DNA of 64,000 bases from an uncultured Saprospiraceae bacterium (GTDB taxonomy: Bacteria > Bacteroidota > Bacteroidia > Chitinophagales > Saprospiraceae): NCBI GenBank assembly GCA_938015435.1, contig CALLPN010000009.1, forward strand, positions 15,092 to 79,091, written 5' to 3'. Positions 1 to 64,000 of this stretch are shown piece after piece. Position numbers and translations under genes: made by a program. The notes beneath the pieces were generated by a model. That model saw only the letters and a program-made list of their open reading frames with translations, was not told the origin of the DNA and did no database searches. Numbering within the stretch: the stretch's first letter is position 1; each line of letters starts with the position of its first letter.

Positions 1-1873
1 GGAAGCCATTAAACTATCGTCAAAGATAGCAGCAAAAGAAGCGGCAGCATCTGGATTAAACTGGACATTCGCTCCTATGGTTGATATATCTAGAGACGCC
101 CGTTGGGGCCGAGTCATGGAAGGTGCCGGAGAAGATCCATACTTAGGGAGTAAAGTCGCGGTAGCTAGAGTAAAAGGATTTCAAGGTGATGATTTATCTG
201 ATCCATTGACAATAGCAGCATGTGCTAAACACTTTGCTGGTTACGGGTTTGCCGAAGCTGGTCGTGAATACAACACTACTGTTATTAGTGGTGATATTTT
301 ACATAATATAGTTCTACCACCTTTCAAGGCTTGTGTAGATGCAGGAGTGGCAACATTTATGAATGGATTCAATCAGCTGAATGGAATCCCTGTAACAGGC
401 CATAAACAATTGCAAAGAAAGATACTTAAAGGACAATGGGGATTTGAAGGCGTAATGGTCTCAGATTGGGGATCTATAGGTGAGATGAAAGTACATGGTT
501 TTGCAGCAAATGAGAAAGAAGCAGGATTAAAAGCTATAATTGCAGGTAGTGACATGGATATGGAATCATATGTCTATGAAAAGCATCTAAAAACACTGGT
601 AAAAGAAGGTCAAGTAGATATTGAACTGATCAATGATGCAGCCAGAAGGATACTAAATCTCAAACATGAGCTAGGTCTATTTAAAGATCCTTACAAATAT
701 TGTAATGAAGAAAGGGAATCTAATGTAATCGGCTCCGATGAAATTTTACTAGCCATTAGAGATATGGCAAGAAAATCTGTAGTTCTACTTAAAAATGAAA
801 ATGCAGGCCTACCCATAAAAGCCAATAAAACAGTAGCTGTTATAGGACCATTAGTATCCGAAAAAAATAGTCCTCTAGGCAGCTGGAGGATTGCTGCAAA
901 AGATCACACCGCTATCTCAGTAGAAGAGGGATTATCCCAATACACAGATATAGATTGGACATTCTTGCAAGGTGTTCAACTAACTACTGAGTCTACTAAT
1001 TTTGTGTTAGAAACCAAGATCAATGAAGTGGACAAAACAGGCATACAGCAAGCGGTAGATAAAGCCAAAGAAGTAGACCAAGTGATCATGGTACTCGGAG
1101 AACATGGATACCAATCAGGAGAAGCACGTAGTAGAACAAAATTAGACTTGCCTGGCTTACAACAAGAACTGCTAGAAGCTGTACACGCGGTAAATCCAAA
1201 TATAGTATTAATAATAATGAGTGGTAGACCATTAGACCTTAGCTGGGCAGATGAAAATATTCCTACCATTGTTCAAGCTTGGCAACTCGGAACAGAGTCG
1301 GGTAACGCACTTGCAGATATTATAATGGGTGAGTATAACCCTAGTGGCAAATTACCAATGTCATTCCCTCGCTCTGTGGGTCAGATGCCTTTGTACTACA
1401 ATCATCAAAGCACAGGCCGCCCTACACAAGATGCTAATCCAGATCTAGTATTTTGGTCTCATTATATAGATGAAAAAAATACTGCTCTCTACCCTTTTGG
1501 TCATGGCGAAAGTTATACTAACTTTGAATATAGCAATCTAAAAGTTACCAATACAGGAACTGGTTTTACTGCGACTATCGATCTTACTAATACAGGAGAT
1601 GTAGCTGGGGAAGAAGTAACTCAACTTTACATTAGAGATGTCTCAGCTAGCTTGGCACGCCCAGTAAAAGAGCTCAAAGGATTTGAGAAAAACATGCTCA
1701 AACCAAGTGAAAGCAAAACGATTACTTTTGTTCTTACAGATAAAGAATTAGGCTTTTTTGATAACGAGGGAAACTACCATGTTGAAGATGGTAAATTTGA
1801 TATCATGGTCGGTGGTAGTAGCGAAAAAGTAATGAACGTATCTGTAGAAAGAAAAACAAAGATGCTAGAATAA
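1..1873 (+). CDS. Glycoside hydrolase family 3 beta-glucosidase (BglX-like), 5' end outside window
   Basis: The reading frame is open from position 2 (EAIKLSSKIAAKEAAASGLNWTFAPMVDISRDARWGR...). GH3 hallmarks are present: RWGRxxEGxGEDP, KHFAGYG and the nucleophile context VMVSDWGS. A C-terminal FnIII-like region ends at the stop at 1873. Confidence 0.9.
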   Translation, partial: EAIKLSSKIAAKEAAASGLNWTFAPMVDISRDARWGRVMEGAGEDPYLGSKVAVARVKGFQGDDLSDPLTIAACAKHFAGYGFAEAGREYNTTVISGDILHNIVLPPFKACVDAGVATFMNGFNQLNGIPVTGHKQLQRKILKGQWGFEGVMVSDWGSIGEMKVHGFAANEKEAGLKAIIAGSDMDMESYVYEKHLKTLVKEGQVDIELINDAARRILNLKHELGLFKDPYKYCNEERESNVIGSDEILLAIRDMARKSVVLLKNENAGLPIKANKTVAVIGPLVSEKNSPLGSWRIAAKDHTAISVEEGLSQYTDIDWTFLQGVQLTTESTNFVLETKINEVDKTGIQQAVDKAKEVDQVIMVLGEHGYQSGEARSRTKLDLPGLQQELLEAVHAVNPNIVLIIMSGRPLDLSWADENIPTIVQAWQLGTESGNALADIIMGEYNPSGKLPMSFPRSVGQMPLYYNHQSTGRPTQDANPDLVFWSHYIDEKNTALYPFGHGESYTNFEYSNLKVTNTGTGFTATIDLTNTGDVAGEEVTQLYIRDVSASLARPVKELKGFEKNMLKPSESKTITFVLTDKELGFFDNEGNYHVEDGKFDIMVGGSSEKVMNVSVERKTKMLE

Positions 1874-1995
1874 AACGAAAGGTTACTAATGCTCTTGAGC
1901 AATTGATAGTTTTACTTCTTGACTGTGCAATAAGGAATAAGCATGATATAAAACCTAATTAATATTTTAAAAAAACCCTTGATTATTTTTGATTA

Positions 1996-4900
1996 ATGGG
2001 CGAGAACAACACAATGGAAAAAAAATCAATTTACTTAGGAGAGAAAGAAGTTCATTTTAATGAGCCGGCAATTGAAGGAAGGTTAGTTATTCTTGAAGGC
2101 GAAAAGTATTATAAAATTTCAAATAATGATGCTATGAGGCCTTTCTTTATGAGCATCGTTAGTGATTCAAATCATTGGATGTTCATTTCAAGTAATGGTG
2201 GTTTGACAGCGGGTAGAAAAGACTCAAGTTTTGCTCTTTTCCCCTATTATACAGATGATAAAATTACAGAATCTGCTTCTATAACTGGAAGCAAAACAAT
2301 TGTACAAGTTCATTTGGATGGTAAAACAAAATTATGGGAGCCTTTTTCAGATAGGTATACTGGAATTTACAAAACATCTAGAAATCTCTATAAAAATAGT
2401 TTTGGTAATAAGGTGATTTTTGAGGAAATCAACGAAGATTTAGAACTGACTTTTCGATATCAATGGTGTTCAAGTGATCGATTTGGATTTGTGAAAAATT
2501 CAAGCATTATCAATAATTCTAATAATAAAATTAATGTTACTGTACTAGATGGTATTCAGAACATAATGCCTTATGGTGTTGATACTGCTTTGCAAGGTAC
2601 AGGCAGTAATTTAGTCGATGCGTACAAGAAAAACGAGTTAGAAACAGAAGTGGGTTTGGGTATTTATGTTTTAAGCGCAATTATTGTCGATAGAGCAGAA
2701 CCTAGTGAAGCGTTAAAAGCAACCACCGTATGGTCGTTAGGACTCGACAACTCTAAATATTTAGTGTCTTCACTGCAACTTAATAACTTTAGGCGGGGAA
2801 AGGAAATCGTTCAAGAAGTAGCGATCCGTGCAGAAAAAGGGGCCTATTTTGTGGTAGCAGACATAAACTTGAATGTAAATTCAGAAGACAAATGGATGAT
2901 CATTGCGGATGTCAATCAATCAGTAGTTAATGTCGCAGATATCTCGAATAAAATTAAGACAGATAACAATCTAATAACTACTGTTCAAAAAGATATTGAA
3001 CTTGGAACAAAACGTCTATTGGAACTGAACAGTGCTTCAGATGGAATTCAATTAACCGCTGATAAACTGAGAAACACCAGGCATTTCGCGAATACACTTT
3101 TCAATATTATGAGAGGAGGTATTTTTGATGATAACTATCAAATAGAGAAAGGTGACTTTTCCAAATACATAGAAACAGCCAATATACAAGTCTACAGGAA
3201 GAAAGAAAATTTTCTAAATAAATTACCCGCAGTATTTACATTGGAGCATTTAAGATCAATAATTAATGACATCCAGAATCAAAATACAGATACTAATTTC
3301 AAAAGACTTTGTTTTGAATATTTACCGTTAAAGTTTAGTAGAAGGCATGGAGATCCGAGTAGGCCTTGGAATAAATTCGCAATTAATACGAAAAATGAGG
3401 ATGGCTCCAAAGTACTAGACTATCAGGGTAACTGGAGAGACATTTTCCAAAATTGGGAAGCATTAGCACATTCATATCCTGAATTTATGGAAAACATGAT
3501 TCATAAATTCTTAAATGCAACCACTTTTGATGGCTATAATCCGTATAGAGTTACCAAAGATGGTTTTGATTGGGAAACTATAGAAAAAGATGATCCTTGG
3601 TCGTACATAGGATATTGGGGAGATCATCAAATTATCTATTTACTAAAGTTCTTGGAGTTCATTGAAAAGCATTCGCCCAACAGATTAGCTAAATACTTTG
3701 AGCAAGATGTATTTGTATACGCCAATGTACCTTACAAAATAAAAAGCTATGCGGAAATTCTAAAGAATTCAAAAGACACAATTATTTTAGATAAAGAGTC
3801 TGAGGAACATATCATTCAAAAAAGAAAAGAACTTGGAGCAGATGGTGCCTTACTTACAGATAAAAATCTAAATATTTATAAGGTCAACCTAATTGAAAAA
3901 CTATTAGCTACAGTATTGGCAAAGATGTCCAATTTTATTCCTGAAGGTGGAATATGGATGAATACACAAAGACCAGAATGGAACGACGCAAATAATGCTT
4001 TAGTCGGTAATGGGGTATCCATGGTTACACTCTACTACCTTAGAAGATTTTTAAATTTCCTTGAAGATTTACTTAGCAAATCAGATAGTGAAACGCATAC
4101 TATTTCACAAGAATTGAAACATTTCTTCAATGGTATCAATGAAACCCTTAAGTCGAACGAAAAAATTCTTGAGGGCAATGTGTCTGATACAGATAGAAAA
4201 ACCATTCTTGATGGCTTAGGAATCGCAGGTAGCAAGTATAGAAATACTATCTATGAAAATGGATTCCGCAGTGATAAGGATAATATTTCCAAGACGGAGC
4301 TATTAGATTTCTTGTCTATTTCAAAGCAATATCTGGAACACTCAATTACTGTTAATAAAAGAAAAGATAATCTATATCATGCCTATAATCTGATGACTGT
4401 TAAAAGTGATTCGGAGGTATCGATTACATATTTACCAGAAATGCTAGAAGGTCAAGTGGCAGTACTGAGTTCTGGGTATTTATCTTCTACTGAGTCATTG
4501 GATGTCTTAGATGCATTAAAAGCAAGCGCTTTATTTAGAAAGGACCAATACAGTTATATTTTATACCCAAATAAAGACTTGCCGAGATTTACTCAAAAGA
4601 ACAATATACCCACAAACCAAATTGAATCATCGGAACTAATCCAACAGCTATTACAAGATAATAACCTCTCTATCGTTGTAAAGGATATAAATGACACTTA
4701 CCACTTTAACGGAAACTTCAATAATTCCGATAGCTTGAAAGATGCTCTTGCTCAATTGCCAAAAGTACGCTATGAAAAGCTCGTTGAAAAAGACACCGGA
4801 TTATTATTAGAAATTTTCGAAGATATTTTTGATCATAAATCCTTTACTGGTAGATCAGGTACATTTTTTGGCTATGAAGGATTGGGTTCGATCTATTGGC

Positions 4901-5484
4901 ACATGGTTTCAAAACTATTGCTGAGTGTACAAGAAACATGCTTAGTGGCTATCAATGATACTAAAGATGATGTATTAATCGGCAAACTTCTGGAACACTA
5001 CTACGAAATCAATGAAGGCATAGGAGTTCATAAGTCTCCTGCATTGTACGGTGCATTTCCTACAGATCCATATTCACATACGCCAGGAGGAAAAGGAGCA
5101 CAACAACCAGGAATGACCGGACAAGTAAAAGAGGATATCCTGTGTCGATTTGGCGAATTAGGCGTTTTTGTATCTAATGGGAGCTTACTATTTAATCCAC
5201 GTTTACTACGCAGAGAGGAATTTTTAAAAAAAACTAAGACGTTCAAATATTCAGACATCAATAAGGCTGAAAAACAAATTCATCTCGAAGAGGGTTCCCT
5301 AGCATTTACATACTGTCAATCCCCCATTATATATAAACTATCAGATAAATCCAGTTTAAAAATTGAACTTACAAACCAAAAAGTTATTGAAACAGATTCT
5401 TTGGTTCTAGATGCTAACGTTAGTAGTCAGGTATTCAAAAGAACAGGTGAAGTTAAACTGATAACTGTTTATATAAAAAAGTAA
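1996..5484 (+). CDS. Large cytoplasmic protein, candidate GH149/GH94-like beta-1,3-glucan phosphorylase (otherwise conserved hypothetical)
   Basis: 1162-aa ORF with no signal peptide, embedded between GH3 and other beta-glucan hydrolases. It carries the motif RPEWNDANNAL (EWND at 3976-3987), which resembles the catalytic DWND motif of GH94-type (alpha/alpha)6 phosphorylases. The size fits the GH149 class. An alternative start exists at 2014 (MEKKSIY). Confidence 0.45.
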   Translation: MGENNTMEKKSIYLGEKEVHFNEPAIEGRLVILEGEKYYKISNNDAMRPFFMSIVSDSNHWMFISSNGGLTAGRKDSSFALFPYYTDDKITESASITGSKTIVQVHLDGKTKLWEPFSDRYTGIYKTSRNLYKNSFGNKVIFEEINEDLELTFRYQWCSSDRFGFVKNSSIINNSNNKINVTVLDGIQNIMPYGVDTALQGTGSNLVDAYKKNELETEVGLGIYVLSAIIVDRAEPSEALKATTVWSLGLDNSKYLVSSLQLNNFRRGKEIVQEVAIRAEKGAYFVVADINLNVNSEDKWMIIADVNQSVVNVADISNKIKTDNNLITTVQKDIELGTKRLLELNSASDGIQLTADKLRNTRHFANTLFNIMRGGIFDDNYQIEKGDFSKYIETANIQVYRKKENFLNKLPAVFTLEHLRSIINDIQNQNTDTNFKRLCFEYLPLKFSRRHGDPSRPWNKFAINTKNEDGSKVLDYQGNWRDIFQNWEALAHSYPEFMENMIHKFLNATTFDGYNPYRVTKDGFDWETIEKDDPWSYIGYWGDHQIIYLLKFLEFIEKHSPNRLAKYFEQDVFVYANVPYKIKSYAEILKNSKDTIILDKESEEHIIQKRKELGADGALLTDKNLNIYKVNLIEKLLATVLAKMSNFIPEGGIWMNTQRPEWNDANNALVGNGVSMVTLYYLRRFLNFLEDLLSKSDSETHTISQELKHFFNGINETLKSNEKILEGNVSDTDRKTILDGLGIAGSKYRNTIYENGFRSDKDNISKTELLDFLSISKQYLEHSITVNKRKDNLYHAYNLMTVKSDSEVSITYLPEMLEGQVAVLSSGYLSSTESLDVLDALKASALFRKDQYSYILYPNKDLPRFTQKNNIPTNQIESSELIQQLLQDNNLSIVVKDINDTYHFNGNFNNSDSLKDALAQLPKVRYEKLVEKDTGLLLEIFEDIFDHKSFTGRSGTFFGYEGLGSIYWHMVSKLLLSVQETCLVAINDTKDDVLIGKLLEHYYEINEGIGVHKSPALYGAFPTDPYSHTPGGKGAQQPGMTGQVKEDILCRFGELGVFVSNGSLLFNPRLLRREEFLKKTKTFKYSDINKAEKQIHLEEGSLAFTYCQSPIIYKLSDKSSLKIELTNQKVIETDSLVLDANVSSQVFKRTGEVKLITVYIKK

Positions 5485-5526
5485 TTCTTGAGAAGGAATA
5501 AAGCTAGTTAACAAAACAAATATATA

Positions 5527-6546
5527 ATGCAAATAAAATTTACAATTATCCTTTTGGTGGGCGTCTTATTGTCTTGCAGTTCGACTTCCAAAATTGAAGA
5601 AATATCCGAAGGGGTAAATATTTTAGATCGCAAAATTTTAGTTGATGATATTCCATATACCATCAAAGGTATTTGTTATCACCCTGTTCCGAAAGGTACA
5701 AAGACAAGAAGTTTTGAAAACCTAACTGAAGACTTGACTTTAATGGTCGAAGCAGGTATAAATACCCTTAGAGTTTATGAACCAATAGTTGAAAAAACTT
5801 TACTTGATGAAATTGATAAATCTGGTCTAAAAGTAATTATAGGTTTTGGTTACAATCAAGGTGGAAACTTTGATATTATTTCTGGAACATTCATAAACTA
5901 TGTTAATAAATTCAAATCCCATCCAGCAATTTTAATGTGGGAGTTAGGTAATGAGTACAATTACCATCCGGAATGGTTTGACGGTGATCTAGCGAACTGG
6001 TACGATGCAATGAATAAAGCAGCGGCTACCATTCACGAGATGGATAAGACACACCCTGTTACGACAGCACATGGTGAACTACCCGATTCGAAAGCCCTAA
6101 GTTCCTGCCCCAACATTGATGTATGGGGAATGAATGTATACCGTTGGGATAACCCAGAAGAAATATTCAACCAATGGAAAAGCATCTCCAGCAAACCGAT
6201 GTATTTATCCGAAGCAGGCGGTGATAGTTATATGACCATTACAAAATCAGGATACGAAAAAGGTGAAAATGAAAAAGCTCAGGCAGATGCAAATGCTAAT
6301 ATTCTAGACATCGTTTTTAACAATCAAGATATATCTTCCGGTGTCACTCTATTTTCTTTTACTGATGGTTGGTGGAAAGCAGATAACCCTTCAGAGCAAA
6401 ACCCTGGAGGATGGGCTCCTAATAGTAGTGGTGTCCCCTATGATGGTTCTCCTAATGAAGAATACTGGGGTATCGTCGATATAGATCGAAATAAAAAACA
6501 AACTTTTGATGTCGTCAAACAAAAATATAGGAACATCCAAAAATAA
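5527..6546 (+). CDS. Clan GH-A (beta/alpha)8 glycoside hydrolase lipoprotein, family uncertain (GH5-like)
   Basis: Lipoprotein signal (VLLSCSS). Acid/base-like motif MWELGNEYNY and nucleophile-like motif MYLSEAGGDS. Sits in a glycan-cluster context. Confidence 0.6.
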   Translation: MQIKFTIILLVGVLLSCSSTSKIEEISEGVNILDRKILVDDIPYTIKGICYHPVPKGTKTRSFENLTEDLTLMVEAGINTLRVYEPIVEKTLLDEIDKSGLKVIIGFGYNQGGNFDIISGTFINYVNKFKSHPAILMWELGNEYNYHPEWFDGDLANWYDAMNKAAATIHEMDKTHPVTTAHGELPDSKALSSCPNIDVWGMNVYRWDNPEEIFNQWKSISSKPMYLSEAGGDSYMTITKSGYEKGENEKAQADANANILDIVFNNQDISSGVTLFSFTDGWWKADNPSEQNPGGWAPNSSGVPYDGSPNEEYWGIVDIDRNKKQTFDVVKQKYRNIQK

Positions 6547-6625
6547 ATTTGTTTAGAAATGGGCCGAAAAAATCGTTAACCTTACTAAGCATTTAGTAAA
6601 TTACGGAGACCAAAATTTTAGAATC

Positions 6626-7906
6626 ATGAAGATATATATAAGACATACAATTTTCTTATTTTTTATGATTTTGGCCATCTCTTGCCAGAACAATACTAAT
6701 ACCGAAAGCAAAACAAATACATTGAACGAACAGTCAAATAAAAGTGCAAAGGATATTCTAGGCAATCCCAATTACCTAGCAATGTCCTATGGAGGGTATC
6801 GGTATGTTGATCATAACATAGAACCTACCCAAGATGAACTCAAAGAAGATATGAAGTTGTTGTCTGCTATGGGAATCAAAATTGTACGGACATACAAAGT
6901 GCACAAACCCCACGCTAGCAATCTACTAAAGGCAATCAGAACTCTAAAAAAAGAAGATCCAAGTTTTGAAATGTATGTTATGCTGGGTGTATGGATAGAT
7001 TGTAAAAATGCATGGACTGAGCATGAGCCCAACCATTATGAAGAAAGCGAGCGTAATGCTGTCGAAATTGCGACTACGGTGACATTAGCAAAAGAATATC
7101 CTGATATTGTAAAAGTAATTGCTGTTGGTAATGAAGCAATGGTAAAATGGGCCACAAGTTATTTTGTCCAACCCGGAGTTATTCTAAAATGGGTAAATCA
7201 TCTTCAAAGATTGAAAAAATCAGATATGCTTCCAAAAGACCTTTGGATTACAAGTTCCGATAATTTTGCTTCTTGGGGAGGTGGCCATGAAGAATACCAT
7301 GTTGAAGATTTAAACAAATTAATTAAAGCGGTAGATTATTTATCTATTCATACCTACCCTATGCATGACACCCACTACAACCCTATTTTCTGGGGTGTTA
7401 GGGAGGAGGAACAAAAACTGACTGACATTGAAAAAATTGATGCGACAATGCTTCGTGCTAAAATATATGCTATGTCACAATACACCAGTGTAAAAAAATA
7501 TATGCACGGATTGGGAATTGATAAACCTATTCATATTGGTGAGACAGGCTGGGCAAGTAATTCCAATCAATTGTACGGACCTAATGGTTCGAAAGCCACT
7601 GATGAATACAAAGAAGGATTATTTTATAACCATATGCGCGAATGGACTAATGCTAAAGGCATCTCATGTTTCTATTTTGAAGGATTCGACGAACAGTGGA
7701 AAGATGCAGAAAATCCAGAAGGTTCTGAAAATCATTTTGGCTTGATCAATTTGAAAAGTCAAGCCAAGTTTGCTCTTTGGGAGTTAGTGGACAAGGGAGT
7801 TTTTGATGGCCTTACCAGAGATGGCAAACCCATTACTAAAACATTTAATGGAGATAAGAATGCACTTATGAAAAAAGTAAAGGTCCCTCGAAAAAGATTA
7901 TATTAA
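6626..7906 (+). CDS. GH17 family beta-1,3-glucanase, lipoprotein
   Basis: Lipoprotein signal (LAISCQN). GH17 hallmarks AVGNEAMV (acid/base Glu), IHIGETGWAS (nucleophile Glu) and FYFEGFDEQWK. Confidence 0.75.
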   Translation: MKIYIRHTIFLFFMILAISCQNNTNTESKTNTLNEQSNKSAKDILGNPNYLAMSYGGYRYVDHNIEPTQDELKEDMKLLSAMGIKIVRTYKVHKPHASNLLKAIRTLKKEDPSFEMYVMLGVWIDCKNAWTEHEPNHYEESERNAVEIATTVTLAKEYPDIVKVIAVGNEAMVKWATSYFVQPGVILKWVNHLQRLKKSDMLPKDLWITSSDNFASWGGGHEEYHVEDLNKLIKAVDYLSIHTYPMHDTHYNPIFWGVREEEQKLTDIEKIDATMLRAKIYAMSQYTSVKKYMHGLGIDKPIHIGETGWASNSNQLYGPNGSKATDEYKEGLFYNHMREWTNAKGISCFYFEGFDEQWKDAENPEGSENHFGLINLKSQAKFALWELVDKGVFDGLTRDGKPITKTFNGDKNALMKKVKVPRKRLY

Positions 7907-7928
7907 ATATCACATCAACTAACTTATA

Positions 7929-9467
7929 ATGAAGCCTAGAAAATCATTTAATAGACCCAGTTATATAAACCTACAGGGCATTGGACTACTATTTATATTC
8001 ATGATACTTATAATGACTAGTTGTATGAATAAAGACTTAGAAGTAACCGTATATGAAACGGCGGCAAACGGAAATTCAATGACGCAAATTAAAAAATTTG
8101 CAGCCGCTGATAATGCGGTAGAAATAAATCTGTTACCCGAAGAAAAATACCAAACCATAACAGGTTTTGGTGGATCCTTTACTGAGTCATCCGCACATTT
8201 ACTAAATCAGCTAGGCAAAGAAAATAGAAAACAAGTTTTAGAAGCTTATTTTGGAGAAGATGGCGCTAATTATTCGTTGACTAGAACACATATAAATTCA
8301 TGTGATTTTTCATTAAATAATTATTCCTATGCTCCTGTTGATGGAGACAAACAATTAGACAGTTTTTCTATTGACGAAGATCGCGATGATATTATACCAA
8401 TGATCAAAGAGGCCATGGCGATTTCAAAAGATGGGTTCAAAATAATATCCTCGCCTTGGACCGCACCACCATGGATGAAAGATAATAAGGATTGGGTGGG
8501 AGGTAAACTCTTACCTGAATATAGAGCTACATGGGCCTTATTCTTTTCTAAGTATATTGATGCATACAAAGTGGAAGGGATTGACGTTTGGGGAGTTACA
8601 GTTGAGAATGAGCCATTAGGAAATGGCAATAATTGGGAAAGCATGCATTTTACTGCAGATGAAATGACAAGTTTTGTTCAAAAGTATCTAGGGCCAAAAC
8701 TCGAAAATGATGGACATAACATCAAAATATTAGGATACGATCAAAATCGAGATCATTTAAAAGATTGGGTTGATGATATGTACCAGAATGAAGCATCATC
8801 AAAATATTTTGCTGGTACTGCTATTCATTGGTATGCAAGCACATTTGAAGTATTCCCAGAAGTCTTGCAATACACACATAATAAAGCACCTGACAAACAT
8901 TTGATACAAACAGAAGCTTGTGTCGATTCCGAAATTCCAAAATGGAAAGATGACGCTTGGTATTGGAAAAAAGAAGGAACGGATTGGGGCTGGGATTGGG
9001 CACCAGAAAAAGACAAGCATCTACATCCCAAGTATGCTCCAGTGAATCGCTACGCTCGAGATATCATTGGATGTCTCAATAACTGGGTTGATGGTTGGGT
9101 AGATTGGAATATGGTATTGGATAAACAAGGTGGACCCAATTGGTTTAAAAATTGGTGTGTAGCTCCAGTATTAGTGGATCCTGAAAAAGATGAGGTTTAT
9201 TATACTCCTATCTACTATGTAATGACACATTTCAGTAAATTCATAAGACCTGGTGCTATACGAATTGGAGTTATTTCTTCTGACAGCGATCTAATAGTTA
9301 CTGCGACTCAGAATACAGATAATAGTATTGCTGTTGTGATTTTTAATGAAAAAGAACAATTAAAAAACATTAACTTGTCTCTAGGTAAAAGTAATGTGAC
9401 TATTCAAATAAATGGACAAGCCATTCAGACTATAATCATTCCTAATTCGATACAATCGAAAATGTAA
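7929..9467 (+). CDS. GH30 family glycosidase (glucosylceramidase-like, probable beta-1,6-glucosidase)
   Basis: N-terminal TM/lipobox (IMTSCM). GH30 motifs WGVTVENEP (acid/base) and LIQTEAC (nucleophile). GH30 partners GH17 in laminarin loci. Confidence 0.8.
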   Translation: MKPRKSFNRPSYINLQGIGLLFIFMILIMTSCMNKDLEVTVYETAANGNSMTQIKKFAAADNAVEINLLPEEKYQTITGFGGSFTESSAHLLNQLGKENRKQVLEAYFGEDGANYSLTRTHINSCDFSLNNYSYAPVDGDKQLDSFSIDEDRDDIIPMIKEAMAISKDGFKIISSPWTAPPWMKDNKDWVGGKLLPEYRATWALFFSKYIDAYKVEGIDVWGVTVENEPLGNGNNWESMHFTADEMTSFVQKYLGPKLENDGHNIKILGYDQNRDHLKDWVDDMYQNEASSKYFAGTAIHWYASTFEVFPEVLQYTHNKAPDKHLIQTEACVDSEIPKWKDDAWYWKKEGTDWGWDWAPEKDKHLHPKYAPVNRYARDIIGCLNNWVDGWVDWNMVLDKQGGPNWFKNWCVAPVLVDPEKDEVYYTPIYYVMTHFSKFIRPGAIRIGVISSDSDLIVTATQNTDNSIAVVIFNEKEQLKNINLSLGKSNVTIQINGQAIQTIIIPNSIQSKM

Positions 9468-9486
9468 GGAAGTAAAAATATAAAAT

Positions 9487-11841
9487 ATGTCAAATCAACA
9501 AACTGCCGTACATCAAAAAGTACCGTTCAGTCAAAAAGTAGCATTCGGAATTGGTATGCTTGCCAATCAAATGTTTCCTGCTGTGTTGGGCATTTTTATG
9601 GTAGTGTTAGTTCAAGACCTTGGATTTCCTGGATGGATGTGGGGTATAATCTATTTTTTTCCAAGAATTTTCGATGCATTTACAGATCCTATAATGGGAT
9701 ATATTTCAGATAATACGAAATCTCGATGGGGGCGACGAAGGCCGTATGTGATAATTGGAGCGATCGTAATGGGTGCCTCATTTATCATAATGTGGCAACT
9801 CTATAAGACAAGTGGGATAGATTATAATTTTGCTTATTTCATGTTTTGGTCTTTCATTTTCTACTTAGGAATAACCATATTTAGCGTTCCTTATGTTGCT
9901 ATGGGTTATGAGCTGAGTAATGATTTTCATGAGCGTACAAGCATTATGGCAACTGCCCAATTTCTAGGGCAATGGGCTTGGGTTATCGCTCCTTGGTTTT
10001 GGGTGATTATGTATGACCCCACATGGTTTGAATCTGCAGAAGTTGCCACCCGAACACTTGCCATTTGGGTCGGTGTCGTTTTTGCAATTTGCGCTATGAT
10101 ACCAGGTATATTTATTAAAAGTAAATCAACATTAAACGAAAATTATTCTCCGCTCAATTTAAAAAACATAGGAAATAGTTTAAAAGAAATAGGATCCGGT
10201 TTTGTAAGCGCTTTTAAAATCAAACCATTTAGAAAACTATGTATCGCAACTTTCTTTGTGTATAACGCATTTATGACGATTGCATCTTTTTCATTCTTTA
10301 TTATAGTATATCACCTTTTTGATGGAGATGCTGGTGCTGCAGGTATATGGCCTACCCTATTCGGATGTTTAGGAGCTCTAGGGACTACCTTTATGGTCAT
10401 TCCTATTGTAGCTCAATTGTCAAAAAAATTAGGTAAAAAGACCGCGTTTTTAATATCGCAAGGAATATCTATTGTAGGATATATTATGCTGTGGTTTCTA
10501 TTTGTTCCTGGCAAACCTTATATGTTCATTTTCGCCTTACCTTTTTTCTCTTTTGGGATTGGAAGCCTTTTCCTTTTGATGATGTCTATGACAGCTGATG
10601 TCATAGATCTAGATGAAGTCAATACGGGTCTACGTAGAGAAGGAATTTTTGGAGCGATCTATTGGTGGATGGTGAAATTTGGTTTTGCAATCGCAGGAGG
10701 TTTAAGTGGTGTTATTATGAGTTCCGTAGGTTTTGACTCTGGTGCTGCGGTTCAACCCGAAGGTGCAATTGATGGTCTACGCTTAGCTTTCTCAGGAATT
10801 CCAATAATGGGAACACTCATTGCTATGTATGTAATGCGCGATTATAGTGTTACAGAAGAAAGTGCTGGCGAAGTACGAAAGACATTGGATGCCAGGAAAA
10901 AATCACTTCAAAGGCCTAGCTCTTCTTCATATCTCGCAGGCAAACTAAATACATTCGTCAGTGGTGACCTTCAATCAAAATCAAAAACCGATGTTGATTT
11001 TAATGGCAAAACAAAAAGTGAAATTTCAGAACTATATATGCAATCCTTAGAAAACGGGCTTCATGGAATTTGCTTTAGTCCTTACTTAGAAGGTCAGAAT
11101 ATCGGTGACACCCTTACTGAATCTCAAATCGAGCAGCGCATGAAAATAGTTGCTCCTTATACCCAATGGATTCGTTCTTTTTCATGTACAGATGGCAACC
11201 AGCTCATTCCCAAAATCGCACATAAAAATGGACTTAAAACTATGGTTGGCGCTTGGATAGATAGCGATAAAGCTAAAAACGAAAAAGAGATTGAAGCATT
11301 AATTAGAGAAGCAAAAAATGGAAATGTTGATATTGCTGTCGTTGGCAATGAAGTACTATTGAATAACGAACTAACCGAACAAGAATTACTAGATTATATT
11401 CAAAGAGTAAAAGAAGCACTACCGAATATTCCTATAGGATATGTAGATGCTTATTTTCAATTTCATGAACGATCAAAACTCGTTGATATCTGTGATTTGA
11501 TTCTTGTAAATTGTTATCCATTTTGGGAAGGTTGTGATATAAACTATGCTTCCAACTATCTAAAAAAGATGCATGCCGTCACCAAGAAAGCATCTAAAGG
11601 CAAGCCCGTAATTATTACTGAAACGGGATGGCCAAATAAAGGAGGAAACACAAAGAATGCAAAACCAACTCCTGAAAATGCCATGAAGTATTTTATAAAT
11701 ACTAGTAATTGGGCTAAGGAAGAAGATATAAAATTATTCTATTTTTCATCATTTGACGAATCTTGGAAAGTACATCATGAAGGCGATGTGGGAGAACGTT
11801 GGGGGATTTGGGATAAAAATGAGAACCTTAAATATAGCTAG
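9487..11841 (+). CDS. GPH-family (MFS) glycoside:cation symporter fused to a C-terminal GH17 domain
   Basis: The N-terminal ~460 aa are polytopic and carry the GPH signature DAFTDPIMGYISDNTKSRWGRRRPY. After a Ser/Lys-rich linker, the C-terminal ~300 aa carry VVGNEVLL, IITETGWPNKG and FYFSSFDESWK. The domain is about half identical by eye to the next ORF. Confidence 0.85.
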   Translation: MSNQQTAVHQKVPFSQKVAFGIGMLANQMFPAVLGIFMVVLVQDLGFPGWMWGIIYFFPRIFDAFTDPIMGYISDNTKSRWGRRRPYVIIGAIVMGASFIIMWQLYKTSGIDYNFAYFMFWSFIFYLGITIFSVPYVAMGYELSNDFHERTSIMATAQFLGQWAWVIAPWFWVIMYDPTWFESAEVATRTLAIWVGVVFAICAMIPGIFIKSKSTLNENYSPLNLKNIGNSLKEIGSGFVSAFKIKPFRKLCIATFFVYNAFMTIASFSFFIIVYHLFDGDAGAAGIWPTLFGCLGALGTTFMVIPIVAQLSKKLGKKTAFLISQGISIVGYIMLWFLFVPGKPYMFIFALPFFSFGIGSLFLLMMSMTADVIDLDEVNTGLRREGIFGAIYWWMVKFGFAIAGGLSGVIMSSVGFDSGAAVQPEGAIDGLRLAFSGIPIMGTLIAMYVMRDYSVTEESAGEVRKTLDARKKSLQRPSSSSYLAGKLNTFVSGDLQSKSKTDVDFNGKTKSEISELYMQSLENGLHGICFSPYLEGQNIGDTLTESQIEQRMKIVAPYTQWIRSFSCTDGNQLIPKIAHKNGLKTMVGAWIDSDKAKNEKEIEALIREAKNGNVDIAVVGNEVLLNNELTEQELLDYIQRVKEALPNIPIGYVDAYFQFHERSKLVDICDLILVNCYPFWEGCDINYASNYLKKMHAVTKKASKGKPVIITETGWPNKGGNTKNAKPTPENAMKYFINTSNWAKEEDIKLFYFSSFDESWKVHHEGDVGERWGIWDKNENLKYS

Positions 11842-12750
11842 ATGTCATACAGAGAAAAACACAATTTCTTAGTTGCAAATACTAAATATACTAGTTACAA
11901 AGGAGTTGACTTCAGTAAATCTTCTGAAGAGGAATTAACGCGTTTATGGTTAGAGACACTTCAAAATGGCATGCATGGTTTATGCTTTAGTCTGTATGAA
12001 GATGGACAAAAACCAGGTGATATTATCACAGAATCACAGGTTCAAAAAAGGATTGATATCATCAAACCATATACCAAATGGATACGCTCGTTTTCTTGTA
12101 TTGAAGGTAATGAACATATTCCTCGAATCGCCAAAAAAAATGGTCTCAAAACTATGGTTGGAGCCTGGCTAAGTGATGATCTAGAACTCAATGAAGAAGA
12201 AATAGCCGGCTTAATAGAATTAGCAAAAGAAGGGTCTGTAGATATTGCTGCTGTTGGCAATGAAGTCTTGTATCGAAATGATTTAAGTAGCGAGCAACTA
12301 TTAGAATATATAAATCGTGTAAAGACAGCTATACCAAATATTGAAGTGGGTTATGTAGATGCGTATTATGAATTTACTCAACATCCAGAAATTGCGGAAG
12401 CATGTGATGTTATATTATCGAATTGTTATCCCTTTTGGGAAGGGTGTCATTTAGATGGAGCTTTGAATCATATGCAGCAGATGTATGGCCAAGCCACTGA
12501 TGCAGCAAATGGTAAAAAAGTGATAATAACAGAAACTGGATGGCCCAGTCAAGGAAGTAGTTACAAAGGAGCTATGTCCAATGCAACAAACGCTATGAAA
12601 TACTTTATTAATACTCAAGCTTGGTCTGCTAATGAAAATATTGACATCTTCTATTTTTCATCTTTTGATGAATCTTGGAAAGTGGGTGCAGAAGGAGATG
12701 TGGGTGCCTATTGGGGACTATGGGACAAAAACGAAAAACTGAAATTTTAA
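11842..12750 (+). CDS. GH17 family protein, no signal peptide (cytoplasmic paralog of the fused domain)
   Basis: Motifs AVGNEVLY, IITETGWPSQG and FYFSSFDESWK. The ATG directly follows the TAG of the upstream gene (TAGATG at 11839-11844). No hydrophobic N-terminus. Confidence 0.85.
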   Translation: MSYREKHNFLVANTKYTSYKGVDFSKSSEEELTRLWLETLQNGMHGLCFSLYEDGQKPGDIITESQVQKRIDIIKPYTKWIRSFSCIEGNEHIPRIAKKNGLKTMVGAWLSDDLELNEEEIAGLIELAKEGSVDIAAVGNEVLYRNDLSSEQLLEYINRVKTAIPNIEVGYVDAYYEFTQHPEIAEACDVILSNCYPFWEGCHLDGALNHMQQMYGQATDAANGKKVIITETGWPSQGSSYKGAMSNATNAMKYFINTQAWSANENIDIFYFSSFDESWKVGAEGDVGAYWGLWDKNEKLKF

Positions 12751-12816
12751 AGAAAGAAATAATACAATCTTCAACGGAAAGAAAAAATGACTATCTAACT
12801 TATATAATACAACTAC

Positions 12817-12848
12817 AGTCCTTGAGCAATCAAGGACTATTTTTTTTA
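12817..12848 (+). terminator. Rho-independent terminator closing the glucan cluster
   Basis: AGTCCTTGA-GCAA-TCAAGGACT (perfect 9-bp stem) followed by ATTTTTTTT. Confidence 0.8.
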
Positions 12849-12935
12849 ACGAAACTTAACCTGATTATCGAGCACTATTTGTTAGATTGATTCGTTACAC
12901 ATATAGACAAGATTAATTTTCAAAATGTATGACTT

Positions 12936-13961
12936 ATGGATACAAAATTGACTCTTAATTATCGCCTATTGATCATCAGTTTGCCCTTGGCACTAATCGG
13001 ATTTATAGTAATCTTGATCAATACTAAGTATTATCAAATCCATACTACCTCTTTAGCTGTACCTATTACATTAGATCTCGTACTGACTTTACCCGTCTTA
13101 TATTTTTTGCTGATCAGAAAAAAAGCAATACCAAAGATTACTGTGGCTTCTGTATTTGTGCTTAGTATCATAGCGGCCTCTTATATTATTCCTATTGCAG
13201 ATCAAAGTTTACTTTCTCAGATAAAGACTTATGCTATCCCAGCAATTGAGATAGTAGTATTGAGCTACGTCTTCATGAAAATGAGAGCCGTCTATCGAGA
13301 ATTTAAGTTCGACGCGAGTGCAAAGCCAGACTTTTTTGATGTACTTTATGATGCGACCCGCAAAGTATTACCTACGCCTCTTAACGGACTCATGGCTACT
13401 GAAATAGCCGTAGTGTATTACGCTATTGTAAACTGGCGCAAGAAGGAATCATATGCTTACAATGAATACACCTATCACACTAAGAATGGAATCTTCTCTG
13501 TACTATATGCTTTTATGGGTTTAGCTTGTGTAGAACTCATGGCAATGCATATGTTGATCGCAAAATACAGTCTCTTCTGGGCTTGGATAGCAACGGCTTT
13601 GACGCTGTATAGCCTACTACAAATATTTGCATTAATAAAATCTATGAGTCGTAGACCAATCATCCTCGATCATAAAAAAGGAATATTAAAATTGAGATAT
13701 GGATTTTTTAGTCAAGTAGATATTGAGCTCAATCAAATTAGAGAAATAGAATTGACTCGTAAATCTATTGCGGAAGATGATAAACAAACTATACCCTTAT
13801 CTCCTCTTGGTTTATTAGATTCTCACAACATAGTATTACATCTTGATAAGGAATATATTCTTACAGGATTCTATGGAATTAAAAAGAGCTTTACCAACAT
13901 AGCTATATATGCTGATGATCGAGAAAAACTAAACCAAGATTTATCTGAATATATTGGATAG
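12936..13961 (+). CDS. Polytopic membrane protein, unknown function
   Basis: 341-aa ORF with several hydrophobic helices in the first ~240 aa and a soluble C-terminal tail. No motif recognised. Confidence 0.6.
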   Translation: MDTKLTLNYRLLIISLPLALIGFIVILINTKYYQIHTTSLAVPITLDLVLTLPVLYFLLIRKKAIPKITVASVFVLSIIAASYIIPIADQSLLSQIKTYAIPAIEIVVLSYVFMKMRAVYREFKFDASAKPDFFDVLYDATRKVLPTPLNGLMATEIAVVYYAIVNWRKKESYAYNEYTYHTKNGIFSVLYAFMGLACVELMAMHMLIAKYSLFWAWIATALTLYSLLQIFALIKSMSRRPIILDHKKGILKLRYGFFSQVDIELNQIREIELTRKSIAEDDKQTIPLSPLGLLDSHNIVLHLDKEYILTGFYGIKKSFTNIAIYADDREKLNQDLSEYIG

Positions 13962-14024
13962 TCCAATACGATACTTTGACATGATAAGAAACCTATATCT
14001 CCTGATAAATAAAACCAAGACATC

Positions 14025-14708
14025 ATGAAGTCGAGTACATTAATTTTAATGCTATTTTTTTTCGGATTAAATATTTGTCATGCGCAATTCAGTGAAAAAG
14101 TAGATAAGCCAAAGGGTAAAAGATTCTTTTTAGGTGGATCTGTTAATTTTGCTCATTCTGAAAACCGTGGCTCTCAAATTTTGATAAATAGCACAACTAT
14201 AATTACAGGTAATAGTGCATCTGAAACCAGTACTTACAATATCAACCCAACCATTGGATTACAAGTGACTAAAAATTGGATATTTGGCTTAGATTTTTTA
14301 ATCAACAATAACAAATCCAATTTTGACAACAGTCCCGTGCGAACGCAAGAATCGTCTGGCAATTCTATCGGAGTATTTATTAGATATATTGTAAATCCAA
14401 ATAATAAATTTCAGATTTATGCGAGCCCCTATTTTAGAAAAACTTCATTAGAATCGAGCTTTACGTTTAATTCACAACAAACAGACCTTACCACAGAAGA
14501 AAGTAACAATTTAGGAATTTCAATTGGAGCACAATATGAAATTTCGAGTTGGTTAAGACTAACTACTAATATCGGAGGATTGTATTACACTACAGGCGCC
14601 ACTATAGCTTCCCGTACAAATTCAATTGAAGAAGAAATAGATTTTAGTTCTTTTGGATTCAATTTCAGAGGTTCTTCTATATACTTTGGAGCAGAATTTT
14701 TATTCTAG
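14025..14708 (+). CDS. Outer-membrane beta-barrel (porin-family-like) protein
   Basis: Signal peptide (LNICHAQ), alternating amphipathic strands and a C-terminal aromatic residue (GAEFLF). Confidence 0.6.
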   Translation: MKSSTLILMLFFFGLNICHAQFSEKVDKPKGKRFFLGGSVNFAHSENRGSQILINSTTIITGNSASETSTYNINPTIGLQVTKNWIFGLDFLINNNKSNFDNSPVRTQESSGNSIGVFIRYIVNPNNKFQIYASPYFRKTSLESSFTFNSQQTDLTTEESNNLGISIGAQYEISSWLRLTTNIGGLYYTTGATIASRTNSIEEEIDFSSFGFNFRGSSIYFGAEFLF

Positions 14709-14790
14709 AGGTTGGTGTCTTAATGGATATATGTTCTTGGAATCTATGTTTAAATGAATCCATGTGTTTTTAGTTTATTTAGGAGTTGTT

Positions 14791-14863
14791 TGTGTTTCGG
14801 AGTCCATGTGTTTCGGAGTCCATGTGTTTCGGAGTCCATGTGTTTCGGAGTCCATGTGTTTGC
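14791..14863. repeat. 16-bp tandem repeat TGTGTTTCGGAGTCCA x4 plus a partial copy
   Basis: Four exact copies at 14791-14854. Degenerate copies lie upstream (~14756) and a partial copy at 14855-14863. Confidence 0.9.
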
Positions 14864-14865
14864 TA

Positions 14866-14980
14866 CGCAAGCCACATTCTCACTCCGACTACGTGTTTTA
14901 CGAAAAAAGTAAAAGCACTAGGCTTCGCAAACCACATTCTCACTCCCACTACGTGTTTTACAAAAAACGTAAAACACTTG
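14866..14980. repeat. Two ~60-bp direct repeats, each with a GTGTTTTAC/GTAAAACAC hairpin
   Basis: Copies start at 14866 and 14926 (CGCAA[G/A]CCACATTCTCACTCC...). The second copy has a perfect 9-bp stem at 14953-14961/14969-14977. Confidence 0.85.
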
Positions 14981-15041
14981 CAAACCAACATATATTATTT
15001 TTATAAATATATAACACGCTGAATACTCTCACTAGAAAGTT

Positions 15042-15049
15042 TATCTTTG
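15042..15049 (+). promoter_or_regulatory. Candidate Bacteroidota -7 promoter box (TAnnTTTG) for the SulP gene
   Basis: TATCTTTG lies ~55-80 nt upstream of the candidate starts at 15104 and 15128. Confidence 0.35.
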
Positions 15050-15127
15050 CGTCCTTTTACCATAATTAACTCTAGTCGACAGAAAGACTAAAGATGATCC
15101 AAAGTGAACGATCAAATATCAGCCGCA

Positions 15128-16744
15128 ATGACAAGAAGAATATTCAACAACTTCACCGAAAACCCGAAGAACGACATACTATCAGGACTTACTGTTGCTT
15201 TAGCATTAGTGCCAGAAGCGGTGGCATTTGCATTCGTAGCAGGGATAGATCCTTTAGTAGGTCTGTATGGAGCGTTTATGATGGGAATAGTTACTGCCTT
15301 ATTTGGTGGTAGACCAGGAATGATATCTGGAGCGACAGGAGCCATGGCAGTAGTGATGGTACATATGATCGCCGTAGGTAATGAAGTGGGTGATACAATG
15401 GCTGTACCTATTAGCAACTTAGGCTTACAGTGGCTATTCATCACATTACTATTAGTTGGTGGTATCCAGATATTAGCTGGAGTATTTCGACTCGGTAAGT
15501 TTGTAAGACTTATTCCTCACTCTGTTATGATGGGATTTGTCAATGGATTAGCTATTGTAATATTTTTAGCCCAACTCGGCTTATTCAAAGAGAATGTAAA
15601 TGGTACTATGGAATGGATGACAGGATCTACCATGTACACAATGCTTGCACTCGTAGCACTCACCATGGCTATCATGTGGGGATTACCTAAATTAACAGAA
15701 AAAATACCTTCTGCCCTAGTAGCAATCGTAGTTGTAGCGGCAATAACAATATTTGGTGGACTAGACGTAAGTACTGTTGGATCATTTATCCAAGATGGTG
15801 GTGGTACTGGTCTTCAAGGTGGACTACCTACATTCCAGTCACAGGTATTCTCGATGTTTTCTACTATAGGTGATAACTGGCCACTGATCATATCTACGGC
15901 CTTTATATTAGCAGCGGTTGGTCTTATAGAGTCACTCATGACTCTTAATCTCGTAGATGAATTAACAGAAACTAGAGGAAGTGGAAACAGAGAATGCGTA
16001 GCGCAAGGAAGCGCTAACATCCTCAATGGTCTTTTTGGAGGTATGGGTGGCTGTGCTATGATTGGTCAATCTATCATTAATGTAGAAAGTGGAGGACGTG
16101 GAAGACTATCTGGAGTAGTGGCGGCAGTAGCCTTACTTATATTTGTACTCTTTGCCGCTCCGCTTATTGAGCAGATCCCTATTGCAGCATTAGTAGGTGT
16201 TATGTTTATGGTTGTGATCGGAACATTCGCATGGTCAAGTTTCCGTATCATCACTAAGATACCTCGTGCAGATGCATTTGTATTGATAGCAGTATCTGCG
16301 ATCACAGTATATATGGATCTTGCTATTGCTGTAATTGCAGGTGTAATTATCTCAGCTCTTGTATTTGCTTGGAAGAATGCAACTATGATTCGTGCTCGTA
16401 AGCGTATGAAGGATGATAACACGAAAGTATACGAAATCTGGGGGCCATTGTTTTTTGGTTCTATCCAAAATTTCAATGATAAGTTTGATCCTCGTAACGA
16501 TCCAGATAATGTAGAGATAGACTTTATCGAATCAAAGGTAAGCGATCACTCCGGAATAGAAGCCATGAGAGGAATAGCCAATAAGTATTTAGACTTAGGT
16601 AAGAGTGTAAAATTTACTCACTTAAGTCCAGAGTGCAAGATCTTACTCATGAAGGCTAATCCAAAATTTGCCACCGTAATCGAAGACTCTATTGATGATC
16701 CTAGATATCATGTGGTTACGGATTTACTAGATAGTGAAGTATAA
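15128..16744 (+). CDS. SulP family inorganic anion transporter with C-terminal STAS domain
   Basis: Typical SulP N-terminus (DILSGLTVALALVPEAVAFA), many TM segments and a STAS-like tail. The track ORF starts at GTG 15104; ATG 15128 is preferred. Confidence 0.85.
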   Translation: MTRRIFNNFTENPKNDILSGLTVALALVPEAVAFAFVAGIDPLVGLYGAFMMGIVTALFGGRPGMISGATGAMAVVMVHMIAVGNEVGDTMAVPISNLGLQWLFITLLLVGGIQILAGVFRLGKFVRLIPHSVMMGFVNGLAIVIFLAQLGLFKENVNGTMEWMTGSTMYTMLALVALTMAIMWGLPKLTEKIPSALVAIVVVAAITIFGGLDVSTVGSFIQDGGGTGLQGGLPTFQSQVFSMFSTIGDNWPLIISTAFILAAVGLIESLMTLNLVDELTETRGSGNRECVAQGSANILNGLFGGMGGCAMIGQSIINVESGGRGRLSGVVAAVALLIFVLFAAPLIEQIPIAALVGVMFMVVIGTFAWSSFRIITKIPRADAFVLIAVSAITVYMDLAIAVIAGVIISALVFAWKNATMIRARKRMKDDNTKVYEIWGPLFFGSIQNFNDKFDPRNDPDNVEIDFIESKVSDHSGIEAMRGIANKYLDLGKSVKFTHLSPECKILLMKANPKFATVIEDSIDDPRYHVVTDLLDSEV

Positions 16745-16812
16745 AAGTATTCAATCAGATCATTGACTCTCAGCTTCTAGAGGTTTAATAGAACTCTCAT
16801 AAAGCTGATATA

Positions 16813-16848
16813 AAAGAGAGGCTCTCGTACGGTACGGGAGCCTCTCTT
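16813..16848. terminator. Bidirectional hairpin terminator between convergent genes
   Basis: AAGAGAGGCTCTCGTAC-G-GTACGGGAGCCTCTCTT, a 17-bp stem with one G:U pair. It is flanked by A-runs upstream and a T-run (AATTTT) downstream. Confidence 0.7.
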
Positions 16849-16923
16849 AATTTTAAATAGAAATTATCAAATTGAGATATACATTTATCACCTCATCAAT
16901 AAACCTATTCTTGAAAATTAATA

Positions 16924-17214
16924 TTATTTCGCCATAGCTTTTTTGATCATTCCGATCACTGCCATAACTATACCGCCCCCAACGCCACCACTGGCTACGC
17001 TAGATATCATACTTCCAATGTCCATACCTCCGTCACCTGCGGCTGTTGCAGCTCCCACGCCCAACATACTAAGGACTGTGCCACCAATACCTCCACCAGC
17101 TATTCCAGCTACTGAATTCCATAATGTGCCTAACGAACTTCCTTTCATAAGTTTACCTGCAACATTACCACCGATTGCACCACTAATTAAATTGACAATT
17201 AAACCTAAATCCAT
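16924..17214 (-). CDS. GlsB/YeaQ/YmgE family (transglycosylase-associated) small membrane protein
   Basis: Gly-rich TM repeats (GAIGGNVAGKL..., GIAGGGIGGTV...). Start chosen at the internal MDLGLIV. Confidence 0.7.
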   Translation of the reverse strand: MDLGLIVNLISGAIGGNVAGKLMKGSSLGTLWNSVAGIAGGGIGGTVLSMLGVGAATAAGDGGMDIGSMISSVASGGVGGGIVMAVIGMIKKAMAK

Positions 17215-17382
17215 GATTATTTTGTTTTGATTAATAATGACAGTAATATACATTAATATTTAACTAATATAAAATATTTATTTTTGACAATGACCTAATC
17301 AGCACAATATTTGTTCCTTATGTAGCTTAACCTACCCCATCCAAATAATAGTCTTCCACATATATCGATCAATCACTAATTG

Positions 17383-17390
17383 TATATTTG
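17383..17390 (+). promoter_or_regulatory. Candidate -7 promoter box (TAnnTTTG)
   Basis: TATATTTG lies 20 nt upstream of ATG 17410. Confidence 0.35.
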
Positions 17391-17409
17391 TACCCATTAA
17401 CTATTATAG

Positions 17410-18237
17410 ATGAAATTCGTAAACCTTAAAATCACCATTACATCTACTCTATTACTCCTAGTAAGTCTAAGTACTTTATTGAGTCAAGAGGTGATCAAAA
17501 GTCCTTACGGCATCAAAGGTAATTTTTACATATACTATGGATGGAATGCGAGCTCATATAGTAATTCTGACATTAGCTTCCGAGGAGACGGTTACGACTT
17601 TACATTATCAGATGTTGCAGCCTTAGATCGACCATCTAAGTTTAGATTCGGATTATATCTCAATCCCAAGACATTTACCATACCGCAATATAATTTTCGT
17701 GTAGGATACTATGTAACAGATTACATAAGCATCTCCATTGGAGTAGATCATATGAAGTACGTAGTTACTAATGGACAATCAGTCAATATCACAGGAAGCA
17801 CAAAAGACATTAACTCCATTGAGACTTTCAACTATGGTAATGAACCTATAATTATCCGTAAAAACTTTGTGCAATTTGAGCATACCGATGGGCTTAATTA
17901 TATCAACATTGATAGTAGAATAAGCCATAGATTATTTTCTATTGGTCATCTGTCATTCGTGGGAGATATAGGTGCTGGCTTAGGTTTTTTGCTACCCAAG
18001 ACTAATTCTCAAATACTTGGAAGAAAGCGACATGATGATTTCCACATATCAGGTTTTGGACTCAATGCATTAGCAGCGATCGATATCAAGTTTTATGATA
18101 GCTTTTTTATTAAGACAGAAATAAAAGGAGGATACGTTAATATGCCTGACATTAGAACAACATCTGAACCAACCGATAGAGCAAATCAAAGTTTCTGGTT
18201 TTCGCAGCTAGCTTTAGTTTTTGGAGTGCAATTCTGA
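17410..18237 (+). CDS. Outer-membrane beta-barrel protein, unknown function
   Basis: Signal peptide, amphipathic strand pattern and a C-terminal Phe (VFGVQF). Confidence 0.55.
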   Translation: MKFVNLKITITSTLLLLVSLSTLLSQEVIKSPYGIKGNFYIYYGWNASSYSNSDISFRGDGYDFTLSDVAALDRPSKFRFGLYLNPKTFTIPQYNFRVGYYVTDYISISIGVDHMKYVVTNGQSVNITGSTKDINSIETFNYGNEPIIIRKNFVQFEHTDGLNYINIDSRISHRLFSIGHLSFVGDIGAGLGFLLPKTNSQILGRKRHDDFHISGFGLNALAAIDIKFYDSFFIKTEIKGGYVNMPDIRTTSEPTDRANQSFWFSQLALVFGVQF

Positions 18238-18389
18238 TTTTTATAATTCTATAATAATTAATTACACATCGTTACTTCACCATTTTTAGTGCAATTCTAA
18301 TTTTTCCAGCATCCATTTACAATTTCTAATTACTACATTTAGTGTATAATTCTGAAAATACATTCACAGACCCACTTCATAATAAAAAA

Positions 18390-19193
18390 ATGAAAGCCCA
18401 AATAGACTACAAGACAATAAATAAAGAATCTTGGAATCAAAGAACTGAAGTTCATTATGACTCTGCATTCTATGACAATAAATCTTTTATCGCTGGAAAA
18501 AATTCACTTAACAGTATTGAACTTGAACTCTTAGGCGATGTAACTGGAAAATCTTTACTACATCTTCAATGTCACTTTGGGCAAGATACTATTCAATGGA
18601 CTAGACAAGGATGTACAACTGCTACTGGAGTTGACCTATCTGACAAAGCAGTAGCACGAGGTACCGAGTTGGCCAAATTGTGTAAATCAAATGCAAAATT
18701 TGTTTGTTCTGATATATATGATCTACCTAATAACCATGAAGGTCAATACGATATAGTATTTACAAGCTATGGTACGATTGGATGGCTACCTGACATCAAC
18801 AAATGGGCGGAAGTCGTTAATCACTTTCTTAAGCCTGGAGGAAAATTTCTCATTGTAGATTTTCATCCCGCTGTATGGATGTTCGATGATAATTTCACTA
18901 AGGTCACTCACCGATACTTTAATACCGAACCGATTATAGAGGTCGAAGGCACATATACTGATGGTGATGAAGGAATGAAAACCAAATGTGTATCATGGAA
19001 CCATGGTCTTGGAGAAATCATCAATAGCCTAATCAATCAAGGACTTAATATTACTTCAGTAACTGAGTATGACTATTCACCATATGATTGTTTTGGAGAT
19101 AGCACTGTAAAAATTTCCGATCGTAAGTATAGAGTCAAAACTATGGAAGATAAATTACCAATGGTATATGGAATCATGGCTACGAAAAAATAA
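18390..19193 (+). CDS. Class I SAM-dependent methyltransferase
   Basis: Motif I-like LLHLQCHFGQDT, then VDLSD and acidic-loop motifs. ATG 18390 is preferred over the GTG at 18342. Confidence 0.75.
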   Translation: MKAQIDYKTINKESWNQRTEVHYDSAFYDNKSFIAGKNSLNSIELELLGDVTGKSLLHLQCHFGQDTIQWTRQGCTTATGVDLSDKAVARGTELAKLCKSNAKFVCSDIYDLPNNHEGQYDIVFTSYGTIGWLPDINKWAEVVNHFLKPGGKFLIVDFHPAVWMFDDNFTKVTHRYFNTEPIIEVEGTYTDGDEGMKTKCVSWNHGLGEIINSLINQGLNITSVTEYDYSPYDCFGDSTVKISDRKYRVKTMEDKLPMVYGIMATKK

Positions 19194-19663
19194 ATAGACT
19201 CGTCATCAATAAAAATATACTTTTCGACTAAATCATTTGAACGAGAATATTTCTCTTATTCTTAAAGTATAACATACTCCACATCAGTATAATCACAGGT
19301 ACATAACAATAATACATTACGAAGATCTCGATCAAAAAACAGCACTCGCATATTTATACTTTTTGTAATTGTGCTAGTTCAGTTGTCGTATTAGAACAAT
19401 AATCTACTTTTAACTAACGTAAGTGTCGCCTTACACATATCCGCTAGATGAGTTATCAACTACATTAAGGTCAGAAACTGGTTATGCAACCTAATGCGCA
19501 TAAAATTCATCCAATTAAATGCTCTATTATAAAATTAGAAATGTGTGAATTTTCGCCACGCCTGTGTTCTTTTACTCCAAAGTATGTCTTTTGAGATCAA
19601 TTTGCATACGGCAATGAATTGCATAACTTCATAATTAAATGCTCACAACAAAAATTAACCAAT

Positions 19664-21757
19664 ATGAAATGCATCACATTATCTTCTTTAATCCTACTAA
19701 TTTGTACTTCGATTCAAAGTCAAATGACAGTCAACGACCCTCAAGATTGGTGTTGTGATCGACCAGCTTCAATCGAAAATGTAGAATATGAAATAAGAAC
19801 TTCTGGTCTTTACAGTGAAGTTTCTATAGCCTTCGACGTCTTTACTGATTATCAACAGTTTTTTAATAATGAGACGCAGCTAGAATTTGATTACACATTT
19901 AACTTAGATGATGATGCTGTGTTTAATGACTCTTGGTTATGGATCGAAGATTACATTTCAAAAGGAGAATTATATGAAAAAGGAGAAGGGACAATCATAT
20001 ACGAGGAAATCGTTGATAGAAGGCAAGACCCTTCCATCTTAACCAAATTAGACCACGATAGTTATAACTTAAAAATATACCCACTGATCCCTGACAGTAC
20101 CAGAAGAGTAAAGCTATCATACCTCGTTCCTTTATCTTTTGATAAAAATAAAATGATGACCTCATTACCTATGCAGTTTCTAGATAGTTCGGATGAGTAT
20201 CCACAAAATATAAATCTCACTATTCATGATGATACTAATTGGTTTCATTCGGATCTTTCTAATTCTTCTTGGATCAATACTAGTCAAGACAGTGAATCCC
20301 GGACCTATAAATATCAAGGTAACGTAAGCGCTGCAACAACAATCCAGTATCAATCTGACAACCCTTCTTCTAAAGTATATTTTGGCACTTACGAAGAGGA
20401 AGACGATAAATATTATCAGTTACTTTATTTACCAGAAGTAGAGGTCATTCAGGATCCACGTCATCATCTCATACTATTTGACTATGATGAAAATCAAACT
20501 AATATCACACAAGAAGCAATCATAGCAAAAATTAATGCCGGTCTAAAACAATTGACTGATCAAGATTACTTTACAATTGCTTACTCCGATTTTGTGACAA
20601 AATTCACTTCTGATGAATGGCAATTAGCCACAGACTCTAATATTGATCAAGCCATAAATAAGATACTAGAAGATGATATATCTACATATAGCAGACTGAC
20701 TTCAATGCTTCCTACATGCTTAGAAAGAATAGAAGATTCAAACATTGACATACATTTGGATATTATAAGCTCGAGCACAGAATTGTATGATGAAGATTTT
20801 GCTGGACCATACCTTACAGAAGTAATTGAATATATAGACGATCTTGATTATACACTTACCATTTCGGCAATAGACTTTGCAACTTCAAAACCATGGAGCC
20901 AATTCGAAAACTCTTGGAAAAAAGGGAACGACCACTTCTATATCGCTCTTACACAAATCACTTCTGGAAATCATATCAATCAGTATAATGGTGATGATAT
21001 TTCTGAAGGGTTAATTGAAAACTATTCGAGTGAAAAAATATCTTCGACAGAATTTGACTTCGATATTAACGTCACTGATGGATTTACTTACAGTACTTTC
21101 TATGATAATTTAGAAAACAACACGCTAACATTCAACAAACCAATAATTGCAACTGGAAAGTATTATGGTGAAGGGGAATTAAGTTTATCTCTGAATGGAA
21201 TTATCAATGGTGAGTTATTTTCTGAAGAAGTAGACTTAATCGAATCAGAAGCTCTACTACTCGATAGTAAAATAAAATCTGCTTGGAATGCAGAATACAT
21301 ACTTGAAAACGAATTTAACCAAGACTACAATATCATTAAAGATGTGATCACAACTAGCATCGATGAACGTCTACTATCTTTCAGAACTGTTTATCTCTGC
21401 TTAGAACCCGATACAATTGCTATTAGTAGTAATAATGAAGATACCGAAGGCGATATATTAATATCCACGGAAGACGAGCTTAACAATATAGAAGTAAGTA
21501 TTTTCCCAAATCCATTCGCAGAAAAAGTAAATATCGAAATACCCTTGGATCAAATTTCTGTAGGTAGTGATATAGAAATAGAAATATATAATTTAGCAGG
21601 AGAATTAGTTTACTCATTCCATGAAAAAGCGACTAACACCAATGGTAGTTATATTTTAACATGGGAGCCAGGAAATCAAATTGTCTCAGGACTTTATCAT
21701 ATCAAAATATTCGGTAAAGGATTTAATTATAACACAACATTGATCTGCAGTAAATAA
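19664..21757 (+). CDS. Secreted protein with a type-A T9SS C-terminal sorting domain; N-terminus VIT-domain-like
   Basis: Signal peptide MKCITLSSLILLICTSIQSQ. The C-terminal ~80 aa match the Por_Secre_tail pattern (VSIFPNPFAEKVNIEI...YNLAGELVY...SGLYHIKI). The N-terminal pattern (EFDYTF.L..DAV...) resembles a VIT domain, with low confidence. Confidence 0.7.
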   Translation: MKCITLSSLILLICTSIQSQMTVNDPQDWCCDRPASIENVEYEIRTSGLYSEVSIAFDVFTDYQQFFNNETQLEFDYTFNLDDDAVFNDSWLWIEDYISKGELYEKGEGTIIYEEIVDRRQDPSILTKLDHDSYNLKIYPLIPDSTRRVKLSYLVPLSFDKNKMMTSLPMQFLDSSDEYPQNINLTIHDDTNWFHSDLSNSSWINTSQDSESRTYKYQGNVSAATTIQYQSDNPSSKVYFGTYEEEDDKYYQLLYLPEVEVIQDPRHHLILFDYDENQTNITQEAIIAKINAGLKQLTDQDYFTIAYSDFVTKFTSDEWQLATDSNIDQAINKILEDDISTYSRLTSMLPTCLERIEDSNIDIHLDIISSSTELYDEDFAGPYLTEVIEYIDDLDYTLTISAIDFATSKPWSQFENSWKKGNDHFYIALTQITSGNHINQYNGDDISEGLIENYSSEKISSTEFDFDINVTDGFTYSTFYDNLENNTLTFNKPIIATGKYYGEGELSLSLNGIINGELFSEEVDLIESEALLLDSKIKSAWNAEYILENEFNQDYNIIKDVITTSIDERLLSFRTVYLCLEPDTIAISSNNEDTEGDILISTEDELNNIEVSIFPNPFAEKVNIEIPLDQISVGSDIEIEIYNLAGELVYSFHEKATNTNGSYILTWEPGNQIVSGLYHIKIFGKGFNYNTTLICSK

Positions 21758-21883
21758 AATATAGATCTAGGGAGGAGCTAATCAATGTAATGCTTCTCTC
21801 TAGATTAATTATTTCTACTTGACGCCCCTAATCTAAAACCAAAATTACTTAGCCAGAATATTTGGCAACTCTATAAAATCAAC

Positions 21884-24796
21884 TTACTCTACAGTACAAT
21901 TTCCGAAAGTAATTAGACTCGATCCTGACGTATTACTAATAGACGAATTAGCAGTTTCATTTCCTTTTAATAAATTCATATCAATCAAAGTCGTAATTCC
22001 TTGATTCAAAATAGCTGTACCCTCTAATCCATATCCACCAACTATTGTAAACCCTCCCAAGGCGACTGTCCTTCCGCTACCAATCACTAGAGCATGCGGC
22101 ATGGCAACATCACTAGGATCTAATGCTTCAATACGGATATTCTCAGACGGATCAATTTGTATAGTCACATTTTTATCAATGATGATGGGTGAGAGAAGTT
22201 CTATCGTTAGATTACGAAGACCAATACTAAATTGGATCGTATCACCATCAGCCACACAATCCAAAATATTTCTAAGTGACCCTTTACCGCTATCGGCTAT
22301 CGAAGTCACAATACCACAATCTCCGACTAGACCAAACTCAGTACGCCCCTCACTATTTTGAACAAATGCGATCTCAGTAATATCGGTTGCCCAACTCACC
22401 TGCAGTGTATCTCTAGTAGCATTCCAAGATGTCAGAGGAAGATCATCTCCATCTACATGAGGAAATAGCATCACCTTAAAATCTGGAGATATGCTATTAC
22501 TTTCAACGATCAATCTTGGTCGAATATAATTAGGGTTAGAATTGTAAGTATTCCCATTAAAGAAATCTGCGTATGTCAAAGTATCTTGATAAGCTGGTTC
22601 TCCAGATCCGTCATAACCTGCATTATTTAACACCCTTACCAATAGCCTTCTATTACCTACAGAAGAAGGTTCTTTAAGAATAATGTCTGCGCGAAAATCT
22701 TCATTCATCAAGTTGACATCCGTAGATTCTATTGTCAGATCTCTAGCCAACTGACCGAGCCACTTGTAATTATGTAGATTTTCATCTTTCTTAATATCAT
22801 CCGTAACCAATAAGAAAGGATGATCTCCACGAAATACACCTACTGTCCTGAGAACTTTCTCCATCGTATTGTATTCGCGCTTTACCATCCGCTCCAGTTT
22901 ACCCTCTGTATGCCAGTGAGCATAATCATAAAATGGAATATTATAGTACGCATCATCGCCTTTGATAAATTGAAAGTCATTCCAAGTATCATCGACTTCT
23001 TCCCAACCGTTATTTCCTAACCACGGATGATCATCGCTCTCTGACTGCGCAGACCAATGCCATTCCCATGTATATGAGTATGTTGCATCTCCTGCTACTT
23101 TTGACAATTTATCATCAGAATACCATTCTAATAATGTACCTGGCTGGCGGACCTTGTCACCATCAGGGTCACCGACACCAATCGCAATATCATCTACTAA
23201 TACAGCGCTATGAAACCATGTAGGTTGAAACTGACTTCCTCCATAAGACTTTCTAATCCAAATACGACCGTGAGAGCTCAATGTGAAATCCAATTTATCA
23301 CCATGAGTATGTCCACCCATATCTTGTCTGCAATGAAACTGCACTGACATATCCAAAGAATCTTTACCACTTCTCATCACAGCGAGCCCTCTATCTGCTG
23401 CAATATAATCCTGTTCAACTTCAGCATGTAATTGAGTATTCAGCGTATTAGTATCATCATAATCTTGAGCAAAAATTGCCGCTGTAAGTAAATAATTATA
23501 ATAACTATCGTCGCACAATACTTGTTGATAAGCATATCCATCAGAATCTATTTTATACCACTTCTCGATATAATTTCTCCACATCAAATCAACCTTAGGA
23601 TCATTAGGAAAAATCCATTTGAGACCAACCGCGTCCGATGCACTAAATTTGTATCCGCCCGTTACATCATGATGACCGCTTCCACCCCAGACATCGTAAG
23701 AAGTAAATCCATGACCGTATGGCTGTGTAATGGCAGGAAGATATTCTGTGGCATAAGCTTTCATATGAGGATGACCCAACATACTAAAACCTCTCTTGGC
23801 TAATGCGATACCTGTGGTTACAAACATATAATTTTTACCTAATCCTTCGTAACCTGCTCCAGATGGATACCATCCATAATTTATAAATGTGTGATAGGCC
23901 CTCATCCAACGATCTGTTAAATTGGCATTATAACCAATTTCACCTTCTATAGCAAGATTAGTAATGATCTCAAACGAATTGAGACTCGCCCAGTTACTTG
24001 TAGCTGCATATGCTGCTAATTCACCTCCATGCCTTTGTGTTTGTGGTATGGTCAAAGCCAATGCCATGCGCACCGTATCTTGCTGACTAATGCTCAGTTG
24101 ATTATAATGCATGTCATAGGCAAGAGCCATATGCGCCCCTCCAAATCGATTGAAATTATTACTGTCCAATTCTGGATCTTCAAGAGCTAACTTACCCCAA
24201 TAGGCCATCGCTTTAGATAACATTACTGATCTATCTGCGTAAGAGAGTCCTGTATCACCATCGATGGCACCACTATTCATCATGCATTCAAATGCCTCTA
24301 GAGCCATGTGAGAAGCTGTACGGTGTCTATTCTTGATACTTGCACTATTCCAAACTGTAGGATCTTTATCTATTAATTGGTAATAATAAGAATGATGATC
24401 CCATGCTCCAGCATTATCTATGTACCTATTGCCGTTGGCATCTTTACCATAATCGGTATTATGATTATATCCTCCAGCGACATATCCCAAGTGTAATAGA
24501 GTTGTATATGCATGTATTTGTGCAGAGACGGACTGCCCACTTTTCGTGTTATCTAATCGTCCTTTAATTTCTGAAACATCATTAGGTCCGAAAAAAACTC
24601 TAGGATGAATTCCTACATCTGGCACCGTATCGATAGATCTAACATTGGTGAAATCCCATTCTACTTCTCGATCTCCAAGACCTAGAAAAAGTGAATTGTC
24701 ATAATTGTTCCATCCTTCAATGAAGCCTCCTGGCTGCGATTGAGAGAACAATGTATTAGTAGAACTGAAAAGTATTAGAATATATAGGTATCTCAA
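21884..24796 (-). CDS. Heparinase II/III-like (polysaccharide lyase superfamily) protein with a short C-terminal beta-helix-like segment
   Basis: Signal peptide. An (alpha/alpha)-toroid-like N-terminal half. Motif GGHTHGDKLDFTLSSHGRIWI, typical of the Hepar_II_III C-terminal domain. The tail has GSLRNILDCVADGDTIQF. The only available start is TTG at 24796. Confidence 0.6.
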   Translation of the reverse strand: MRYLYILILFSSTNTLFSQSQPGGFIEGWNNYDNSLFLGLGDREVEWDFTNVRSIDTVPDVGIHPRVFFGPNDVSEIKGRLDNTKSGQSVSAQIHAYTTLLHLGYVAGGYNHNTDYGKDANGNRYIDNAGAWDHHSYYYQLIDKDPTVWNSASIKNRHRTASHMALEAFECMMNSGAIDGDTGLSYADRSVMLSKAMAYWGKLALEDPELDSNNFNRFGGAHMALAYDMHYNQLSISQQDTVRMALALTIPQTQRHGGELAAYAATSNWASLNSFEIITNLAIEGEIGYNANLTDRWMRAYHTFINYGWYPSGAGYEGLGKNYMFVTTGIALAKRGFSMLGHPHMKAYATEYLPAITQPYGHGFTSYDVWGGSGHHDVTGGYKFSASDAVGLKWIFPNDPKVDLMWRNYIEKWYKIDSDGYAYQQVLCDDSYYNYLLTAAIFAQDYDDTNTLNTQLHAEVEQDYIAADRGLAVMRSGKDSLDMSVQFHCRQDMGGHTHGDKLDFTLSSHGRIWIRKSYGGSQFQPTWFHSAVLVDDIAIGVGDPDGDKVRQPGTLLEWYSDDKLSKVAGDATYSYTWEWHWSAQSESDDHPWLGNNGWEEVDDTWNDFQFIKGDDAYYNIPFYDYAHWHTEGKLERMVKREYNTMEKVLRTVGVFRGDHPFLLVTDDIKKDENLHNYKWLGQLARDLTIESTDVNLMNEDFRADIILKEPSSVGNRRLLVRVLNNAGYDGSGEPAYQDTLTYADFFNGNTYNSNPNYIRPRLIVESNSISPDFKVMLFPHVDGDDLPLTSWNATRDTLQVSWATDITEIAFVQNSEGRTEFGLVGDCGIVTSIADSGKGSLRNILDCVADGDTIQFSIGLRNLTIELLSPIIIDKNVTIQIDPSENIRIEALDPSDVAMPHALVIGSGRTVALGGFTIVGGYGLEGTAILNQGITTLIDMNLLKGNETANSSISNTSGSSLITFGNCTVE

Positions 24797-24911
24797 AAGA
24801 TTCGAAGTTTGAACAAATATAAAGAAATCAAACTAGGTGAGTTTCCTTTAGATGTAAGCAACTCCTAATTACATCAGTAACTTACTTAATGTCTTGTAAC
24901 AATCAAATTAT

Positions 24912-25451
24912 CTATAAATTTGTCACTATTTCGAAAATAAAATTGTCACTATTTCCGTCATCTTTCTTATGATCGACCAAAGCAAAACCATTTTTTTTGA
25001 GCAATGAAATAGAGCTCACATTCTGATTATGTGTAAAAGCTTCAATTTTGGTGAGGTTCAATTTGTTGAATCCAAATGACAAAACAGATCCCAATGCTTC
25101 ACTCATCAATCCCTTTCCTTGAAACTTAGGACTCAAATCATAACCAGTCTCCGCTGTAAGTTGATCTTCTGAAAAATTCCATAAACAAATACTCCCAACT
25201 AAAACTGGACTACCCAATATAGTGATACCCCACAAGACAGATTTATCACTTTCTATGAACTGATTAATCATATTGATAAATTTTAAAGCATCCGCTTTAC
25301 ATTTTGTCTTACTTTCCTCTGATCTTTTAATAAATTTATTAATCGTAGGATCAGATCTCAAAAACAATATTTGTTCCCAATCGGAAACTTCAACTTTCCT
25401 CAAGAGAAGTCTATCCGTTATCAACTCAGGAAAAGGCGTGAATTTTATCAT
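24912..25451 (-). CDS. GNAT family N-acetyltransferase (RimJ/RimL-like)
   Basis: Pattern LLLRKVEVSDWEQILFL..., with the acetyl-CoA motif region QGKGLMSEAL. Confidence 0.8.
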   Translation of the reverse strand: MIKFTPFPELITDRLLLRKVEVSDWEQILFLRSDPTINKFIKRSEESKTKCKADALKFINMINQFIESDKSVLWGITILGSPVLVGSICLWNFSEDQLTAETGYDLSPKFQGKGLMSEALGSVLSFGFNKLNLTKIEAFTHNQNVSSISLLKKNGFALVDHKKDDGNSDNFIFEIVTNL

Positions 25452-25482
25452 AATATAAATTACCCGTAATTAACTCCAAGGA

Positions 25483-25662
25483 TTAATCTGAATCATTACT
25501 TTTGATTTTATTGAAATTTTGAGAAGTGATCATTAGCCCTACTGCTGAACCGCTAAATCCGATTAAATAATCCTGCTCATAAATTAAAAACACTCCGGAA
25601 ATCACAGTTAATATTCCGAACCCAAAAAAAACTCTACTCCAAATCAAATCCTTATCCGCCAT
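25483..25662 (-). CDS. Possible 59-aa small membrane protein (below the ORF-track cutoff)
   Basis: ATG-initiated ORF MADKDLIWSRVFFGFGILTVISGVFLIYEQDYLIGFSGSAVGLMITSQ... with two hydrophobic segments. No homology evidence. Confidence 0.3.
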   Translation of the reverse strand: MADKDLIWSRVFFGFGILTVISGVFLIYEQDYLIGFSGSAVGLMITSQNFNKIKSNDSD

Positions 25663-25880
25663 TTTACCCTATTTTTAAAATTAACCATTTGCAATTCTCT
25701 GCACAAACTAATCAATACGTCTTTTACTTGAAAGTGCTAATTCTACAAAACTACTCAAAACTTATATCTTGTATTTAGCCAATTATATTATTTAGTGATT
25801 CCACTTACATAATAGCATTGAGTCCACAAAGGACATATATCTATTTTCACTTTTTTATACCACGATTTCTTTTCTCCTTG

Positions 25881-26369
25881 CTACGCCATCCATTCATCCC
25901 AACCAATCTCTCGTCCAGGATAAGCCACTTTCTTAAATGGCCATTTTTCGGAAATCCATTTTTTTACTAATTCGAATAACTGAATATCCAATCCTGAATC
26001 TATTTGACTTTGTCTTACCCAAAGGCATACCATAATTTCATAATTGGGTTTTGATGAGGATTCAATATATATACAACCAAGACATTGGGTTTCATCAAGG
26101 TTCATTACAGTATAAGCAAAAGATGACCTTCTCTGAAATTCTTTTTGGTGCCAACCTAGATCAATTAGATTTTGTTCAAGAGTCAACCCTAAAGGCCATT
26201 TCTGATTTGGCCCAAATGGTTTTGTTTTTTGCAAATGTTCTACACTAGACATAACCGCGTCATAATCTTTTACCACATCTGATACTTTCAACATTCTTAA
26301 GCGAATTCGATTCGTTTCTAACTGCTGAGGAACCTTAAAGTCTTTTGGCAACAATTCTACTTTACTCAT
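25881..26369 (-). CDS. GNAT-like acetyltransferase domain protein
   Basis: The N-terminal pattern RIRLRMLKVSDVVKDYDAV and overall size fit the PF13302-type acetyltransferase fold. No strong catalytic motif seen. Confidence 0.5.
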   Translation of the reverse strand: MSKVELLPKDFKVPQQLETNRIRLRMLKVSDVVKDYDAVMSSVEHLQKTKPFGPNQKWPLGLTLEQNLIDLGWHQKEFQRRSSFAYTVMNLDETQCLGCIYIESSSKPNYEIMVCLWVRQSQIDSGLDIQLFELVKKWISEKWPFKKVAYPGREIGWDEWMA

Positions 26370-26632
26370 TTTTTCAATCCACTTTATTCTATATTTATTT
26401 TATGAAGTAGGAGTTATTTAGTCTTGTCACACATACTTTTTTAACCTATCTCACCAACCTAAATATACAAACTATCCATTAACACCTAACATCATACATA
26501 ATTAGACCTCCTTCACATGTGAATAGAAGAGTCCGATTGGCAACCGGTAAAACATTTAACAGCAGAAGAAATCTACATCTAGCTAATAAAGTCAAAATGT
26601 AATATCTTTAGACAATCATCATCGCCAGTCAC

Positions 26633-27187
26633 ATGCAATATCTACACCCTACCCTGAAACAATTTCAATACTACAAATCATTAGGTGATAAAACGATGGC
26701 ACAACTCACCGACGAGCAGATTTTTTGGAAGTATAATGATACTAGTAACTCTATAGCGATTATCGTAAAACACATAGCGGGAAATATGCTTAGCCGATGG
26801 ACTGACTTTCGCACTGCGGATGGAGAAAAAGAGTGGCGCAATCGAGAATCAGAATTTGCAGATGATATTACAGACCGCGATAGCTTAGAGGCGTATTGGA
26901 ATAAAGGTTGGAATTGTCTATTTGATGCAATCCAATCTGTTTCTGATGAAGATCTAGAAGAGATTATATATATCCGTAATCAAGGCCATACCATATTAGA
27001 AGCTATCAATCGTCAGCTCGCTCATTATCCTTACCACATTGGTCAGATCGTATTTATAGGTAAGATGCTGACTGATAGCGACTGGTTATCTCTCTCAATA
27101 CCTAGAGGTAAATCGGCTTCTTATAATGACTCCAAGTTCGATAAAGAAAAAGAACGAGGCCATTATACCGACGAATTTTTAAAGTAA
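26633..27187 (+). CDS. DinB/DUF1572 family protein
   Basis: HIAGNMLSRWTDF and a C-terminal His-containing helix (LAHYPYHIGQIV) are typical of the DinB-like four-helix fold. Confidence 0.7.
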   Translation: MQYLHPTLKQFQYYKSLGDKTMAQLTDEQIFWKYNDTSNSIAIIVKHIAGNMLSRWTDFRTADGEKEWRNRESEFADDITDRDSLEAYWNKGWNCLFDAIQSVSDEDLEEIIYIRNQGHTILEAINRQLAHYPYHIGQIVFIGKMLTDSDWLSLSIPRGKSASYNDSKFDKEKERGHYTDEFLK

Positions 27188-27265
27188 TTTCTAACTTTTA
27201 TCATTAAAAAATAAGAACAAACAGGATTCCTAAAACAATACAGCTTCTCTTCTTATTTATATCAT

Positions 27266-27964
27266 ATGAAAAATCATGTAATAATAGGAGGATCGAGCGG
27301 AATCGGTGCCGCACTAACAGAGATACTAGCAGCAAAAGGCGACAAGGTATACGCGACATACAATACAACAGAAAACTATACGGAGATACCAGGAGTTGAA
27401 TACCATCAACTCAATGTGTTGGAAGATGAGTTAGATCTTGATTTTGCACCTGATACTGTAGATGGCATCGTTTATTGCCCAGGATCTATAAACTTAAAAC
27501 CATTTAAGAGATTAAAGCCTTCCTCGTTTGTGGATGATTTCAACCTTCAAGTTGTAGGCGCTATCAAGGTAATACAAGGGCTCAGCGATCGCATGAAAAG
27601 TAGTCATGACCCATCAATTGTTTTCTTCTCCACAGTAGCCGTATCGATGGGATATAACTTCCATACACAAGTAGCAACTTCCAAAGGTGCGATAGAAGGT
27701 CTATCAAAATCTCTCGCTGCAGAGTTTGCTCCTAAGATCAGAGTCAACTGTATCGCTCCATCATTAACTGATACTCCCCTAGCCTCTAAACTTCTGAGTA
27801 CCGACGAAAAAAAACAAGCCAATGCTAATCTTCACCCACTAAAGAAAATAGGAACCTCTGAAGACATTGCTGAAATGGCTGCATTTTTACTTTCCACTAA
27901 ATCAAGTTGGATGTCTGGACAAGTATTACATGTGGATGGTGGGATGTCTTCCTTAAGGGTGTGA
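27266..27964 (+). CDS. SDR family oxidoreductase
   Basis: GGSSGIG cofactor motif and SKGAIEGLSKSLA (a Y/SxxxK-like active-site region). Length 232 aa. Confidence 0.8.
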   Translation: MKNHVIIGGSSGIGAALTEILAAKGDKVYATYNTTENYTEIPGVEYHQLNVLEDELDLDFAPDTVDGIVYCPGSINLKPFKRLKPSSFVDDFNLQVVGAIKVIQGLSDRMKSSHDPSIVFFSTVAVSMGYNFHTQVATSKGAIEGLSKSLAAEFAPKIRVNCIAPSLTDTPLASKLLSTDEKKQANANLHPLKKIGTSEDIAEMAAFLLSTKSSWMSGQVLHVDGGMSSLRV

Positions 27965-28121
27965 TATGATTAAAAATAATTTCGTTTTTTCAAAAGTATT
28001 GAATCTTCATTGAAAAAAGCTATATCTCTATCATGTGCATCTTATCAAAAAACGCTTGATTTTCTAGGAGGGCGGATTAACAAACACGCGGAGCGATTGG
28101 GTCTGTGATTGAACCATGTAA

Positions 28122-28337
28122 ACTGATCAAAACGAATTTAATTTAAGTAGAATCAGAGATTATCGTTATCGTTTTGATCACTTAGCCTTATTCATATGTT
28201 GAAAACTTGCGACTGATCAAACCGATTTTACTTTGATTGCAATGAGATTTATCGTTATCGTTTTGATCACTTACTTTATCGATGCGATTGAGCTATCTAC
28301 ACTGATCAAATCGATTTTACTGATCAAAACGATTTTA
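28122..28337. repeat. Tandem hairpin-unit array A1 (~90-bp units, 2 full plus 2 truncated)
   Basis: ACTGATCAAA[A/C/T]CGA[A/T]TTTA occurs at 28122, 28212, 28301 and 28319. The partner arm TATCGTTATCGTTTTGATCACTTA occurs at 28161 and 28250. The last copy contains the TTA (28335-28337) that is the stop of the receptor gene. Confidence 0.9.
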
Positions 28338-30155
28338 ATACCCGATCTTGATGTCGGCGCCTATTGAAACCCATCTGCCTGGTAATTCTACGAGATTAGT
28401 CTCTCTATATATCTTATCAAATAGATTATTGATATTAAGTGATACTCGTACACTCTTAGTATCGTAGTACAACTTACTATCGACTACCGTGTAATTATCT
28501 AAATTGACTCTATCCACATATCTAAATTGAAGATTATGATGTATATCACCTACATGATATGCTACTCTTGCCGATAGCTGATGCTTGACGTGCTCTAAAG
28601 TATATCTACTCAAAAATGCATCTACATCACTTTGGTCTGCATCTAATAAAGTATAGTTGATTCCTACTGCAGATAACCCATATTTTCCAGCAGCATGGAA
28701 TCTCCATTGCGCAGACATTTCCAATCCATTAGTAGTAATATCTCCAATATTAATCGGTTGCCATTTAGATGTAGAGTCTGGTTTCGTCCAGTCTATCAGA
28801 TCATTTCCTTGTCTAGAGAATAAAGCAATCTGAGCATTAAAATTGCTCTTAATATACTTAGCTCCCACTTCCATTGAAAGTGCTTCTTCTGGCTGAAGAT
28901 CTTCATTTCCTACATTAGCTCTATCTTCATAATAAAGGTCAGTATAAGTCGGTACTCGGTATGTATATCCAGCGTTACCAAAAATCTTTAGATTATTATT
29001 AACCGCATATCCAATGTCTAATCCAGGAAATACTTTGGCATCCAAATCCGAAAAATATGAATAAGAAACACCTGGAGTAATATCTAGCTTTTCATCGAAG
29101 AAAAAGAACCTTTGCTCAGCATTGATTGTAGCAGTATTACGCTCTCTCATTCCTAGGTTATTACTTTCAAGATTCATAATGTTGTACTCCACGCCTACTT
29201 GAAATATTCCTACTTTGTTACTTGATCTAGCTTGAATCTCCGTATTAAGTACTTCACTTACATGTACATTATCGAAAGGAGAAGGACTCTCTCTTTGAAA
29301 TTTATAATCATCCTTATTACGTCTATAACTTACCTTCGGACTGATGTACCAGCCACCGATTAATTTACTATAATCCAATGCCACAAAGCTAGTATGAGTC
29401 TCTTCATACTGATCCATAAAATCAGGACTAGCATAGAATCCGTTAGCTCCAAATTTACGAGAGCTATGTGATGCCAATAGGTTCAATTGGTTACCATTAG
29501 ATCCCAATGATCCTTGATAAGTGTAATGCTCTATTTCGTAATCAGTATTGTATTTATAACCATTAGATGCATTGCGGCTATAGGATGCTGATTGACCAAA
29601 ACTTCCTATCGTATTAGATATCCCTAATCTTGTATCTAATAATTGGTAATCACCAGTATGTACACCAATAGATATCTCATTTTCGCTTGGTTTTTTGGTT
29701 ACAATATTGATCGCTCCAGAAAATCCATTTATTCCATATATTCGTGCAGCAGGCCCTTTGAGTACCTCGATACGTTCGATGTCTTCTATAGCTACCGGTA
29801 TATTCATGTTATGATGCCCTGTCTGAGGATCAGCTAGCTTGATACCATTGATCAATATAAGTGTCTGATCAAAATTTCCTCCTCTGATACCCACATCAGA
29901 TTGGACACCATGCGGCCCTCTTTGTCTTACATCTACACCTGCAACATCATTAAGAAGTTCTGCTACATTATTAGCTGACGAGGCTTTGATTACCTCCTCA
30001 GTCACTATATCAATACTTCTACTCGACTGCTTGAATGGTATTCCCAGTCTTTGTTCATGTATCACGATCTGAGAAAAATCTCCATATAGAGTATCTGTTT
30101 GTGCAAATACATTCATGGCGAGCATCCCAATGACGATTGTTAGAGTTAATTTCAT
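28335..30155 (-). CDS. TonB-dependent receptor (BtuB/CirA-size class, 606 aa)
   Basis: Signal peptide, plug-domain motifs (VDVRQRGPHGVQSDVGIRGGNFDQTLILINGI; IERIEVLKGPAARIYG) and a C-terminal aromatic residue (KIGY). Confidence 0.9.
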   Translation of the reverse strand: MKLTLTIVIGMLAMNVFAQTDTLYGDFSQIVIHEQRLGIPFKQSSRSIDIVTEEVIKASSANNVAELLNDVAGVDVRQRGPHGVQSDVGIRGGNFDQTLILINGIKLADPQTGHHNMNIPVAIEDIERIEVLKGPAARIYGINGFSGAINIVTKKPSENEISIGVHTGDYQLLDTRLGISNTIGSFGQSASYSRNASNGYKYNTDYEIEHYTYQGSLGSNGNQLNLLASHSSRKFGANGFYASPDFMDQYEETHTSFVALDYSKLIGGWYISPKVSYRRNKDDYKFQRESPSPFDNVHVSEVLNTEIQARSSNKVGIFQVGVEYNIMNLESNNLGMRERNTATINAEQRFFFFDEKLDITPGVSYSYFSDLDAKVFPGLDIGYAVNNNLKIFGNAGYTYRVPTYTDLYYEDRANVGNEDLQPEEALSMEVGAKYIKSNFNAQIALFSRQGNDLIDWTKPDSTSKWQPINIGDITTNGLEMSAQWRFHAAGKYGLSAVGINYTLLDADQSDVDAFLSRYTLEHVKHQLSARVAYHVGDIHHNLQFRYVDRVNLDNYTVVDSKLYYDTKSVRVSLNINNLFDKIYRETNLVELPGRWVSIGADIKIGY

Positions 30156-30481
30156 TTGTTTAATTTCAATTTATCTTTCTGAATCTATAATGCAATCTTA
30201 TCGAAAAGAAAACACCTCCAAGCTCAATGAGCATCAATGTTTGCAATATTGCAATGAAAGTGATAGACACTTAAAGAGCCGCAAATATATCAATACCTTA
30301 ACCATAGACTAATTCTTCCGTAACCAATCTGACTATTAAGTCTTTATATATTTTAGTTAGTGTCATGAATACACTATTGTTCTTGTGGTCACTTCACAAA
30401 TTTTAGAGGCTATTATAAAAACTCCCAATCAGCCTGAGTCCATTGGAAGTTGTATATTATCAAACAGTCTTTTTCTGATAC

Positions 30482-31360
30482 TTAGTCCCTATTCCATAGG
30501 AAAGATGCTCCTATTTGGATACGGATCCCACTGATATCATAAGGCAACGTAGTAGTTTCGTTACCATTATAGACTACTTTAGGATTCTCACCATTGAGAT
30601 CTAATCTCGATTCTTTAGCATCTTCGACTTGTGAAGTAAATATGATCGATCCATCAGAATTATTGCTACCTACATCATAATGAGCAGACAGAAATACGTC
30701 TACTCTATCCATTACTCTATATACTAAATCTATCGCTGGACCATACACCAATACACTAGATTGCAGTGCTACATCTAATGCTGGTTCGTTGTATTGTGTT
30801 TGTCCAATCTGGATAAACCCTGTATTGTTAAGCATCTGTCCTACTTCGAAACCAAAGCCTCCAAATCCTCCAAAGATTGATGGTCGTATCAATAATTCTT
30901 TGTCTCCTATATCTATCGGAAAATTCCAGCCTAATCCATAAGTTAACATCAAACCACTGCCTGCATCGCCTAAGGTAACGTCTATATCTAGATCGTGAGC
31001 TAAGCCACTATATCTTCCAAATTTATAACCCAATGAAATACCCACACTTGTGTACCCATCAGCTATCTCTGTAGTGGTCATTAAATTATCAGGAGAAGGA
31101 GAATTATCAGTAAATGAAGTGATTAACGTTCCTGGATCTGTAGAGATAAACCTTGGGCCAAAACCCAAAGTGATAGCTCTATATCTTTCATACTCCGTTT
31201 TAGCATATTCCTCTCCATCCTCTTCTTCATCCATCATCTCTTCCTTCTTTTCTATCTTCTTTTCCGCTCTTTTTTTACTGCCTCTTTTCTTCTGTCCATA
31301 CACTGCGCTGACGCTTATCATTACAATGGCTAATAATAATATTTTTTTCATTCTATTCAA
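30482..31360 (-). CDS. Secreted/outer-membrane hypothetical protein with a K/E-rich N-terminal segment
   Basis: Signal peptide (VSAVYGQ), a charged low-complexity stretch, then a beta-rich region. Confidence 0.5.
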   Translation of the reverse strand: MNRMKKILLLAIVMISVSAVYGQKKRGSKKRAEKKIEKKEEMMDEEEDGEEYAKTEYERYRAITLGFGPRFISTDPGTLITSFTDNSPSPDNLMTTTEIADGYTSVGISLGYKFGRYSGLAHDLDIDVTLGDAGSGLMLTYGLGWNFPIDIGDKELLIRPSIFGGFGGFGFEVGQMLNNTGFIQIGQTQYNEPALDVALQSSVLVYGPAIDLVYRVMDRVDVFLSAHYDVGSNNSDGSIIFTSQVEDAKESRLDLNGENPKVVYNGNETTTLPYDISGIRIQIGASFLWNRD

Positions 31361-31458
31361 TTCATTAAAGGGTTATAAATAAAATCTCATCATCCGAAAC
31401 TCGAACAATATGATGAGCTAAAGTAAAAATTATTTTGGATTAAGAATAATCATTGCTT

Positions 31459-32202
31459 CTAAGCATGCTTCAATATATCCTTCGCTTGATACCATTGATA
31501 TGCTTTACTAAAAATGATCGCTACTAATATAGCAGGCAGAAGATTCTCTAAGGTAATCTCACCAAGGTTCAGCATATTGATAGAGATACCAATAATAAGA
31601 ATTCCGCCCACAGAACTAACTAAGTCCAATGTATTTTTGTCAAATATTGGCTTTAGTACTTCAGCCAACATTGTAATTCCTCCTTGAAAAATAAGCATAG
31701 GAATAATAGAAAATAAAACTCCTATTCCGTAAGAAGCAGTAAGCGCAATAGCCGTAAAGCCATCCAAAGTTGATTTAACATAAATAAGATTCCGATCCTT
31801 GCTAAGACCTTCTTCTAACGCACCTACGATGGTCATACTACCAATGCAAAAAAGTAAAAAGGCCGTAATCAATCCTTCTGTAAATTTACTATCAGAAGCA
31901 CCAACTAATGTTTTTAAATGGTCAGACAAACCGGACATCAATTCGGCTAACCCTAACAACTCGCCTGAGATACCACCCAGTATCATAGCAAAAATAAAAA
32001 TTAGCATATAACCATCAGGCAACTTAAGTGCCATCTTAAGGCCGATAAGAATAGTACCTAAGCCCACCGCCTGAAAAACAATATTCTGAATATCTTCTGT
32101 AAATACTGACTGTAATAATAGACCTAATATACTTCCAATTGTTACTGTGAGCATATTGACAAATGTGGCAATTGGCCATTGGAGTCTAGATGATTTACTC
32201 AT
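31459..32202 (-). CDS. DUF554 family membrane protein
   Basis: The N-terminal pattern ATFVNMLTVTIGSILGLLL...QAVGLGTILIGLKM matches the YdfK/YqgA-type DUF554 pattern. Confidence 0.7.
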   Translation of the reverse strand: MSKSSRLQWPIATFVNMLTVTIGSILGLLLQSVFTEDIQNIVFQAVGLGTILIGLKMALKLPDGYMLIFIFAMILGGISGELLGLAELMSGLSDHLKTLVGASDSKFTEGLITAFLLFCIGSMTIVGALEEGLSKDRNLIYVKSTLDGFTAIALTASYGIGVLFSIIPMLIFQGGITMLAEVLKPIFDKNTLDLVSSVGGILIIGISINMLNLGEITLENLLPAILVAIIFSKAYQWYQAKDILKHA

Positions 32203-32663
32203 ATTTGCTTTCTTTTAATTGCCCATTCAGATTCAACAAAAACCTTGAATTGCTGCATCCATTTCTCAGGACCTTTCTTAAATTTTCCAGAAAACAATTT
32301 GGCCATTATTTTGATCATAAAACCTTTTAGTTCTATGTAGTTGACTTTTGTAGAATACAAGGTCGATTTTCCATCTATATCTTCAAAAGAACTAAACATA
32401 AGATTATCCATATGCTTATGTTCGTATAAAGCTTCAAAATTATGAGGGAGATTGTTTTCACGGATAGTCTCTTTCAATTCCATATCCGACTTTCCAAACT
32501 TGTATAGCAGTCTGGTCTGAGCACCAACTTGATCTCGATCACCATTAAGTAGAGTTGCAGACTGAAAGTCATCTTGCCATTTATCGAAGTGATCACTCCT
32601 CCGAAGGTATGAAGCCACAAAATCTCGTGGCGCATTTATGAGTATTTGATTGCCTAATTCCAT
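32199..32663 (-). CDS. SRPBCC (START/polyketide-cyclase-like) family protein
   Basis: 154 aa with the N-terminal pattern ILINAPRDFVASYL. There is a 4-nt ATGA overlap with the downstream DUF554 gene. Confidence 0.5.
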   Translation of the reverse strand: MELGNQILINAPRDFVASYLRRSDHFDKWQDDFQSATLLNGDRDQVGAQTRLLYKFGKSDMELKETIRENNLPHNFEALYEHKHMDNLMFSSFEDIDGKSTLYSTKVNYIELKGFMIKIMAKLFSGKFKKGPEKWMQQFKVFVESEWAIKRKQI

Positions 32664-32743
32664 AATTGTAATATTAAGGAATTTTGTTGGCAGTTTTTAG
32701 CCGTGTTCAGTAGGCCGTTGGCATTAGGCAGTATGTAGGCGCT

Positions 32744-32786
32744 GTTGACTGTAGACTGTTGACAGTAGACTTTAGACTTTAGACTG
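32744..32786. repeat. Cluster of GACT/TAGACT short motifs just 3' of tonB
   Basis: GTTGACTGTAGACTGTTGACAGTAGACTTTAGACTTTAGACTG. Confidence 0.7.
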
Positions 32787-32790
32787 AAAA

Positions 32791-33873
32791 CTACTTCAAT
32801 TTAAAATCAACGATAATACTACCGCATTGCTTGATCGCACTGCTCGCTGAAAAACGGTATTTAAGCACTCCTTTTTCTGCTATTTCGATAAGTTCTTTAT
32901 CTGCCGATGTAGATCCCTTCTGAGTATATTTAGAGCTAATGACTTTGCCGGCAGCGTCAATACAGATATCTATGACTACTCTCCCCGTTTTTTGAGAGTC
33001 ATCTTTAATCTCTGGTTTGTATTCAACGGAACGATCGCTAAGTCCTTCTCCGACGATTCCTGAGCCTGTGGACAGATTTTCTAATGCTTTACTGTTAGGG
33101 TCGCCATCAGGATCACCTTGATTACCGCTATTATCGTTATTGCCACTTCCTCCTGATAGTAAACTTCCAAATTTACTTTTTTTAGCCTCGTATTCAGCTT
33201 TTTTCTTTGCATCTGCAGCTGCCTTTCGTTCCGCTTCTTCTGCAGCTTTCTTTGCGGCTTCTGCAGCTGCTTTTATTTTCGCATCTTCTGCAGCTTTCTT
33301 GGTAGCTTCAGCTGCTGCTTTTATCTCCGCTTCAGCTGCGGCCCTGCGTTCTGTTTCTTTTTGCGCTTTTTCTTTTGCCGCTTTTTTAGCTTCTTCGGCC
33401 TTTTTTTTCTTAGCAGCCTCCCTTGCTTTTTCTTTCTTTGCTTTTATCTCAGATTCTTCTTGGACGGTTTGTGCCTCGATAGATGCTTCTGGTTTGCTCT
33501 CTTTCACTTCATCTACTTTTTCAGGCACTACTTCTTTGGCTGATGGTTCTTTCTCTTGTTCGACAGATTTTTTAGGCGTATCGGGTGTATTTTCTTGTGG
33601 CTCTATTGGAGTATCAGATTGCGATTCTATTGGCGTATCTGTTTGCGATTCTGTATTAGGTTCTTGAGATTGAGCTTCTGTCGCACTATTGCCACCTTCT
33701 ATGATACCTAACTGTACTACGATACCACTGATTTGCTCAGTAGGTTTTTGGTGATCGTTAAAAAAGGTAGTAAAGCATAAGAGTAATAATAGCAAATGCA
33801 GGACTATGCTCAGCAGCAAGCCTCTTTTTCTATTTTGCTCTTCGTCAGCTAATATGACATCCTTATACTCCAT
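32791..33873 (-). CDS. tonB: TonB family energy transducer with an Ala/Lys/Glu-rich linker
   Basis: N-terminal anchor (LLLSIVLHLLLLLLCF) and a C-terminal TonB_C-like domain (GRVVIDICIDAAGKVIS...). It lies downstream of exbB-exbD-exbD. The linker is AAEAAKKAAEEA-type rather than Pro-rich. Confidence 0.8.
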   Translation of the reverse strand: MEYKDVILADEEQNRKRGLLLSIVLHLLLLLLCFTTFFNDHQKPTEQISGIVVQLGIIEGGNSATEAQSQEPNTESQTDTPIESQSDTPIEPQENTPDTPKKSVEQEKEPSAKEVVPEKVDEVKESKPEASIEAQTVQEESEIKAKKEKAREAAKKKKAEEAKKAAKEKAQKETERRAAAEAEIKAAAEATKKAAEDAKIKAAAEAAKKAAEEAERKAAADAKKKAEYEAKKSKFGSLLSGGSGNNDNSGNQGDPDGDPNSKALENLSTGSGIVGEGLSDRSVEYKPEIKDDSQKTGRVVIDICIDAAGKVISSKYTQKGSTSADKELIEIAEKGVLKYRFSASSAIKQCGSIIVDFKLK

Positions 33874-34087
33874 CTATTTCTTTTCCTTTCTTCTTATTTT
33901 ACATTATAGAATAGGATCGATTATTACAATGCTTATCAAATAGCATAGCAATCACGTAATACTCAAAATAGGTTGGAATTCTAAATAAGGAAAAATCTTT
34001 AAAACAAACTTAAAAAGTCAATTTAAAAATTTCGCTTCATTATAAATTCAGGAAGATATTCGCTTTGATAGCAGATAATTGACCTGA

Positions 34088-34492
34088 TTATTTTTTTGGA
34101 TCTTCTAGTACTGTCTTGATACCATATTGGTAAGCCAGATCTAATACAGCCACTACTTTATCGTTACTTGATTTAGCATTAGGGCTCACCTTTACAGTTG
34201 CATCTTTACCTTTAGCCTTTTTCAGGTTTCTCATTTTACTTTTCAACTTCGCATAATCTATTCTTGCTCCATCGAGGAAAAACGTTCCTTTTTTGGAAAT
34301 CGAAATAGAACTTATATCTGAAGGCTTAGAAGTACTTGGTTTACTGTTCTTTCCTGGTAATTTTAGATTAAGTGCATTGGGAGTCACAAGAGAGGATGTC
34401 AGCATAAAGAATATCAATAGTAAAAAGATGATATCTGTCAATGAAGACATACTGAATTCTGCGCTTACTTTTGATTTTTTCTTAAATCCCAT
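34088..34492 (-). CDS. exbD: ExbD/TolR family biopolymer transport protein
   Basis: N-terminal KVSAEFSMSSLTDIIFLLLIFFMLTSS motif. Size 134 aa. Confidence 0.85.
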   Translation of the reverse strand: MGFKKKSKVSAEFSMSSLTDIIFLLLIFFMLTSSLVTPNALNLKLPGKNSKPSTSKPSDISSISISKKGTFFLDGARIDYAKLKSKMRNLKKAKGKDATVKVSPNAKSSNDKVVAVLDLAYQYGIKTVLEDPKK

Positions 34493-34497
34493 AGTCT

Positions 34498-34887
34498 CTA
34501 TCCTCTTGGCTGTGTAGCGATGATTGCTTTTATTTTTAGTCCACTTGCGATCTGCATCACTTTGTGTACTTTCTCCCAGTTAGTTCCAGATTCTGAAATG
34601 ATACTCAATGTAGCATTATCTTTATTTTCTGAAGATCTTACTGCCTTCGCTATGTCTCTTTCTAGATTTCGCATACTACTTCTTCTTCCTTTTACAGTAA
34701 CTTCTCCATCCTTGAATAGCATCACAGATAAGTCCGTAGGCGCAACAGTAACACTGTCAGATACAGGCAAAGGCATATTGATCTGAACCATAGATGATGT
34801 CAACATAAAGAATATCAACAACAGAAATATGATATCCGTAAGGGACGACATACTAAATTCCGCACTGACTTTATTTCTCTTTTTCAT
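34498..34887 (-). CDS. exbD: ExbD/TolR family biopolymer transport protein
   Basis: Same N-terminal motif as its tandem paralog. Size 129 aa. Confidence 0.85.
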   Translation of the reverse strand: MKKRNKVSAEFSMSSLTDIIFLLLIFFMLTSSMVQINMPLPVSDSVTVAPTDLSVMLFKDGEVTVKGRRSSMRNLERDIAKAVRSSENKDNATLSIISESGTNWEKVHKVMQIASGLKIKAIIATQPRG

Positions 34888-34950
34888 ATCCTGATCTTAA
34901 TAGATACTATAACTGTAAATAACACATAATATTATTGTTAGTATCGAGTT

Positions 34951-35736
34951 CTACGATGATGGCTCTTGTAATAAATCCATGAAGTCCGTAGTGACACGCT
35001 CCATCTTGAAAATCACCTTCTCTACATTGGCTACTAATAAGTTATAACCAACAAAAGCAATAATACCGATCATCAAACCAAATGCTGTTGTCAATAAGGC
35101 TTGGTATATACCTTCTGCTAACTGAGCAGGACCTACGTTCTCTTCTGTTGCCATTGTCTGGAAGGCCAGAATCATACCCGTTACTGTACCGAAGAAACCA
35201 ATCATCGGTGCCGCACCAGCAATACTTGCCAGAGTAGATAGATTTTTCTCTAATTTGAATACCTCTAGATTACCAATATTTTCGATAGCTGCATCGATAT
35301 CTCTAAGTGGCTTTCCTATACGTTGTAGACCTTTTTCGACCATACGAGCCATTGGACTATCTGTACCGGCACAAGCTGCTTTAGCGCCTTCAATATTACC
35401 TGCCGCTACAGCAGACCTAATGTTGTTCATGAAGTTTTCATCTATTCTACCTGCTCTTTTGATAGTCATATACCTTTCAAAAAAGATATATACTGAGATA
35501 ACAGATAGTATCAACAACACACCGAATATAGACATACTCAAAATACCACCATCTATAATAATGTTTATGATGTTCTGAGCTGCACCTACTTCTTCAGTGT
35601 CTGGTGTCTGGAATAAAAAAAATCCTAAATGAAACATTAGCGTTTTTATTTGTAAGCCTATTAAAAGAATTCTAGTCCTCGAACATGATATGTATATAAG
35701 TAGTCCGCCTACTAGTAAAGTTATCGTTCGCATCAT
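34951..35736 (-). CDS. exbB: MotA/TolQ/ExbB proton channel family protein
   Basis: Three TM helices and the conserved region LASIAGAAPMIGFFGTVTGMI. The start could instead be Met34 (35637). Confidence 0.85.
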   Translation of the reverse strand: MMRTITLLVGGLLIYISCSRTRILLIGLQIKTLMFHLGFFLFQTPDTEEVGAAQNIINIIIDGGILSMSIFGVLLILSVISVYIFFERYMTIKRAGRIDENFMNNIRSAVAAGNIEGAKAACAGTDSPMARMVEKGLQRIGKPLRDIDAAIENIGNLEVFKLEKNLSTLASIAGAAPMIGFFGTVTGMILAFQTMATEENVGPAQLAEGIYQALLTTAFGLMIGIIAFVGYNLLVANVEKVIFKMERVTTDFMDLLQEPSS

Positions 35737-36022
35737 GAACGATGCTCAAATGCAATTAATTATTGCATAGACACAAAATTAACAATTAAATTTATATATT
35801 AAATAAATCCACCATTTGATTACAATGCTTTCCAAGTTACTGTAAATGTGACGATTACGCTGTATCTAGATACTTAATAAGTGTTATTTCTTACTTGTAA
35901 AGACAATAATAGTCTGAAAGAAGGTCCGAGGAAAGATATAGAAATGAGTAAACTACCAGCCCTTCTAGAATTCTTCTTCTAATTTCTCAGAATCCTTTCA
36001 AATTACAGGAATCATGAAAAAT

Positions 36023-36215
36023 ACTGGTCAAAACATTTTATTGATCACAGGTATGTCAACCATCGTTAATGTTTTGTCCCTGGAATTTATTCAGAATTGA
36101 TCTCTAACGACTGGTCGAAACATTTTATTAATTACCGAAATATCATTCGTCGTTAATGTTTTGTCCCTGAGAATTTATTCAGAATTGATCTCCAACGACT
36201 GGTCAAAACATTTTA
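36023..36215. repeat. Tandem hairpin-unit array A2 (87-88-bp units, 2 full plus a terminal arm)
   Basis: ACTGGTC[A/G]AAACATTTTA occurs at 36023, 36110 and 36198. The partner CGTTAATGTTTTGTCCCTG occurs at 36064 and 36150. The last copy contains the TTA (36213-36215) that is the stop of the adhesin gene. Confidence 0.9.
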
Positions 36216-39149
36216 TCTAATTATAGTGATATCACCAGACTTGAAGAATTTTTCGTCAGTTGCCGTCCTTACCTCAAGAAGATAGACATATACTCCAGAT
36301 AACACATCTTGGCCATTTAACTTACCATCCCAGCCTCTAGAAGACTCGCCGACAGCCATTTCTTTTGCCTCATAAACTAGACTTCCCCATCTATCGTAGA
36401 TGAGTAAACTCTCTATCATAGCACCATTATCTTCACCTTCAACCCAAAAAATATCATTGGAGCCATCTCCATTAGGTGAAAAAATATTAGGCACATATAT
36501 ATCAATGGAAGAATCTACTCTTAATTCGATCTCTTGACTGACACTACATCCATCATTGGTAATCAATTCGACAGTTATGATAGTGCTTTGCTTTTCATCA
36601 AAATCTATAGACTCACCTTGACCGATAAACTCTCCTAAAGCGTTGTACCAATTTATCTCAGCTATATCATCATCATTTACGGAGTGTTCTAGCACAAATG
36701 ATTCATTCGCGTAGTATTTGATATCTATTTCTGATGGTGCATCTAGGATGATTTCCAAAGGTTTAATTAATATAAGCTCTTCCGTATAGTTACATCCATT
36801 ATTATCCGTTATCGATAGATCATAAGTACCATCTGACAAGTCATTGAGCACCTCAGTTAACATTATCTCATTATCATCTATAGTTATGATATAAGGTGCT
36901 GCACCGCCAATAATAGACTCTACCATCATGAATCCATTATCGGTATCATAACACATCGGATCCGCAAGTTCACCCACGAAAGCAGTTGGAATATCCATGT
37001 TTTCGGTAATTGCAACTGTATCTCTACTTACACAGCCTAGAATTGTATTGGTTACAATGATTTCATACTCTCCTATCGAATTAGCTTCGATACGATCATC
37101 ACTTATATTGGTAAATGGATCTCCGCTGATCAGAATCCATTCATATAGAAATTCAGAACCAGTAGGTGCAATGGCTGATAACTCAAGTATTTGAGTATTA
37201 CAATTCCAAAGAATGTCTTGACCTGCATCTACTATTGGCCAATCCTTTATATCATTAATAGTAAATGTCTCAGTAGTCTGACAGCCATTAAATCCTATGA
37301 CAGTAAGCGTATAGGTTCCTGCTTGATCAATCATGATAACAGGGGCATCACTAGATATACCTGGACCAGACCACAGTTGAGATCTAGTGGCAACATCAGA
37401 GATATATGTAGCTTCTACCACTAATACATTGCAGTCTATATCCCTATAGTCAAGCGTAATAGATGGCTCTAAAAGATCACCATTTACATCAACGTTTTCT
37501 TCAGATATGCAGCCATTGGTTCCGGTGATCGTTACAGTATACATTCCTACCTGACTCACTATCGGTGATATATCATCTGAGGTAAACGAATCAGGTCCTG
37601 ACCAACTTACCGATTGCACATCTAAATCACTAGTGACGACTATAGTTCCCATTGGATCATCACATGTAATGATAGGTGGATCAATAGTTAATATCGGAGA
37701 GGTATTATCTTCAGTGATTTCTATCGTATGATTGATAATACAACCCGTCTCAATATCACTTGAAGTCAAAGCTACTGTATAGGATCCAGCAGTAGTTATT
37801 TCCAATGTCGCCGCATTGCCTAGAACTGTATTGCTAGCATCTGTCCATTCGAAGTTGAGTGACTCATTATTATTAATAATGTAAATCGGATTAAGTATAA
37901 TAGATTCTACATTACAGTCGATTTCAGATTCTCCGCTGTATTCTATATTATCAATTAGAATGGAGATACTGAATGAAAATCTAACCGAACAATCATTAGC
38001 ATCTTCAACCTCATAAAATCCAGCGCTACAGTAATCTACGCCTTGAAATTCGAAACAGTCCGATGCACAAATAAAGAAATTTCCTAGATCCGTTATTGAA
38101 CTAGGATTAAAAACTAGAGACTGTAAAAAAGTAGTACACCCTACTTCGCATTGAACTACGGTAGTTTCGGTATATGTTGAATCACAATATTCATATTCCT
38201 GCCCTTGACATAATACTATTTCTTGCTCTACTTGCAATACTTGAGATTCTACAACAATAGTTATCGTATTAAATATTACATCCGCAACTGTACAAGATCC
38301 AAGTCCGCCAAATACAGCAGGATTAAACTCAGCATTAGTGGTTATTTGGTAAGTCCCTTCGGAATAAAAGACTATCTGTGCACAGGCTGTACTTCCACCA
38401 CTCACTATATCATAAGCATCGTCAAGATTGATTGCCGAATTAGTAGGTGTACCTGCTACGGTCCATTCAAAACATGCCACATAACCAAGATCTGCTCCTG
38501 TTATGTCTCCACACGAAAAGCCACCAATATTTAAATCTGGTACATCAAAAGATACTTTGATTTGATCCCCTTCACATATGGATACACTTGATGCCGAAAT
38601 ATCTACATTGACATCATCAGGCTGCTCTGGTTCAGAAGTATCTATGCCACTCACCACTTCAAAAGTGTAATCACAAATTGAACCCGCGTAGCCATCTACA
38701 AATAAATAATAGATATTTCCAGGTATCATATCATTAAGAACAATATTAATCGGATCTACCCCTTGTTCAGCATAACAAAACATTGGGTTGCCAAAAGTAC
38801 AGTCCTCATACACTCCAGTTTGCAAGCCAAATAAATTAAACTGAGTTGGTGTACAAGAGGCAGGTATAATATTTAATTCTATTGTTGACTCACAGGGTAT
38901 AAATGAATACCATTGGTAATTATCTACATCACCTCCTACACATAAAACATCTGGATGACTACCTACTGACGTGTCTGTGGGTGTAGATGGAAGAGTACCT
39001 GTATATCCATCAAACAAATTACCACATAGAAAAACCGCAGAGTTACAATCTCCTCCGTTAGGAAGGATTTCTTCAAAACAATCTTGCGCTACCACGAAAA
39101 ATGGAAGGCAGAAAATCAAGAAAAGGGATTGCAGTATTTGGGTTCGCAT
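36213..39149 (-). CDS. Large Cys-rich cell-surface protein with a type-B T9SS C-terminal domain (gliding-motility-associated CTD)
   Basis: Signal peptide. Repeated Ig-like modules. The C-terminus VPNIFSPNGDGSNDIFWVEG...IYDRWGSLVYE...GWDGKLNGQDVLSGVYVYLLEV matches the CHU_C/TIGR04131 pattern. Confidence 0.85.
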   Translation of the reverse strand: MRTQILQSLFLIFCLPFFVVAQDCFEEILPNGGDCNSAVFLCGNLFDGYTGTLPSTPTDTSVGSHPDVLCVGGDVDNYQWYSFIPCESTIELNIIPASCTPTQFNLFGLQTGVYEDCTFGNPMFCYAEQGVDPINIVLNDMIPGNIYYLFVDGYAGSICDYTFEVVSGIDTSEPEQPDDVNVDISASSVSICEGDQIKVSFDVPDLNIGGFSCGDITGADLGYVACFEWTVAGTPTNSAINLDDAYDIVSGGSTACAQIVFYSEGTYQITTNAEFNPAVFGGLGSCTVADVIFNTITIVVESQVLQVEQEIVLCQGQEYEYCDSTYTETTVVQCEVGCTTFLQSLVFNPSSITDLGNFFICASDCFEFQGVDYCSAGFYEVEDANDCSVRFSFSISILIDNIEYSGESEIDCNVESIILNPIYIINNNESLNFEWTDASNTVLGNAATLEITTAGSYTVALTSSDIETGCIINHTIEITEDNTSPILTIDPPIITCDDPMGTIVVTSDLDVQSVSWSGPDSFTSDDISPIVSQVGMYTVTITGTNGCISEENVDVNGDLLEPSITLDYRDIDCNVLVVEATYISDVATRSQLWSGPGISSDAPVIMIDQAGTYTLTVIGFNGCQTTETFTINDIKDWPIVDAGQDILWNCNTQILELSAIAPTGSEFLYEWILISGDPFTNISDDRIEANSIGEYEIIVTNTILGCVSRDTVAITENMDIPTAFVGELADPMCYDTDNGFMMVESIIGGAAPYIITIDDNEIMLTEVLNDLSDGTYDLSITDNNGCNYTEELILIKPLEIILDAPSEIDIKYYANESFVLEHSVNDDDIAEINWYNALGEFIGQGESIDFDEKQSTIITVELITNDGCSVSQEIELRVDSSIDIYVPNIFSPNGDGSNDIFWVEGEDNGAMIESLLIYDRWGSLVYEAKEMAVGESSRGWDGKLNGQDVLSGVYVYLLEVRTATDEKFFKSGDITIIR

Positions 39150-39331
39150 GAAATATGTTGGGTTCTCTAATACATATATATATAATTAGAACTCTATAAA
39201 TCACTGATAATCAATGTAAAATGTTCTCACATTGAATATTAATCATAAGTGTCTGCAAATATAAAAATGAAAGTCGGAACCCTAAGCTTTCTTTGGTGTT
39301 TAACTATGTAACACACGACATTAATTACACT

Positions 39332-39688
39332 ATGAAGACACTCGTATTTGGTGCTAGTACCAATCCAACAAGATACTCATACCTTGCAATACAGCGCCTA
39401 TTATCTTTGGACCATGAGATTGTAGCCATTGGCGGCCGCGAAGCGGAAGTCTTGGGAATTCAAATTAAGAAAGGACATCTCGATGTAAAAGATATTCATA
39501 CCATAACATTATACATGGGTGAAGCTCGCCAAGCAGAACACGAAGATTACTTAATTAGTCTTAATCCTAAGCGCATAATATTCAATCCAGGGGCAGAGAA
39601 CCGTTCTCTCTACAAGCGAGCAAAAGCAGAAGGTGTAGAGGTATTGGAAGCGTGCACTCTCGTAATGTTGAATACAGGACAGTATTAA
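39332..39688 (+). CDS. CoA-binding domain protein (YccU-like)
   Basis: MKTLVFGASTNPTRYSYLAIQRL... is typical of the PF13380 CoA-binding fold. ATG 39332 is preferred over TTG 39293. Confidence 0.7.
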   Translation: MKTLVFGASTNPTRYSYLAIQRLLSLDHEIVAIGGREAEVLGIQIKKGHLDVKDIHTITLYMGEARQAEHEDYLISLNPKRIIFNPGAENRSLYKRAKAEGVEVLEACTLVMLNTGQY

Positions 39689-39723
39689 ATTATTAGCTTT
39701 TCAGTAAAGAAAGATTTAGATTA

Positions 39724-39753
39724 CCGACTAATTGACTGAAGACTGCCGACTGA
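39724..39753. repeat. Cluster of GACT/CCGACT short motifs just 3' of the CAP-domain gene
   Basis: CCGACTAATTGACTGAAGACTGCCGACTGA, similar in composition to 32744-32786. Confidence 0.6.
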
Positions 39754-39763
39754 ATATCGCCAA

Positions 39764-40273
39764 TTATTTCCTCTTAGATCTCCTAGATCCTTTCGGCAAC
39801 TTCTTACCAAAATGTTGTACCCAATATTTGGAATGTCTAGCGACACCCATCTCTTCTACCTTAGGATTCATAAGCATTCGACAATGGCTTGGACTATCAA
39901 TCCAATCATTCATTACTTCTCTAAATGATCTTTGTCCTTCTCCTAGATTTTCACCTGCAACTTGCCAAGGATAACCGAATCGATCAAGTCTATCTCCAAT
40001 ATCAAGACCTCTAGCACTAAAATGTGAAAAGAAATTTTTACGTTTCATCTCAGTCGCATGCGAAAGTGCTGATGTGTATAATATATCATCCCAGATTACC
40101 TTTTGAGCCGGTGGCATATATTCACCTCCGCAGTAACAACCTTGGATCCTAAGTCTATTGACCTTGTACAACATCATATCCTTAATATCCTCAGAGGGAT
40201 ATTCAGAATCCAGCTTCCTATCTAGACTTGTAGATAGCATCAGGAAAATTGATATGATTATATAGTTGTACAT
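39764..40273 (-). CDS. CAP/SCP/PR1-like (YkwD-type) secreted protein
   Basis: Signal peptide. Motifs HATEMKRKNFFSHF and VMNDWIDSPSHCRMLMNP...GVA are typical of the CAP domain. Confidence 0.75.
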   Translation of the reverse strand: MYNYIIISIFLMLSTSLDRKLDSEYPSEDIKDMMLYKVNRLRIQGCYCGGEYMPPAQKVIWDDILYTSALSHATEMKRKNFFSHFSARGLDIGDRLDRFGYPWQVAGENLGEGQRSFREVMNDWIDSPSHCRMLMNPKVEEMGVARHSKYWVQHFGKKLPKGSRRSKRK

Positions 40274-40484
40274 CTTAGTATGTGAATATAACGATTTTCA
40301 AGATTATATGTTGTTAAAAATTGACGTTCATGAGTTAAGTGTTTGCAAATATTGTGAGATTCAAGAGTTTGCAAAATCAATATTATCAAGAGTATATATG
40401 TATATCTAGAGCGCATATTGTACGATTGCAAACATTAAACTCCTGCTCAAACGCTCTCACTCTAATCTAAAACCAATTATTACC

Positions 40485-40522
40485 AAAAGAGCCAATCAAA
40501 ACATCAGTTTCAATTGGCTCTT
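40485..40522 (-). terminator. Hairpin terminator downstream of the response regulator
   Basis: On the minus strand, AAGAGCCAAT-16 nt-ATTGGCTCTT followed by TTGG. Confidence 0.5.
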
Positions 40523-40546
40523 ATTTTATTTTAGTACTTCATTTTT

Positions 40547-41263
40547 TTAGTATAAAGTGTCTGTACTTTTATCTATTAATCTAAAGCCGTTACCGTGTAT
40601 ATTTACGATTTCGATAGATTTATCTTTAGCAAGATACTTACGGAGCTTAGTTACAAATACATCCATTGAGCGTGCTGTAAAGTAATTATCTTCTCCCCAT
40701 ATCTTCTCCAAAGCTTCTGACCTTGGCAATACTTCGTTCATCTTCATACAAAACATACGTAACAAGTGAGCTTCTTTTGGGGATAGCTTTTCTTGTCCTG
40801 GTTCATCTCCGTTAAAACTTAAGATACGCAATGGATAATTAAAAGAATACTGTCCTACTACAAACTCTGTTTCATCTTCTTTGGGATCCGGAGCCGCTTG
40901 CGATCTGCGAAGGATCGCTTGTAATCTTAGCAATAACTCTTCAGAATTAAAAGGCTTAGTTATATAATCATCCGCTCCAATTTTGAAACCCTGTAGTACA
41001 TCTTCTTTAAGCGTCTTAGCAGTCAAGAATATAATAGGTACATTTTTATCTTTCTCTCTCACCTCTTTGGCTAGTGTAAAACCATCCTTTTTCGGCATCA
41101 TGACATCGAAAATACAAACGTCAAATTCACCTTCAGAAAATTTTTGAAACCCCATTTCACCATCTGTGGCTAATGTGATATCAAAATCATTCATTTCTAA
41201 GTATGACTTTAATACGTCACCAAAATTCTGATCGTCCTCTACTAATAATATCTTTTGACCCAT
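40547..41263 (-). CDS. OmpR-family response regulator (receiver plus winged helix)
   Basis: ILLVEDD...DVMMPKKDGF...KTLKED receiver motifs and a C-terminal trans_reg_C pattern (VHGNGFRL). Confidence 0.9.
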   Translation of the reverse strand: MGQKILLVEDDQNFGDVLKSYLEMNDFDITLATDGEMGFQKFSEGEFDVCIFDVMMPKKDGFTLAKEVREKDKNVPIIFLTAKTLKEDVLQGFKIGADDYITKPFNSEELLLRLQAILRRSQAAPDPKEDETEFVVGQYSFNYPLRILSFNGDEPGQEKLSPKEAHLLRMFCMKMNEVLPRSEALEKIWGEDNYFTARSMDVFVTKLRKYLAKDKSIEIVNIHGNGFRLIDKSTDTLY

Positions 41264-41382
41264 GGCTTTTCTATTTATGCTTTATGCGACCTCTTCCACT
41301 AAATTTGATCGCTTCATTAAAAGTACGAAATAACTAATTAGGTATATACCTTTTAACTAATATATATGATTTGATTAAATTG

Positions 41383-42810
41383 CTAATTAGCCCTTTTCTT
41401 AGATTCTCTTGGCAAAACGACAATAAAACTACTCCCTTTACCTAATTCACTCTGTACAGTTATAGTTCCACCATGCGCGTCTACAATGGCCTTTACATAG
41501 CTTAATCCTAGACCAAATCCCTTGACATCATGCAGATTTCCAGTATGGACTCTATAGAATTTATCAAAAATGTTTTTCTGATTTTCTGACGACATTCCAA
41601 TTCCATTATCCTGAATGGTAATTTTAACGCCACTCCCTTTATCCTCCAAAGTTATATCGATCTCGGGTTTTTCTGGAGAATACTTGTAAGCATTATCTAA
41701 CAAATTGTGGACTAGATTAGATATGTGCGTATGATCAGCCATGATTACTGGTTTATCTGACCTTATGTGTGTATTGACTATTCCTTCTCTACTTTCAACT
41801 AATAAGCTCGTATGCGTCGCAGCTTGATTAACCACTTCAATCATATTTACCGCTGTCCTATTAAGAGTAAAGTCTTTACGGTCCAACACCGCCATCTGGA
41901 GCACCTTTTCTACTTGAGAAAGCATTCGCTTGTTCTCTTGCTTGATAATCCCCAAAAAGCGTTTGATTTTATCTTGGTTTCCTATAATATTAGGATTGAG
42001 AATAGAATCAGAAGCGAGTGAGATCGTAGCAATAGGAGTTTTAAATTCGTGAGTCATATTATTAATGAAATCATTCTTCATCTCTGATACTTTCTTTTGC
42101 CTAACAATTACATTGATAGTATAGACAAAACAGAATAAAATCAGCCCAGTGAACAAAATCGAACTTAATATATTCTTTAATACAGAGTTAATCAGAAATT
42201 GTCCTTTCTCAGGAAAATACAACTTAAGATAACCCGGAATATTCTCACCATCTTCAAATAGTGGAGCTTGGTAATCAGATTTATAGAGGCTCTTATTGCT
42301 TTCCATATCACTCACTTGGCTATTACCCACAGTTACTGCGTGATTACCATTAATTATCAAAAAATCATTTAACTTATTAGAGAAAATACCGTAATCATAA
42401 TCGAGTTCGATTCCTTGTTCATCTAATGCATGCTTGATATAATCATCCAGCTTATTTTTATTAATTTTATCCAAAGATGAGGAAGAACCATATTTACTGC
42501 CCATATATAGATCTAAGCTTCGTCGCTCCCAATCATTGGTATCTGAGTATATTTTTTTTCTTAGATTAAGCTGTTCATCACTTATAAAAGTTGTTTTCTT
42601 AGGCCTATTGACATAAGTAATAATGGGATTATCTTTTATATCGGATTGGATTTTATCCTTAGTACGAGATATAGCTATCTGTACTTTATCATTGAAGTTT
42701 TTTTCAGATAAATCAATAGACCACTTGATCCATACAAACTGAATAATAGATAAGCCTATGAGCGCAGTGCTCATTAGTATTACGATTAACCAAATTGATT
42801 TTTTTCCCAT
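41383..42810 (-). CDS. Sensor histidine kinase (HisKA plus HATPase_c)
   Basis: Two TM segments, the H-box NMTHEFKTPIATI, an N box (LLDNAYKYS) and G boxes (DNGIGM, GFGLGL). Confidence 0.9.
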   Translation of the reverse strand: MGKKSIWLIVILMSTALIGLSIIQFVWIKWSIDLSEKNFNDKVQIAISRTKDKIQSDIKDNPIITYVNRPKKTTFISDEQLNLRKKIYSDTNDWERRSLDLYMGSKYGSSSSLDKINKNKLDDYIKHALDEQGIELDYDYGIFSNKLNDFLIINGNHAVTVGNSQVSDMESNKSLYKSDYQAPLFEDGENIPGYLKLYFPEKGQFLINSVLKNILSSILFTGLILFCFVYTINVIVRQKKVSEMKNDFINNMTHEFKTPIATISLASDSILNPNIIGNQDKIKRFLGIIKQENKRMLSQVEKVLQMAVLDRKDFTLNRTAVNMIEVVNQAATHTSLLVESREGIVNTHIRSDKPVIMADHTHISNLVHNLLDNAYKYSPEKPEIDITLEDKGSGVKITIQDNGIGMSSENQKNIFDKFYRVHTGNLHDVKGFGLGLSYVKAIVDAHGGTITVQSELGKGSSFIVVLPRESKKRAN

Positions 42811-43395
42811 CTTTCAAGATCAAGTTCAAATTTCCAGCCTTTGGCGGAATTCAAGTATCAAGATTAAAACAAAAGCGACGTCTAAATGGATGTTTATCTT
42901 TATTAATCATACTTTCAAGTCACTTCTTCGCCAATTCTTGTTTCTTCTTTTTATTTATAATTATAGTAGCAATAATTTTAATCAACTGTTCTGTTTCATC
43001 AAGTAACTGGTTTAACATGGAACTATTTCCATATTGAGCTTTATTTAAAATTCGTAGATTCACTCTAGACTCCTTTAATTCTTTGATAACAATGGTAGCT
43101 CTACTTATGTAGTCTTTCAAGCTATTTGTTCCTTGAGTTTCTCCGAAATTGAGTACTGAGCTTCCGCTGGACCTTAGGATTTGATTACCATAATAATTTC
43201 CAATGTTATCATTGGGAAGGTCTTTCACAAACTTTATCATCTGGGCGGCATAATCTACCAATCGATCTTCTAAGTCAAACTTTTTTTCCATTCCTTATTT
43301 CAATCTTAATATTTCATAAAGCGCATGCCAAGACTTATTTAATATTGAACTTGACTTCCGCCTTCAGGTCGGAATATTGATACTTGAGCTTGAAC
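42811..43395. mobile_element. Inverted-repeat-flanked cassette carrying a four-helix-bundle (23S rRNA IVS-type) gene
   Basis: 55-bp arms at 42811-42865 and 43341-43395 are ~75% identical in inverted orientation. Each has a TTCCGCC...GG.GGAA core flanked by TTGA[A/T]ACTTGA modules. They bracket the 372-bp ORF. Confidence 0.45.
42920..43291 (-). CDS. Four-helix-bundle protein (23S rRNA intervening-sequence protein family)
   Basis: 123 aa. The pattern FDLEDRLVDYAAQMIKFVKDLP...QILRSSGSSVLNFGE...IVIKELKESRVNLRIL is typical of the TIGR02436/PF05635 family. Confidence 0.8.
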   Translation of the reverse strand: MEKKFDLEDRLVDYAAQMIKFVKDLPNDNIGNYYGNQILRSSGSSVLNFGETQGTNSLKDYISRATIVIKELKESRVNLRILNKAQYGNSSMLNQLLDETEQLIKIIATIIINKKKKQELAKK

Positions 43396-43399
43396 TTTT

Positions 43400-43439
43400 A
43401 CAGTCCAATTCAAACTTAATTAAGTTTGAATTGAACTGT
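43400..43439. repeat. 40-bp palindrome spanning the sprA stop codon
   Basis: ACAGTCCAATTCAAACTTAA/TTAAGTTTGAATTGAACTGT, with 19 of 20 positions complementary. The stop complement TTA is at 43416-43418. Confidence 0.85.
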
Positions 43440-46400
43440 AATTCCTCCTTCCATATTAGTCCTATCAAATGAAGTACGACTATATGGCTTTGTCTTAGAA
43501 TACTCAAAGAAGAAACGCAAATTAAGATTTTCATTCATCTCATAATCGATATATGGATTTATAAATAGTCTCACTTGACCTCTTTGAGGCTGTGCTTCCA
43601 ATTCTTCTTTAAATCTATAGATCCATGTGACATCATCGCTATACGAAAAGTCAAAATTCATAGTAATATTTCTTCCTCTTGAACTTTTCACATTTCCACC
43701 TCTACCTCTTTTTTTCGTTTTACTCTTATCGGTAGTTTGCGGATCTGACTTGTCATCTGTTTCTTGATCTTTTTTCTTTCGCTTACTCTTCTTCTTTTTT
43801 CCAAAGCCTTTGAAATCTTTGATTGTATATGCAAATCCAGCGATGTACTCTGTTCCTAATATTTCCGTGAGATTACCCGCTGCTATTCCTAGATCAAGTC
43901 TTCTACTTTTACGATACTCGAAGTTTAATTCAAGATCAGTCTTCGTCTTGAGATTGATACCTAATACTGGAGCAAATTGCTCGTCGATTGAGATCGTCGG
44001 TACTTCAACACGAGAATAATAATTTCCGTTAGTCTTCAACGTTTGTGTTTGTCCAGGTTCCAAATTATCAATATATTCTGGTTGAGAATTAAATCTATTG
44101 ACTCGTATACTCGATTTGTAGCCATGTGTAAGTGAAAAACTATTTAAGACATCTTTGAATATACTTAGTTTCGATAGACCATCATATTTGATAGTCCAGT
44201 TTGGTTTAGGTATGTAGTTATAGTCTTTTATAGTCTCATCTATTGATGCATTAACATCTATATCGTCTATCGTCTTGTTGGTATATGCACCTAAGAATGC
44301 AGGAATCAAAACACGACTATTATCAGGACCATATCCTAATTTATAATTAGGAAAATCATCACTAAATGGAATTGAGGGATCACCAGGTAATTCATTACTT
44401 ACTTGTTCTCTGAGGTCAATGAAATTTTGGTACAAGTCTCCATTATTTTTAAATAGAGTACTAAGCCCTGAGTATGTCGCCTCAAACGATCCAAAGTCAT
44501 ATCCAGCATTCTGAACAAATTCAATAGGATCTCCAGGATCACTTTTATTCTTAAATACTTCCGTATGAGTCTCTTGATAATCTTTACGGAACGTTACGTC
44601 GATATCAAAATCTTTGAAGGGCTCAATTCCAATCTTCAGATCAAAGTTGTGTCTTCGCATTTGCACGATTTCATCACTAAAATTCTGCGATGAATTGAAA
44701 TAACCATTTACAATATTTCTCTTTAAATAGTTATTGTCGTCATTACTATCCAGATTTGGCTGTATACCTCCAATAAATGCCCAACCTGGAGCTGAAAACC
44801 CTCTACTCATCCCTAGCAAATTAGACTGAGGCATAAATCCTGGAAGGAATGTAGATTGATCTTCTTTATACGAAAACTTAACATCTCTTAAAGCCAACAA
44901 TGGTCTCACTAATATTTTTTCGAGTGTAGATGGACCAGTATCTTCTTTCTTTTTCTTATCATTCTTATCACCTTTTTTCTTGTCATCAGAGGCACCCAAC
45001 GCGTCTTTACTTTTACTTCTAGTCCTACTACGTCCTGCTCTTTTTCTACCTGCTTTACCTTTATCTATTGTCTTAAGGTATGGTATTTTACTATACAACT
45101 TATCAAATGAGAATGTCACATTTCCAGACCTTCCTTGGTTATTAGAAATTGTATTACCTAGAAGTGTCCCAGCTTTATCGATCGTGATCAATGCACCACC
45201 TTCCCATTGATATCCTGCTTTGTAATCAGCCTTCGCCGTAATCCAATCCATACCAGGAATCAATTTAAATGGCAGAGTGTATGTCGCTGTAATATTATGG
45301 TTGTAGTTTTTACTTCTACCGAGATCTCTTAAATTTCTATTACGATATTCGCTGACAAAATTAGGATTGTCGGATACTTGATCATCGTAACTCGTACCAC
45401 TTTCACTAAGAGGGCTCCCTGCTTGATCCACCCATTGTCGATCTGCCGGACTAGTAGAACTAATTCCTATTTGACGGAGTTCATCGACTACAGCAGAAGC
45501 ATTCGCTTTATAGGTAAACTTCAGAGCTTTGGTTAGATTCCAATTTAGCCCGTATCTACGTTCCCATATAAATCTCTGATCATCAAATGTAAATATGGGT
45601 GTATCTGGTAATCTGTAAGTACGCGTAGATTTTTTACGATTAAGCGTTGTTCCAAATGTAACCGCGTTAGGTAGCAAGTTGAAATTAAACTCACTGATCA
45701 ATTTCAATTTCTTATTCTTGATAAACTTGAATGGCTTAATATGTCCGCCTTTACGACTATAGTTATAATCAAGTCCACCGGTATGCTCAGTAATCTTATC
45801 TTCTTCTATAATCGGATCCGTAATCTTAGTTTGAGTATATGCGTAAGATGCACTGACGTTAGATATATCCCAAGGGTAACTCGTCTTTTTATCTTTACTT
45901 TTCACTTTCTTTACATTGGTAAAATTCAATGTCTTGATCGTCGATGTCTCTTTAGATCTCGACTCTACATCTTCTCGAGAAGCTCCTGCGGCGACAGCTT
46001 CGTCGAAAGTTAGATCTTCCGAGTATGCTTCGAATTTTGGAGACTTCACTGATTTACTGTATTGTGCAAAGAAAGGTATCGAAAGACCCATACCATCTGC
46101 TGGCAATAATTTACTAAGTTCCAGGCTCGTAGAAGCATCATAATCCAATTGCGCAAACTGGTTTCGTTCTTCGAGTTTTTGATCTAATCCTCCCCACCCT
46201 TCACTAGTGAAAGTTGTCGCAAAATTAAGCTCTCCAAGGTCGGCCATCTGCATCTGCAATCTCGCCGTTGCTGCGTATCCGATCTGCTCTTTGAACCCTG
46301 CAACACGAAGCTCATTGATCCATACTTTCCCTTTTAATGTCTTAGATGTTATTGTGTCGACATTCACTGCTCCTATTTCGATTTCGCGAACATTAGCAAG

Positions 46401-49400
46401 AGATGGATTACCAACTATACTCAGATTTGGATTCGCAGAACTGAAATATTTATCTCTAAATGGCGCTCCCATTTGATTCCTTTCGATCTTTACATTGGTA
46501 AACTCTTTGAGTTCTAGATCAATAAAATTCTCATCAGGCCATATCAGAGTTTTGTCGTTGGTCACTACTCCTAGTTCTCCAGGAGTTACTTTCATCGGTA
46601 TCTTGTATTCATAATAATTGGTTTCGGAATCGTCTCCTAACCTAATAAAAAGCTCTACATCACCATCTTCAATTTTAGCTCCCATATCACTCGTAAGAGA
46701 TTGAATATGTGAGAACATTTGTAATTTTTCATAAAATGTAAGATTGATCCCTGCTAACTTATTGATTGCAATCTCACAGTTAGGTTCTAGAAGGTCAAAG
46801 GACATTTCCAAACTTTTTTCGTCTTGTCTTAAAGCTGAAAAAGTGTTGAATAATTCTTCTTGCTTAATATTGGGAGGCGTAACATAATTAATAGGCATAT
46901 CTCCACTATTTTCTTCTATTCCTACATCATCCACGCTAAAAATTGTTGTTTCCGATGTATCAACACTACCATCTATTCCCGTCCCTCTACATATAGTAGG
47001 TTGAGCTCTCCATATGTTTCTTACGAGTTCCATTTCCGCCATACGGAAAGTTTTGGCTTTTTCAAATCCCGTCATATAGATCCGCATAAACTGTATAGAT
47101 CTAAAGCCATTGATCTCTCCTACTTTATTAGCTTGATCAGCGACTAATGGAATTTGTACTCTATACCAGGTTTCTAAAGGTCCATTCGGATTGACAACAT
47201 CAAATTCTGACTTGATGTAAGGGTTGCTTTCCCAATCCAATTTTCCACCTAAAGCTGTCTCTTTAATATCTAATGTATATCTCCAATATCCTTCTCCTTG
47301 CTCTAGTGAATTGTTACCATTCATATCCTCTGTATCAGGTAATCTATTACCTCTTACAAACTCTTGTGCACCTGTAGCATTTGAATTATCCGGCAAGTTA
47401 TTTTCCGGATTACTCGCATTTTTAAATCTGGTTAAGAGATCTTGACTGCTTATTTCTGGATCATTAAAAGCCACAAAGTTATCAGCCGCAGGATCCACTG
47501 CTACTGTGTTGGATGCAAAAGCCGCACCGCCTGGCATAGCACTAATAGCATCTATGTAGTCTTTATGTTTTTCTCTTTCACCTTCATCATCAATACCATC
47601 AAAACCCACGTCTTGAATCATTCCATTTTCTCTATCAAAACCCTGAGTCACTGGTGTAATAAGTGGTGCCTGTCCATAGCCAGTCTGCTTTACGGGAACA
47701 TTTTGATTTCCAACAGGAAGGGCATTTTCAAAAAACTGAAGGTTATCTGCTAAAATATCCTCAGACACATTACCAAAATGAAATTCTATGACTCCATCAT
47801 CTCCTGTTGGATCCACTCCATCTGGTCTATCACTAGTATATGGGTTTAGCATCCAGAACTCTATAAATTGATAATTTGATGCTTCGAAATCTGTATTACG
47901 GAAGTTCCGCATTATCCCACCCCATCTCGTCTCTGGATTTTTCAATTCGATATCAGTTTGAGAATCATTGGCCTCGACACCTGCGGAGTGTATCGTTCCT
48001 ATACCATTAACTGAAGGTAGATCATAATTATAAGGTCCTCTTTCACTAGGATAGTAACTCAAATCAAAAGTATTGAGATTACCTTGCCCAGTATTTACAT
48101 CTCTGGCAAAGAGTTCTTTCTGTTGTACCAATCTTGTGTAGGCGTTACTTTGCGCAACTTGATTTTGGTCCAGCGAATACCAGTTGAGCCTAGCTCTATT
48201 GACACTAGATAATCTTCCTTCTGTATCTAGCGCTTCTGATCGAGTAATTGGAGTACTGGCTAGTTTCCATACGTTAGTATTGAAACTACCAATCAGAAAA
48301 CCTGATACTGCACCTTCAAAATCATCTATACTTGCTACTCCGCTATCGTCATTACTATTGAGATTAATCGCATCCGAGTGACCCGGTTTTAACATCGCAC
48401 CTTCTACTGCAAAGTTGATATTCGATGGTTCTTTCGTGGAGTAAAATGGCAGTTTATCAACCAAGCTTGTTAACCAAGGCGCTTCATTGGAATACTCCAT
48501 ATCTATTCCGAATACTCTATTATTAATCGGATCGTTACCGACGTTTATCTTCTGAGTAAATGGACGTTCAAATAGTCTTAGGTATGTCGCACCAATATTG
48601 AAATTGTCGCTAAATTCGTATTCGGCTCGTAAACCCAACATGGTTTTTTGCTGTAAGCTAAATACTGTATTATCTTCGAAAGAAACATTGATAGGTGTAC
48701 CTTGAGAAAGGTAAGCTTCATTGATTATTCTGAGACGACCTAATGAATAGTCAATCTCATAATCTCTACCTTCTTGGAGTCGTACTCCACCCGCAGATAC
48801 TCTTACAGATCCTTCAGGTACAAACGGGCCTAATGAGATCTCACCACTAACGGCAGACTTCACTTTACCTTTCATTATAAACCTGTTCTGAGCACCAGAA
48901 TTATACCTAGCTATCGTAGCTGATGTATCATACATCTGTTGATACGCATATTCCTTAAACAATTCTGTATCTAGGACACCAGCATCAGAAGTAAAAGCCT
49001 TTTTCAGAGAATTACCGAATGGCTCTAATACTGGAAATATAATGGTTCCATTACGAGGGTTTACTGTAACCCCTTCTACAAAATCGAAAATCCCATCTTG
49101 TTGCGGATCGTTATATTGATTGAGTCTATCCAATCCAAACATCTCTAAGAGAGTTTGATCTCTGAATCCTTCTTCGGGTAAAAACTTCTTTGGTGCTCCA
49201 TCTTCTGGATCATCATAGAAAATATCAAATTCAAAATCCTCTTTATTGAGTTGATTCGTTCTTAGGGAATAGACGTTTTTCATCATCAAATCCCACATTG
49301 GTGAACTTGTACTCGCAGTTGATGACTTGAGTAGTTTTACGAAAAACAACTTAGGCGCTATTACAGTATCTTGTTCAGGCGGATCTGGATTAGGATTGGG

Positions 49401-50984
49401 ATTGGGATTATTATCGAGATCTGCATAACTTGTAGACTCACTCCCTTCATTGGCTAACTCCCCTACATGAAATACGGTATCACATATGGATGTGTAGAAG
49501 TAATCATAAGCAACACCTAATTTTTGATCTGGTCTCAATCTTATATTTAGCGAAATCATTCCTAATTGCTCATGATAAGTAAACTCACTAGATGTAAGTT
49601 TTCGAGCTTGAAAAGTCTCAAAATCACGAATTGCGACCATATCAAATTCGTCACGTAAGACAGACGCTGTAAGGTCTTGTTGCTTAACCCTTTCGTTGTT
49701 TTTTATATCCTCATAGATGTTATTAGAACGATTATCTGGCAGAAGTCTATCATTTAGATCGTTAAATCCACTCAATTGAGTAGGTGATTTAGGTCTTTGA
49801 TCTGGGTTGGTAAAGTGGATTGCATCTGGCTCGGCTAGATCGGCGATGGCTGCAATCTTAGTAAAATCATTGTTACTACTTCCTCCACCATTGGATTGAC
49901 CTTCTGTAGATATCCATACTTCTATATTAGATATTCGGAATGAAGAATTGATAAATGGGAGATTTTTCAATGCTTCTTCGTAACTATCTCTATGATAGTG
50001 AGATAAAAAGAAGTGTCTATTCTCATCATATTCTGCTGGCTTCACCTCAAACTCTGTGACACTAGCTCCGTTTTCTATTTTGAGATTACTCTGCTTACTC
50101 TTTTGTTGAGAGGCCAATGCCGTCACTTTAAGGTGTCCAAACTGTAGTTCCGTCTTTAGACCGAAAAGAGATTGAGCCCCCTGAATCAGAGAGCTCTTAA
50201 GTGGCATAGATACATTTCCTGCTTCTATTTTCTTGATGATATCGTCGTCAGAAAAAGCTGCGCTATCATATTCTAATTTTATTTTCCTATCAAAATCGAA
50301 GGTCGATTGCGTATCATAGTTAAAACCTAAATTCAGTTTTTCTCCTATGCTACCATCCACATTCATTCGGATCGCCATATCGAAATCAAATCCTACCCTT
50401 CGTCTTTGTGCTTGTGTGATCGTTTCATCATTGCTGTTTTGATAATCAAATCCAAATGAAAGATCTACATTTCCTTGCGGTTGAATGGTAACTTCTGTAC
50501 CTCCAAACAATCTATCTATCAAGCTACTTCCAATATCGATCCTATCCATCGGATCTACTATAAGTTTATCACCTTTACCTTTTCCTGTATTGAGCCCTGC
50601 CAGTTCGCTGAAATAATCGCGTTCCTGTTTCTTCTTATTCCATTCCATATACTCTGCGAAAGTCATATAGCTAGGAGTACGATAGTACTCATCTCCTATT
50701 TTCTCTAATATGATATAGTTTCCAGTCGCAGGATCATACTCCACTTCCTGAGTAACTATAGATGGCTTAATGTCAAATGGATTGTAGTAATCGTCATCTG
50801 TCCAAGATCCATCGCTATCCTTGATCGGTATCGTATCTGTTACAGCAACAGTCACAGGTATCGCCATTGCGATATCGTCTGAGTATGGGTCAGGTAGTCT
50901 AAAGCCTCCATGATCTGCGGTACTCATTTGTACCAAGACTATGGATAGAAAAACGACTGAGCTTAAATATTTTAAAAATCTCAT
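43416..50984 (-). CDS. sprA: SprA, T9SS outer-membrane translocon
   Basis: About 2520 aa with a signal peptide. It has the giant beta-barrel composition and N-terminal pattern typical of cell surface protein SprA, and it lies next to ruvA. ATG 50984 is preferred over TTG 51002. Confidence 0.9.
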   Translation of the reverse strand: MRFLKYLSSVVFLSIVLVQMSTADHGGFRLPDPYSDDIAMAIPVTVAVTDTIPIKDSDGSWTDDDYYNPFDIKPSIVTQEVEYDPATGNYIILEKIGDEYYRTPSYMTFAEYMEWNKKKQERDYFSELAGLNTGKGKGDKLIVDPMDRIDIGSSLIDRLFGGTEVTIQPQGNVDLSFGFDYQNSNDETITQAQRRRVGFDFDMAIRMNVDGSIGEKLNLGFNYDTQSTFDFDRKIKLEYDSAAFSDDDIIKKIEAGNVSMPLKSSLIQGAQSLFGLKTELQFGHLKVTALASQQKSKQSNLKIENGASVTEFEVKPAEYDENRHFFLSHYHRDSYEEALKNLPFINSSFRISNIEVWISTEGQSNGGGSSNNDFTKIAAIADLAEPDAIHFTNPDQRPKSPTQLSGFNDLNDRLLPDNRSNNIYEDIKNNERVKQQDLTASVLRDEFDMVAIRDFETFQARKLTSSEFTYHEQLGMISLNIRLRPDQKLGVAYDYFYTSICDTVFHVGELANEGSESTSYADLDNNPNPNPNPDPPEQDTVIAPKLFFVKLLKSSTASTSSPMWDLMMKNVYSLRTNQLNKEDFEFDIFYDDPEDGAPKKFLPEEGFRDQTLLEMFGLDRLNQYNDPQQDGIFDFVEGVTVNPRNGTIIFPVLEPFGNSLKKAFTSDAGVLDTELFKEYAYQQMYDTSATIARYNSGAQNRFIMKGKVKSAVSGEISLGPFVPEGSVRVSAGGVRLQEGRDYEIDYSLGRLRIINEAYLSQGTPINVSFEDNTVFSLQQKTMLGLRAEYEFSDNFNIGATYLRLFERPFTQKINVGNDPINNRVFGIDMEYSNEAPWLTSLVDKLPFYSTKEPSNINFAVEGAMLKPGHSDAINLNSNDDSGVASIDDFEGAVSGFLIGSFNTNVWKLASTPITRSEALDTEGRLSSVNRARLNWYSLDQNQVAQSNAYTRLVQQKELFARDVNTGQGNLNTFDLSYYPSERGPYNYDLPSVNGIGTIHSAGVEANDSQTDIELKNPETRWGGIMRNFRNTDFEASNYQFIEFWMLNPYTSDRPDGVDPTGDDGVIEFHFGNVSEDILADNLQFFENALPVGNQNVPVKQTGYGQAPLITPVTQGFDRENGMIQDVGFDGIDDEGEREKHKDYIDAISAMPGGAAFASNTVAVDPAADNFVAFNDPEISSQDLLTRFKNASNPENNLPDNSNATGAQEFVRGNRLPDTEDMNGNNSLEQGEGYWRYTLDIKETALGGKLDWESNPYIKSEFDVVNPNGPLETWYRVQIPLVADQANKVGEINGFRSIQFMRIYMTGFEKAKTFRMAEMELVRNIWRAQPTICRGTGIDGSVDTSETTIFSVDDVGIEENSGDMPINYVTPPNIKQEELFNTFSALRQDEKSLEMSFDLLEPNCEIAINKLAGINLTFYEKLQMFSHIQSLTSDMGAKIEDGDVELFIRLGDDSETNYYEYKIPMKVTPGELGVVTNDKTLIWPDENFIDLELKEFTNVKIERNQMGAPFRDKYFSSANPNLSIVGNPSLANVREIEIGAVNVDTITSKTLKGKVWINELRVAGFKEQIGYAATARLQMQMADLGELNFATTFTSEGWGGLDQKLEERNQFAQLDYDASTSLELSKLLPADGMGLSIPFFAQYSKSVKSPKFEAYSEDLTFDEAVAAGASREDVESRSKETSTIKTLNFTNVKKVKSKDKKTSYPWDISNVSASYAYTQTKITDPIIEEDKITEHTGGLDYNYSRKGGHIKPFKFIKNKKLKLISEFNFNLLPNAVTFGTTLNRKKSTRTYRLPDTPIFTFDDQRFIWERRYGLNWNLTKALKFTYKANASAVVDELRQIGISSTSPADRQWVDQAGSPLSESGTSYDDQVSDNPNFVSEYRNRNLRDLGRSKNYNHNITATYTLPFKLIPGMDWITAKADYKAGYQWEGGALITIDKAGTLLGNTISNNQGRSGNVTFSFDKLYSKIPYLKTIDKGKAGRKRAGRSRTRSKSKDALGASDDKKKGDKNDKKKKEDTGPSTLEKILVRPLLALRDVKFSYKEDQSTFLPGFMPQSNLLGMSRGFSAPGWAFIGGIQPNLDSNDDNNYLKRNIVNGYFNSSQNFSDEIVQMRRHNFDLKIGIEPFKDFDIDVTFRKDYQETHTEVFKNKSDPGDPIEFVQNAGYDFGSFEATYSGLSTLFKNNGDLYQNFIDLREQVSNELPGDPSIPFSDDFPNYKLGYGPDNSRVLIPAFLGAYTNKTIDDIDVNASIDETIKDYNYIPKPNWTIKYDGLSKLSIFKDVLNSFSLTHGYKSSIRVNRFNSQPEYIDNLEPGQTQTLKTNGNYYSRVEVPTISIDEQFAPVLGINLKTKTDLELNFEYRKSRRLDLGIAAGNLTEILGTEYIAGFAYTIKDFKGFGKKKKSKRKKKDQETDDKSDPQTTDKSKTKKRGRGGNVKSSRGRNITMNFDFSYSDDVTWIYRFKEELEAQPQRGQVRLFINPYIDYEMNENLNLRFFFEYSKTKPYSRTSFDRTNMEGGITVQFKLN

Positions 50985-51098
50985 ATATAAGTTAAAGGTC
51001 AATAAGTTGTTAGGTGTCTAAATATGGGCACCTTACATCAAAACATTCATTAATAACGATACTGAAAAACAATTCAGTATATCAAAATGAAGAATAAA

Positions 51099-51689
51099 TT
51101 AAGAAAGTTGTTTTAACGCTGCCTTAATCAAATCTTCCACTTTCGTGATATTCGGTTGATTCGCGATGATCGCATTTAGTTGTTTGTTAACTATATTTTT
51201 TGGGAAGCCTAAAGCAATCATAGCAGATAACGCCTCATCTACGATAGTATTGCTCATGGTAGGCGTAATATTGTCCGCTACGGCACCATCTTTTAATACT
51301 TTGTCTTTGAGATCTAAAATAATCCTTTTGGCCGTCTTAGGGCCGATGCCTTTAATCTTATTGAGCGTTGCTACTTGCTCATTGATGATAGCCGCTCTCA
51401 TTTCGTCTACATTCATCCCAGAAAGCATGACTCTAGCGGTATTTACGCCCACACCGGATACGGAGATAAGATGTTTGAATAGATTGCGTTCTCTTTCATC
51501 GTAAAAACCATATAATGCATGTCCATCTTCTTTGACTTGCATGTAGGTCAAAATCTTAATGTCTTCCTTTTCCTCTATCTGCTGATAGGTATTAAGGCTG
51601 ATATTGACATGATACCCTACTCCTCCACATTCAACGTAGATATACGCTGGATTTTTGAAGGTGATTTTTCCTTTGAGATATGCTATCAA
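51099..51689 (-). CDS. ruvA: Holliday junction branch migration protein RuvA
   Basis: (M)IAYLKGKITFKNPAYIYVECGGVGY... plus HhH motifs (VSGVGVNTA, IKGIGPKTAKRI). A TTG start at 51689 gives the canonical N-terminus. Confidence 0.9.
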   Translation of the reverse strand: MIAYLKGKITFKNPAYIYVECGGVGYHVNISLNTYQQIEEKEDIKILTYMQVKEDGHALYGFYDERERNLFKHLISVSGVGVNTARVMLSGMNVDEMRAAIINEQVATLNKIKGIGPKTAKRIILDLKDKVLKDGAVADNITPTMSNTIVDEALSAMIALGFPKNIVNKQLNAIIANQPNITKVEDLIKAALKQLS

Positions 51690-51952
51690 AACTGCTGTTT
51701 TAAAAGTGTTAAAATAAGTGCGCAAATGTAGGTAAATAAAGGGCTACTGTCTAAGATCACCTGTTCGAAAAGGTCGAAATCAACATTTGCTATAGATAGT
51801 TAAGAGTGTCATCTCAAAACCAAGAAGACAAAGTTAAACATATTATTAAATTTCATCATATAAAAAGAACTAAAAATCAATGAAGTAGAATTCTTTATAT
51901 TAAGAATCAATATTCCTACTCCAATCTTGAAGTAACAAGTCACTAAGCTTTA

Positions 51953-51960
51953 TATCTTTG
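51953..51960 (+). promoter_or_regulatory. Candidate -7 promoter box (TAnnTTTG)
   Basis: TATCTTTG lies 53 nt upstream of ATG 52013. Confidence 0.35.
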
Positions 51961-52012
51961 TTATTCTTATATTAAAATTGTAAATGCGTAAAAAGCACTA
52001 GATTATAGACTT

Positions 52013-52384
52013 ATGAACGATAATGTATCCAGAATCATTTATTGGATAGCAACTGTGGCTATGTGTGGTGTTTTTGCTTTCTCAGCACAGATGTATTTGC
52101 GTAATCCGGATATGGTAGCGGGCTTTTTCAAGATGCTGAGTTATCCTGACTACCTTGTTTACCCATTAGCTGTAGCCAAGATATTAGGAATCGTGGCTAT
52201 CTTATCCAATAAGTCAAAGATGCTTTCTGAGTGGGCTTACGCTGGATTTTTTTTCGATGCGGTATTAGCTTTTACAGCGCATTACGTAGCAAAAGATGGT
52301 GGTGAGATGTTTTCTATCATTGCGATTGCATCGACTATCATCAGTAGATATCTCTGGAGTAAAAGGTGTTCTCACTTTACTTAG
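52013..52384 (+). CDS. DoxX family membrane protein
   Basis: 123 aa with four TM helices, matching DoxX-like size and pattern. Confidence 0.6.
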   Translation: MNDNVSRIIYWIATVAMCGVFAFSAQMYLRNPDMVAGFFKMLSYPDYLVYPLAVAKILGIVAILSNKSKMLSEWAYAGFFFDAVLAFTAHYVAKDGGEMFSIIAIASTIISRYLWSKRCSHFT

Positions 52385-52430
52385 ACATCTTCAATTCATT
52401 AAAATATAACATTAGAAACAAAAACTAAAC

Positions 52431-53525
52431 ATGATTTTACTTCTTATTTATGCCGTTGCTTCGATTTTCTTTTCTTTTATGTGTTCTATATGGGAAGCAG
52501 TTTTGCTTAGTATCACTCCTGCCTATACCAATACTAAAGTGCAAGAAGGATCTAGTATGGGGAAGTCTCTTAAAGAATTTAAAGAAGACATCGACAAACC
52601 TTTATCCGCAATACTCACTTTAAATACTATTGCACATACGGTGGGGGCTATTATGGTTGGAACCCAAGCTGCTAAATTATATGGAACATCAGAGCCATTA
52701 TTAGAACCATTTGGCTTTGCTATTACATGGGAATTTATCATTGCAGTAATAATGACCTTATTGATACTAGTTCTGTCAGAAATTATTCCAAAAACTATCG
52801 GTGCCAGTAATTGGAAGAATCTTGCACCTTTCACAGTAAAGTCAATCAATTTACTTTTAATCCTTCTCATGCCATTGATTTGGTTTAGTTCATTGATTAC
52901 TAGAAGATTTAAAGGTGGCGGTGGTCATGGATCGAGTGTACTGAGTAGAGCTGATTTTTTAGCGATGACTAATGTAGGCACAGCAGATGGGACCATTGCT
53001 GAAAATGAATCTAAGATCATTAAAAACCTATTGACTTTAGAAAAACTTAAAGTAGAAGATATCATGACGCCACGAATCGTAATGAATCTTGCTAACGAGG
53101 ACATGACACTAGAAGAATACTATAATGCTAATAAACCGTTTAGATTTAGTAGGATCCCTCTCTATAATGGAGATACTGCAAATACTATTACTGGAGTCGT
53201 ACTCAAAGATGAGATCCTATCGGAAATGCTCGAAGGTAGAGGAGATAAAAAGCTTCAGTCTATTAGAAGGCCAGCGCACATGATCAATGAAAATAGTTTG
53301 CTTACAGAATTATTTAATAGCGATACAGGTGTAGGTACGCATATGCATGTAGTCGTAGATCAATATGGAAGCATTACTGGATTAGTAACTATGGAAGATG
53401 TATTAGAGACTATACTCGGTATGGAGATCGTAGACGAAACTGATAAGGTGGTAGATCTCAGAGAGTATGCCCGCAGCAAATGGAAAGAAAGAAGCAAAAA
53501 GATGGGTATAGAAATTCCTGAATAG
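52431..53525 (+). CDS. CNNM/DUF21 plus CBS-pair transporter-associated protein (HlyC/CorC family)
   Basis: An N-terminal four-TM DUF21 region, then a CBS-pair pattern (VEDIMTPR...; GLVTMEDVLETILG). Confidence 0.8.
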   Translation: MILLLIYAVASIFFSFMCSIWEAVLLSITPAYTNTKVQEGSSMGKSLKEFKEDIDKPLSAILTLNTIAHTVGAIMVGTQAAKLYGTSEPLLEPFGFAITWEFIIAVIMTLLILVLSEIIPKTIGASNWKNLAPFTVKSINLLLILLMPLIWFSSLITRRFKGGGGHGSSVLSRADFLAMTNVGTADGTIAENESKIIKNLLTLEKLKVEDIMTPRIVMNLANEDMTLEEYYNANKPFRFSRIPLYNGDTANTITGVVLKDEILSEMLEGRGDKKLQSIRRPAHMINENSLLTELFNSDTGVGTHMHVVVDQYGSITGLVTMEDVLETILGMEIVDETDKVVDLREYARSKWKERSKKMGIEIPE

Positions 53526-53618
53526 GTTTGTGTTAGGTATGGAAAACATTCTGCAACTTTTGAGAAAATAAACTGATACACCTTAGAGTTTATATTTATT
53601 GAAAGCGTTTCCTTAATA

Positions 53619-54479
53619 ATGGAAATAATACAAGATACATTTTCGGATTATTTTCATGTAGCAATATTCTATTTACCTAAGTATTTAGTTGCAATAGTCA
53701 CTTTAGTCATACTTGCATTTATTCTTTTTGGATTAAGAAAGAAGATCTCAACGTATCTTATTTCTCGCGCTGATGATAAACTTTTGGTCAATTTTATTGA
53801 TAGTACATTCAAATCATCAATATGATCCTTGGGGCGAGTTTATTTCTAAATATCACCGATAATAGTTCTATCGCTAAAGAGATATTAGGCGCTGCTGGAA
53901 TCTCCGCATTTGTAATTGGATTTGCGTTCAAGGATATCGGTGAAAATTTATTGGCCGGAATAATATTAGCCTTTAACCGTCCTTTTCCATTAGATGATTT
54001 CATCAAAACTGATGATATAGAAGGCAGTATATTAGAAGTAAGTCTAAGATACTCACATCGAAACATCGGATGGCAAAGATGACTACGTCCCAAATGGACA
54101 AATTCTCAAAAACCCATTATTCAATTATACCATAGATGGATATTTGAGAAAGCAATTTCAAATAGGCATCGGATATGAAAGTGACATCAAACGAGTACGA
54201 GAGTTAGTATACCAAGGGCTCATTAAAATTCCTAGAATACTAACTCAAACAAAAGTCTCTTCAGTTCAAATCAGCGAATTGGGCGACAGTGCTATTATTG
54301 TTACTGCTCAATATTAAATCAATGCACTTAATAAAAAATATTCTTCGGCTGAGATGCAGAATGCGGCTATCAGTAATGTGTTTCATGTATTGCAATCTAA
54401 AGGTATTTCATTACCAGGCAATGTCATTGAGGTAAAGCAATTAAAGGTTTTTTCACTTATGAGAAATCGCCATCTCTAG
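53619..54479 (+). pseudogene. Mechanosensitive channel (MscS family) pseudogene: two frameshifts plus an in-frame stop
   Basis: Three consecutive pieces lie in different frames. Piece 1 is 53619-53825 (N-terminal TM). Piece 2 is 53822-54082 (FVIGFAFKDIGENLLAGIILAFNRPF...). Piece 3 runs from ~54069 in the +1 frame (SDGKDDYVPNGQILKNPLFNYT...VTAQY) and is interrupted by TAA at 54315-54317. The 3' limit is uncertain. Confidence 0.75.
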
Positions 54480-55439
54480 CATCTCATCGATTCCATTTTC
54501 GATATCTATAGCATTATTTTCAATCATCACATCAGGTTGTACACCGATCTCTATAGAGGTACCTTCTTTATCTATAAAATCACTAACAGACACTGCCACT
54601 AGCCAACCGTTAGATAATTGATAACCGAGATTTCCGCCTCCACCTCCGCCAGTCACTTGTCCCATTAAAGTAACATTATCTAAGCCTTTCATCATTGCCG
54701 AAAAATACGATGTAGCACTATAGCTTCCTCTATTGATCAATACGACTATCGGTATGTCAAAATGGAAATCCTCATCTGGATTAGCAAATACTCTAATAGG
54801 ATGAGTAGTATCATTATGATCAGGACCATTCTTTTCTATATACGCACCGAGCAAGGTTTTCTCTTTTACCAAAGCACCCAATAGATCAGGTATATTATTA
54901 GAGTCTCCTCCTCCATTACTACGCATATCTATCACCAGCTTATTTACTTCCCTGGATTTCATTTCTTCAAATACTGATTTGAATGCTCTATATCTATTAA
55001 AGACAGAAAGGTTGACATATCCAACATTGTCATTGAGCATCGCCCAATATAGATTGCCATCGGCGCCTAGAGAATCGACTACATAATTTCGTTTGACTAG
55101 ATCCAATTCAAAATGAATTTCATAACCATCTCTAAAGTCATATCCTGCGGAGCGACCTTCTGGTCTTTGCAATCTATTGTGAGTATCTTTTAAGGTACGC
55201 AATGCATTACCGAATATTTCGAACAATTCGTCATCTGTGGTATTCTCGCTGATTAATGATTCGTACTGATTTTTTACTTCGAGCCAATCGACTTCTTTCT
55301 CTTCAAAGTAGATATAATTATGATCAACCCAAGTCCAAAATTCATCAAACAACTGAGATTGGTTGTTTCTTTCTAAATCTAACTGAGAACAAGAAAGCAT
55401 AGACTGAATAACAAGTAATAGAAATAATATATTTTTCAT
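54453..55439 (-). CDS. S41 family peptidase (C-terminal processing peptidase-like) lipoprotein
   Basis: Lipobox (SMLSCSQ). VIDMRSNGGGDS and the downstream Ser/Lys region are typical of S41. Start chosen at MKNILF (55439). Confidence 0.75.
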   Translation of the reverse strand: MKNILFLLLVIQSMLSCSQLDLERNNQSQLFDEFWTWVDHNYIYFEEKEVDWLEVKNQYESLISENTTDDELFEIFGNALRTLKDTHNRLQRPEGRSAGYDFRDGYEIHFELDLVKRNYVVDSLGADGNLYWAMLNDNVGYVNLSVFNRYRAFKSVFEEMKSREVNKLVIDMRSNGGGDSNNIPDLLGALVKEKTLLGAYIEKNGPDHNDTTHPIRVFANPDEDFHFDIPIVVLINRGSYSATSYFSAMMKGLDNVTLMGQVTGGGGGGNLGYQLSNGWLVAVSVSDFIDKEGTSIEIGVQPDVMIENNAIDIENGIDEMLEMAISHK

Positions 55440-55458
55440 GATGGTTTTCTTTTTGTAA

Positions 55459-56262
55459 CTAATGAATATACGAAGCACCTAACTCGATACTATTATCTGT
55501 AAGTGAAACCGATTTGCCAGTGGTATTGGCATACAGTAATTGTGAATTAAAATTCAATGACAATTCGACCTTATCATTGAGAGCATATTGCAAACTGAAT
55601 GAAACATTAAGTGATCGATATTTATTGATCGTTACCACCCTACCGCTTTTCAGCAATGGGCCAGTAAGACCTCCTCTCATCGGAGTAAAAGTATCTTCCT
55701 CGAGGTACTGTTTAGGATATGGATGCCCATGTTCTGGCTGTATGACATATGCCAGTATTGGTAGTTGAGCATTAGCTCTAAGGCTTATCCGTTCATTGTT
55801 TAGAATACCTGATTTTTCATAAGATACCATAGGACCAAGAGAAGCCGAAAGCATATAGCTAATGGGGTTGTTATTAAAAAGGCCTGTTCGACTCTTTGGC
55901 AAATTTAATAAGGTTGTATGATCAATAAATCCACCTAACCAGACCCCATTTGGTGTTTTTCTTAGATAGGAATAATTAGCCTTTGGCATTATCGAATTTA
56001 GACTCAACAGAGAACCACTGCTATTAGACGCATACGTAAAATCAATGTCTATTTGACTTATCCTTTTATCATTCATTTTTCGGTAAGACATACCATATTT
56101 AGGCGACCAAGCTTTTTGCGGTAAGGCGCTAATCCTTGCATCCGTAATAGTAGTATGCGATAGACCAATGGTAACTTTAAGTTCGTTTCGATTGGTACCC
56201 TCTTGACTGATCGCAAGACATGTGATCAGTATAATGAATGTAGTAGATAATATGTATTTCAT
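55459..56262 (-). CDS. Outer-membrane beta-barrel-like hypothetical protein
   Basis: Signal peptide and alternating strand pattern. No motif recognised. Confidence 0.5.
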   Translation of the reverse strand: MKYILSTTFIILITCLAISQEGTNRNELKVTIGLSHTTITDARISALPQKAWSPKYGMSYRKMNDKRISQIDIDFTYASNSSGSLLSLNSIMPKANYSYLRKTPNGVWLGGFIDHTTLLNLPKSRTGLFNNNPISYMLSASLGPMVSYEKSGILNNERISLRANAQLPILAYVIQPEHGHPYPKQYLEEDTFTPMRGGLTGPLLKSGRVVTINKYRSLNVSFSLQYALNDKVELSLNFNSQLLYANTTGKSVSLTDNSIELGASYIH

Positions 56263-56407
56263 GATTGTCTCTTATTGGTGATGAGACAAATATGAATACA
56301 AATTCTACTTCAACACGAATCTAAGTGACGGCCATCAAGATAGTGTGATGAATAGCAAATTGTTAGTGGCCACAAGAGATTGCTATATACCACAAGGCCC
56401 ATGATAA

Positions 56408-57235
56408 TCAATGAGTTAACAATAAATTTCTTATTGTAGCTACTTTAGATCTAGCTACCGGAATTGTGTTTTCTAAGCCTAATAAATTGAGCTTAGAGTT
56501 GGTGACATTACCTTTAATATCTAAGATTTTGGAAATATTGACTAAGTAGGATCTATGACATTGAATAACCGAATCGCTATCCAATTGGGCATAAATATTT
56601 TTCAATGTATTGCGAATCATATATCGAGAAGGAATACCATCAGTTGTGCAGTATACGATTACATAATTGTCACTACTTTTGATACATAATAGATCATTAT
56701 ATGTTGTACTTATTACTTCAGATTGATTAGAGCTTTTGAGTATGATTTCATTTGCACTAATAATATCGACTGCTTGAGTTGGTTCTGCATATTTCACATC
56801 TCTATAAGCAATATATAGAAATAAGAAATAAACGGCCAAAGGGACGATAGCAACGGCTGTAGCCGATACGATAAATCCAGAAAAAATGGAAAAGTCAAAA
56901 TCTACTTGAAAAACAAGAGTCCAATAGATAAAGCATGCGACGAGACAAAAAATGAGATTCATTAAAACGAATATCACTTCAGACATAATCGACCAGCGAT
57001 CTACGCTCCTATCCGTCAATAACGATTTGGAAATCAAAAAATAAACTATACTCCCTACAAAAACTACTACACCATATCCAGCAAGAATCCAATATTTGAA
57101 TGGATGCTGAAAACTAGCAGTTCCGAAAGGCTCGAAAGCTATCAATATAAAACTAATCGATAGCGCAATTGCGAACGAAACCTTAGAAAATATACTTTGA
57201 CTTGCCTTTGGATATGGAACAGTGAATGGATTCAT
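56408..57235 (-). CDS. Membrane-anchored LytTR-domain DNA-binding protein
   Basis: Four to five N-terminal TM helices. The C-terminal part LLCIKSSDNYVIVYCT...IQCHRSYLVNISKI matches the LytTR domain. Confidence 0.8.
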   Translation of the reverse strand: MNPFTVPYPKASQSIFSKVSFAIALSISFILIAFEPFGTASFQHPFKYWILAGYGVVVFVGSIVYFLISKSLLTDRSVDRWSIMSEVIFVLMNLIFCLVACFIYWTLVFQVDFDFSIFSGFIVSATAVAIVPLAVYFLFLYIAYRDVKYAEPTQAVDIISANEIILKSSNQSEVISTTYNDLLCIKSSDNYVIVYCTTDGIPSRYMIRNTLKNIYAQLDSDSVIQCHRSYLVNISKILDIKGNVTNSKLNLLGLENTIPVARSKVATIRNLLLTH

Positions 57236-57285
57236 TTATACAACCTTAATTTCCGAGTATTATTTTCAAAAAATTAGTCATTTTT

Positions 57286-57796
57286 CGTGAACGAAGATTG
57301 ATCTGGAATTTTGTACCAAGTTCAGCTTATTTTGACTATCAATTTCGTTTTTGTTTTTCTTTAAATGAGATTCATCTTGAACGAAGATTGATCTGGAATT
57401 TTGTACCAAGTTCAACTTACATGACTATCAACTTCGTTTTTGTTTTTTTCTATATGAGATCTATCGTGAACGAAGATTGATCTGGAATCTTATACCAAGT
57501 TCAGCTTATTTTGACCATCAACTTCGTTTTTGTTTTATTTAAATGAAATCTATCGTGAACGAAGATTGATCTCAACTCTATTGCAAGTTGAATTTATTAA
57601 GAGTATCAACTTCGTTTTATGTTTTTCTACATGAGATCTGTCGTGAACGAAGATTGATCTGGAATCTTATACCAAGTTCAGCTTATTTTGACTATCAACT
57701 TCGTTTTTGTTTTATTTAAATGAAATCTATCGTGAACGAAGATTGATCTCAACTCTATTGCATGTTGAATTTATTAAGACTATCAACTTCGTTTTA
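57286..57796. repeat. Tandem hairpin-unit array A3 (six 88-90-bp units)
   Basis: C[G/T]TGAACGAAGATTGATCT occurs at 57286, 57376, 57465, 57554, 57642 and 57731, each partnered by ATCAA[C/T]TTCGTT. Units 3+4 are re-duplicated as units 5+6. The last unit contains the smpB stop (TTA 57794-57796). Confidence 0.95.
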
Positions 57797-58258
57797 TGTA
57801 TACCTTTTCATTTCTCTATCTAGTTCGCGTTTTACATCCTTTTCCTTGATGCTATTTCGCTTATCAAAAGACTTTTTACCTTGGGCCAACCAAATATTTA
57901 ATTTGACAAAACCTCTTTCCGAAAAGTAGATTTTATAGGGTACTAATGTCAAGCCTTTTTCATCAAGCTTACGTTTAATTTTTTTGAGTTCTGGCTTTCG
58001 CAGTAAGAGTCTTCTATCTGCACGAGTCTCATGGTTATTGATATTACCATGATCGTATTCTGCGATAAACATACTCTTGATTATCAGATTACCATTATCA
58101 AAAATACAATACGCATCAGCTAGATTAGCGTTACCTGACCTCATAGCTTTCACTTCCGTGCCCTTAAGCATTATGCCTGCTTCGAATTCATCGACAAGAG
58201 TATATTCGTACTTTGCCTTTCTATTTACTATTACTGGAGTATCTGTCTGTTTCGCCAT
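57794..58258 (-). CDS. smpB: SsrA-binding protein SmpB
   Basis: NRKAKYEYTLVDEFEAGIMLKGTEVKAMR... is the canonical SmpB N-terminus. Size 154 aa. Confidence 0.95.
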   Translation of the reverse strand: MAKQTDTPVIVNRKAKYEYTLVDEFEAGIMLKGTEVKAMRSGNANLADAYCIFDNGNLIIKSMFIAEYDHGNINNHETRADRRLLLRKPELKKIKRKLDEKGLTLVPYKIYFSERGFVKLNIWLAQGKKSFDKRNSIKEKDVKRELDREMKRYT

Positions 58259-60466
58259 CTATGGTCTAATTGGATCTTGATTCCCTGCATTATTTGATTG
58301 CAAGCTTTCTTTAAGGAAGTTAGTCATTTTCGTATACAGATGTATCCTTGCATTATCTCCGTATATACCATGGTTACGATTAGTGTAATAGTACTGATCA
58401 AACTGCTTGTTAGCTTCTATCAATGCTCTAGTCATCTCAGCAGAATGTTGAAAATGTACATTATCATCTCCTCCTCCATGGATAAGCAAATAATCACCTT
58501 TGAGTCTGTCCGCAAAGTAAATTGGAGAGTTATCCTTATACCCACTTTCGTTCTCCATGAGCGTACGCATATATCTCTCTGTATAAATTGTATCATACCA
58601 CTTCCAACTTGTTACTGGTGCTACTGCTATCGCCGCTTTGAATACATCATTACCTTTTAGTATTGCTAAAGAAGACATATATCCACCGTACGACCAGCCA
58701 AAAATTCCAACATTATTTGCATCTACATTAGGCAATGTACCCAACCATTTAGCAGTCTCAATCATATCCATAGTCTCATACTTACCAAGCTCTAGATATG
58801 TCTGCTTACGAAACTCTTCGCCTCTAGCGCCTGTACCTCTTGGATCGACACAGACTACGATGAATCCTTGCTGAGTAAGATGCTGATACCACCAGTAGTT
58901 AGATCCCTTCCATGAGTCAGTTACTTGCTGACTATTAGGGCCACTGTATTGCGTTACGAGTACCGGATACTTTTTCCCTTTCTGCATATTACGCGGTTGC
59001 ATCATCCAACCGTTAAGTTTTACATTTTCGCTTGTAGTAAAATCAAAAAACTTTGCTTTAACAGTTCCATATGCTTGCTGCTTCTCCACTAGAGTTTTGT
59101 TATCTTCCAGTGCTCTTACTAGATCACCATTACGCGCATATACATTGTAAGTCGATGGAGTGTTGATCGTACTATTCGAAAGTATGTAATAATCAAAAGT
59201 ACTACTGAATGTTGCACTGCTTGTTCCAGTTTTTTTGTCCAAGACTTTAGGCTTTTTGCCTTTGTATCCTATTTCGAAAACTCTTTTCTCCATTGGAGTT
59301 CGATCCGCAGCTTGGTAATATATCTTTTTCATTTTCTCATCCACACCATAAAAGGCTGTTACGTCATAATTACCTTTAGTCAATGCTCTTTTTTCTTTAC
59401 CATTCATTCCATATAGGTAGATATGATTGAACCCATCCTTCTCACTAGTCCAGATGAACTCTTTACCATTCTCCAAGAATGTAAGATTATCATGTATATC
59501 AATATAGTACTTACTCTTTTCGTCTAACATTACTGAAGAAGAACCATCTTTAGCGTTGACTATGTATAGCTCTAAGTGATTTTGATGACGATTCATTTTA
59601 TAGGCACATAATTTACTTTCGTCCGTTGTCCACTTAAGCCTTGGAATGTACATATCATCTAGATTTCCTAAATCCACTTTGACTGTCTTTCCTTTGCCAC
59701 CTACATGATAGATATGTGCAGATACCTTTGCATTCTCTTCGCCTACTTTAGGATACTTAAAAACAATATTTTCTGGATACATCTCATCGTTATACATCTG
59801 CATTGTAAATTCCTTAACAGCTGTCTCATCAAACCTAATAAAAGCGATTTTCTTACTATCTGGTGACCAGAAAAAAGCCTTAGCAAAAGAAAACTCTTCC
59901 TCATACACCCAATCTGCTGCACCATTGATGATCTTATTATATGCACCGTCAGTAGTAATTGCGGTTATCTTATTTGTCGCTAGGTCTTTTGTATACAAGT
60001 TATTATTGTAAACAAAAGCGATGTGTTTATCATCAGGAGATAATGTACCATAGCTGATTTTGTCACCATCAAAGACTTCAGAGAGTTTCATTGTAGCTCT
60101 GTCATACACATAGTAATTAGCCTTAAATGATCTACGATAAATTGATTCTCGGTTATTCATAATGATGATCTTACTTTCATCGCTATTAAACGAGTAGCTT
60201 CCTATACTGAAATCATCACCTAGTTTAGCTCCATCAAGGATATCTTCTACGAAGTCACCAGTCGTCAAATCATACTTTTTGATTACATTATTTTGCTTAC
60301 GAGTATAATGCCTGCCATCATTGAGAAAGTTAAATCCTGGAACTCTCTTAGGTGAAAATGTACGGTTAGTCCAGATATCTTCTAACGAGATTTGCTTTTG
60401 AGCAGTAACATTTGAGCTACTGATATAGAGCATTAGCACTAGTAAGCTTGTGATATATTTTGTCAT
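58259..60466 (-). CDS. Dipeptidyl-peptidase IV (S9B prolyl oligopeptidase family)
   Basis: Signal peptide, a DPPIV N-terminal beta-propeller region and the catalytic GWSYGGYM serine motif. The Asp and His regions are near the C-terminus. Confidence 0.9.
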   Translation of the reverse strand: MTKYITSLLVLMLYISSSNVTAQKQISLEDIWTNRTFSPKRVPGFNFLNDGRHYTRKQNNVIKKYDLTTGDFVEDILDGAKLGDDFSIGSYSFNSDESKIIIMNNRESIYRRSFKANYYVYDRATMKLSEVFDGDKISYGTLSPDDKHIAFVYNNNLYTKDLATNKITAITTDGAYNKIINGAADWVYEEEFSFAKAFFWSPDSKKIAFIRFDETAVKEFTMQMYNDEMYPENIVFKYPKVGEENAKVSAHIYHVGGKGKTVKVDLGNLDDMYIPRLKWTTDESKLCAYKMNRHQNHLELYIVNAKDGSSSVMLDEKSKYYIDIHDNLTFLENGKEFIWTSEKDGFNHIYLYGMNGKEKRALTKGNYDVTAFYGVDEKMKKIYYQAADRTPMEKRVFEIGYKGKKPKVLDKKTGTSSATFSSTFDYYILSNSTINTPSTYNVYARNGDLVRALEDNKTLVEKQQAYGTVKAKFFDFTTSENVKLNGWMMQPRNMQKGKKYPVLVTQYSGPNSQQVTDSWKGSNYWWYQHLTQQGFIVVCVDPRGTGARGEEFRKQTYLELGKYETMDMIETAKWLGTLPNVDANNVGIFGWSYGGYMSSLAILKGNDVFKAAIAVAPVTSWKWYDTIYTERYMRTLMENESGYKDNSPIYFADRLKGDYLLIHGGGDDNVHFQHSAEMTRALIEANKQFDQYYYTNRNHGIYGDNARIHLYTKMTNFLKESLQSNNAGNQDPIRP

Positions 60467-60663
60467 AGGTCTATTCTGAAATTATACAATAAGACTTCAA
60501 AGCTAATAATAACCTTGATTATAGATTAATAAGGCAAGAGCTTTTACTGTCTGTCAAGATACTAACGTCATTTGGGTCTAAATAGATTCCTTTATATTTT
60601 TCCTTAATAGCCGTAGATAAAAAGGTTTCATGCAGATCTTCACGGATATAACTTTCAATAATA

Positions 60664-61110
60664 GGATTCTTGATATAAGTTTATATCACTTAGTTATAGA
60701 TTCTTTTGGACCATCAAGAACATTTTGTCTAAACCATCATGGTATTCTTTCGTGAATGTTCTTGATATGGGTCTATATCACTTAGTTATAGACTTTTTGG
60801 GGACCCTCAAGAACATTTTTGTCTAAACCATTATGGTATTCTTTCGTGAACGTTCTTGATATAAGTAATATCACTTAGTTATAGACTTTTTTGGACCATC
60901 AAGAACATTTTGTCTAAACCATCATGGTATTCTTCCTGAATGTTCTTGATATGGGTCTATATCACTTAGTTATAGACTTTTTGGGGACTATCAAGAACAT
61001 TTTGTCTAAACCATCATGGTATTCTTTCGTGAATGTTCTTGATATGGGTCTATATCACTTAGTTATAGACTTTTTGGGAACCCTCAAGAACATTTTGTCT
61101 AAACCATCAA
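60664..61110. repeat. Tandem hairpin-unit array A4 (five 90-94-bp units)
   Basis: GAA[T/C]GTTCTTGATAT occurs at 60754, 60848, 60938 and 61031, with a degenerate copy at 60664. The partner is ATCAAGAACATTTTG. A nested hairpin GTCTATA-TCACTTAGT-TATAGAC is present. The final unit overlaps the last 4 codons of the kinase gene. Confidence 0.95.
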
Positions 61111-61752
61111 ACTCACTCGGTGTACACCAGGACGATATTCCTTTTTAAGAAGATTAGTAATCTCCTGATAATGATCTTCGTTAGCAACGAAATCAATAGT
61201 ATTTAGATCGAGTATCAATACTGGGATTGAACTAATGTGTCTTAGGTACTCAAAATATGCATTCTGGATATTGAGAAGGTATTCAGCTTTGATATTTTTC
61301 TCGTATTCTCTCCCTCTTTTTTCTATACTCGCTAATAGCCAATCGACACTTCGGTGGATATATACCAGTATATCTGGCTTAGGAAAGCTTTTGCTCAGCG
61401 GTTCATACATCTTATGGAAAAGACGAAACTCTTCTTCAGGAAGATTCTTATTCGCAAACAACAAGGTCTTGACGAATGCATAATCTGATACCGTAAATTG
61501 GCGAAAAAGATCTTGATGCATTAGCGTACGTTGCATTTGCTTGTATCGCTCTGTCATAAAGAACAACTCCACTGTAAAGGCAAAACGCTCAGGATCATCA
61601 TAGAAATAAGGTAGAAATGGATTATCATCAAACTCTTCCAACATGAGTCTACAATTGTAGTCACGCTCTATCATATTGCATAGAGAAGTCTTACCAGAGC
61701 CGATATTGCCCTCGATGCAGATATAGTTATATGGAAAATCTGTGTCGTTCAA
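61099..61752 (-). CDS. Deoxynucleoside kinase
   Basis: P-loop ICIEGNIGSGKTSL and the dNK family pattern (ERS/DR-like motifs). Size 217 aa. Confidence 0.85.
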   Translation of the reverse strand: MNDTDFPYNYICIEGNIGSGKTSLCNMIERDYNCRLMLEEFDDNPFLPYFYDDPERFAFTVELFFMTERYKQMQRTLMHQDLFRQFTVSDYAFVKTLLFANKNLPEEEFRLFHKMYEPLSKSFPKPDILVYIHRSVDWLLASIEKRGREYEKNIKAEYLLNIQNAYFEYLRHISSIPVLILDLNTIDFVANEDHYQEITNLLKKEYRPGVHRVSLMV

Positions 61753-61759
61753 TTTCTTT

Positions 61760-62248
61760 TTATATCGTTGTATCTATTAGTATTACTTCGCACCTATCAT
61801 GGCATTCTACGTATAACTCGTCTATCGTTTTATTCAATGTAGGATGAAGCCACTCGCCAGCCAGCTCTATCATAGGCACCAAGACAAAATTACGGTCGGC
61901 CATGTGCTTATGAGGTATAGTTAATTTCTCATCACATATAACTTTGTCATCATATGTAATGATATCTAAATCAATGATTCGTTCTCCCCATTTTTCACTT
62001 CTCACTCTACCTAATTGATTTTCTATCTCGTTTACCAAGGCTAATAACCCGTAAGGATCGAGCTTAGTCTCGAAAGCCAATGCCATATTGTAGAAGTTAG
62101 GTTGATCTTGCTTACCCCAAGCTTCGGTCTCATACACATGAGATTGATCAAGTATAGTACCCTTACTTCCGAGCTTTCCTATCGCTAATTTGAGATTAGC
62201 GATCAAGTCACCCTGATTTGTACCTATGTGTATATGTGCTATGGCCAA
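61760..62248 (-). CDS. folK: 2-amino-4-hydroxy-6-hydroxymethyldihydropteridine diphosphokinase
   Basis: Motifs IGTNQGD, RVRSEKWGERIIDLDII and LTIPHKHMADRNFVLVP. The start is TTG at 62248. Confidence 0.9.
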   Translation of the reverse strand: MAIAHIHIGTNQGDLIANLKLAIGKLGSKGTILDQSHVYETEAWGKQDQPNFYNMALAFETKLDPYGLLALVNEIENQLGRVRSEKWGERIIDLDIITYDDKVICDEKLTIPHKHMADRNFVLVPMIELAGEWLHPTLNKTIDELYVECHDRCEVILIDTTI

Positions 62249-62443
62249 TTGCTATGATTAAATAGTTTTGCGAGAGACAAATGTAAGAAAGATATATATG
62301 AGAAAAGATGATTGGTTGGATGATTAATAATTTAATCGTGTTGTGGCAGGTAAATCGAGAAACAAGGCTTGAGTATTGGACGTACTCTATGGGTCGATAG
62401 CCCGTTCGTAGGTATTGTTTCACAGATTCCAATAAGATCCGAT

Positions 62444-63059
62444 ATAAGGAATATTTCTCCACAAGGTCGAAATCGTTGTTTGGGTCAATGTTATCCTTCG
62501 ACTCTTTCAGTCAGCTATGCCTCCTTCAATCGCTCAGGATGACATCTTAATAGCCGAGAATATTACATCTTCGTAAGAGAATTCTATCGTAATACTTTAT
62601 CTACTCCGAATGAGTGGTAATCTTCATCCTAAAAAAGTCATAATATTTTATCTGCCCAAAACGAGTGACAATGTCATCCTAAAAAAGTATCACGAGTCGT
62701 AATATTTTATCTCTCAAACCGAGTAGCAAGTGTAATCCTAAACAAGTATCACGAGTCATAATATTTTATCTACTCAAACCGAGTGGCAATGTCATCCTAA
62801 ACAAGTATCACGTGTCATAATCTTTTATCTGCCCAAAACGAGTGGCAATGTCATCCTGAGCGAGTTTCACGAGTCGTATCATTATTTCTCATCCAATTAG
62901 TGGCAATTGTCATCCTAAACAAGTATCACGAGTCGTATCATTATTTCTCATCCAATTAGTGGCAATTGTCATCCTGAGCGAGTTTCACGAGTCGAAGGAT
63001 CAATTGTATTACCCTAAATTAATTTCGAGTGACGAAAGGAACCGAGAAATATTCCTTAT
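62444..63059. repeat. Foldback element: nested inverted arms enclosing a 59-bp tandem array (~7 units)
   Basis: The outer inverted repeat ATAAGGAATATTTCTC (62444-62459) is perfect over 16 bp against 63044-63059. The inner arms are ATCCTTCGACTC...CGCTCAGGATGAC (62493-62543) against GTCATCCTGAGCG...GAGTCGAAGGATC (62968-63001). Units start at 62673, 62732, 62791, 62850, 62909 and 62968, an exact 59-bp period. Confidence 0.9.
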
Positions 63060-63082
63060 TTTAGTGAGCATTAGAACAGCCA

Positions 63083-63106
63083 GTCATTTATTAGCTAATA
63101 AATGAC
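63083..63106. promoter_or_regulatory. Perfect 11-bp inverted repeat 30 nt upstream of the GIY-YIG start
   Basis: GTCATTTATTA-GC-TAATAAATGAC. Confidence 0.3.
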
Positions 63107-63136
63107 AAGGATGCAATTACAAAAGGAACATATAAG

Positions 63137-63454
63137 ATGCACAAAATTCACAGGTATTGGATATACATAGTGTCGAGCTCTAACAAATCGACAATCTATA
63201 TTGGCGTGACCAACAATTTAAATAGAAGGCTAATGGAGCACTACAATTCACGAGGAACGCAAGAGTCTTACGCAGGAAAACACTACTGCTATAATTTGGT
63301 ATATTACGAAGAATTCTCAGATATCAATAAAGCAATTGCTAGAGAGAAACAATTAAAAAGATGGTCAAGAAAGAAGAAAAACTGGCTTATCGAAATGAAA
63401 AATCCTGATTGGCTATTCTATAACAATGAATTTACTTTCATCAAAGACACCTGA
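63137..63454 (+). CDS. GIY-YIG nuclease family protein (small stand-alone COG2827 type)
   Basis: YWIYIVSSSNKSTIYIGVTNNLNRRLMEH (GIY...YIG motifs) and the ...REKQLKRWSRKKK tail. Size 105 aa. Confidence 0.85.
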   Translation: MHKIHRYWIYIVSSSNKSTIYIGVTNNLNRRLMEHYNSRGTQESYAGKHYCYNLVYYEEFSDINKAIAREKQLKRWSRKKKNWLIEMKNPDWLFYNNEFTFIKDT

Positions 63455-63503
63455 CGAAACCTTCGTGTAAGCGATTACGAAACCTTGCTCATTCCAATTT
63501 TAT

Positions 63504-64000
63504 CTAAGCTGTCTGAATCTCAAATATCAACTGCTGCATAATCCCTAGTGGAGTTGCAGATTTCATTCCCATACCTTTAGAGTGGCGATCCGCTTTATGT
63601 ATACTGATGAACGCTTGCTTAATCTGAGCTGGACGGAAAGTTCTCGCTGCTACCCTATAATCTTTGACAAAAAATGGATTGACTCCGGTTTTACGAGCTA
63701 GATCTGCATCGCTTGCCTTTATGTTTTGCTGTGTAATAGCTACTTTGGTGAAATAACCGAATAGATTAGAAATGACCATGACCAATGGATTGGCTTTGGG
63801 ATTCTCCTCAAAATAGTAGATGATGCGCATGATCTTAGGGTAATCCCATATTGACAATGCTTTATTGAGTTCAAAAACATTGTAGTCTCTGCTGATACCG
63901 ACACCTTCCTGGACCAGTTTGGCAGTTATCTTTTCACCAGACTTAAGATTGATTTTCATTTTATCAATCTCATTGACAATCTTACTTAGATCTTGGCCTA
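63504..64000 (-). CDS. holA: DNA polymerase III subunit delta (HolA), N-terminal part outside window
   Basis: The frame stays open to the window edge. The C-terminal pattern (...NVFELNKAL...NPLVMVISNLFGYF...PFFVKDY...AFISIHKADRHSKG) is typical of Bacteroidota HolA. Confidence 0.7.
   Translation of the reverse strand, partial: GQDLSKIVNEIDKMKINLKSGEKITAKLVQEGVGISRDYNVFELNKALSIWDYPKIMRIIYYFEENPKANPLVMVISNLFGYFTKVAITQQNIKASDADLARKTGVNPFFVKDYRVAARTFRPAQIKQAFISIHKADRHSKGMGMKSATPLGIMQQLIFEIQTA

Follow-up and report, generated by a model that had tools for sequence, protein, structure and literature searches.

Tandem arrays of diverged hairpin units directly downstream of stop codons in an uncultured Saprospiraceae bacterium

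Introduction

Repeats of the REP/REPIN type are described mainly from Proteobacteria, and in the literature we found no description of a comparable family in Bacteroidota. The stretch of Saprospiraceae DNA analyzed here (64 kb, referred to as the window) carries four tandem arrays of hairpin units, each of them next to the stop codon of a gene. Do these arrays constitute one family, what kind of element are they, and what places them at the ends of genes?

Results

Location and anatomy of the arrays

A scan of the window with Tandem Repeats Finder (TRF) recovered all four arrays, with periods of 87–93 bp, and the arm sequences quoted in the initial annotation are present as written. On the gene-sense strand of every array, two complementary arms, A (AAAAYG..TTGAY.RGT) and B (RTCAA..CRTT[A/C]ACGA), alternate at spacings of about 30 and 20 nt. 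The arms (17–19 nt) are not self-complementary; the partner of each lies 26–36 nt away, and neighbouring arms are joined by exact 13-nt inverted repeats. A unit of approximately 70 nt comprises a 12-bp AU-rich outer stem, a partly structured loop of 30–40 nt, an A-run at the 5′ end and a (C/A)ACGA(TAA) tail at the 3′ end.

All of the arrays lie on the minus strand. In array 1 (28107–28321/28337; TRF: 89 bp ×2.4), arm mapping placed A arms at 28336–28319 and 28318–28301, a B arm at 28270–28252, and then A (28229–28212), B (28181–28163) and A (28139–28122), so that an A arm is found at both its start and its end; the covariance-model matches are at 28249–28321 and 28160–28232. Array 2 (36023–36234; 87 bp ×2.4) was resolved by arm mapping and the covariance model into A 36214–36198, B 36167–36150, A 36126–36110, B 36080–36063 and A 36039–36023; since TRF places its end at 36234, the last codons of the adjoining coding sequence belong to the repeat.

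The same two approaches defined the units of the longer arrays. Array 3 (57282..57799; TRF 57285–57799: 89 bp ×5.8, also 177 bp ×2.9) begins with an A arm, ends with a B arm and contains six A-loop-B units (57727–57798, 57638–57710, 57550–57621, 57461–57533, 57372–57443 and 57282–57354) of two alternating subtypes, which give rise to the 177-bp higher-order period. Array 4 (60652–61109; TRF 60667–61109: 93 bp ×4.8, also 185 bp ×2.4, its higher-order period) contains five units (61024–61099, 60931–61006, 60841–60914, 60747–60822 and 60652–60729), the B arm of the last being truncated. The four arrays together hold 15 full or near-full units plus partial arms, rather than the approximately 17 units counted originally. 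A covariance-model scan of both strands revealed no further copies elsewhere in the 64 kb.

The number of copies in arrays 3 and 4 depends on the present assembly. Assemblies of this lineage from short reads are interrupted at the arrays, and the independent same-strain contigs L001 and L092 end inside arrays 3 and 4. Array 1 is spanned by another contig of the same strain, L093, which matches window positions 27950–28130 at 100% and has the same intergenic length (370 bp). Protein look-ups for the genes flanking the arrays returned only contigs of this strain, and exact-protein look-ups for the ORFs at the window ends gave no record.

Host genes and stop codons

Pfam analysis confirmed the proposed identities of the upstream genes, all of which are on the minus strand. 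The TAA stop (28335..28337) of the TonB-dependent receptor ORF (28335..30155) forms the first 3 nt of TAAAATCG, which opens the first A arm of array 1. The TAA (36213..36215) of a 978-aa CHU_C (T9SS) protein ORF (36213..39149) lies inside the TAAAATG of the first A arm of array 2, and the TAA (57794..57796) of smpB (57794..58258) is followed directly by the first A arm of array 3 (AACGAAGTTGATAGT). In these three ORFs the stop is the TAA of the TAAAA found at the start of the first arm. The deoxynucleoside kinase (dNK) ORF (61099..61752) ends with TAG (61099..61101); the A-run of the A arm begins 2 nt downstream of this codon and pairing begins about 5 nt downstream, while the final ~10 nt of the ORF are themselves part of the repeat unit.

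In 4/4 window arrays, the distance from the stop of the upstream gene to the array is 0–5 nt, and array and gene are co-oriented. The initial annotation had emphasized the shared orientation of the arrays. All four are indeed co-oriented, but since each upstream gene is itself on the minus strand, the orientation of the arrays is confounded with that of the genes. It had also proposed that the element supplies or overlaps the stop codon. Every array does adjoin the stop of a co-oriented gene; the stop codons themselves, however, are native, because the same codon ends the gene in relatives whether or not they carry units. An apparent second in-frame stop in the unit tail was found, by hand from the arm coordinates, to be out of frame.

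The stop codon is itself part of the repeated unit, as are ~9–12 nt of the end of the coding sequence in the case of arrays 2 and 4; for instance, ATGGTTTAG, which corresponds to the final two codons and stop of the dNK gene, recurs in each unit of array 4. The arrays are therefore local tandem duplications of one resident unit and not a series of insertions. The higher-order periods of 177 and 185 bp are a further sign of local duplication.

The arrays themselves are non-coding: all six frames are closed in every array, with 2–16 stops per frame. The initial annotation had recognized no named repeat family in them. Rfam gave no matches in the window at gathering thresholds, and a permissive search (E≤5) returned nothing relevant over the arrays, the sole match being a sub-threshold one to CRISPR-DR25 (18.9 bits against a cut-off of 36, E=4). 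A CRISPR was rejected, since the "spacers" are themselves repeated within the array and there is no cas gene. A scan for tRNA and tmRNA genes found nothing.

Relatedness of the arrays

The initial annotation treated the four arrays as one family. Their shared architecture and structure-aware models support this, but HMMs built from single arrays (nhmmer) do not: none detected another array, except for a weak link between arrays 1 and 2 (E~0.02–0.3). The common signature is accordingly weak by sequence alone, but real. When a covariance model was built without arrays 1 and 2, the units of array 2 were its top non-training matches (E 0.02 and 0.05); those of array 1 reached only E~1.3, yet the four held-out units were 4 of the six best non-training matches, each in exact register and on the minus strand. 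Family membership is supported by these cross-validated models together with the related units found in three other genomes.

These results bear on the simplest alternative, namely that the arrays are four unrelated minisatellites, each derived from a different gene-end hairpin, whose likeness is due to chance and AT-rich composition. The blindness of the single-array HMMs, the poor score of the array-1 units and the presence in the window of other tandem arrays, unrelated to the hairpin family, would fit such an origin. It does not explain the recovery of the held-out units in register and on the right strand, nor the motifs shared between loci outside the paired positions (an AAAA lead, GTC after arm A, AG before arm B and the (C/A)ACGA(TAA) tail), which pairing does not require. 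In addition, a degenerate pattern found more tandem complementary units abutting stop codons elsewhere, including at the orthologous TonB-receptor site. We consider independent origins extremely improbable.

The claim that the arms stay complementary although their paired bases change from locus to locus held up. In a model-fitted alignment of 20 units, on which covariation was counted, 92.6% of the cells are paired, compared with 80.9% in shuffles and at most 47.6% with slid partners, and 6/11 pairs have changed on both sides. The covariation score (0.34 vs 0.13 in shuffles) was reached by 0/500 shuffles. This covariation is suggestive but falls short of being statistically strong, because only 5–7 evolutionarily independent loci underlie it. 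The initial annotation had suggested selection on the hairpin rather than on the primary sequence, but selection is not confined to pairing: sequence conservation is also seen in AAAA, in TTGAT/ATCAA and in the unpaired (C/A)ACGA(TAA) tail. Uncompensated mismatches occur in internal units, which suggests that most copies within an array may be under little constraint. Counts of G·U versus A·C mismatches did not assign a strand, in part because array 1 and the bulge of array 3 are out of register in the model alignment.

Distribution among relatives

Comparison of orthologous loci, which the initial annotation had called for, revealed 0, 1 or 2 units at the same sites in species of ~75% identity. 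In the sister species L004, one unit immediately follows the TAA of smpB and another the TAG of dNK. In L082/L087, the orthologous TonB-receptor TAA is followed by 2 nt, an A arm and, in all, two units, and L091/L083 carry a four-unit array in which the TGA of a 364-aa ORF lies inside the first arm. The spacing of 0–5 nt from the stop codon was also found at the L004, L082 and L091 loci. Units are absent from the same sites in the similarly distant L002, L003, L100, L101, L105 and L108, so the element is dispensable for these genes. At the array 2 site, the intergenic DNA cannot be aligned with that of relatives lacking units, except for a conserved exbB promoter block.

Covariance-model scans of smpB-centred loci (1.34–1.38 Mb in total) from 80 other Saprospiraceae/Bacteroidota genomes detected no members outside the closest relative; a match in L014 was discarded, since it falls inside a DPP-IV coding sequence. 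A degenerate-pattern scan of metagenomes, in which the pattern pre-imposed most arm features, gave 10 loci; four of these are real and represent two distinct sequences (two of the extra loci), whereas the six others lie inside ORFs and were judged to be chance matches. Two scans of viral contigs yielded no real family member.

Between the window and L004, whose flanking genes are ~78% identical, conservation at orthologous sites is 80–88% in the arms and 41–51% in the loops. The units that the window and L082 carry at the TonB-receptor site (arms 67%, loops 33%) are no closer than paralogues.

This distribution raises the possibility of a selfish, non-autonomous DNA element of the REPIN/MITE type, whose single-stranded hairpin would be mobilized by a transposase encoded elsewhere in the genome. 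Abutment of stop codons would then reflect a target preference, with purging of copies elsewhere, and the arrays would be by-products without host function. Several observations fit: the patchy occurrence among roughly equidistant species, in which a given site may hold 0, 1, 2 or as many as 6 units; the paralogue-like divergence at the TonB-receptor site, as expected of replacement or independent insertion; the loop motifs common to arrays 1, 2 and 3 (TCAAC..AATAA), which imply copying from a common source; and TAA/TAG on both unit ends at 5/8 loci (array 1, array 3, L004 smpB, L004 dNK and L082), separated from the inverted repeat by 2–5 unpaired nt. REPINs, including their tandem arrays and compensatory changes, provide a precedent (PMC3116915). 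On the other hand, arrays 2 and 4 have no second TAA/TAG flank, stop and arm are separated by anything from 0 to 5 nt, and the arms are not palindromic REPs and lack a GTAG or CGTC tag. The dispersed copies are so diverged that single-array HMMs do not connect them beyond the weak link between arrays 1 and 2, with no sign of recent transposition, and the conservation of the smpB and dNK arms between species at ~78% identity suggests constraint after insertion. Finally, no transposase or RAYT was found in the 64 kb: in agreement with the initial annotation, Pfam searches of the ORFs scanned found no transposase, integrase, cas or reverse transcriptase gene in the window, nor was a transposase match obtained in the called genes of L093 and L100. 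We regard a purely selfish element as rather doubtful.

Terminator and promoter signals

No terminator was called in any array on either strand, and neither sigma-70 promoter nor canonical terminator content of the arrays exceeded that of shuffles. The Bacteroidota −7 box (TAnnTTTG) is absent from both strands of the arrays. Canonical terminators with a GC hairpin and T-tract do exist elsewhere in the window; the units differ from this normal type. Nor do they combine the defining features of intrinsic terminators (a G+C-rich stem, a 3–8-nt loop and a 3′ U-tract), and that identity was rejected.

On the sense strand no U-run follows the stem, whereas on the antisense strand the conserved A-run becomes a U-run that follows the hairpin, which there has a 30–40-nt loop and an AU-rich stem. 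The hairpins of single units are modestly stable (z −0.9 to −3.75). When whole arrays were folded, the antisense z-score was equal to or better than the sense one at 7/8 loci (for array 3, −3.9 vs −1.0). The units might be orientation-specific terminators or insulators of the strand opposite the gene, blocking convergent or antisense transcription while letting sense transcription pass, so that the plus-strand unit would be a hairpin with a U-run ending exactly at the stop codon. Consistent with this, nearly all units retain the A-run 5′ of arm A, which gives TTTT(A/G/T) after the stem on the other strand, and array 3 is very U-rich on that strand (TTTTTGTTTTTTT). Moreover, the convergent TonB-receptor/SDR site is occupied by a canonical bidirectional terminator in L105 and L108, and by units without a canonical terminator in the window and L082. 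Against this, the AU-rich stems and large loops are unlike the genome's own terminators and escaped the scan on both strands, the L004 smpB unit lacks a clean U-run, only 1/5 loci has a convergent neighbour, and there is no obvious reason for 5–6 terminators in tandem. Such a function seems unlikely to us.

Downstream of array 3 lies a gene with a LytTR domain (56408..57235, minus strand). Read-through at this array is likely, because the LytTR gene of the relative L002 starts 9 nt past the smpB stop, in an operon-like arrangement, and no −7 box is present between array 3 and the start of the LytTR gene.

Discussion

The interpretation that we favor, at about an even chance of being correct, is that the arrays belong to a small, clade-restricted family of REP/REPIN-like extragenic hairpins, probably transcribed as 3′-UTR or intercistronic RNA. 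The units immediately follow the stop of a co-oriented gene, a position shared by many REP/REPIN elements, and in this genome the resident units would have been amplified in place, the duplicated segment beginning at or just upstream of the stop codon. Copying may have occurred by slippage or unequal exchange, including higher-order duplications of two units, and would result in alternating complementary arms, each able to pair with either neighbour. The transcription, strand and function of the arrays we infer from sequence: the unit would be transcribed with the upstream gene and act as a hairpin in the RNA, either within the 3′ UTR or between two cistrons, where it may shield the 3′ end of the upstream mRNA, hinder the terminating ribosome, or both. 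The effect on the ribosome is proposed because its footprint on the mRNA takes in the first arm. The hairpin would not strongly stop sense transcription, and spread to new stop codons would require some copy mechanism.

A bolder proposal, which we consider very unlikely, is that the element is a device mechanistically tied to the stop codon and not merely tolerated there. It could be a non-autonomous element that targets stop codons (TAA/TAG) for insertion, or it could be a ribosome-sensing RNA relay, in which the terminating ribosome covers and melts the first A arm. As every B arm can pair with the A arm on either side (loops of about 30 or 20 nt), such melting would shift the pairing register array-wide, linking translation of the upstream gene to what happens to RNA hundreds of nucleotides further downstream.

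Returning to the REP/REPIN-like family, the kind of element is already known, because stop-codon closeness, compensatory hairpin doublets and arrays with two spacings have been described for REP/REPIN (PMC3733652; PMC3116915); the family itself is new. REPs may lie <20 bp from the end of the upstream ORF and can provide its stop codon (PMC3733652), and translation is down-regulated by those lying <16 nt from a stop (cited in PMC12306157). Like the REPs and BIMEs of Enterobacteria and Pseudomonas, the arrays are extragenic, non-coding and located between unidirectional or convergent ORFs (PMC3733652; PMC2817692); BIMEs likewise consist of copies in alternating orientation with two alternating linkers, and REPs are thought to be transcribed and to act as RNA hairpins (PMC3733652; PMC2817692; PMC12306157). 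However, each REP unit of 20–40 bp is a palindrome with a G+C-rich stem of 8–9 or more bp and a 4–5-nt loop, bearing a GTAG or CGTC tag (PMC3733652), whereas here a single arm is non-palindromic, the stems are AU-rich and the partner arm is distant. The outer ends are AAAA and (C/A)ACGA instead of the tags, the latter reading TCGTG/TCGTT on the other strand, which is merely CGTC-like. Copies at different loci are also much more diverged than in typical REP families, and no RAYT was seen in the window.

With REPINs, the units share two inverted conserved arms around a less conserved spacer (a hairpin of ~70–110 nt), common compensatory changes, and ordered tandem arrays with two alternating spacings and uniform orientation within a genome region (PMC3116915). 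The arms of REPINs are REP sequences tied to a flanking RAYT, and occur as hundreds of near-identical copies placed at random in extragenic space; in contrast, the present family consists of diverged copies with no known RAYT, and each of its known loci adjoins a stop codon.

Mycobacterial interspersed repetitive units (MIRUs; also discussed in PMC12548453), described by Supply and co-workers in 1997, are reportedly tandem units of 46–101 bp, intergenic within operons and in one orientation relative to the genes; they are said to overlap the upstream stop codon and to vary in copy number between strains. Small ORFs within them overlap the stop and start codons on either side, and no hairpin defines them, whereas the present unit is a hairpin with all six frames closed. 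ERIC/IRU, Correia/NEMIS and RUP elements are imperfect 70–150-nt hairpins near gene ends that are co-transcribed and affect mRNA processing or stability (for a general review, see PMC3184786). The units resemble these palindromic, MITE-like repeats, which are transcribed into RNA hairpins, but the latter have terminal inverted repeats extending to their ends, defined target-site duplications and many similar copies, and are not usually tandem.

Integron attC sites were rejected, as the arm ends carry no RYYYAAC / GTTRRRY core motif, the flanking genes are syntenic housekeeping genes and no ORF lies between the tandem units. TAACTGA heptamer repeats (PMC4679880) are a different thing, as is the P. 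gingivalis BrickBuilt MITE/minisatellite (PMC4596501).

Three features set the family apart: a spacing of 0–5 nt between the stop and the first arm at all known loci, an AU-rich hairpin with a large loop and, in one genome, the amplification of all resident copies into arrays. Should the units act on mRNA ends or terminating ribosomes, they would represent a lineage-specific post-transcriptional control in abundant freshwater and marine Saprospiraceae, and the variable arrays would double as strain markers.

Structure of the arrays and their stop codons

Tandem Repeats Finder recovered all four tandem arrays described in the initial annotation, and the arm sequences quoted there occur in the window (36% G+C; from an uncultured Saprospiraceae bacterium) exactly as given. 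The arrays lie at 28107-28337 (array 1, 3′ of a TonB-dependent receptor gene; 2.4 copies of 89 bp), 36023-36234 (array 2, CHU_C T9SS protein gene; 2.4 copies of 87 bp), 57285-57799 (array 3, smpB; 5.8 copies of 89 bp, with a higher-order period of 177 bp) and 60667-61109 (array 4, deoxynucleoside kinase [dNK] gene; 4.8 copies of 93 bp, higher-order period 185 bp), all in the minus-strand sense, which is the sense strand of the four upstream genes. Read on this strand, each array is an alternation of two complementary arms, A (consensus AAAAYG..TTGAY.RGT) and B (RTCAA..CRTT(A/C)ACGA), separated by 26–31 nt from A to B and by 18–21 nt from B to the next A, so that any B arm could pair with either of its neighbouring A arms. 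Arrays 1 and 2 carry an A arm at both ends; arrays 3 and 4 begin with A and end with B, which is truncated in array 4. The arrays are non-coding (2–16 stop codons per frame, in every frame), and neither an Rfam match nor a tRNA was found in them.

The minus-strand TAA stop codons of the TonB-dependent receptor (28335-28337), CHU_C (36213-36215) and smpB (57794-57796) genes each form the beginning of the TAAAA with which the first A arm opens, while in the case of dNK (TAG, 61099-61101, minus strand) pairing begins 5 nt further on. The earlier suggestion that the final unit supplies the stop codon had to be abandoned. SmpB and dNK end at the same codon in the related loci L002, L003 and L004 (L004 being a sister species), with or without units, as do the CHU_C protein in L100 and L101 and the TonB receptor in L105, L106 and L108, and this comparison identifies the codons as native. 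The repeated unit in turn carries a copy of the stop codon and of part of the CDS end (ATGGTTTAG in the array 4 unit, ACATAA in every other unit of array 3, TAATTA.ATAA in array 2). Together with the two-unit higher-order periods, these copies show each array to be a local tandem duplication of a segment whose start coincides with the stop codon or lies shortly before it.

Relationship between the arrays

By primary sequence, the link among the four arrays is weak: nhmmer profiles of single arrays did not detect the other arrays, except for array 1 with array 2 (E 0.02–0.3). A covariance model trained only on arrays 3 and 4 plus two L004 units was run, unfiltered, against the whole window. Its top non-training matches were the array 2 units (20.7 and 19.1 bits; E 0.02 and 0.05), the array 1 units scored 13.3 and 13.2 bits (E~1.3), and all four held-out units were aligned in exact register on the minus strand. 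Also common to the loci are unpaired motifs not needed for pairing: a leading AAAA, GTC following arm A, AG preceding arm B and a (C/A)ACGA(TAA/TAG) tail. The proposal of a single family is supported by the held-out units and these motifs, but not by most of the single-array profiles.

A degenerate two-arm pattern scan of public metagenome contigs yielded ten loci, six of which were discarded as apparent chance matches inside ORFs. The other four represent two distinct sequences, each found twice. One of them (L082/L087) is syntenic with 15–33 kb of the window, with a TonB receptor 84% identical, and reads TAA, GG, AAAATGTTGTTGATCC (arm A) … GATCAAGAACATTCACGATAA (arm B) in its first unit; the second unit is degenerate. 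The site orthologous to array 1 thus has arms of the array 4 type, which ties the sub-types together. The second (L091/L083) contains four diverged tandem units, the first arm of which includes the TGA stop of a 364-aa ORF. Given the cross-validation result and these extra loci in other genomes, it is unlikely that the arrays are four unrelated minisatellites.

Covariation was counted on a model-fitted alignment of 20 units, which are non-independent within arrays (only 5–7 independent loci) and aligned to the structure itself. Paired cells amounted to 92.6%, versus 80.9% in shuffles and at most 47.6% with partners slid, and the covariation score was 0.34, versus 0.13 in shuffles (reached by 0 of 500). 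For the middle triplet, arrays 1 and 2 have UUU:AAA, array 3 has AAG:CUU and array 4 has UUC:GAA; at the variable pair of AYG:CRU, arrays 2 and 4 have U:A, and arrays 1 and 3 have C:G. Orthologous sites differ likewise: AUG:CAU (window) versus ACG:CGU (L004) at dNK, where unit 60841-60914 shows a U·G intermediate, and AACG:CGUU versus GCG:CGC at smpB. Both sides vary in 6 of 11 pairs, in line with the compensatory change noted initially; internal units also contain uncompensated mismatches.

Distribution among relatives

All relatives obtained share approx. 72–78% DNA identity with the window and with one another; the SmpB protein is 93–96% identical to those of Saprospiraceae MAGs. The smpB site has six units in the window, one in L004 and none in L002 and L003 (in L002 a LytTR gene starts 9 nt past the smpB stop), and the dNK site has five in the window, one plus a degenerate second in L004 and none in L002. 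At the TonB receptor site there are 2.4 units in the window, two in L082, a doubtful remnant in L106 and none in L105 and L108, where a canonical bidirectional terminator takes their place. The CHU_C site (2.4 units in the window) has none in L100 and L101-L103. Directly after the CHU_C stop, L101:9743-9790 reads TAG ATCTTGTTGAT TGTTTTA CAACGATTA, like a collapsed unit with an arm-A-like part (TTGTTGAT) and a tail-like part (AACGATTA) but without loop, which may be what a deletion has left of a unit at the array 2 site.

When the window is compared with L004, identity is higher in the arms (80–88%) than in the loops (41–51%), which suggests that the arms are under constraint. The window and L082 units at the TonB receptor site resemble each other no more than paralogues do, which suggests turnover there. 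Models R1 and R3 of the family found no member in approx. 1.4 Mb of loci from 80 other Saprospiraceae/Bacteroidota genomes, nor in the viral contigs scanned. The family appears to be confined to a narrow clade, and systematic amplification was seen in the window genome only.

REPs lie <20 bp from the end of the upstream ORF, at times providing its stop codon (PMC3733652), and REPINs are inverted doublets that fold into hairpins, show compensatory changes and can be arrayed in tandem at two alternating spacings (PMC3116915). The units share the proximity to the stop codon with the former, and the covarying hairpin doublets and tandem arrays with the latter; all three behaviours have precedents in REP/REPIN/BIME and MIRU elements. 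A selfish DNA element of the REPIN or MITE kind would fit the patchiness among relatives, the motifs common to the loops and the TAA/TAG at both flanks of five of the eight loci. However, the copies are strongly diverged, no transposase was found within the 64-kb window (as first reported), and the arms, unlike REPs, are non-palindromic and lack a GTAG or CGTC tag. The family is undescribed to the extent that Rfam and the searchable literature can tell.

Possible function

Hairpins of single units have modest stability (−9 to −18 kcal/mol; z −0.9 to −3.75), and an inner stem forms in several unit loops. The ordinary terminators of this genome, present elsewhere in the window, consist of an A-tract, a short-loop G+C hairpin and a T-tract; the units are not of this type, and a terminator scan of the arrays called nothing. 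On the sense strand there is no U-run after the stem. On the opposite strand, however, the conserved A-run would follow the hairpin as a U-run, z-scores for folding in antisense match or improve on those in sense at seven of eight loci, and units replace the canonical terminator at the convergent TonB receptor/SDR site, as expected of an antisense-specific terminator or insulator. AU-rich stems, loops of 30–40 nt and a convergent arrangement at only one of five loci speak against it.

Their likeness to REPs and REPINs as described suggests instead that the units may act as RNA hairpins in 3′ UTRs or between cistrons, which would affect mRNA 3′-end stability and/or translation termination, and which would have been amplified in the window genome by slippage. 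A ribosome at the stop codon would cover the mRNA stretch containing the first arm. No Bacteroidota −7 box was found between array 3 and the LytTR gene start, and sense transcription probably reads through this array; exbB and DPP-IV have such a box downstream of arrays 2 and 4, respectively.

Other features of the window

A separate tandem array at 62590-62993 (six copies of 59 bp, also two of 177 bp), situated where the HPPK-side ORFs diverge from a 105-aa GIY-YIG nuclease gene (63137..63454, plus strand), was not detected by the hairpin-family models. At 14791-14978, downstream of an OMP beta-barrel gene, 4.4 perfect copies of a 16-bp repeat (TGTGTTTCGGAGTCCA) directly precede two copies of a 60-bp repeat that includes a GTGTTTTAC…GTAAAACAC hairpin. 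A 44-bp near-perfect palindrome, with 23-nt arms that are 96% complementary, lies at 43398-43441 and overlaps the stop codon (43416) of a 2528-aa SprA-like gene. Between this gene and a histidine kinase gene lies a 123-aa gene of the 23S_rRNA_IVP family (Avd-like four-helix bundle; 42920-43291, minus strand), with no reverse transcriptase nearby; it occupies the same position in L101 and is absent from L100.

At approx. 16000-24000 the GC skew changes sign (+0.10 to −0.15), coinciding with a plus-to-minus switch in gene orientation (convergent genes at 21757/21884), which could reflect a replication terminus or simply coding-strand bias; the negative-skew side holds all four hairpin arrays. 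Short ORFs overlap on opposite strands at 53600-54330 (53809..54093, minus; 53822..54082, plus), within approx. 900 bp lacking a long ORF, and may represent a frameshifted or decayed gene. Finally, a 78-bp block upstream of exbB (35730-35807), containing a Bacteroidota −7 box (TAATTTTG at 35781), is 95–99% identical to L100 and L101, amid unalignable intergenic DNA in genomes approx. 72% identical overall, and probably represents the promoter or leader of exbB.
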